Below, piece after piece: positions 1-34,792 of a DNA stretch of 34,792 nt; position 1 is the stretch's first letter, and each line of letters opens with the position of its first letter. Position numbers and translations under genes: made by a program. Under the pieces are notes generated by a model. It was not told where the DNA came from. It ran no database searches and saw nothing but the letters and a program-made list of their open reading frames with translations. This stretch comes from Reclinomonas americana ATCC 50394 (taxonomy: Eukaryota). The DNA lies in assembly GCA_048213135.1 (NCBI GenBank), contig PS015102.1:133869-168660 (forward strand). Reading direction: 5' to 3'.

Positions 1-9
1 TGTAGGTCG

Positions 10-332
10 ATGTCGACGCCTTTGCCGCGTTCTCGAGTCTTGTCGTTGTATCGGTCGATTCTGCGAGCGGGGCGGCAGTGGCCGGCGCATAAGCCGGAGG
101 AGAGGAAGTATATTGAGCAGGAGGCGAGGACGTTGTTTCATAGGAATAAGGTGTGGGATGTGAAGGAGGAGAAGGGAGAGAGTGAGAGGAGGGGAGAGAG
201 AATGAATGATCAATGCATTATCTCAAATGAATGAGAGAGGAAGAGAGAGAGCCTCCTCCTCCTCCTCCTCCTCCTCCTTCTCCTCCTCCTCCTCCTCTTT
301 CTCCTCCTCCTCCTCCTCCTCCTCCTCCTCCT

Positions 333-363
<31 letters not shown>

Positions 364-734
364 TCTCCTCTTTCTCCTCTTTCTCCTCCTCCTTCTCCTC
401 CTCCTCCTCTTTCTCCTCCTCCTCCTCCTCCTCCTCCTCCTTCCTCCTTCATCTCCCTCGCTGACTCTCTTTGCAGAGCCTGACGGACCCTGGCAAGATC
501 GAGGCCAAGGTGTTTGAGGCGGAGAGTCGACTGGAGCTGGCGTTGCACTATGGAATTCCCTATCCACGATTGTTCCAGTTGAGTCAAGAGGGTGACGACC
601 AGGCGTCCCACTGAATCATTCTCACTTCCCCCTCCACTCACCTCCTCCCTTTCCGCAGCGCCTCCACCGACGCCACCGGCGGCAAAGTCAAAACCGTCAA
701 ATCCGCCTACATGGACAGCTACCAAGACGAATGA
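10..734 (+). CDS. LYRM1: LYR-motif protein 1 (Complex1_LYR family), 3 exons: 10-150, 477-577, 659-734
   Basis: Spliced product MSTPLPRSRVLSLYRSILRAGRQW...YIEQEARTLFHRNK|SLTDPGKIEAKVFEAESRLELALHYGIPYPRLFH|ASTDATGGKVKTVKSAYMDSYQDE*. It has the LYR motif, EARTLF..NK and the LHY.IPYPR signature of LYRM1. GT-AG introns with consistent phases (0, 2). Confidence 0.92.
253..445. repeat. (CCT/TCT)n microsatellite in LYRM1 intron 1
   Basis: Long run of cct/tct triplets; explains the poly-S/P/R/E ORFs in all frames. Confidence 0.95.
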
Positions 735-1015
735 GTGAGCTCTCTCTCTCGAAAGAAGGAAAAGTGTATATAATACTTATGTGTTGATATATTGTTGGTG
801 TGCCAAGGTCATTGTCGGCAAGGGATTTGTGGGCGTTTATCGCATTATTGGAATGTGGTGCACGTGATGTTGGTGTTTATGATTTGGATATGGTTGGAGT
901 TGGTCATCAAGACAGTTGTTGCTTGTTTGTTGGCGAATGAATTGTGCATTAAGTGTGTTGCATTATTTATACATGATTTCTCCTCCTTTTTTCCCTATCC
1001 TCCCTTCCCGATCTT

Positions 1016-1483
1016 TCACACTGGTCTCCTGTTGGCGAGATCGAGGAGGACGGCGTCGGAGCCCTTGGAGGCCGAGAAGAGATACAGACCGCCGCTGCGC
1101 ACCGCCAGTGCCACGGCCTCGGCCCTTGCCTTCGCGTCGGTCTGTTTGGCGGCATCGGCAGCCTGCGCCGCCTGCAGCTGCTTCTCTTCGCGGCCGTGCG
1201 TCTCGATAAAGACGCGCAGAACGGGGTTGGCGAGGATCAGGCTGCGCAGCGTGTGGTTCGCCAGCACCTTTTTGTTCTGCNNNNNNNNNNNNNNNNNNNN
1301 NNNNNNNNNNNNNNNNNNNNNNNNNNNNNNNNNNNNNNNNNNNNNNNNNNNNNNNNNNNNNNNNNNNNNNNNNNNNNNNNNNNNNNNNNNNNNNNNNNNN
1401 NNNNNNNAGCGGCTCACCCGTCATCGGCGACGTTTGCCGTGAGAGCAGCCACTCTTCCACCACGCGGCGCTCGTATGTATGAC
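1016..1483 (-). CDS. U-box domain (C-terminal half) plus helical tail; terminal exon of a gene whose upstream exons are not visible
   Basis: After acceptor TTCGCAG (1490-1484): (G)HTYERRVVEEWLLSRQTSPMTGEP-L-QNKKVLANHTLRSLI, the U-box GxTYER..I..W...TSPMT..L.....N..LR..I pattern. The frame joins across the 1281-1407 gap as CT+G = Leu. Stop at 1018-1016. Confidence 0.85.
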
Positions 1484-1539
1484 CTGCGAAATGGGGGAAA
1501 GAATCGAGGTCAGTTGAGAAGGGAGAGGGTGAGGAAGAA

Positions 1540-2138
1540 AGGGAAAGGGCAAGCTTGCAGTGCATACACAACAATTCTTCTCTCCCCCTCTCTGTGTAAG
1601 AAAGGAGGGAGAAAGGGAGAAAGAGAAGGGCAAGCTTGTTGCGCATACACAACAATTCTTCTCTCCCCCTCTCTGTGTAAGAAAGGGAGGGAGAAGAAAA
1701 GGGCAGCTTGCAGTGCATACATAACAAGTTCTTCTCTCCCCTCTCTCTGTGTAAGAAGGGGAGAGAGAAAGGGAGAGAGAGAGAGAGCGTGGAAAAGGGC
1801 ATGCTGGCAGTACACAGCAATTCTTCTCTCCCCCTCTCTGTGTTAGAAAGGGAGGAAGAAAGGAGAGAGAAAGGGCAAGGTTTTCAGTGCATACACAACA
1901 ATTCTTCTCCGCCCCCTCTCTGTGTAAGAAGGGGAGGAAGAAAGGGGGGAAGAGAGAAGGGCAAGCTTGCAGTGCATACACAACAAATTCTTCTCTCCCC
2001 CCTCTCTGTCTGAGAAGGGGAGAGAGAAAGGACAGAGAGAGAGAAGGGCAAGCTTGCAGTACACAGCAATTCTTCTCTCCCCCTCTCTGTGTAAGAAAGG
2101 GAGGAAGAAAGGAGAGAGAAAGGGCAAGGTTTTCAGTG
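1540..2138. repeat. Intronic minisatellite, unit about 70-80 bp (GGGCAAGCTTGCAGTGCATACACAACAATTCTTCTCTCCCCCTCTCTGTGTAAGAAAGGGAGG...)
   Basis: About 8 imperfect tandem copies visible, running into the N-gap at 2139. Confidence 0.9.
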
Positions 2139-2470
2139 NNNNNNNNNNNNNNNNNNNNNNNNNNNNNNNNNNNNNNNNNNNNNNNNNNNNNNNNNNNNNN
2201 NNNNNNNNNNNNNNNNNNNNNNNNNNNNNNNNNNNNNNNNNNNNNNNNNNNNNNNNNNNNNNNNNNNNNNNNNNNNNNNNNNNNNNNNTAAAGAGGGAGA
2301 AGGAGGGGAAGGAGAAGGAAAGAGGGGGAAGAGAAAGGGGGAAGGAGAAGGTCCCTTTCACTTCCTTCTCTATCTCTTCGTTCTCTTCCTTTCCCTCTCT
2401 TCCCCTCACTTCCCCTTGTCCTTCCCCTGTCTCCCCTCTTTCCCCCCTCTCCTTCCCGCTTGCCACTCAC

Positions 2471-3887
2471 CGTTCACCGAAACGCAGAGTCGACAGACTC
2501 TCTTGCGCGTTGTACGAGCTCTCCGTAATGTTGATGATGAGTGCGGTCCTCGAGTTGCCACCGAACGCATTCATCAGCAGGTACGTCAGCTTGCTATCGC
2601 GGTACGGAATGTGGCTGCGACCGCGCGGATCATTGAGCGCCGCAATCACATTCTGCAGCGCCAGCAGCGACGTGTTGATCTTCTTGGCCTCCTCCAGGCG
2701 CTAATCAACACAGACAGTGAGCCACAACAGTTGGCTGGGGGAGAGAGAATTGAGTGGCACAAACCTCGCCCTCGGCCAGCGTCTTGCAGACTTTCTCGCT
2801 GCCGGCCAGGTCGACCAGGTACAACTGCGACAGCTTGGACATTTGCATGACGCGGTCGGTCTGGATCAGCGTCAGCAGGAACAGCGTGTGGCTGCGTGAG
2901 CTCTCGCGGTTCATGTCTGGCGCACAGTGATGATGAGCATTCGGACGTGCAGGAAAAAGTAGCGACAGACAACTCCACGCAACTCGTCTCGGCGACCTCA
3001 CGGTTGGCGGTGCCACGGCGCAGCACGTCAAACACCTCGTTGAAGTTGGTGACCTTGACTTGCGTGGCGTCGGGGAGGAACAGACCGCGCTTCGAGTCAC
3101 CGCGAGTCTTCAGCGGCACCTTCACGTTCTTGCTCAGCAAGTCGTACACGCGCTCCTTGTACACCTCCACGTGCGAGGCAAACAGGTCAAAGTCCACCTG
3201 CGGCGACGCCGCTGCAATCCGCGAGAACAGCTCGCGCAACACGCGCGGAGTAATGCCCTGCATGCGCGGATTCTCCATGTCGCCCTCCATTGTAAACGTC
3301 TTGCCCGACGACGTCTGTCCGTACACCAGAATGGCGGCATTGATGCCGGCCAGCACGTCGGCGACCACCGGGAAGGCTACCTCCTCGTACACTTCGGCCT
3401 GAGTGGCTGTCGTATTGAAGACACGTGTGTAGTCGAACTGCACGCGGGCTGTCAGTGACAGGTGTGTGAAAGACAGCGGACAGACAAGACAAGAGACCTT
3501 GTACATCTCTCCCTTCTCGTGCAGTGCCACTCCCGACTGCCCGTTGTGGTAGGTGATAATGTCCTGGCCGCCTTGACTGATCTCCAGCTCGTTTTGTGGT
3601 CGTACCTGTTGTTGTCATGTGAGGAGTGTGAGGAATTCTGCCGCTGCGATGAATTGTATGCGTGTGAGAGAGGGAGAGACGCAACTCGGCAGTACACGCG
3701 CACTGCGTCTGTGCTTTCCGCGCAGCTGCTCGCCGAGGAGAGAGGCCGCGCAGAGGAGCTGTGAGGTGGTCAGTGAGAGAGAGTGATGACATCTGTGTGT
3801 GTGTGTGGGCACTCACCCCTCGCCGCCAAACTCGTCAAAGTCGACCTCCGAGTCGTCCATGTGGTCGGGCGACATGAAGCTGGCCAT
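2471..3887 (-). CDS. Kinesin motor domain, kinesin-1-like; exons 3887-3817, 3758-3686, 3605-3498, 3437-2984, 2916-2765, 2700-2471; 3' part continues past donor at 2470
   Basis: VRVYCR|VRP start, P-loop VYGQTSSGKTFTMEG, EVYKERVYDLL, switch I AETNMNRESSRSH, switch II LVDLAGSEKV, INTSLLAL, HIPYRDSKLT, ESLSTLRFGER. All five internal introns are GT-AG, 58-80 nt, with matching phases. Confidence 0.95.
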
Positions 3888-4799
3888 TGTGTGTGTGTGA
3901 ATGAGTGGGTGTTGTGTCTTTTCTCTGTCAATGATGGGAATGCAAAAATAGATTGAGCCGGCGGCTATTTATAACCCTCGTGTTTTTTTGCATAAAACCG
4001 CGAAATCTTTTATTAATGCTGCGGTCTGTTGGTGAATTTGAGAGCGATTCGGAGGAGACTGGAGGGAGGGTGTGTACGTGCAGAAGTGGCTGCTGCTGGC
4101 CGTGGATGCAACTGGGGGATATCGTGATCGATTGCAGCAGCAGAGAAAGCCAATTGCAAGGCCCCGAGCGCATGGTCGGCGTACTAATACAAGCAGCAAG
4201 GCGACGACCGCCACCTTCAGGATGCAGGTGCACCGAAAGCTGGGATATCGCTGGACTCGAGATAGAAAATTGCATTCTGCAAGAAATTGATTCCACAGCT
4301 CGAGGAAGTGGCCGTGCCGCCAGATCCCGGGAACGATCAGGGCTGCTAGCGATTACTTCAAATGCATGCAGGGCTGTGGATATCGGAATTCGCTATCTGC
4401 AACTGCGACAAGTGCTTTGCAATTCCTTTCAAATGCCTCACAAATCCGGACCTGGCATGTTTTGTTTATCTGGCTTTGGAAGAGCGCTGTTTCGGTATAC
4501 GTAAGTCGTCCTCGTTTGACTGGGCATGGGGATGACCCGGCCATTCTTCCCTCCGCCGACAAAGCGAAAGTAAAAGAAATTCTCACCAATTGCAAAACAG
4601 TTTGCTATCCATCTATGGAACACCGCCACCTCTTTTCCCACGTGGTCACTGTCATCAATCACAAGCCACTCTCCACCACCGCGGTGCAGATGAAGCCCCA
4701 GCATCAGGCAGTCTGGGATACGGATACGGGTGCGCGCACAGCATGCAAATTCAGCGAAAATTTGCCATTGTTCCGATAAAACAACGTGAGCCAACGTTT

Positions 4800-4930
4800 C
4801 TCTCTCCTCCTCTCTCTCTCCTCCCTCCCTCCTCTCTCTCTCTCTCGCTCACCGTCTCTCTCTCTCACCGTCTCTCCCTCTCCCTCTCTCTCCTTCTCTC
4901 CGTCTCTCCTCTCTCTCACTCTCTCTATCT
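4800..4930. repeat. (CT)n microsatellite, likely inside a 5'-UTR intron (about 4786-4998) of the oxidase gene
   Basis: CT-dinucleotide tract flanked by GTGAGC at 4786 and GCACAG at 4998, 8 nt before the ATG at 5007. Confidence 0.6.
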
Positions 4931-5006
4931 TGCGTGTGTATGCTTGTGTGTGCATGCGTGTGTGCAAGCGCAGTGCTCATTGTGCGTGCTGCGCACAGCT
5001 CCAATC

Positions 5007-8000
5007 ATGCGACAGTCCACTGTCATTCTCCTGGCGCTCGCGGTCACGCTCTTGCTGTCCGCATCTGTCTCCGCCTCCTCATCAGTGAGCGCCACCACTG
5101 TGGAGAGAGTGCATGCAGGGCCGTACTCGCTGTGTTGCGTCAACACTACACCCGCGTGAATGCACTCAATGCGATGCTTCATGCATGCTTTTACCGGGTG
5201 CTCATGAATCAATACAGCAATCGAGTCCTCGCCCACTGTCACGCTCCTGTTGCCGTTGCGTTGTCCCACGTGTACCACGCTTGTTGGTCGCTCGCGTGTG
5301 CGTGTGTGTGTGTATGTGGCGCGTGATAGTGAGGCGGCGGCGGCTGCGAGAAGTTTTTTTGTTCGCCAGCTGATTTTTCCGCTTCTCAATCAATTTGCCA
5401 ATCTTTTTTGCTTGTGACTGGCAGGCGGCCGACTCCCAACTGCGACATTGGAATTCGTTCCCTGCACAACTGGCGTGTGGTGCGTGCCGACGGGAGCGAG
5501 CTGCCGGTGAAGGTGGTCTCGGCGGCGCTGTCGCTGGAGTTCAATTACTTTGGCTCGACGCTGGAGACGCTGGGCGCGTGGAGCCCGTTGCCGGAGGGAT
5601 TTGCAAGTTGCGTGTATCTCGCTCTCTCGATCTTCCCCGTATACTGGCCGATTAATGACTCGTGATACCAGTCATCTTGCGCGGACATCGTGCCATTCAG
5701 CTGCATCTTGAGCTGGCCGACGCCGACGACAACGGCGGGGCCTTGCAGTTCATCGTCTCGTATGATATCGAGTACTATGGTGAACTGCAGTCGGCGTCGC
5801 TGCGGCCGGTACACGGACTGTCGATGAAAGCAGCCGGCGTCACGGGCGGGCACGGCCACCACGGCCACCACCACGGAGGACAGGGGACGCCGGTTGGCAG
5901 TGTCACGCTGCCACACTTCCCCTTTGACGGCCACGGTGTGTGTCCCTCCTCCTCTTCCTCCTCCTCCTCCCTCTCCCTCCTCCCTCCTCCCTCCTCCTCC
6001 TTGTTCGTGTTATTCTTCTTCTTCTCCTTTTCTTTCTCCTCCTCCTCCTCCTCCTCCTCCTCCTCCTCCTCCTCCTCCTCCCTCTTCCCTCTGACACTCT
6101 GGTGCGCGACCTCTGCAGTGCTCTACGCCGCCACGCCGAGCTGCGCGACTGTGTTGACGGAGGCGAATGCACACGTCACCGCTCGCCAGCTGTTTGCCGA
6201 TTTCCTCGGCACCCAGGCGGACTCGTGCGCTGCCGAGGCTGCGATTCAGTCGACAGCCGAGCGCTGGGTGGTGCTCCTCGTGTCGGATAGTTACGCTGCC
6301 CGTGCAGCCAACTGCTGCATGCCCGCTCTCTCTCAATCATCCATCGCACCTCCACAGGCGAATCGTACGCCCCACAGCAGATATTCACCGCCAACTTTGC
6401 ACCGTTCCACACTGGCGGCGCGGACGTCGAGTCGATCGCTAGCGCCGATGGTGCGTACGTGCACTCAGCCTCTCACGCTTGTCACTGTCTCTCACACGCG
6501 CACATCCGTTGCAGCCGCCACCACCACCAACATCCACACCAGCGGCACCAATAACGACTTGATCGACCTGCCGACGCTGACCAGCTCCAGCACCACGGGT
6601 GTGCTCGATGTGCTGATGGTGGCCGTGCCGGAGACGAACCCAGCGTTTGCCACGTGCAACATGGGGTGCGCACCCGTCACCTGGGTGTATCAGGTGTGTC
6701 CGCGACCGGCCGACCGCAGTGCCACCGCATGCCCGACCGGCACCGCACTGCCGAATGCATACGGCGGAGCGCGTCTGCAGCTCATGCCAGGCGACACGCT
6801 GAAGGTGCGTCTGGTCAACAAGCTGCCGACCACCACCGGCAAGCACCAGTTCGACGGCGACTCGACGGCGTACCTGGGTCAGAATCCGACCAACATTCAC
6901 ACCCACGGTCTTCTGGTCGACCCAGGGAACTTGGTACCGTCGCCGTCCAGCAACGGTCCGTACGGCGACTTTGTGTTTGTCGCGAACTTTAACCTGGCCA
7001 ACGGTGCACCGCTGCCGATCGAGTTCTCCCACGTCACACCGGTCTCCAACTATGTGGACTATGAGATCAAGATTCCCGCCCACCATCCCGCCGGTCTCTT
7101 CTGGTTCCACCCGCACGTGCATGGCGTGGCTCAGAATCAAGTGCACGCCGGTATGGCCGGTGTGATCACCATTGGCAAGTCGGCCGACTATGTGTGCCAG
7201 AACGTGCTGTGCCTGGGCAACTCCGCTGCGGTACCTGTGCGCCACCTGCTCCTGAAGAGGTGAGTGACGGCGCGATAGATAGTTCCTTGGCGCAGCGCTC
7301 ACGTTCGCCGGTGCAGTACGCAAGTGCTGGCCGACGGCACACGCATGGACGACCCGGATCCCGATTTCTGCCCGCAGATTGCCGACATGTCGGAACCACA
7401 GCGCGCCGGCTCGTGCCCGGGCCAGGACAACTCGGCCGACGGAGGCGACGACTTTACGGGCGGCAAGTGGTTCTACCCGGTGAACGGGCAAGTGTATCCC
7501 AACATCCCGGTGGACGTCTCCGTTGGCGAGGTGTGTGCATGATGTCCGCTGTGCGTGCACACCACCCCAACGCTTACAGCACACTCCTCCTCGGCAGATC
7601 TGGCGTATCACCACAGCCATGGCCAGTGTGAACTTGGACCTCACGCTGCAGGTGTCGGCTGGTGGCGTCACCTACAACATGCTCTTCCAGATCCTGTCGG
7701 TGGACGGCATCGCTGTGGCACCCACTGGCACTCCAACGCAATCGAAACTGACCGAGATCTCCGGCAACAAGTTCCGCACTCTCCCGTGTCCGCGTGTGAG
7801 TGCCGGTAGCGCAGGTGCGCCGCGCATCCTCGATCAGGCGCTCGGCACACCCATGTGTGCCGATCGCATGCACCTGCTGCCGAGCTCGCGTGTGGAGGTG
7901 TGGGTGGCGTTCCGAGACCAGCAGGGTCGCCTGGCCAAGCCGCCGGCCGGTGTCAAGGCCGTGTTGGCGAACGGTGGCGTGAGCACTGGACCGGCGGGTG

Positions 8001-8882
8001 ACTCGTGGCCGGCGGTGGATCTGGCCAGCGTCTGCTTCGTCAGCTCACCAAAGGCCACGCTGCCGGCTTACCTGTTGGTGCTGGGTGGCGGTGCCGCCGG
8101 TGCCATTCAGCTGCCGAACGCTCTTGTGGCGCTCGAGCTGAGTGCCGCCAGTCGCGCCCTCAGCAACGATGGTGTGGTGTGCCCGAAGCTGGCGGCCGGG
8201 GTCCGACGCCGCATTTTCTTCGGCCTGCCGAACGGCGACGATGAGGCCTTTGGTCTCGGCTACGACTTTGTCAACTCACAGGGCCAGTCTGTGGACGTCA
8301 ATGGCAAGCCCACCGCGCAGACTCAGACGATCCAGCAGTTTGACGCCGATGCGGCGGCCGTGTGCGTGTTCAAGCCCCGGGCGTTGCCGGTGACCGAGCA
8401 ATGGGTGTTGTACAATGTGGCTGGCGAAGGTGAAAGTTGTTGCAGGAGTGTGTGCATTTTTGTGACCTCGAGTGCTGACACGCTATATCTGTTTGCTGCC
8501 GCACTGCAGATCACAACTTCCACATTCACCAGGTTTGTGTTGTACTCTCGCTTGCCACGTGCACCCCCCTGACCAGTGTGTTCTTTTCCCCTCAATTCTT
8601 GATGGCCTGTAGGTCAAGTTCCGCTTGCTGAGCACTGCAGAGATTGCGGGGACGGCGGCACCGACCGGTGTGCTGATTGACAACACGCCGCTGGCGGCCG
8701 GCTCTGGCGACTGCGACGGCAGCATTGCCAAGTGGCAGTCCGGCGACTGCGTCGCGACTCCGACGACTGTGGCCATCACTTTCGATGTGGCCGGCGATTT
8801 TGTCTTCCACTGCCACATTCTGGAGCATGAAGACGGCGGCATGATGGCGAAGATCAGCGTCCGGGAGCCGTCGGCGACGTAA
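5007..8882 (+). CDS. Secreted multicopper oxidase (3-cupredoxin-domain, bacterial CueO/laccase-like type) with long N-terminal extension; well-supported exons 5425-5606, 5672-5935, 6119-6289, 6358-6450, 6515-7259, 7317-7530, 7598-8429, 8510-8532, 8613-8882; exons 5007-5270 tentative
   Basis: Signal peptide MRQSTVILLALAVTLLLSASVSA. All four Cu motifs are present: TNIHTHG, FWFHPHVHG, DHNFHIHQ, VFHCHILEHEDGGMM (T1 axial Met). Also PGDTLKVRLVN and QILSVDG. Exon phases are consistent from 5425 to the stop. Confidence 0.93.
5944..6082. repeat. (CCT)n microsatellite in oxidase intron 5936-6118
   Basis: cct/tct runs between donor GTGTGT (5936) and acceptor CTGCAG (6118). Confidence 0.9.
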
Positions 8883-9824
8883 CCACACTCACACACACAT
8901 CGATCGTGTCGTCGTGTTTGATGTGTGGCCCGAACACTTGTATTTTGGTAGTTTTGAACCACACACACACTCCCCTTTCCCCGTTCTGCAATGCACACAT
9001 TATATGGTGAAAGTGAAAACCGAGTGGGATCATCATGCAGCTGTTGCTGTTTGGATGTAAAGTTGTTCAGACTCTGCTAATAGCATTTTCGAGAGCTTCG
9101 AACAAGTTGGGAAGTGCGCGCAAAAACTAACCGGACTGCGCAAGTGGCACATGCACTCCTCGTCTACGACTTCAGAGTGATCACCACAGTAGGGTACCGA
9201 CCAGGAGGTGGCTTGCTCTCCGAAGAGAGGAAGCCAACAGAAGCGAACCGATAAGGAGAGGACGCAATTGTCACGGCAAAAACAATATTAATTCATTCAC
9301 TTTCAAAACAAGCAACAGCTGTCTTGATTACCAAGTTCAACCACATCCAAAATGTGTTCGCGTACTCTCCTCTCTTCCAATTCTCAGCAATACCACCTCC
9401 ACAGTCACCCGATGCGTGTTTCGACAATCACCGGAAGATCCTCACGAATTGCAATCATCGTTGCAATTGCTGTCCCCCCTGCAATAACCAGATCCCGCAT
9501 CTGGCCACCAGTACGCAGAGACAAACCGCCAGTGACCATCGCTACGCAGGAGTGCAGCTGCAGGCCATTGCACGCACGCGAGCGACAACTTCGCAAATCC
9601 GACAATCCGCACGAAAAAAACGAACAATAAATTCGTAACCAGATGCATGCCGTCGACCGTGCTGCGCAACACCACAACCACGCCTGCCACACACACACAT
9701 ATCACGCACACACCGCCGGTGACGTCTCGTGTTCGACTCGCCAATTTCCCTGCCATTTCACGATATTTTTCTCCACCTGCGCGCGAGAGAAAGAGACGCA
9801 CATTGCACAAAGAGAGAGAGAGAG

Positions 9825-10050
9825 ATGAGTGACGGCAGCGATGGCACCGACGACGGTCACACAGGCGGCAAGAAGGGCGGTGGCGCGAATGGCGCAGCGG
9901 GTGAGAAGCGACGACAAGTGCGCGTGGCGTGCACCTCGTGTCGCTCAGCACACGGTTTGTTTGCGTGTTTGTATGCCTCCATGTGTATCGCTTGAAGCTC
10001 ATGTTCACCACCCCGCATGCAGCCTGCTGTGACGATTCTCGGCCGTGCAA
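9825..10050 (+). CDS. Zn2Cys6 (Gal4-type) binuclear cluster transcription factor, 5' fragment; exons 9825-9954, 10023-10050; remainder lost in gap
   Basis: Splicing gives MSDGSDGTDDG...EKRRQVRVACTSCRSAH|ACCDDSRPCK, i.e. a basic patch plus C-x2-C-x6-C-x5-C, the first four ligands of the Zn2Cys6 pattern. Next donor at 10051. Confidence 0.8.
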
Positions 10051-10175
10051 GTTGCGTGTGTGTGTGCGCGGGGAGAGAGCGACGCACACAATGGAGTCTC
10101 GCAAACTCCGAATGTCGANNNNNNNNNNNNNNNNNNNNACGATAATGGAGTGGGTGGGAAGCAGAAAAAGCTCAC

Positions 10176-12091
10176 CTGCGCCACTCGGCGGCCTCGATCG
10201 TCGAGAATGTCGGCTGCGTTCGCTGGATTGTCGCGCGGTGTCAAGCGATTGAGGTTGTCGGCAATCTTCATCTCCAACTCTGTGTTTTGCCAGATGGCTC
10301 CATCGGTCACCTCCGGCCACGACAGCGTCGGTTCCACAGCGTCACTCGCTGCGTTCGGCACACACAAATGGGGTGAGTAACTATCGTTAAAACTTGTTCT
10401 GTGTCTGTCAGTGGAGGCAGACGAAACCTGGAGCACTCGGTGGTGGCCTCTGTCGCAGTGATGGAGTGCCGACTGACGATCCGCGGCGTGCGCTGAGCAG
10501 ACCCATGCCAGTGTTGGCGACACCGGACTCCCACGACACCTGGCCGGGGATGAGCGGCACCACGTGCATGGTGTTGCTCTTGCGTTTTCTGGCCACCACT
10601 GGCGGCATGACTGGCAGGCGCTTCTTCTTCTTCTTCGGCACCGGTGCGGGCTCTGCGGGTTTCCGGCGCACCTTGGCCACAGTGCGCCTTGTCGGCATGC
10701 TCTTCTCCGCCCTCTCCTCCTCCTCTTGTGCCACCTCGCTTTCGTCATCTTCCTCCTCGTCTTCCTCCTCGGCGTCGTCTTCTTCGTCGTCATCATCGTC
10801 ATCGTCGTCACTGTCGTCCTGTTCGTACGCGGCCAGCAAGTCACGCGTCTTGTCGATCAGCACTCTGCCAAACAGGCCGCGCCACGTCAGGTTGACCACG
10901 TGGCTGGCCGAGTACTTGTTCACAATGTAGCTGTGAGGGGCACGTGGGTGAGGTGAGCAACATCGCAGAAAATGAGATGGGGGTGAAGAGAGCGCAACTC
11001 TCGCAAAAACGTCTCGAGCATCTTGTCGTGCTCCAGACTGCGCAAGAACGCCAGCTGCTCCGGCGTCGGTGCCGTCCTCAACTCGCCATTGCTGGACTGA
11101 CGCGACAATACCTCCAGCGCCGACTGCAACCGCATGGCCTCCTCCGCCGACGCATCACCAATCACCTCCTGAATGCGATTCTCCCAGTATGCGTGGCGGC
11201 CGGGCGTGTGCAACAGCTTATCCCGCCGCATCTCCTGATACACCTCCAGCAGCGCACGAAGGCGCGCAGCATCCTTTTGCCACGCCTCCGCCAATTGTCG
11301 CAGATCCTCGTCCTCCAGCTCCACCACTGCCGACTGAATCGTCTGCAGGCGAGAGAACGACTCAAGCGCACTCTCCAAATACTCGACCGCGGTCGGCAGC
11401 ACCGGAAGCACCGGTTTCGTTTCGCACACACTCTGCACGTCATTGTCGACCGATTCTGCGCGCGCGCGAATGATTGAGAACCGCAGCACACAAACCACCT
11501 TCAGTGCTGTTCGAGAATAACAATACCATCGTGTACTCTCCGGATCCAATCATTCAACGAGGCGACTCCATCATCGCGACACTTGACACGCTCCAACGCG
11601 GCCTTCCTTCTCTCCGTGCGCCACTCCTTGTAGCACTCTTCGCTAAACGTATCCGAATCCAGCGACAAGTTGTCCTCCTCATCGTCCGCGCCTGCTGCTG
11701 CGTCCCGAGGTGCGCTATCCTCCTCCTCCAACAGCAGCAGCACAGAATCATCACTATCCGCAACCGGCGGCACTGTCGGTGTCGTTGATTGGTCCGGCTC
11801 GTCATTGATTGGTGGCGGTAACGGAATTGGCGAGAGGGTGACGACGGGTTGCGGCGACGCGTCGAGCACCACACTCAGATCGATCAACAACGCCGACGAC
11901 GACGATGATGGTGGCGTGCTCGGGAACATCAGCAACAACGTCTCCTTCTTCTGCGCATCCTCGTTGTCTGCGAGGGTGTAGTCGACGACCGCCGCGAGTG
12001 GCTGACACGAATCCTCTTCTTCTTCCTCTTCTTCGTCACTGAGCTGCCACGGTCTCACTTCGCCCACACTCGCATTGACTGCGAGATCCAT
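10176..12091 (-). CDS. Uncharacterised protein (acidic/Pro-rich N-terminus, helical middle, poly-D/E tract, KKKKKR and RKRK putative NLS); exons 12091-11527, 11455-10999, 10930-10428, 10348-10176; 3' end lost in gap
   Basis: Four long open exons joined by 68-79 nt GT-AG introns with matching phases (1, 2, 1); strong donor CAG|GTGAGC at 10175. No family recognised. Confidence 0.7.
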
Positions 12092-12893
12092 GTCTCTCGC
12101 TCGCTCTCTCGCTCGTGGGGGGGACAATTGAACCTCAACGAAAAATTTAACCGAAAACGATAGCTGTAGACGGGTCTACAGTGGGAAGTGCGGGAATTGA
12201 AGGGAAATCAACGGCAAAGTACCTACAACAGCAGCAGCTTAGAGGAGTACAAACAGGAATACAGCGGGACGATGATCATCAACTTGAGAAACTCAGACAT
12301 CACGGAAACAAAATCGAAAAATGTCAATTTCTGGAGCCAAGCAAACAAAGTAAAGCATGTTCCGGATCCGTGGAGCAGGCAAGGCAGTGGAGGCATCGCC
12401 ATCGGTGGTGAGGTTAAACAAATGATAGCCTGTCGTGTTGTGTTGTTGGTGAGAATCATTTCGGTGGTCAGTTGTTATTCTTCCAAATGGAGGCTTCCTT
12501 GTTCGAACCATCGGTTTACGGTAAAGAGTAGTTGGGTTTGTGTGGCACAGGTGTGACCTTCTCTCCGACACACAACAACGAAAAGATAACTCTCACACCG
12601 TAGCCTGATTTACAGAATGCCAAATAGTCACTGTTGCAGCAGCAATAATTCGCGAATTCGAACTGCAAACTGTACAGCAAAGCAGTGAGCTATAATTTTA
12701 TTGCTCGTGCAAAGAGGGACTACTCTGCAGTACTCTGCTGTGGCTTCTTCGTTGCGATCTCCGTTTCGAGTGAGATTTCAGTCTACAGTCGGGTTTACAG
12801 TAAGAAATGTTGAGCGATCGTGCGCGTGGCAATCGCGGTTCGGGTCGCGCCAGTGCGAGTGCGCCGAGTGGGAATGCCAGTGCGGTGCAGCAG

Positions 12894-13097
12894 ATGGCGG
12901 TGGATTTCCAAAGTCGCGTGCGCCTGGGCAAGACGCATTTGAGTAATGTTGCGTGGCGCATGTCACACGCACGCACACACGCGCGAAGAGGGGAAGGGAG
13001 AGAGCGAGGAAGGAGGGTGGGGAAGGAGGAGGAGAGTGTGTGTGTGAGAGAGAGAGGAGGGAAGGGGAGGGTGGAGTGAGGAATATCTGCATGCATT

Positions 13098-13189
<92 letters not shown>

Positions 13190-14788
13190 GAGAGAGAGAG
13201 AGAGAGACGNNNNNNNNNNNNNNNNNNNNNNNNNNNNNNNNNNNNNNNNNNNNNNNNNNNNNNNNNNNNNNNNNNNNNNNNNNNNNNNNNNNNNNNNNNN
13301 NNNNNNNNNNNNNNNNNNNNNNNNNNNNNNNNNNNNNNNNNNNNNNNNNNNNNNNNNNNNNNNNNNNNNNNNNNNNNNNNNNNNNNNNNNNNNNNNNNNN
13401 NNNNNNNNNNNNNNNNNNNNNNNNNNNNNNNNNNNNNNNNNNNNNNNNNNNNNNNNNNNNNNNNNNNNNNNNNNNNNNNNNNNNNNNNNNNNNNNNNNNN
13501 NNNNNNNNNNNNNNNNNNNNNNNNNNNNNNNNNNNNNNNNNNNNNNNNNNNNNNNNNNNNNNNNNNNNNNNNNNNNNNNNNNNNNNNNNNNNNNNNNNNN
13601 NNNNNNNNNNNNNNNNNNNNNNNNNNNNNNNNNNNNNNNNNNNNNNNNNNNNNNNNNNNNNNNNNNNNNNNNNNNNNNNNNNNNNNNNNNNNNCTTCCCA
13701 CTCTCTTTTTCTTCTCTCTCTCTCTCTGTCTGTCTCTGTCTCTCACACACACGAGAGAGAGAGAGATAGCTACGAAGAGGTGATGGGCGCGACCTGCACT
13801 CATAACACATCTTCTCCCGTTCACAATGCACGTGAGTTCATGCATGCAGCCATGCTCTCTTCTCCTACTCTCTGCCCACGTGTCCACGAAGAGAAAGGCG
13901 TGCAAAAGGCATGCAGCAGATTGACAATGCAAGTGTGATTTGCTTGCAGTCAACGTTTCTCTCTTCTCTCCCCCTCCCCCCCTCTCCTCTCCCCCCCTTC
14001 GCTCACCTTTCCCCCTCTCCCTGTCCACACAGACGGAAACCATCTCCGCTGCCGACGCTCTCCGCTCCCACGGCATCGACAACTCGTTCACCATTGAAAA
14101 GTTCGCCGAGAGCTTCCGCATCGAGTTCAACCCGCCGAGTGCCGACGCGGTGGCCTCCAGCGACGATCGCCGCCTCAACCTGGTCTTCGACATGATCAAC
14201 ATTGATGCGCCGCTGGCCAATGCGCTGCGGAGGGTGATGCTGGCGGAGGTGCCGACAATGGCGATTGAGCGAGTGGTGGTCGTTGATAACACGTCGATTG
14301 TCGCCGATGAGGTGCTGGCGCATCGGTTGGGTCTAGTGCCGCTGTTGGTGGATCCCCGGCAGTTTCAGTTCCCGAGGGAGGGGGCGTTGACGAGTTGCGG
14401 ATGGGGAAGGGAGGGGGAAAAGGGAGAGGGAGGAGGAGGAGGAGAGAGAGAGTGTGTGTGTGTGTGTGTGTGTGCGTGTTTCTTGTATTCTTCCATCACA
14501 TTCTCTGCCCGGTGTCTCCTATGCTCGGCGCATCACATGGCATCTCGTTTGCACTGCTGCAATTGCGGGCATTGCGAATCGCCATCTCACTGACACAAAG
14601 CTGGCGGATCCTCCCGTGAGCAAGAGAGAAGAGAATGACAGACTGAGAAAAGCAGAGAGAGACTGAGTGAAAGACGCGCGCGGAGTCAGAGAGAGAGAGA
14701 AAGGAAGAGGGAGATTCAAAATCTGAGAGAAAGACGCGCGCGGAGTCAGAGTGAGCGAGAGAGAAAGGTAGAATGGGAGTGAGGAAGG

Positions 14789-14826
<38 letters not shown>

Positions 14827-17045
14827 AAGTAGAGAGAGAATGAGAGAGAATGAGAAAGATAGAGAGCGGGAGAGAAGAAAGAGAGGTGTTCTATCAACAA
14901 GAGACCGTTTCCTCTCACTCTTCTTCCTCTTCTCTGCCGACTCACCTCCCTGCCCTCCCATCACGCACAGTGGACGTCGAGGAGCTTGGGTGGACCGAGG
15001 CCATCAAATTCCGTTTGGAGGTCGCCTGCACGGCGANNNNNNNNNNNNNNNNNNNNTTCCCGGCGCCCCCGATGATGCACCAGAGAGCAGGAAGTACCTG
15101 AATCACACGGTGTATTCTGGCGACTTGAAGTGGGTACCAATAGGCATGCAGGTGCGCGCGCTCGTGGAAAACGAAGGGAACATGAGGTGTTGGATGTTGA
15201 CATCGTGTGTGCCCGTGCAGGAATCCACGTTTGAGGAGATTAGACCTGTGTATGACGACATTATTCTGGCCAAGTTGAGACCAGGCCAGCGCATTGAGTT
15301 GGAGATGTGGGCCTTCAAGGGCGTTGGCAAGGATCATGCCAAGGTGGGTGTGAGGAGAAAGGAAAGAAAAGTAACTGCTTGGATGTACTCTCTTCCGAGT
15401 GAGCACGATTGTTCGATTTGTGTACTGCGTGCGAGTGTGTTACCTTCATCGCCGTAGCTGTATCTGTGTGATGTGAGTGAGAGAATTTGGTTTGAGCGAG
15501 CTGTCTTCTGCACATGCGAATGCGTGCATGCCACAGAGAGAGAGAGGGGGGGAGGGAGAGGGATACGCTTGTGGTAACCGTCGAGTGTACGCCAGAGAGT
15601 AAGAGGCTGCGTGTGCATGTTTGTGTGGCTCTGTGTGTGGGTGATTGTGCTGCTCTTGCACCGATGTGTCTGTGCGCTCACCGGAGAACAGAGGTGAAGT
15701 GTGCATGTTTGTGTTCCTGTGCTTGTCATGCTGTATTCTGTGGTCGCCGTAAAGAGAGATAGACGCTGTGTGTTTGTGTCAGTCGTGTCTGTGTTCTCGA
15801 GAGATTCTGCCCTTGCATGCGGTGCTGTGGTTCACCCTGCCCCTCTCCCCGCAGTTTTCGCCAGTGGCCACCGTGAGCTATCGAATGCACCCCGAGATTC
15901 ATGTGGCTCCCGATCTGGGACCAGCGTTGGCGGACCAGCTGGTGAAGATGTGCCCGACTGGCGTGTTCGAGATTGATGATTCAGGAGGTGCGTGATGTGA
16001 ATGAGAGAGAGAGAGAGAGAGAGCGAGGACGAGGAAAGTGCGAGTGAGTGAGTGAGTGGGTGAGAGTGTGTGGTGTGGCCCTGGGATATCGTCTTCGTAA
16101 GAGCATACTCGCGACCGTCTTCACCCTCCACAGCGAAGGCAAATCCATCTGAGAGAGAGAGAGAGGAGAGTGAGCGAGAGAGTGAAGAGAGTGAGGCGAT
16201 GAACAACGTTCAGTGTCTCTTCCCTCCGCAGTCTCCCTTTCCCTCTCTACCGTCTCCCATTCCTTCTCTACAGCCTCCCTTCCTTTTCCACTGTCTCCCT
16301 TTCCTCTCCACTGTCTCCGTTCCTTCTCTACAGTCTCCCTTCCCTCTCCTCTGTCTCCCTTTCCTCTTCTCTGTCTCCCTTCCCTCTACAGTCTCCCCTT
16401 CCCTCTCCACTGTCTCCTTTCCTTCTCCACCACCGTCTCCCTTCCCTCTCCTCTCTCCCTTCCTCTCCGCAGTCACCCTTCCCTCTCCGCAGTCTCCCTT
16501 CCTTCTCCACTGTCTCCCTTTCCTCTCCACTTTCTCCGTTTCCTCTCCACCACCCTCTCCACCACCGTCTCCCTTCCCTTTCCACAGTCTCCCTTCCTTC
16601 TCCACCACCGCCTCCCTTCCCTCTCCTCTCTCCCTTACCTCCCTTCCCCCTTTAGACACGGTGACAGCGGTCGCTGCATACCCCCGCAACTGCACCTCGT
16701 GCCGCGAGTGCATTCGACACGACGGGTGGACGTCGCGCGTGCAACTCAACAAAATCAAGACGCACTTCATTTGTTTCGTCCGCCCGTGCCATCTCATGTC
16801 TCCCTTGCCCCTGCACTCACATTGTCGTCGCAGTCTCTGTAGAAAGCACGGGCATGTTTACGGCGGCCGATGTGGTGTTGGAGGCCGTCAAGGTGCTGCG
16901 TCAAAAGTGTGTGACGGTGCTGGAGGCGCTCGACAAGTTTGTCGACGACCAAGAGCAGCGGGATGCGGTGGCGATGGATGCCGACGAGGCGGGTGATGAC
17001 GATGACGACGATGACGATGATGATGAGGACGAGGACGACGAATAG
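12894..17045 (+). CDS. POLR1C: DNA-directed RNA polymerase I/III subunit AC40 (RPC40); exons 12894-12947, 14033-14393, 14971-15151, 15221-15343, 15855-15987, 16656-16772, 16834-17045
   Basis: SRVRLG N-terminus, FDMINIDAPLANALRRVMLAEVPTMAIE, NTSIVADEVLAHRLGLVPL, IRPVYDDIILAKLRPGQ, KGVGKDHAK|FSPVATVSYR, HFI|FSVESTG. The PV..DI..AKLRPGQ and DHAKFSPVAT motifs indicate AC40 rather than Rpb3. Confidence 0.96.
13105..13207. repeat. (GA)n microsatellite in POLR1C intron 1
   Basis: About 100 nt of near-perfect GA repeats ending at an N-gap. Confidence 0.95.
16210..16650. repeat. Pyrimidine-rich minisatellite (unit about 20-22 bp, C[A/T]GTCTCCCTT[T/C]CCT..CTCCA) in POLR1C intron 5
   Basis: GTCTCCCTT core recurs about every 20 nt for over 400 bp up to acceptor TTTAG at 16655. 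Confidence 0.85.
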
Positions 17046-17177
17046 ACTGGAGGGGGTGTCTGGAGATTAAAACGCGCTCTGCTTGTTATTTAGGTAGCCT
17101 CATTACAATTCCTCACCAGAGTGTGTTCATTTACAACAACAGCGCGCTGCGATTTCCTATCATATTTTTTCACCATC

Positions 17178-20100
17178 TCACGTCGGTACCGCGGTGGGCG
17201 TCGGCGGCGCCGTCGTGGCCTGCGACGATAATGAGGCCACGGAGGCTTTCCGACTGCCAATGCCGCGCAACGCAATAATGTCCTCGTACACGCGCAGCGC
17301 GCGCTTCCCGTGCAGCTCCTTTTGTCGCTGCAGGTGATGGCAGAAGACCGACAGGACCGGCAGCGCCAGCTGTCGCAACTCTTCATGCTGCGACCGCACT
17401 CGCTCCGAGTCCATTTGTGTCGACGATAATGACGAGGACGAGGAGGGCGAGTCGGAGCACACGGACGATACGGTTGAGGAGGGAGTGGACGACGGCTGCT
17501 GCTGTTGTTGTTGGGATGATGGTGGTGGTGATTGTGACGGTGGTTGGGGTCGCTGGCCGATGCGCGACTGCGCCACAGGCGGCGTGCCTGCGCCGCGCCG
17601 AACCGGCATCTTGGAGGTTGCCAGGTGCGTCAACGCAATGCGCAGCACAATGCGTTCGCCATTGAGACGCAGGAGTGGTCGCAACATGCGCACACACGGT
17701 GAATCAAAGTCGAGCTCAGGGCCGGCCAGGGAGACCACCTGCAGGCCGGCGTGTTCCACCAGCGCCTCCACGGCGAGTGGGATGAGATCCATCAACATGT
17801 CGTTGCCTGAGGGAGGGGAAGGTGAGGATGAGGAACGAGAGAGGAAAGGGAAATGGCAGGCAGGGTGGCTGGCATGCCTTGAATGTGAAACTCGACGAGA
17901 CCAGTGTTGCGCTCCACGGCACGCCACAGTTGCGAGCAACCCACAGCACCGATTCCAGCATCTAGTGCGTGGAGGTGAGGAGGAGACATGGAGAGAGAGT
18001 GGGAGAAGGGGAGACGTGAACGCAACGACAGAGGTCTACTCTTCTCAAGTTGGTGGACTGTGCAATCATTCCGGCCAGTGCCATTGCGCCGTCGTCGCCA
18101 ATGCCAGTGTCTGTGGAGGTAGTTGAGGGAGGAGAATAGAGAGAGAGAGAGACAAGGAGCTGAGCACGAGGCCTCCTNNNNNNNNNNNNNNNNNNNNCAC
18201 TCTCCTTTCTATTTATAAGGCAATTGCGGTGACAGAGGAGGTCTCTCAAGAACACCAGTGCATGGAAGTAGAGCGAGTCATTCACACGCGCGAGCGAGAA
18301 AGGGAGGGAGACATACAAGCAAGAGGGGTGAAACATGCACCAAGCGGAGGTGAGATACACAAGGACACGGGTAAGAGAAACACAAACGGGAGCATGACAT
18401 GCAAGGTGCAAACAGGAGCGCAACACGCAAGGGTGCAACTAGGAGCATGATATGCAAGAGTGCAACCAGGAGCGCGACATGCCAGCGTTCACCAGGAGCA
18501 TGACATGCAAGAGTGCAACCAGGAGCGCGACATGCCAGAGTGCAACCAGGAGCATGACATACAAGAATGCAACCAGGAGCATGACATGCCAGCGTTCAAC
18601 CAGGAGCGCGACACGCCAGCGTTCAACCAGGAGCGCGACACGCCAGAGTGCAACCAGGAGCGTGTCATGCAAGAGTGCAACCAAGAGCGCGACATGCCAG
18701 CGTTCAACCAGGAGCGTGTCATGCAAGAGTGCAACCAGGAGCGCGACACGCAAGAGTGCAGCCAGGAGCGCGACATACAAGGTTGCAACCTGGAGCGTGA
18801 CACGCAAGAGTGCAACCAGGAGCGTGACAGATAACCAAACGAAGGAGAAAACACATCTTGTGGCAGTCATTCGTCACCAATGATCACTCACTTTGCATGA
18901 AGAGCGTCCTCAGACTCGAATGCCGCAAGAGACCGTATGCAAGGTTGCCGGCTCCCACCGACGTGACCGTCGTGGCTGCAACCACACACACACCAATAAA
19001 CTCAGACGCAATCAATACCGACTCACGGTGAAGACAGACGCAACCCCCGAGCGTGAGGTCCTTGAGCGTGCTGGGAGACATGGCCAGGAACTCGGCCAGA
19101 GCCGACACACCAACATCGCCAAACGGATTCACCTCTGCCCTCCACAACACCGTCAGCTGCCGCACAATGTCAACAGGCTACCCACGCTCGCACAAAACCG
19201 CACCGAGATACAACTCCTCCAGCACGTGGTTTGTCGCCAGGCCCTCCGCGAGGATGCACAGGTGATCGTCGGTCAAATTACAGGCTGCGCAAAGCGTGTG
19301 AAGGTGAGCGAGCGGAATAACTTTGTCAGAAAAGAGAGGCACTCACATCCCAAGCCGAGAACCTGAGCGGGAAGACATGGTGAGCAGATGTGAGATGCAG
19401 AGAAAACGGTAAAACACAATTACACACCCTCAGCGTTCGATTTCTTGACAGCGCGAGGCTCAACAGTCGCGCACTGTGCTCGTCCAGGTGATCTGCAACG
19501 AGAAATGTGAGACAACGACAAGGGAAGCATAGACGGAGTGGCGGTCAGCGAACCGGAGATGAACAGCTTCTGGATAGGGCACTGATCCACCACCAGCACC
19601 TGGCAAATGGCCGTCATCGGTGCGAACGAGGACTTGGTGACTGTGGACCTGATAAGTGAGGCAACAATAAGCGGCTGCACACGCGGGTGGGCACGCAACA
19701 GGTGACAGTGATTGTCTTTAGACGTGGCTGCGTCAGCAGTGCAGTCTGCAGCGCACGGAAGCACAGCATCTCCTCCAAGGATGAGCCGCATTCCACTGCC
19801 ACAGAAAAGGAAAAATTATCGACGGTCAGACGAGCGGCGCGCGGGGGTGAGGAGACGAGGAGTCGTGCACGACGCACCCATAAAGTACAAATCGACAATG
19901 ATGCCCCGCATGAGCACGTGCTTGGCAAACGCCTCCACTTGCTTGGCCGACAAGCTCTCCGCTGCGATGCAACAAATGAGCCACAAGACAGCAAAACCGC
20001 TTCAGCGCTCGAATATCCCCCTTCGGGAAAAGAAAGCGAGCACACAACAGGCACAAGTGACTTCTGGCTCCGTTCTCTCCGATCAAACTATCGCACAAGA

Positions 20101-21146
20101 CGAAACGTGCCCTGCCACCTCACACAACACTCACAAGCGATCCCTCGCCGAAGACAACAAGAGCTGAGGATCTTCCACCCTTCTCGCCAACACAGAGACA
20201 GCACTCGCACTCGCACAACACTCACAAGCGATACGAAACCCGCTCAAGCCTCCACTCATTCCCTCACCGACGGACAAAAACACACAAGGATCACATCTTC
20301 TCTCACAAAACACGAAACCCGCACTCGCACAAGCACCCACAAGCGATTCCCAACCAGCGTAATCTCATCCCCGAACCCTCGCGAACACAATAACGAAGCG
20401 CAACTCTCAAGGTTTTTCCGGCATTCTCACAGAGACAACACACGTTCTCCAACGCACTCAAGGGCGACTCCCCCTTGCTCACTCGCTCACTCACCCATTC
20501 CCTCACCGACAGACAACACTCTCAAGGTTCTTCCGCCTTTCTCTCACAAACACAAGACTCGCACTCAAGGGCGACTCCCCCTTGCTCACTCGCTCACTCA
20601 CCCATTCCCCTCACACTCGCAAGGTTCTTCCTCCATTCTCTCGCAAAGACAACACACGTTCTCCAGCACACACACAGAAGACTCCCGCCTGTTCATTCGC
20701 TGACCTTCAAACCCATTCCCTCACCGAAGACAACAACACTCTCTCACAAACACAAGCCTCGCGCTCAAGTGTTGACTCCCCCTTTCACTCGCTCACTCAC
20801 CCATTCCCTCACCGAAGACAACAACACTCTCAAGGTTCTTCCGCCCTTCTCTCCCAAACAACACGCGCCCTTCCTTTCAACACTCACAGAAGACTCCCAC
20901 TCGCTCACTTGCTGAGCCCCACACCCGTTCCCTCACCGACGGACAAGGTTCTTCCGCCCGCCAGACAACACGTGCCCTTCTCCCTTCCCCTCACCCCCCC
21001 TCATCTCCCTTCCCCCCATCCTCCACACACACTCACCAACCAACACCTTCGCCCCACGCACACATCTCCGATCCCCATTGCGCGCCACCGGCCGCAAGCT
21101 CACCGCCGCCACCTGTGCTCCCATTGACTCTACGCGCTCCACAAAG
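17178..21146 (-). CDS. Ribonuclease-inhibitor-like LRR protein; exons (gap)21146-21037, 19961-19878, 19795-19700, 19640-19554, 19492-19428, 19362-19347, 19284-19204, 19134-19045, 18975-18892, 18110-18027, 17961-17878, 17806-17178; 5' end probably in 21953-22375
   Basis: RI-type repeats: CNLTDDHLCILAEGLATNHVLEELYL, VNPFGDVGVSALAEFL..LKDLTL, TTVTSVGAGNLAYGL..SLRTLFM, NTGIGDDGAMALAGMI..NLRRVDL, AGIGAVGCSQLWRAVERNTGLVEFHIQGN. Consistent phase-1 exons; low-complexity terminal exon. Confidence 0.85.
18385..18830. repeat. 27-bp tandem repeat (ATGCAAGAGTGCAACCAGGAGCGCGAC variants), about 16 copies, in LRR-gene intron
   Basis: 9-residue periodicity in the ORF track (MQECNQERD, KSATRSAT). Lies between donor 18891 and acceptor 18111 on the minus strand. 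Confidence 0.92.
20150..20960. repeat. Complex degenerate tandem repeat (CCCATTCCCTCACCGA..ACAACACTCTCAAGGTTCTTCCGCC...) in LRR-gene intron
   Basis: Blocks CCCATTCCCTCACCGA, CAAGGTTCTT and CTCGCTCACTCAC recur several times between 20250 and 20960. Confidence 0.8.
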
Positions 21147-31700: not shown

Positions 31701-34619
31701 AAAGGGGTTGTGCCTTGTTTTGATCGTTCGAATGTGCTCATTGTCCCTCGCGCGCGCGCAGATGGCAAGGTCACGTGCGTCGCATGGAGGTGTGGGTGGA
31801 GCGCGTCAAGGCCGCCGTGCAGGCCGAGTCCGAGCAACGAGTGCGCCTCCTCACCGAGACGATCGACCGACGCACGCGTGACACGGCAGAGATGAGCGCC
31901 CGCGTGGCTGTGTTGTCGCGTGAGTTGCCCGAGTTGGAGCGGCAGGTGGAGCGCTTGCGCAGTCAGCGCAAGAAGAAGCTGCCGGTTGGCATTGAGTTGG
32001 CACTGGTGGATCGACTGGCCGCCAAGGATCAGGAGATTGCCGTGGCCACACTCGATCTGACATCGGCACGAGAGGAGCGTGAGTTGCGCTTGGCCACCGT
32101 TCGTTCGGAGGCCGAGTCGGGCGGCAAGAGTTGCGCGTCGAAGAGGGGAGGAGAGGAAGGGAGAAGAGTGTGTTGTGATGTTTACTTGCGGCGGTCGCAG
32201 CGTTGACGACACTAAATGACGTGCTGTCCGAGTTCAAGGCCTTTAATCCGCGCGACGGAGCGCACAAGGTTGGTGGCGTTCGTGATTGTCGCCATATGGC
32301 GTGTGGTTATTTCAACGGCTTTGTTCCGCGCAGGCGCACGATTCGGCGCAGCTGTTTGTGCACCGCAGCGAGGCTGCGTCGATGTCGATGAAGGCGGTGG
32401 CGCAGGAGAGTGCGTTCCGTGATCAGCGTATTCCGCCGTCCTTGAAGGTGAGAAAGGGGAAGGGGGCGAAAGGGGGAAAGGGAGGGGAAGAGGGAAAGGG
32501 AGAGTGAGGGAACGAGAATAGTCAGCACCTTTGTTGTTGTCAGTGCATGTGTGTGCAAAGAACGTCCCTTGTGTTGGTGCTGTTTGTTGTGATTTGGATG
32601 AGCGACAGCAGTTGCATTGACTGCTGATTATTGATTATGCTGAGCGGTATTGACATCTGCAGAGAATCATGTGTGTGCAGTAGCTGAGATGTAGAACAGT
32701 CTTATCTTGGTGCTGTTGTTGTGATGCTGGAAGAACCATGTGTGGCAGCTTGTTAGTTGCATGCAGCGGTTGGTGAGAAGTAGAACAGGGTGCACTTGGT
32801 GCTGTTTGTTGTGATTCTGATGAGCAGTGTTTAGCACACTCAGAGAATCATGTGTGGCAGCTTGTTAGTTGCATGCAGCGGTTGGTGAGAAGTGGAGCAG
32901 GCTCCGCTTGGTGCTGTTTGTTGTGATTATGATGGGCAGTAATAAGCGCATGCAGAGTCATGTGTATGAAGACGCCGTGGGCAGCAGAACAGGAGAAAGA
33001 AGTAGAAAAGGCTGCGCTGGGTCAGTTGTTGTGATGCACGATAAGCTGTAGTAATAAGTGCACGTAGAGTTGACAATTAGATGCAGAAACAGTGGGGAGA
33101 AGTAGAACAATCTGAACAGGGTGTCACTTTTTGTGCGCGACATGTCGTTGAGGAGATTGACACTATCAGCGAGTCGTAGCATGCGGAGAGAGGGAAGACA
33201 ATGAAGAGCATTGAAGTACTTGTGCAAACGAAGGAGAGTTGGTAGGATAACGCAAGTCGCTTATTCCTTGTCTCATCATGATGATGTGTAGAAAACACCT
33301 TCATTTTGGTCTCTTCTCCTTTCTCCAATGTTACTCATCCTTTCCCCTCCTTTGCAGGGCTCCTTCATCGAATCCGGCGAAGAGGAAGTCTTCCAGACCG
33401 AAATGATTGAGATGTTCTTCGAGCCGGTCACTCCGGCGCTGACTGTCGGCATTTGGACCTTCAACGACGTGAACGAGGTGGTCGATTCGCTGTCACTCGG
33501 CGCGCAACCACAGAACACCAACGGCAGCATCAAGCTGTCGATGGACTCCGAAGTGTGAGTTCTTGATGGGATATCACAAGCTGCCCGTTAGTTTGTTTGT
33601 TTTAACCTTGCTGCTTCGCAGTGGTTTCCGCGCGGAAATCGACTTTTCGCAGCTGGAATCGTCGCTGTGCACGATTGCGCTGGTGGTGCTCGATCGCGAT
33701 TCACGACCAATCGCTTCGTCCAACACAATCGGACGCGTGCTCACCGTGCGCAACATGATTACGCAAGGTACGAGAGGGTCGTGACGATTGCGCGAGGGTG
33801 CAGTGCTGAAGTCTTATGTATTTTTCGCGACATCAGTGAGCACCAAGATGCATGTGCTGGCCGAGGGCGTGCCCGGCCTGCTCATTGGTGTGCTGTCGAT
33901 GCTCAACTCGAACCCGTGTTGGGCGCTGCGATGCCTGCAAAAGAGCACAAAGCGGACTCTGCGCGAGTCGGCTGCTCTGGCGCAGGAGCTCACGGCGGCG
34001 GTGATCAACTTGCCGCCCCCACAAGGTGGGTGATTTCACAGAAATGAGGATTGCGACATGTGCTGACCCCCCACCGCCACAGCCGCCATCTCCAAGGTCA
34101 TTCGGTATGTCGACGAGCCTGAAGTTGATACCGCCGAGGAGCAACGCAAGAAGATTGCGTCGCTGATCAAATTGGAGACCGAGCGGCTGCTCATCAACGC
34201 CACTGTCATGTATCCGTCGGATCTCGTCAACCCACAAGGTGAGTGTGTTATTTCGCAAGCCGTGGTGGTTTGTTGACTGTGCGTGCTCACTTTGTTGCTC
34301 AGGTGTGCGTGTGGCCAGTGCTGCGCTGTTGCGAGCGTTGCTGCACTGGCGCGCGTTTGATCATGCCAAGTCGACGTTGTTGGAGCGAGTCGCGGACGCG
34401 CTGGCCTATGTGCTGGGAGTGCGTATTGTGATTGCACTCCGCTGGTCTCTTCCAGAATCTGACTTGTGTGTATATTTGGCAGGGCAAGCATCTGTCGGGC
34501 ATCACCTCGGTGGTGCAGAGTGCACAGGTGACGGTCGATTTGATTCGTCTCCTCGACGGCACATTCATGCACTTGGTGAACCGGCCAGCGGAGCCGCTGA
34601 ATGTGAAGACGGACCGCAC
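23076..34619 (+). CDS. Large multi-exon protein: NT-type C2 domain, low-complexity linker, coiled coil, TerD-like domain, myosin V/XI globular-tail (Dilute-associated)-like region; runs off the window
   Basis: Exons 23614-23749 and 24194-24388: VEYTFNVTVHTL..VWVSYDRGG...ETKPLDILI..GGFTIDLAHYA (NT-C2 pattern). Heptad-rich exons at 30785-32129. Exons 33358-33960 resemble TerD; exons 34083-34419 (LLINA..VASAALLRALLHWRAFD..STLLERV) resemble the myosin XI tail. About 22 GT-AG introns with compatible phases; continuity across gaps in 26694-28581 is inferred. Confidence 0.72.
23845..24120. repeat. 16-bp tandem repeat (AGCG[T/A]GAGCGACACAG), about 17 copies, intronic
   Basis: Directly visible tandem array between donor 23750 and acceptor 24193. 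Confidence 0.95.
27058..27860. repeat. GA-rich microsatellite/degenerate repeat block within large intron
   Basis: (GA)n runs plus a duplicated GAGAAAGAGAC[C/T]GGCAG[G/A]TCAACATCGAGA unit at about 27230 and 27580. Confidence 0.85.
32560..33120. repeat. Degenerate tandem repeat (about 90-140 bp; TTGGTGCTGTTTGTTGTGAT...CATGTGTGGCAGCTTGTTAGTTGCATGCAGCGGTTGGTGAGAAGT) in intron 32448-33357
   Basis: GGTGCTG(T)TTGTTGTGAT recurs at about 32575, 32708, 32798 and 32910; a block of about 45 nt is duplicated at 32738 and 32849. Confidence 0.8.
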
Positions 34620-34658
34620 GTTGCGTGCCGACGGAAAAGGGGGTAGAGGGGAAGGGAG

Positions 34659-34659
<1 letters not shown>

Positions 34660-34719
<60 letters not shown>

Positions 34720-34782
34720 GAGAGGAGGAGGAGGGAGGAGGTAGGTAGGTAGGTAGAGAGAGAGAGAGAGAGAGAGAGAGAC
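34660..34782. repeat. (GA)n microsatellite in intron at window end
   Basis: GA dinucleotide runs following donor at 34620. Confidence 0.9.
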
Positions 34783-34792
34783 GACGACGACG

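What the first reader, a model, noticed from the sequence alone, without database searches (positions are those of the whole stretch)
578..34626. Abundant one-base-shifted 5' splice sites (non-G|GTTGCGT / GTTGAGT) across all genes
Seen: of roughly 60 introns I could place by phase and protein motif, 17 start GTTG(C/A)G. Plus strand: 578, 5607, 10051, 12948, 14394, 25432, 29986, 31021, 31674, 32130, 34620. Minus strand: 3685, 2983, 10998, 19699, 19044, 18026. Related GTTTCGT/GTTACG donors occur at 6290, 16773, 10427 and 23078. In 16 of the 17 the last exon base is not G, whereas ordinary GTG(A/C)G(T) donors here mostly follow an exonic G. Several are fixed by conserved motifs (kinesin VYCR|VRP and AET-N-MN, LYRM1 YPRLF-H). 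Established: rare mammalian CA|GUUAAGU sites pair with U1 snRNA in a shifted or bulged register (Roca and Krainer). Inference: this organism uses that register, or a variant U1/U6, as a major second donor class that compensates for a missing -1 G. That would be an unusual splicing code.
Basis: partly seen in the sequence, partly recalled or inferred. Interest (0 to 1): 0.85.

Follow-up and report, generated by a model that had tools for sequence, protein, structure and literature searches.

The report
Second splice-donor class shifted one base
About four in ten introns in this stretch of an unidentified microbial eukaryote begin with GTTGCGT instead of the usual GTGAGT or GTGCGT, and the flanking bases suggest the splicing machinery reads these sites one base out of step, a mode known only as a rarity in humans.

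Summary
GTTGCGT occurs 18 times against 4.26 expected. Sixteen of the 18 copies sit at intron starts on the coding strand of my gene models.

I curated 60 donors in 10 genes:
- 31 normal donors (G at +5): GTGAGT, GTGCGT, GTTTGT and similar.
- 24 'S' donors (T at +3, G at +6, no G at +5): GTTGCGT and close variants.
- 4 weak GT donors and 1 GC-AG donor.

The last exon base is G in 27 of 31 normal donors but in 2 of 24 S donors (Fisher p 2.5e-9).

Four S junctions are fixed by gapless alignment to homologues, in kinesin and RPAC1. Two more are fixed by leucine-rich-repeat spacing.

The exon-side preferences of S donors equal those of normal donors moved one base. That fits U1 pairing shifted by one base and argues against a bulged U.

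No genome, RNA data or snRNA gene was available, so the mechanism is inferred. The near-invariant C at +5 (23 of 24) is not explained by a standard U1. It hints at an altered or second U1.

I class this as a new variant of a known kind.

The parts
578..584 (+). S donor cca|GTTGAGT, LYR-family gene, phase 2, 81-nt intron
   Evidence: Model reads through to the stop codon with no internal stop. Exon 1 matches Complex1_LYR. No N- or S-type in-phase alternative within 45 nt.
2977..2983 (-). S donor cga|GTTGCGT, kinesin, phase 1, 67-nt intron
   Evidence: VAET-N-MNRESSRSH aligns without a gap to 10 of 10 homologues. Also chosen by the donor-agnostic parse.
3679..3685 (-). S donor cga|GTTGCGT, kinesin, phase 0, 80-nt intron
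   Evidence: VRVYCR|VRPQNE aligns without a gap to 10 of 10 homologues. Chosen by the donor-agnostic parse.
5134..5140 (+).
   Evidence: Full oxidase model of 986 aa has no internal stop. No in-phase alternative GT within 45 nt.
5255..5261 (+).
   Evidence: Same oxidase model. Only weak in-phase alternatives.
5607..5613 (+). S donor caa|GTTGCGT, multicopper oxidase, phase 1, 65-nt intron
   Evidence: Chosen by the donor-agnostic parse. No in-phase alternative GT within 45 nt.
6290..6296 (+). S-type donor ata|GTTACGC, multicopper oxidase, phase 1, 68-nt intron
   Evidence: Donor chosen by the donor-agnostic parse, though with a different acceptor. One weak in-phase alternative, GTGCAGC, lies 12 nt downstream.
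10051..10057 (+). S donor caa|GTTGCGT, ends the 28-nt exon 2 of a small gene starting at 9825; acceptor hidden by the N run at 10119-10138
   Evidence: Read from sequence. The cysteine spacing resembles a Zn2Cys6 cluster; this is recalled, and Pfam found no match for exon 1. Provisional.
10421..10427 (-). S-type donor cag|GTTTCGT, acidic protein gene, phase 1, 79-nt intron
   Evidence: Frame-preserving model (translation). The parser's own solution differs. Provisional. One of the 2 S donors that follow G.
10992..10998 (-). S donor aga|GTTGCGC, acidic protein gene, phase 2, 68-nt intron
   Evidence: Chosen by the parse with the symmetric donor score. Only a weak in-phase alternative.
12948..12954 (+). 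S donor aat|GTTGCGT, RPAC1 exon 1, phase 0, intron about 1085 nt including an N run
   Evidence: Exon 1 joined to exon 2 aligns with the N-termini of RPAC1 homologues. There is no gap at the junction in 11 of 11. The exon-1 similarity itself is weak (best E 0.016 against 120 stored proteins).
14394..14400 (+). S donor cga|GTTGCGG, RPAC1, phase 1, 577-nt intron
   Evidence: Phase fits the next conserved exon. The junction lies in a variable loop, so homology does not fix it.
16773..16779 (+). S-type donor ttt|GTTTCGT, RPAC1, phase 1, 61-nt intron
   Evidence: THFIF|SVESTG aligns without a gap to 11 of 11 homologues. The junction codon is TTC (F), the residue shared by 11 of 11 homologues. Cutting one base later would give C.
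18020..18026 (-). S donor gtc|GTTGCGT, leucine-rich-repeat gene, phase 1, 65-nt intron
   Evidence: The joined sequence LRRVDLCHAGIGAVG keeps the repeat spacing (protein; the spacing rule is recalled).
19038..19044 (-). S donor ggg|GTTGCGT, leucine-rich-repeat gene, phase 1, 69-nt intron; the only GTTGCGT donor after G
   Evidence: LKDLTLGATTVTSVGAGNL keeps the repeat spacing. The in-phase GTGAGT 18 nt downstream would add 6 residues.
19693..19699 (-). S donor cct|GTTGCGT, leucine-rich-repeat gene, phase 1, 59-nt intron
   Evidence: Frame-preserving. Only a weak in-phase alternative.
23078..23084 (+). S-type donor aat|GTTTCGT that splits a start codon (AT|G), 536-nt intron
   Evidence: AT joined to G at 23614 gives MGCCSRRVEYTF. 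That exon matches positions 3-36 of the NT-C2 profile (E 0.17) and the next exon matches positions 50-108 (E 0.0012). Provisional.
25432..25438 (+). S donor gaa|GTTGCGT, NT-C2 gene, phase 0, 72-nt intron
   Evidence: Chosen by the donor-agnostic parse. No in-phase alternative GT within 45 nt.
29986..29992 (+). S donor cac|GTTGCGT, large orphan gene, phase 0, 77-nt intron
   Evidence: Model of 1153 aa has no internal stop. Two GTTTG-type in-phase alternatives lie downstream.
30398..30404 (+).
   Evidence: Same model. The donor-agnostic parse chose the GT 3 nt upstream, in the same phase.
31021..31027 (+). S donor gca|GTTGCGT, orphan gene, phase 2, 62-nt intron
   Evidence: Chosen by the donor-agnostic parse.
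31674..31680 (+). S donor cga|GTTGCGT, orphan gene, phase 2, 88-nt intron
   Evidence: Chosen by the donor-agnostic parse.
32130..32136 (+). S donor aga|GTTGCGC, orphan gene, phase 1, 71-nt intron
   Evidence: Chosen by the donor-agnostic parse.
34620..34626 (+). S donor cac|GTTGCGT, ends the last visible exon; acceptor beyond the window
   Evidence: The exon is open in frame up to this site. The acceptor is not visible.
2758..2764 (-). Normal-register donor with T at +3: gag|GTTTGTG, kinesin
   Evidence: AEGE|RLEEAKKIN aligns without a gap to 10 of 10 homologues. Follows G.
8533..8539 (+). Normal-register donor with T at +3: cag|GTTTGTG, oxidase
   Evidence: HNFHIHQ|VKF copper-site motif is continuous. 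Follows G.
15344..15350 (+). Example of a normal donor: aag|GTGGGTG, RPAC1, 511-nt intron
   Evidence: GKDHAK|FSPVATVSYR aligns without a gap to 11 of 11 homologues.
17871..17877 (-). GC-AG intron donor aag|GCATGCC, leucine-rich-repeat gene
   Evidence: The only frame-preserving solution found by reading, and it keeps the repeat spacing.
22290..22296 (+). GTTGCGT copy not assigned to any model
   Evidence: Listed. An N run follows and no gene model was obtained.
29436..29442 (-). GTTGCGT copy antisense to exon 1 of the orphan gene; not assigned
   Evidence: Listed. Both strands are open here.

Best explanation
GTTGCGT, with the minor forms GTTGCGC/G, GTTGAGT, GTTACG and GTTTCGT, is a genuine second class of GT-AG splice donor in this organism. 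It serves about 40% of the introns in the window and occurs in every gene modelled.

Cleavage is before the first G, so the intron still starts GT. The signal as a whole is the ordinary signal C-R-A-G|GTGCGT with its intron G+1 replaced by T and the cut moved one base upstream: C-R-A|GTTGCGT.

The most likely mechanism is that U1 snRNA, or whatever reads the donor first, pairs one base out of the usual register. The intron's G+1 lies opposite U1 C9, where the exon's -1 G normally lies. A at -1 lies opposite U10. G+6 and U+7 take the places of G+5 and U+6. The later steps (U6, U5, Prp8) then cut at the GU.

Shown:
- the motif and its excess over chance;
- its position at exon ends;
- the cut site at four homology-fixed junctions;
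- the dependence on the -1 base;
- the one-base displacement of the exon profile.

Inferred: that U1 pairing is the cause, and what the U1 and U6 sequences are.
For: (1) GTTGCGT occurs 18 times against 4.26 expected, with 0 of 100 shuffles reaching 18. Sixteen of the 18 copies are donors on the coding strand of my models. Only 3 of 26 GTTGCG[ACG] copies are donors.

(2) Eight of 9 multi-exon models translated with no internal stop at first try. The ninth did so after a one-base correction of one acceptor.

(3) Junctions fixed by gapless alignment:
- kinesin 3685 and 2983, 10 of 10 homologues;
- RPAC1 16773, 11 of 11;
- RPAC1 12948, 11 of 11.
At 16773 the junction codon is F, as in 11 of 11 homologues, only if the cut is before GTT.

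(4) A parse that used coding potential and acceptor signals and asked only for GT at the donor predicted 35 introns. Seven of them start GTTGCG, where 44 of 3893 GT sites do (p 1.2e-7).

(5) G at -1 by class:
- all donors: 27 of 31 normal against 2 of 24 S, p 2.5e-9;
- homology- or parse-supported subset: 17 of 20 against 1 of 13, p 1.4e-5;
- donor-agnostic subset: 11 of 12 against 0 of 8, where all 8 have A, p 7e-5.
The -1 base was never used in choosing donors.

(6) S exon bases match the normal profile moved one base. S has C 11/24 at -3, A or G 16/24 at -2 and A 12/24 at -1. Normal donors have C 15/31 at -4, A or G 25/31 at -3 and A 16/31 at -2. Log-likelihood is -94.2 for the shifted profile, -135.5 for the same register and -101.5 for exon background.

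(7) Six of 6 donors with T at +3 but G at +5 follow G. So it is the register that tracks the -1 base, not the T.

(8) S and normal introns are alike in length (median 71.5 against 67.5 nt), acceptor (CAG 20/22 against 26/30), pyrimidine content and branch-like motif. They share no sequence beyond the heptamer.

(9) Shifted U1 registers are experimentally established in human cells. Evidence for a shifted U6 register also exists (passages read in PMC4856993, and PMC11162779).
Against: - No RNA evidence exists for any junction, and no U1 or U6 sequence is available.
- The models are my own. Donor choice in the full set used a score that rewards both classes symmetrically.
- Ten of 24 S donors have some in-phase alternative GT with G at +5, or the S pattern, within 45 nt.
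- Five S donors are provisional: 10051, 34620, 10427, 23078 and 14394.
- Pair counting against the standard U1 5' end does not separate a shift from a bulge. Mean pairs for S donors are 6.42 shifted, 6.79 bulged and 4.5 canonical.
- A standard U1 would favour A, not C, at S position +5. Yet C is there in 23 of 24, against 10 of 31 at the matching normal position (p 1e-6).
- The sample is one 35-kb locus of 10 genes.
Confidence: 0.6

Rival explanations
1. Bulged-U register. U1 pairs in the normal register with G+1 and U+2. One of the two U's at +2/+3 bulges out, and pairing resumes at GCGU.
For: Against the standard U1 5' end this gives slightly more pairs than the shift: mean 6.79 against 6.42. 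Bulged registers are the commoner noncanonical mode in humans. Validated noncanonical registers together cover an estimated 1.5% of 201,541 human sites (PMC4856993, passage read).
Against: In this register the -1 base still faces C9, so G should be favoured as it is in normal donors (27 of 31). It is depleted instead: 2 of 24 against 32% G in exons, p 0.006. A is enriched: 12 of 24 against 20%, p 0.001. The whole exon profile fits the normal one far better when moved one base (-94.2 against -135.5).
Confidence: 0.12
2. A dedicated or altered snRNA. Either the organism's U1 has a non-standard 5' end (for instance G and C at positions 5 and 6), or a second U1 variant directly complementary to GUUGCGU reads this class. 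The two donor classes would then be two matched codes, not one RNA in two registers.
For: S donors are more sharply defined than normal ones. They have G 20/24 at +4, C 23/24 at +5, G 24/24 at +6 and T 20/24 at +7. The matching normal position +4 is A 11, C 10, T 7, G 3 of 31. A at +3 is nearly absent (1 of 31 normal donors), and GTAAGT occurs once on both strands of the window. This is so although introns are 20% A.
Against: Nothing direct. That the U1 5' end is among the most conserved RNA sequences known is recalled, not tested here. GC-rich organisms with GTGCGT donors and a standard U1 also exist (recalled). A second U1 would not by itself explain why the exon profile shifts by exactly one base, unless it too places C9 opposite G+1.
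Confidence: 0.18
3. Modelling artefact. The heptamer is an exonic or intronic element near donors, and the true cuts are at other GT sites, for instance the GT at positions 6-7 of the heptamer.
For: My first, cruder donor-agnostic parse picked the GT at positions 6-7 at two sites, 5612 and 31679. Alternatives in phase exist at 10 of 24 sites.
Against: Four junctions are fixed by gapless homology, and one by an invariant junction residue. Bases after the heptamer show no donor-like consensus. Seven of 24 S donors have no in-phase GT at all within 45 nt. The improved donor-agnostic parse chose the heptamer's first G at 7 GTTGCG sites and at the GTTACG site.
Confidence: 0.05
4. A family of transposon-derived introns ('introners') that share their 5' end by descent.
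For: The 7-base start is sharply conserved.
Against: An all-against-all comparison of 57 introns found 10 non-self hits. All were short (14 to 55 bases) and 2 of the 10 (one pair) joined two S introns. S introns occur at unrelated positions and in all three phases.
Confidence: 0.02

Closest known systems
Shifted-register 5' splice sites of human genes (Roca and Krainer 2009; seen only as a reference and as described in Tan et al. 2016, PMC4856993, passages read)
   Same: The intron starts GU. The consensus-like G and U lie one base further in than usual. All U1 pairs are displaced by one position, so that G+1 faces C9. Cleavage stays at the GU.
   Different: In humans this is a rarity within the estimated 1.5% of sites that use any validated noncanonical register. 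Here it is 24 of 60 donors in the window and occurs in every gene. The motif is GUUGCGU rather than the A-rich human forms. C at +5 is almost invariant, which a standard U1 does not explain. No suppressor-U1 test exists here.
Bulged-nucleotide U1 registers (Roca et al. 2012; reference seen, paper not held)
   Same: A donor with an extra U after GU, such as GUU-AAGU, can be read with one U bulged.
   Different: The bulged register predicts the normal preference for G at -1. Here G at -1 is depleted, 2 of 24.
Non-canonical U6 register at the STAT3 tandem donor (PMC11162779, passages read)
   Same: It shows that U6 as well as U1 can pair one base displaced. S donors would need this, or a bulge, when U6 replaces U1.
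   Different: That is a single human tandem donor studied with artificial U6 RNAs, not a genome-wide class.
U12-type (minor) introns
   Same: A second, sharply defined donor motif coexists with the major one.
   Different: The minor donor is RTATCCTT with a matching TCCTTAAC branch site (recalled). Here the 3' halves of S and normal introns are indistinguishable, and the class is far too common.

Membership tests
Shifted-register (+1) U1-type 5' splice site | Intron begins GU and is cut there | tested here: met
   Twenty-four of 24 S donors start GT. The cut before the G is fixed by homology at 3685, 2983, 16773 and 12948. At 16773 the invariant junction residue F also fixes it. No RNA evidence.
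Shifted-register (+1) U1-type 5' splice site | More pairs with the U1 5' end when displaced by one base than in the canonical register | tested here: met
   Mean pairs for 24 S donors are 6.42 shifted against 4.5 canonical. The U1 5' end was taken as printed in PMC4856993. The organism's own U1 is unknown.
Shifted-register (+1) U1-type 5' splice site | Exon-side preferences displaced with the register (A at -1 opposite U10; no selection for G at -1) | tested here: met
   At -1, S donors have A 12, C 5, T 5, G 2 of 24. The shifted normal profile fits best: -94.2 against -135.5 for the same register.
Shifted-register (+1) U1-type 5' splice site | Rescue by compensatory U1 mutations in the shifted but not the canonical register | not testable with these tools
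   Needs experiments in the organism or in a heterologous splicing system.
Bulged +2/+3 U register | The -1 base still faces U1 C9, so G at -1 is favoured as in canonical sites | tested here: not met
   G at -1 in 2 of 24 S donors against 27 of 31 normal donors, p 2.5e-9.
U12-type minor introns | RTATCCTT donor and TCCTTAAC-like branch site close to the acceptor | tested here: not met
   Donor profile. The 3' ends of S introns are like those of normal introns.
Introner / transposon-derived intron family | Sequence similarity along the introns | tested here: not met
   Among 57 introns there were 10 short non-self hits. Two of the 10 (one pair) joined two S introns.

The most novel reading that the evidence does not exclude
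The organism runs a two-code donor system. Its U1 5' end has changed (predicted 5'-AUACGCACCUG-like, with G and C in place of the two pseudouridines), or it has a second U1 matched to GUUGCGU. Either way, a one-base-displaced register has become a principal and precisely specified mode of 5' splice-site recognition. It would be the first natural case in which shifted pairing is a main mode, not an exception.
Probability: 0.25. Interest if true: 0.85.

Novelty: new variant of a known kind. Interest (0 to 1): 0.72.

Why it matters
Donor recognition by U1 is treated as one register with rare exceptions. Splice-site predictors and gene finders use a single position-weight model.

If about 40% of an organism's introns use a displaced register, three things follow:
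1. Gene finders trained with a single matrix will misplace many junctions in this lineage.
2. The organism becomes a natural system for asking how U6, U5 and Prp8 fix the cut independently of U1.
3. It gives a testable prediction about co-evolution of the U1 5' end with the donor code.

It also offers a simple sequence test for telling shifted from bulged registers: does the exon-side profile move with the register?

Tried and rejected
- **Genome.** A whole genome was requested and none is held. Genome-wide logos and U1/U6 searches were therefore impossible.
- **Sequencing runs.** No RNA holder was listed for window 2500-11500, so no reads could be laid.
- **Rfam.** There were 0 matches at gathering thresholds. 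At E up to 1 there were 42 sub-threshold matches. All were miRNA, snoRNA or UTR models on GA/CT-rich stretches. None was U1, U2, U4, U5 or U6.
- **Earlier notes of this scan.** There was nothing for this genome or for look-alike stretches. One unrelated note appeared.
- **First gene parsers.** The versions using codon usage only merged neighbouring genes and antisense shadows and were replaced.
- **Raw preceding-base counts.** Counts before all GTGAGT and GTGCGT copies were uninformative, because most copies lie in GT-rich repeats.
- **Homologues of the large orphan gene, to test its six S junctions.**
  - One hit in 1.84 billion representatives, a 7162-aa repetitive protein, which is not usable.
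  - Pfam on its exons and on the acidic-protein and oxidase N-terminal exons found nothing above cut-offs.
- **Organism.** The best kinesin relative is 45% identical, among 70 hits from 1153 candidates. The best full-coverage RPAC1 relative is 56% identical, among 733 hits with 120 listed. No close relative was found and no name was inferred.
- **Literature.**
  - Full-text searches for the heptamer with splicing terms gave 145, 7408 and 8 papers. No listed title or abstract describes such a donor class. I did not open these papers.
  - A paper on diplonemid splice sites (PMC12621601, abstract and section 5 read) reports (G)/GTATG or non-GT-AG introns, not this motif.
  - Roca and Krainer 2009 and Roca et al. 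2012 are not held.
  - Supplementary files were not consulted.
- **Hairpin idea for long introns.** The intron at 151-476 folds no better than shuffles (z -0.87).

Full report
**What the window is.**
- It is 34,792 bases, about 56% G+C outside 11 runs of N.
- It comes from an intron-dense eukaryote with short introns (median about 70 nt), CAG acceptors and CTCAC/CTGAC-like branch motifs.
- No whole genome is held.
- The best relatives of its kinesin and RPAC1 are only 45% and 56% identical. It therefore belongs to a poorly sampled lineage, and I did not try to name it.

**Genes recognised.**

| Gene | Strand | Span | Basis |
|---|---|---|---|
| LYR-family protein | + | 10-734 | Complex1_LYR, E 2.5e-11 |
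| Kinesin | - | 3887 down to at least 2471 | Kinesin motor, E 1e-44 |
| Secreted multicopper oxidase | + | 5007-8882 |; copper-site motifs |
| Small cysteine-rich gene | + | from 9825 | read from sequence |
| Acidic protein | - | 12091-10140 | model |
| RPAC1, shared subunit of RNA polymerases I and III | + | 12807-17045 | |
| Leucine-rich-repeat protein | - | 19961-17178 | model |
| NT-C2 protein | + | 23076-26691 | |
| Orphan gene of at least 1153 codons | + | 29154-34619 | model |

**The observation.**
- Every listed site exists.
- GTTGCGT occurs 18 times on both strands against 4.26 expected, and 0 of 100 shuffles reached 18.
- Sixteen of the 18 copies are intron starts on the coding strand of my models. 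The other two (22290+, 29442-) are unassigned.
- Without the final T the motif is mostly not a donor: 3 of 26 GTTGCG[ACG] copies are donors.

**Gene models.**
- I wrote a small exon-chaining parser. It uses periodic Markov coding potential trained on stop-free exons, requires GT and AG, and scores the acceptor and branch site.
- I curated its output by reading.
- Eight of 9 multi-exon models translated with no internal stop at once. The ninth did so after moving one acceptor by one base.

**Junctions fixed independently of any donor model.**
- Kinesin donors 3685 and 2983 (both cga|GTTGCGT), 2764 (gag|GTTTGTG) and 3497 (aag|GTCTCTT) give alignments without a gap at the junction in 10 of 10 homologues.
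- RPAC1 donors 16773 (ttt|GTTTCGT) and 15344 (aag|GTGGGTG) do so in 11 of 11 homologues.
- RPAC1 exon 1 ends at 12948 (aat|GTTGCGT). It joins exon 2 without a gap at the junction in 11 of 11 homologues, although the exon-1 similarity is weak.
- At 16773 the junction codon is TTC, F, the residue shared by 11 of 11 homologues. A cut one base later at both ends would give C. So the intron does begin GT.
- In the leucine-rich-repeat gene, the joins at 19044 and 18026 keep the LxxLxLxxNxIGDxG spacing (protein). The spacing rule is recalled, not taken from a tool.

**Two classes.** I sorted the 60 curated donors by sequence alone.
- *Normal (N), 31 donors:* G at +5.
- *S, 24 donors:* T at +3, no G at +5, G at +6. 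They are 16 GTTGCGT, 3 GTTGCGC/G, 1 GTTGAGT, 1 GTTACGC and 3 GTTTCGT.
- *Other, 4 donors:* GT donors without G at +5 or +6 (GTCTCT, GTGAAA, GTTATT, GTAAAT).
- *GC-AG, 1 donor.*
- Every gene has S donors.
- N-class donor positions:
  - + strand: 151, 5936, 6451, 7260, 7531, 8533, 9955, 15152, 15344, 15988, 23750, 29703, 30227, 30529, 30723, 32269, 32448, 33555, 33768, 34026, 34239, 34419;
  - - strand: 2470, 2764, 3816, 18891, 19203, 19346, 19427, 19553, 19877.
- I dropped one donor that I had first modelled, 13832 c|GTGAGTT, when homology showed that RPAC1 starts at 12807 instead.

**Dependence on the -1 base.** The -1 base played no part in choosing donors.

| Donor set | N donors with G at -1 | S donors with G at -1 | Fisher p |
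|---|---|---|---|
| All curated | 27 of 31 | 2 of 24 | 2.5e-9 |
| Fixed by homology or repeat spacing, or chosen by the donor-agnostic parse (36 donors) | 17 of 20 | 1 of 13 | 1.4e-5 |
| Matched by the donor-agnostic parse (20 donors) | 11 of 12 | 0 of 8 (all 8 have A) | 7e-5 |

**Controls.**
- The donor-agnostic parse predicted 35 introns, and 20 coincide with curated donors. Seven of the 35 start GTTGCG, where 44 of 3893 GT sites in the window do (p 1.2e-7). Eight of the 35 have the S pattern, against 148 of 3893 (p 4e-5).
- Seven of 24 S donors have no other in-phase GT within 45 nt. Fourteen of 24 have none with G at +5 or the S pattern. Ten of 24 do have one.
- S and N introns do not differ in length, acceptor, pyrimidine content, branch-like motif or G+C. 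The 57 introns share no sequence beyond short low-complexity matches.
- The class is therefore not an intron family by descent, and it is not paired with a special 3' end.

**What the pattern says about mechanism.** Written from the conserved G and T backwards, the two signals are the same 11-mer apart from one base:
- normal: C(-4) R(-3) A(-2) G(-1) | G U G M G U;
- S: C(-3) R(-2) A(-1) | G U U G C G U.

The supporting counts:

| Position pair | S donors | N donors |
|---|---|---|
| S -3 against N -4 | C 11/24 | C 15/31 |
| S -2 against N -3 | A or G 16/24 | A or G 25/31 |
| S -1 against N -2 | A 12/24 | A 16/31 |

- The S exon bases fit the N profile moved one base (log-likelihood -94.2) much better than the N profile in the same register (-135.5). 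They also fit it better than exon composition (-101.5). These values were computed on the 30 N and 24 S donors.
- A is enriched at S -1 (p 0.001) and G is depleted (p 0.006).
- This is what pairing displaced by one base predicts: G+1 opposite U1 C9, and A-1 opposite U10.
- It is not what a bulged U predicts, since there the -1 base still faces C9 and G should be favoured.
- Six of 6 donors with T at +3 but G at +5 (GTTTGT three times, GTTAGT, GTTGGT, GTTCGC) follow G. So it is the register that goes with the -1 base, not the T.
- Pair counting against the standard U1 5' end (as printed in PMC4856993) does not separate the two models. S donors average 6.42 pairs shifted, 6.79 bulged and 4.5 canonical. 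N donors average 7.87 canonical.

**What remains unexplained.**
- S donors are stricter than N donors. C at +5 occurs in 23 of 24, whereas the matching N position +4 is A 11, C 10, T 7, G 3 of 31 (p 1e-6).
- With a standard U1 an A there would pair and a C would not.
- A at +3 is almost absent from N donors (1 of 31), and GTAAGT occurs once in the window. This is so although introns are 20% A.
- Both facts would follow if positions 5 and 6 of this organism's U1 were G and C, or if a second U1 matched GUUGCGU.
- This is a prediction, not a finding.

**Comparison with what is known.**
- Shifted and bulged U1 registers are established for human sites. Validated noncanonical registers together are estimated at 1.5% of 201,541 human sites (PMC4856993, passages read).
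- A shifted U6 register has been supported by suppressor U6 RNAs at the STAT3 tandem donor (PMC11162779, passages read).
- I found no paper describing GTTGCGT, or any displaced register, as a major donor class. The searches were made, and I read listings only. The exception is PMC12621601, whose abstract and section 5 I read. It reports other motifs in diplonemids.
- The two original Roca papers are not held, and supplements were not seen. A genome paper for this organism, if one exists, may show the mixed logo without comment.

**Limits.**
- The sample is one locus of 10 genes.
- There is no RNA evidence and no snRNA sequence.
- The models are my own.
- Five S donors are provisional: 10051 and 34620 lack a visible acceptor, 10427 and 23078 have alternative solutions, and 14394 lies in a variable protein loop.
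- The qualitative result survives restriction to the better-supported subsets.

**Verdict.** The shifted-register reading is the best-supported mechanism, and the variant-snRNA reading remains open. I class the finding as a new variant of a known kind, of clear interest to splicing research and to gene annotation in this lineage.

Noticed in passing
window 17807-17877 (- strand): A GC-AG intron (aag|GCATGCC ... CCCTCAG) in the leucine-rich-repeat gene. No GT donor keeps the frame, and the join keeps the repeat spacing.
   Followed up: partly
window 19347-19362 (- strand): A 16-base micro-exon (VLGLG) between two ordinary introns in the leucine-rich-repeat gene. It is needed to complete one 28-residue repeat.
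   Followed up: partly
window 23076-23077 with 23614 (+ strand): A start codon apparently split by a 536-base intron (AT|GTTTCGT ... AG|G). This gives a protein that begins MGCC, a lipid-anchor-like N-terminus (recalled), directly followed by an NT-C2 domain.
   Followed up: partly
window 151-476, 14394-14970 (+); 2470 downwards (-): Long introns begin with a purine-rich (GA/GGA) arm and end with a pyrimidine-rich (CT/CCT) arm. These regions draw sub-threshold miRNA-model matches. The predicted fold of 151-476 pairs the two arms but is no more stable than shuffles (z -0.87).
   Followed up: partly
window 18389-18829, 23845-24111, 16224-16626, 1539-2128: Tandem repeats with 27-, 16-, 20/60- and 81-base units lie inside the long introns of the leucine-rich-repeat, NT-C2 and RPAC1 genes and downstream of the visible kinesin exons.
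   Followed up: no
whole window: GTAAGT, the textbook donor, occurs once on both strands and is not a donor. CTCAC occurs 95 + 85 times against 21 + 25 for CTGAC. This is partly because of CT- and CA-rich repeats and partly because it serves as the likely branch motif.
   Followed up: no
window 29154-34619 (+ strand): A gene of at least 1153 codons and 17 exons has no usable relative. Its 196-residue exon drew a single hit in 1.84 billion representative proteins, a 7162-residue repetitive protein. A weak ATG17-like match (E 0.0057, below cut-off) was not reproduced with the exon alone.
   Followed up: partly
window 3497 (-), 8430 (+), 24389 (+), 17877 (-): The four donors that lack G at both +5 and +6 and are well placed (GTCTCT, GTGAAA, GTAAAT, GCATGC) all follow AAG. 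This looks like exon-side compensation for a weak intron side.
   Followed up: no
window 22290-22296 (+), 29436-29442 (-): Two GTTGCGT copies are not explained by any model. The second is antisense to the first exon of the orphan gene, where both strands are open, so the strand of that exon is not certain.
   Followed up: no
window 5007-6450 (+ strand): The multicopper oxidase has a signal peptide and about 330 residues before the first copper-oxidase domain. This region has no family match and includes a histidine- and glycine-rich stretch. Four of its first five introns are S type.
   Followed up: no
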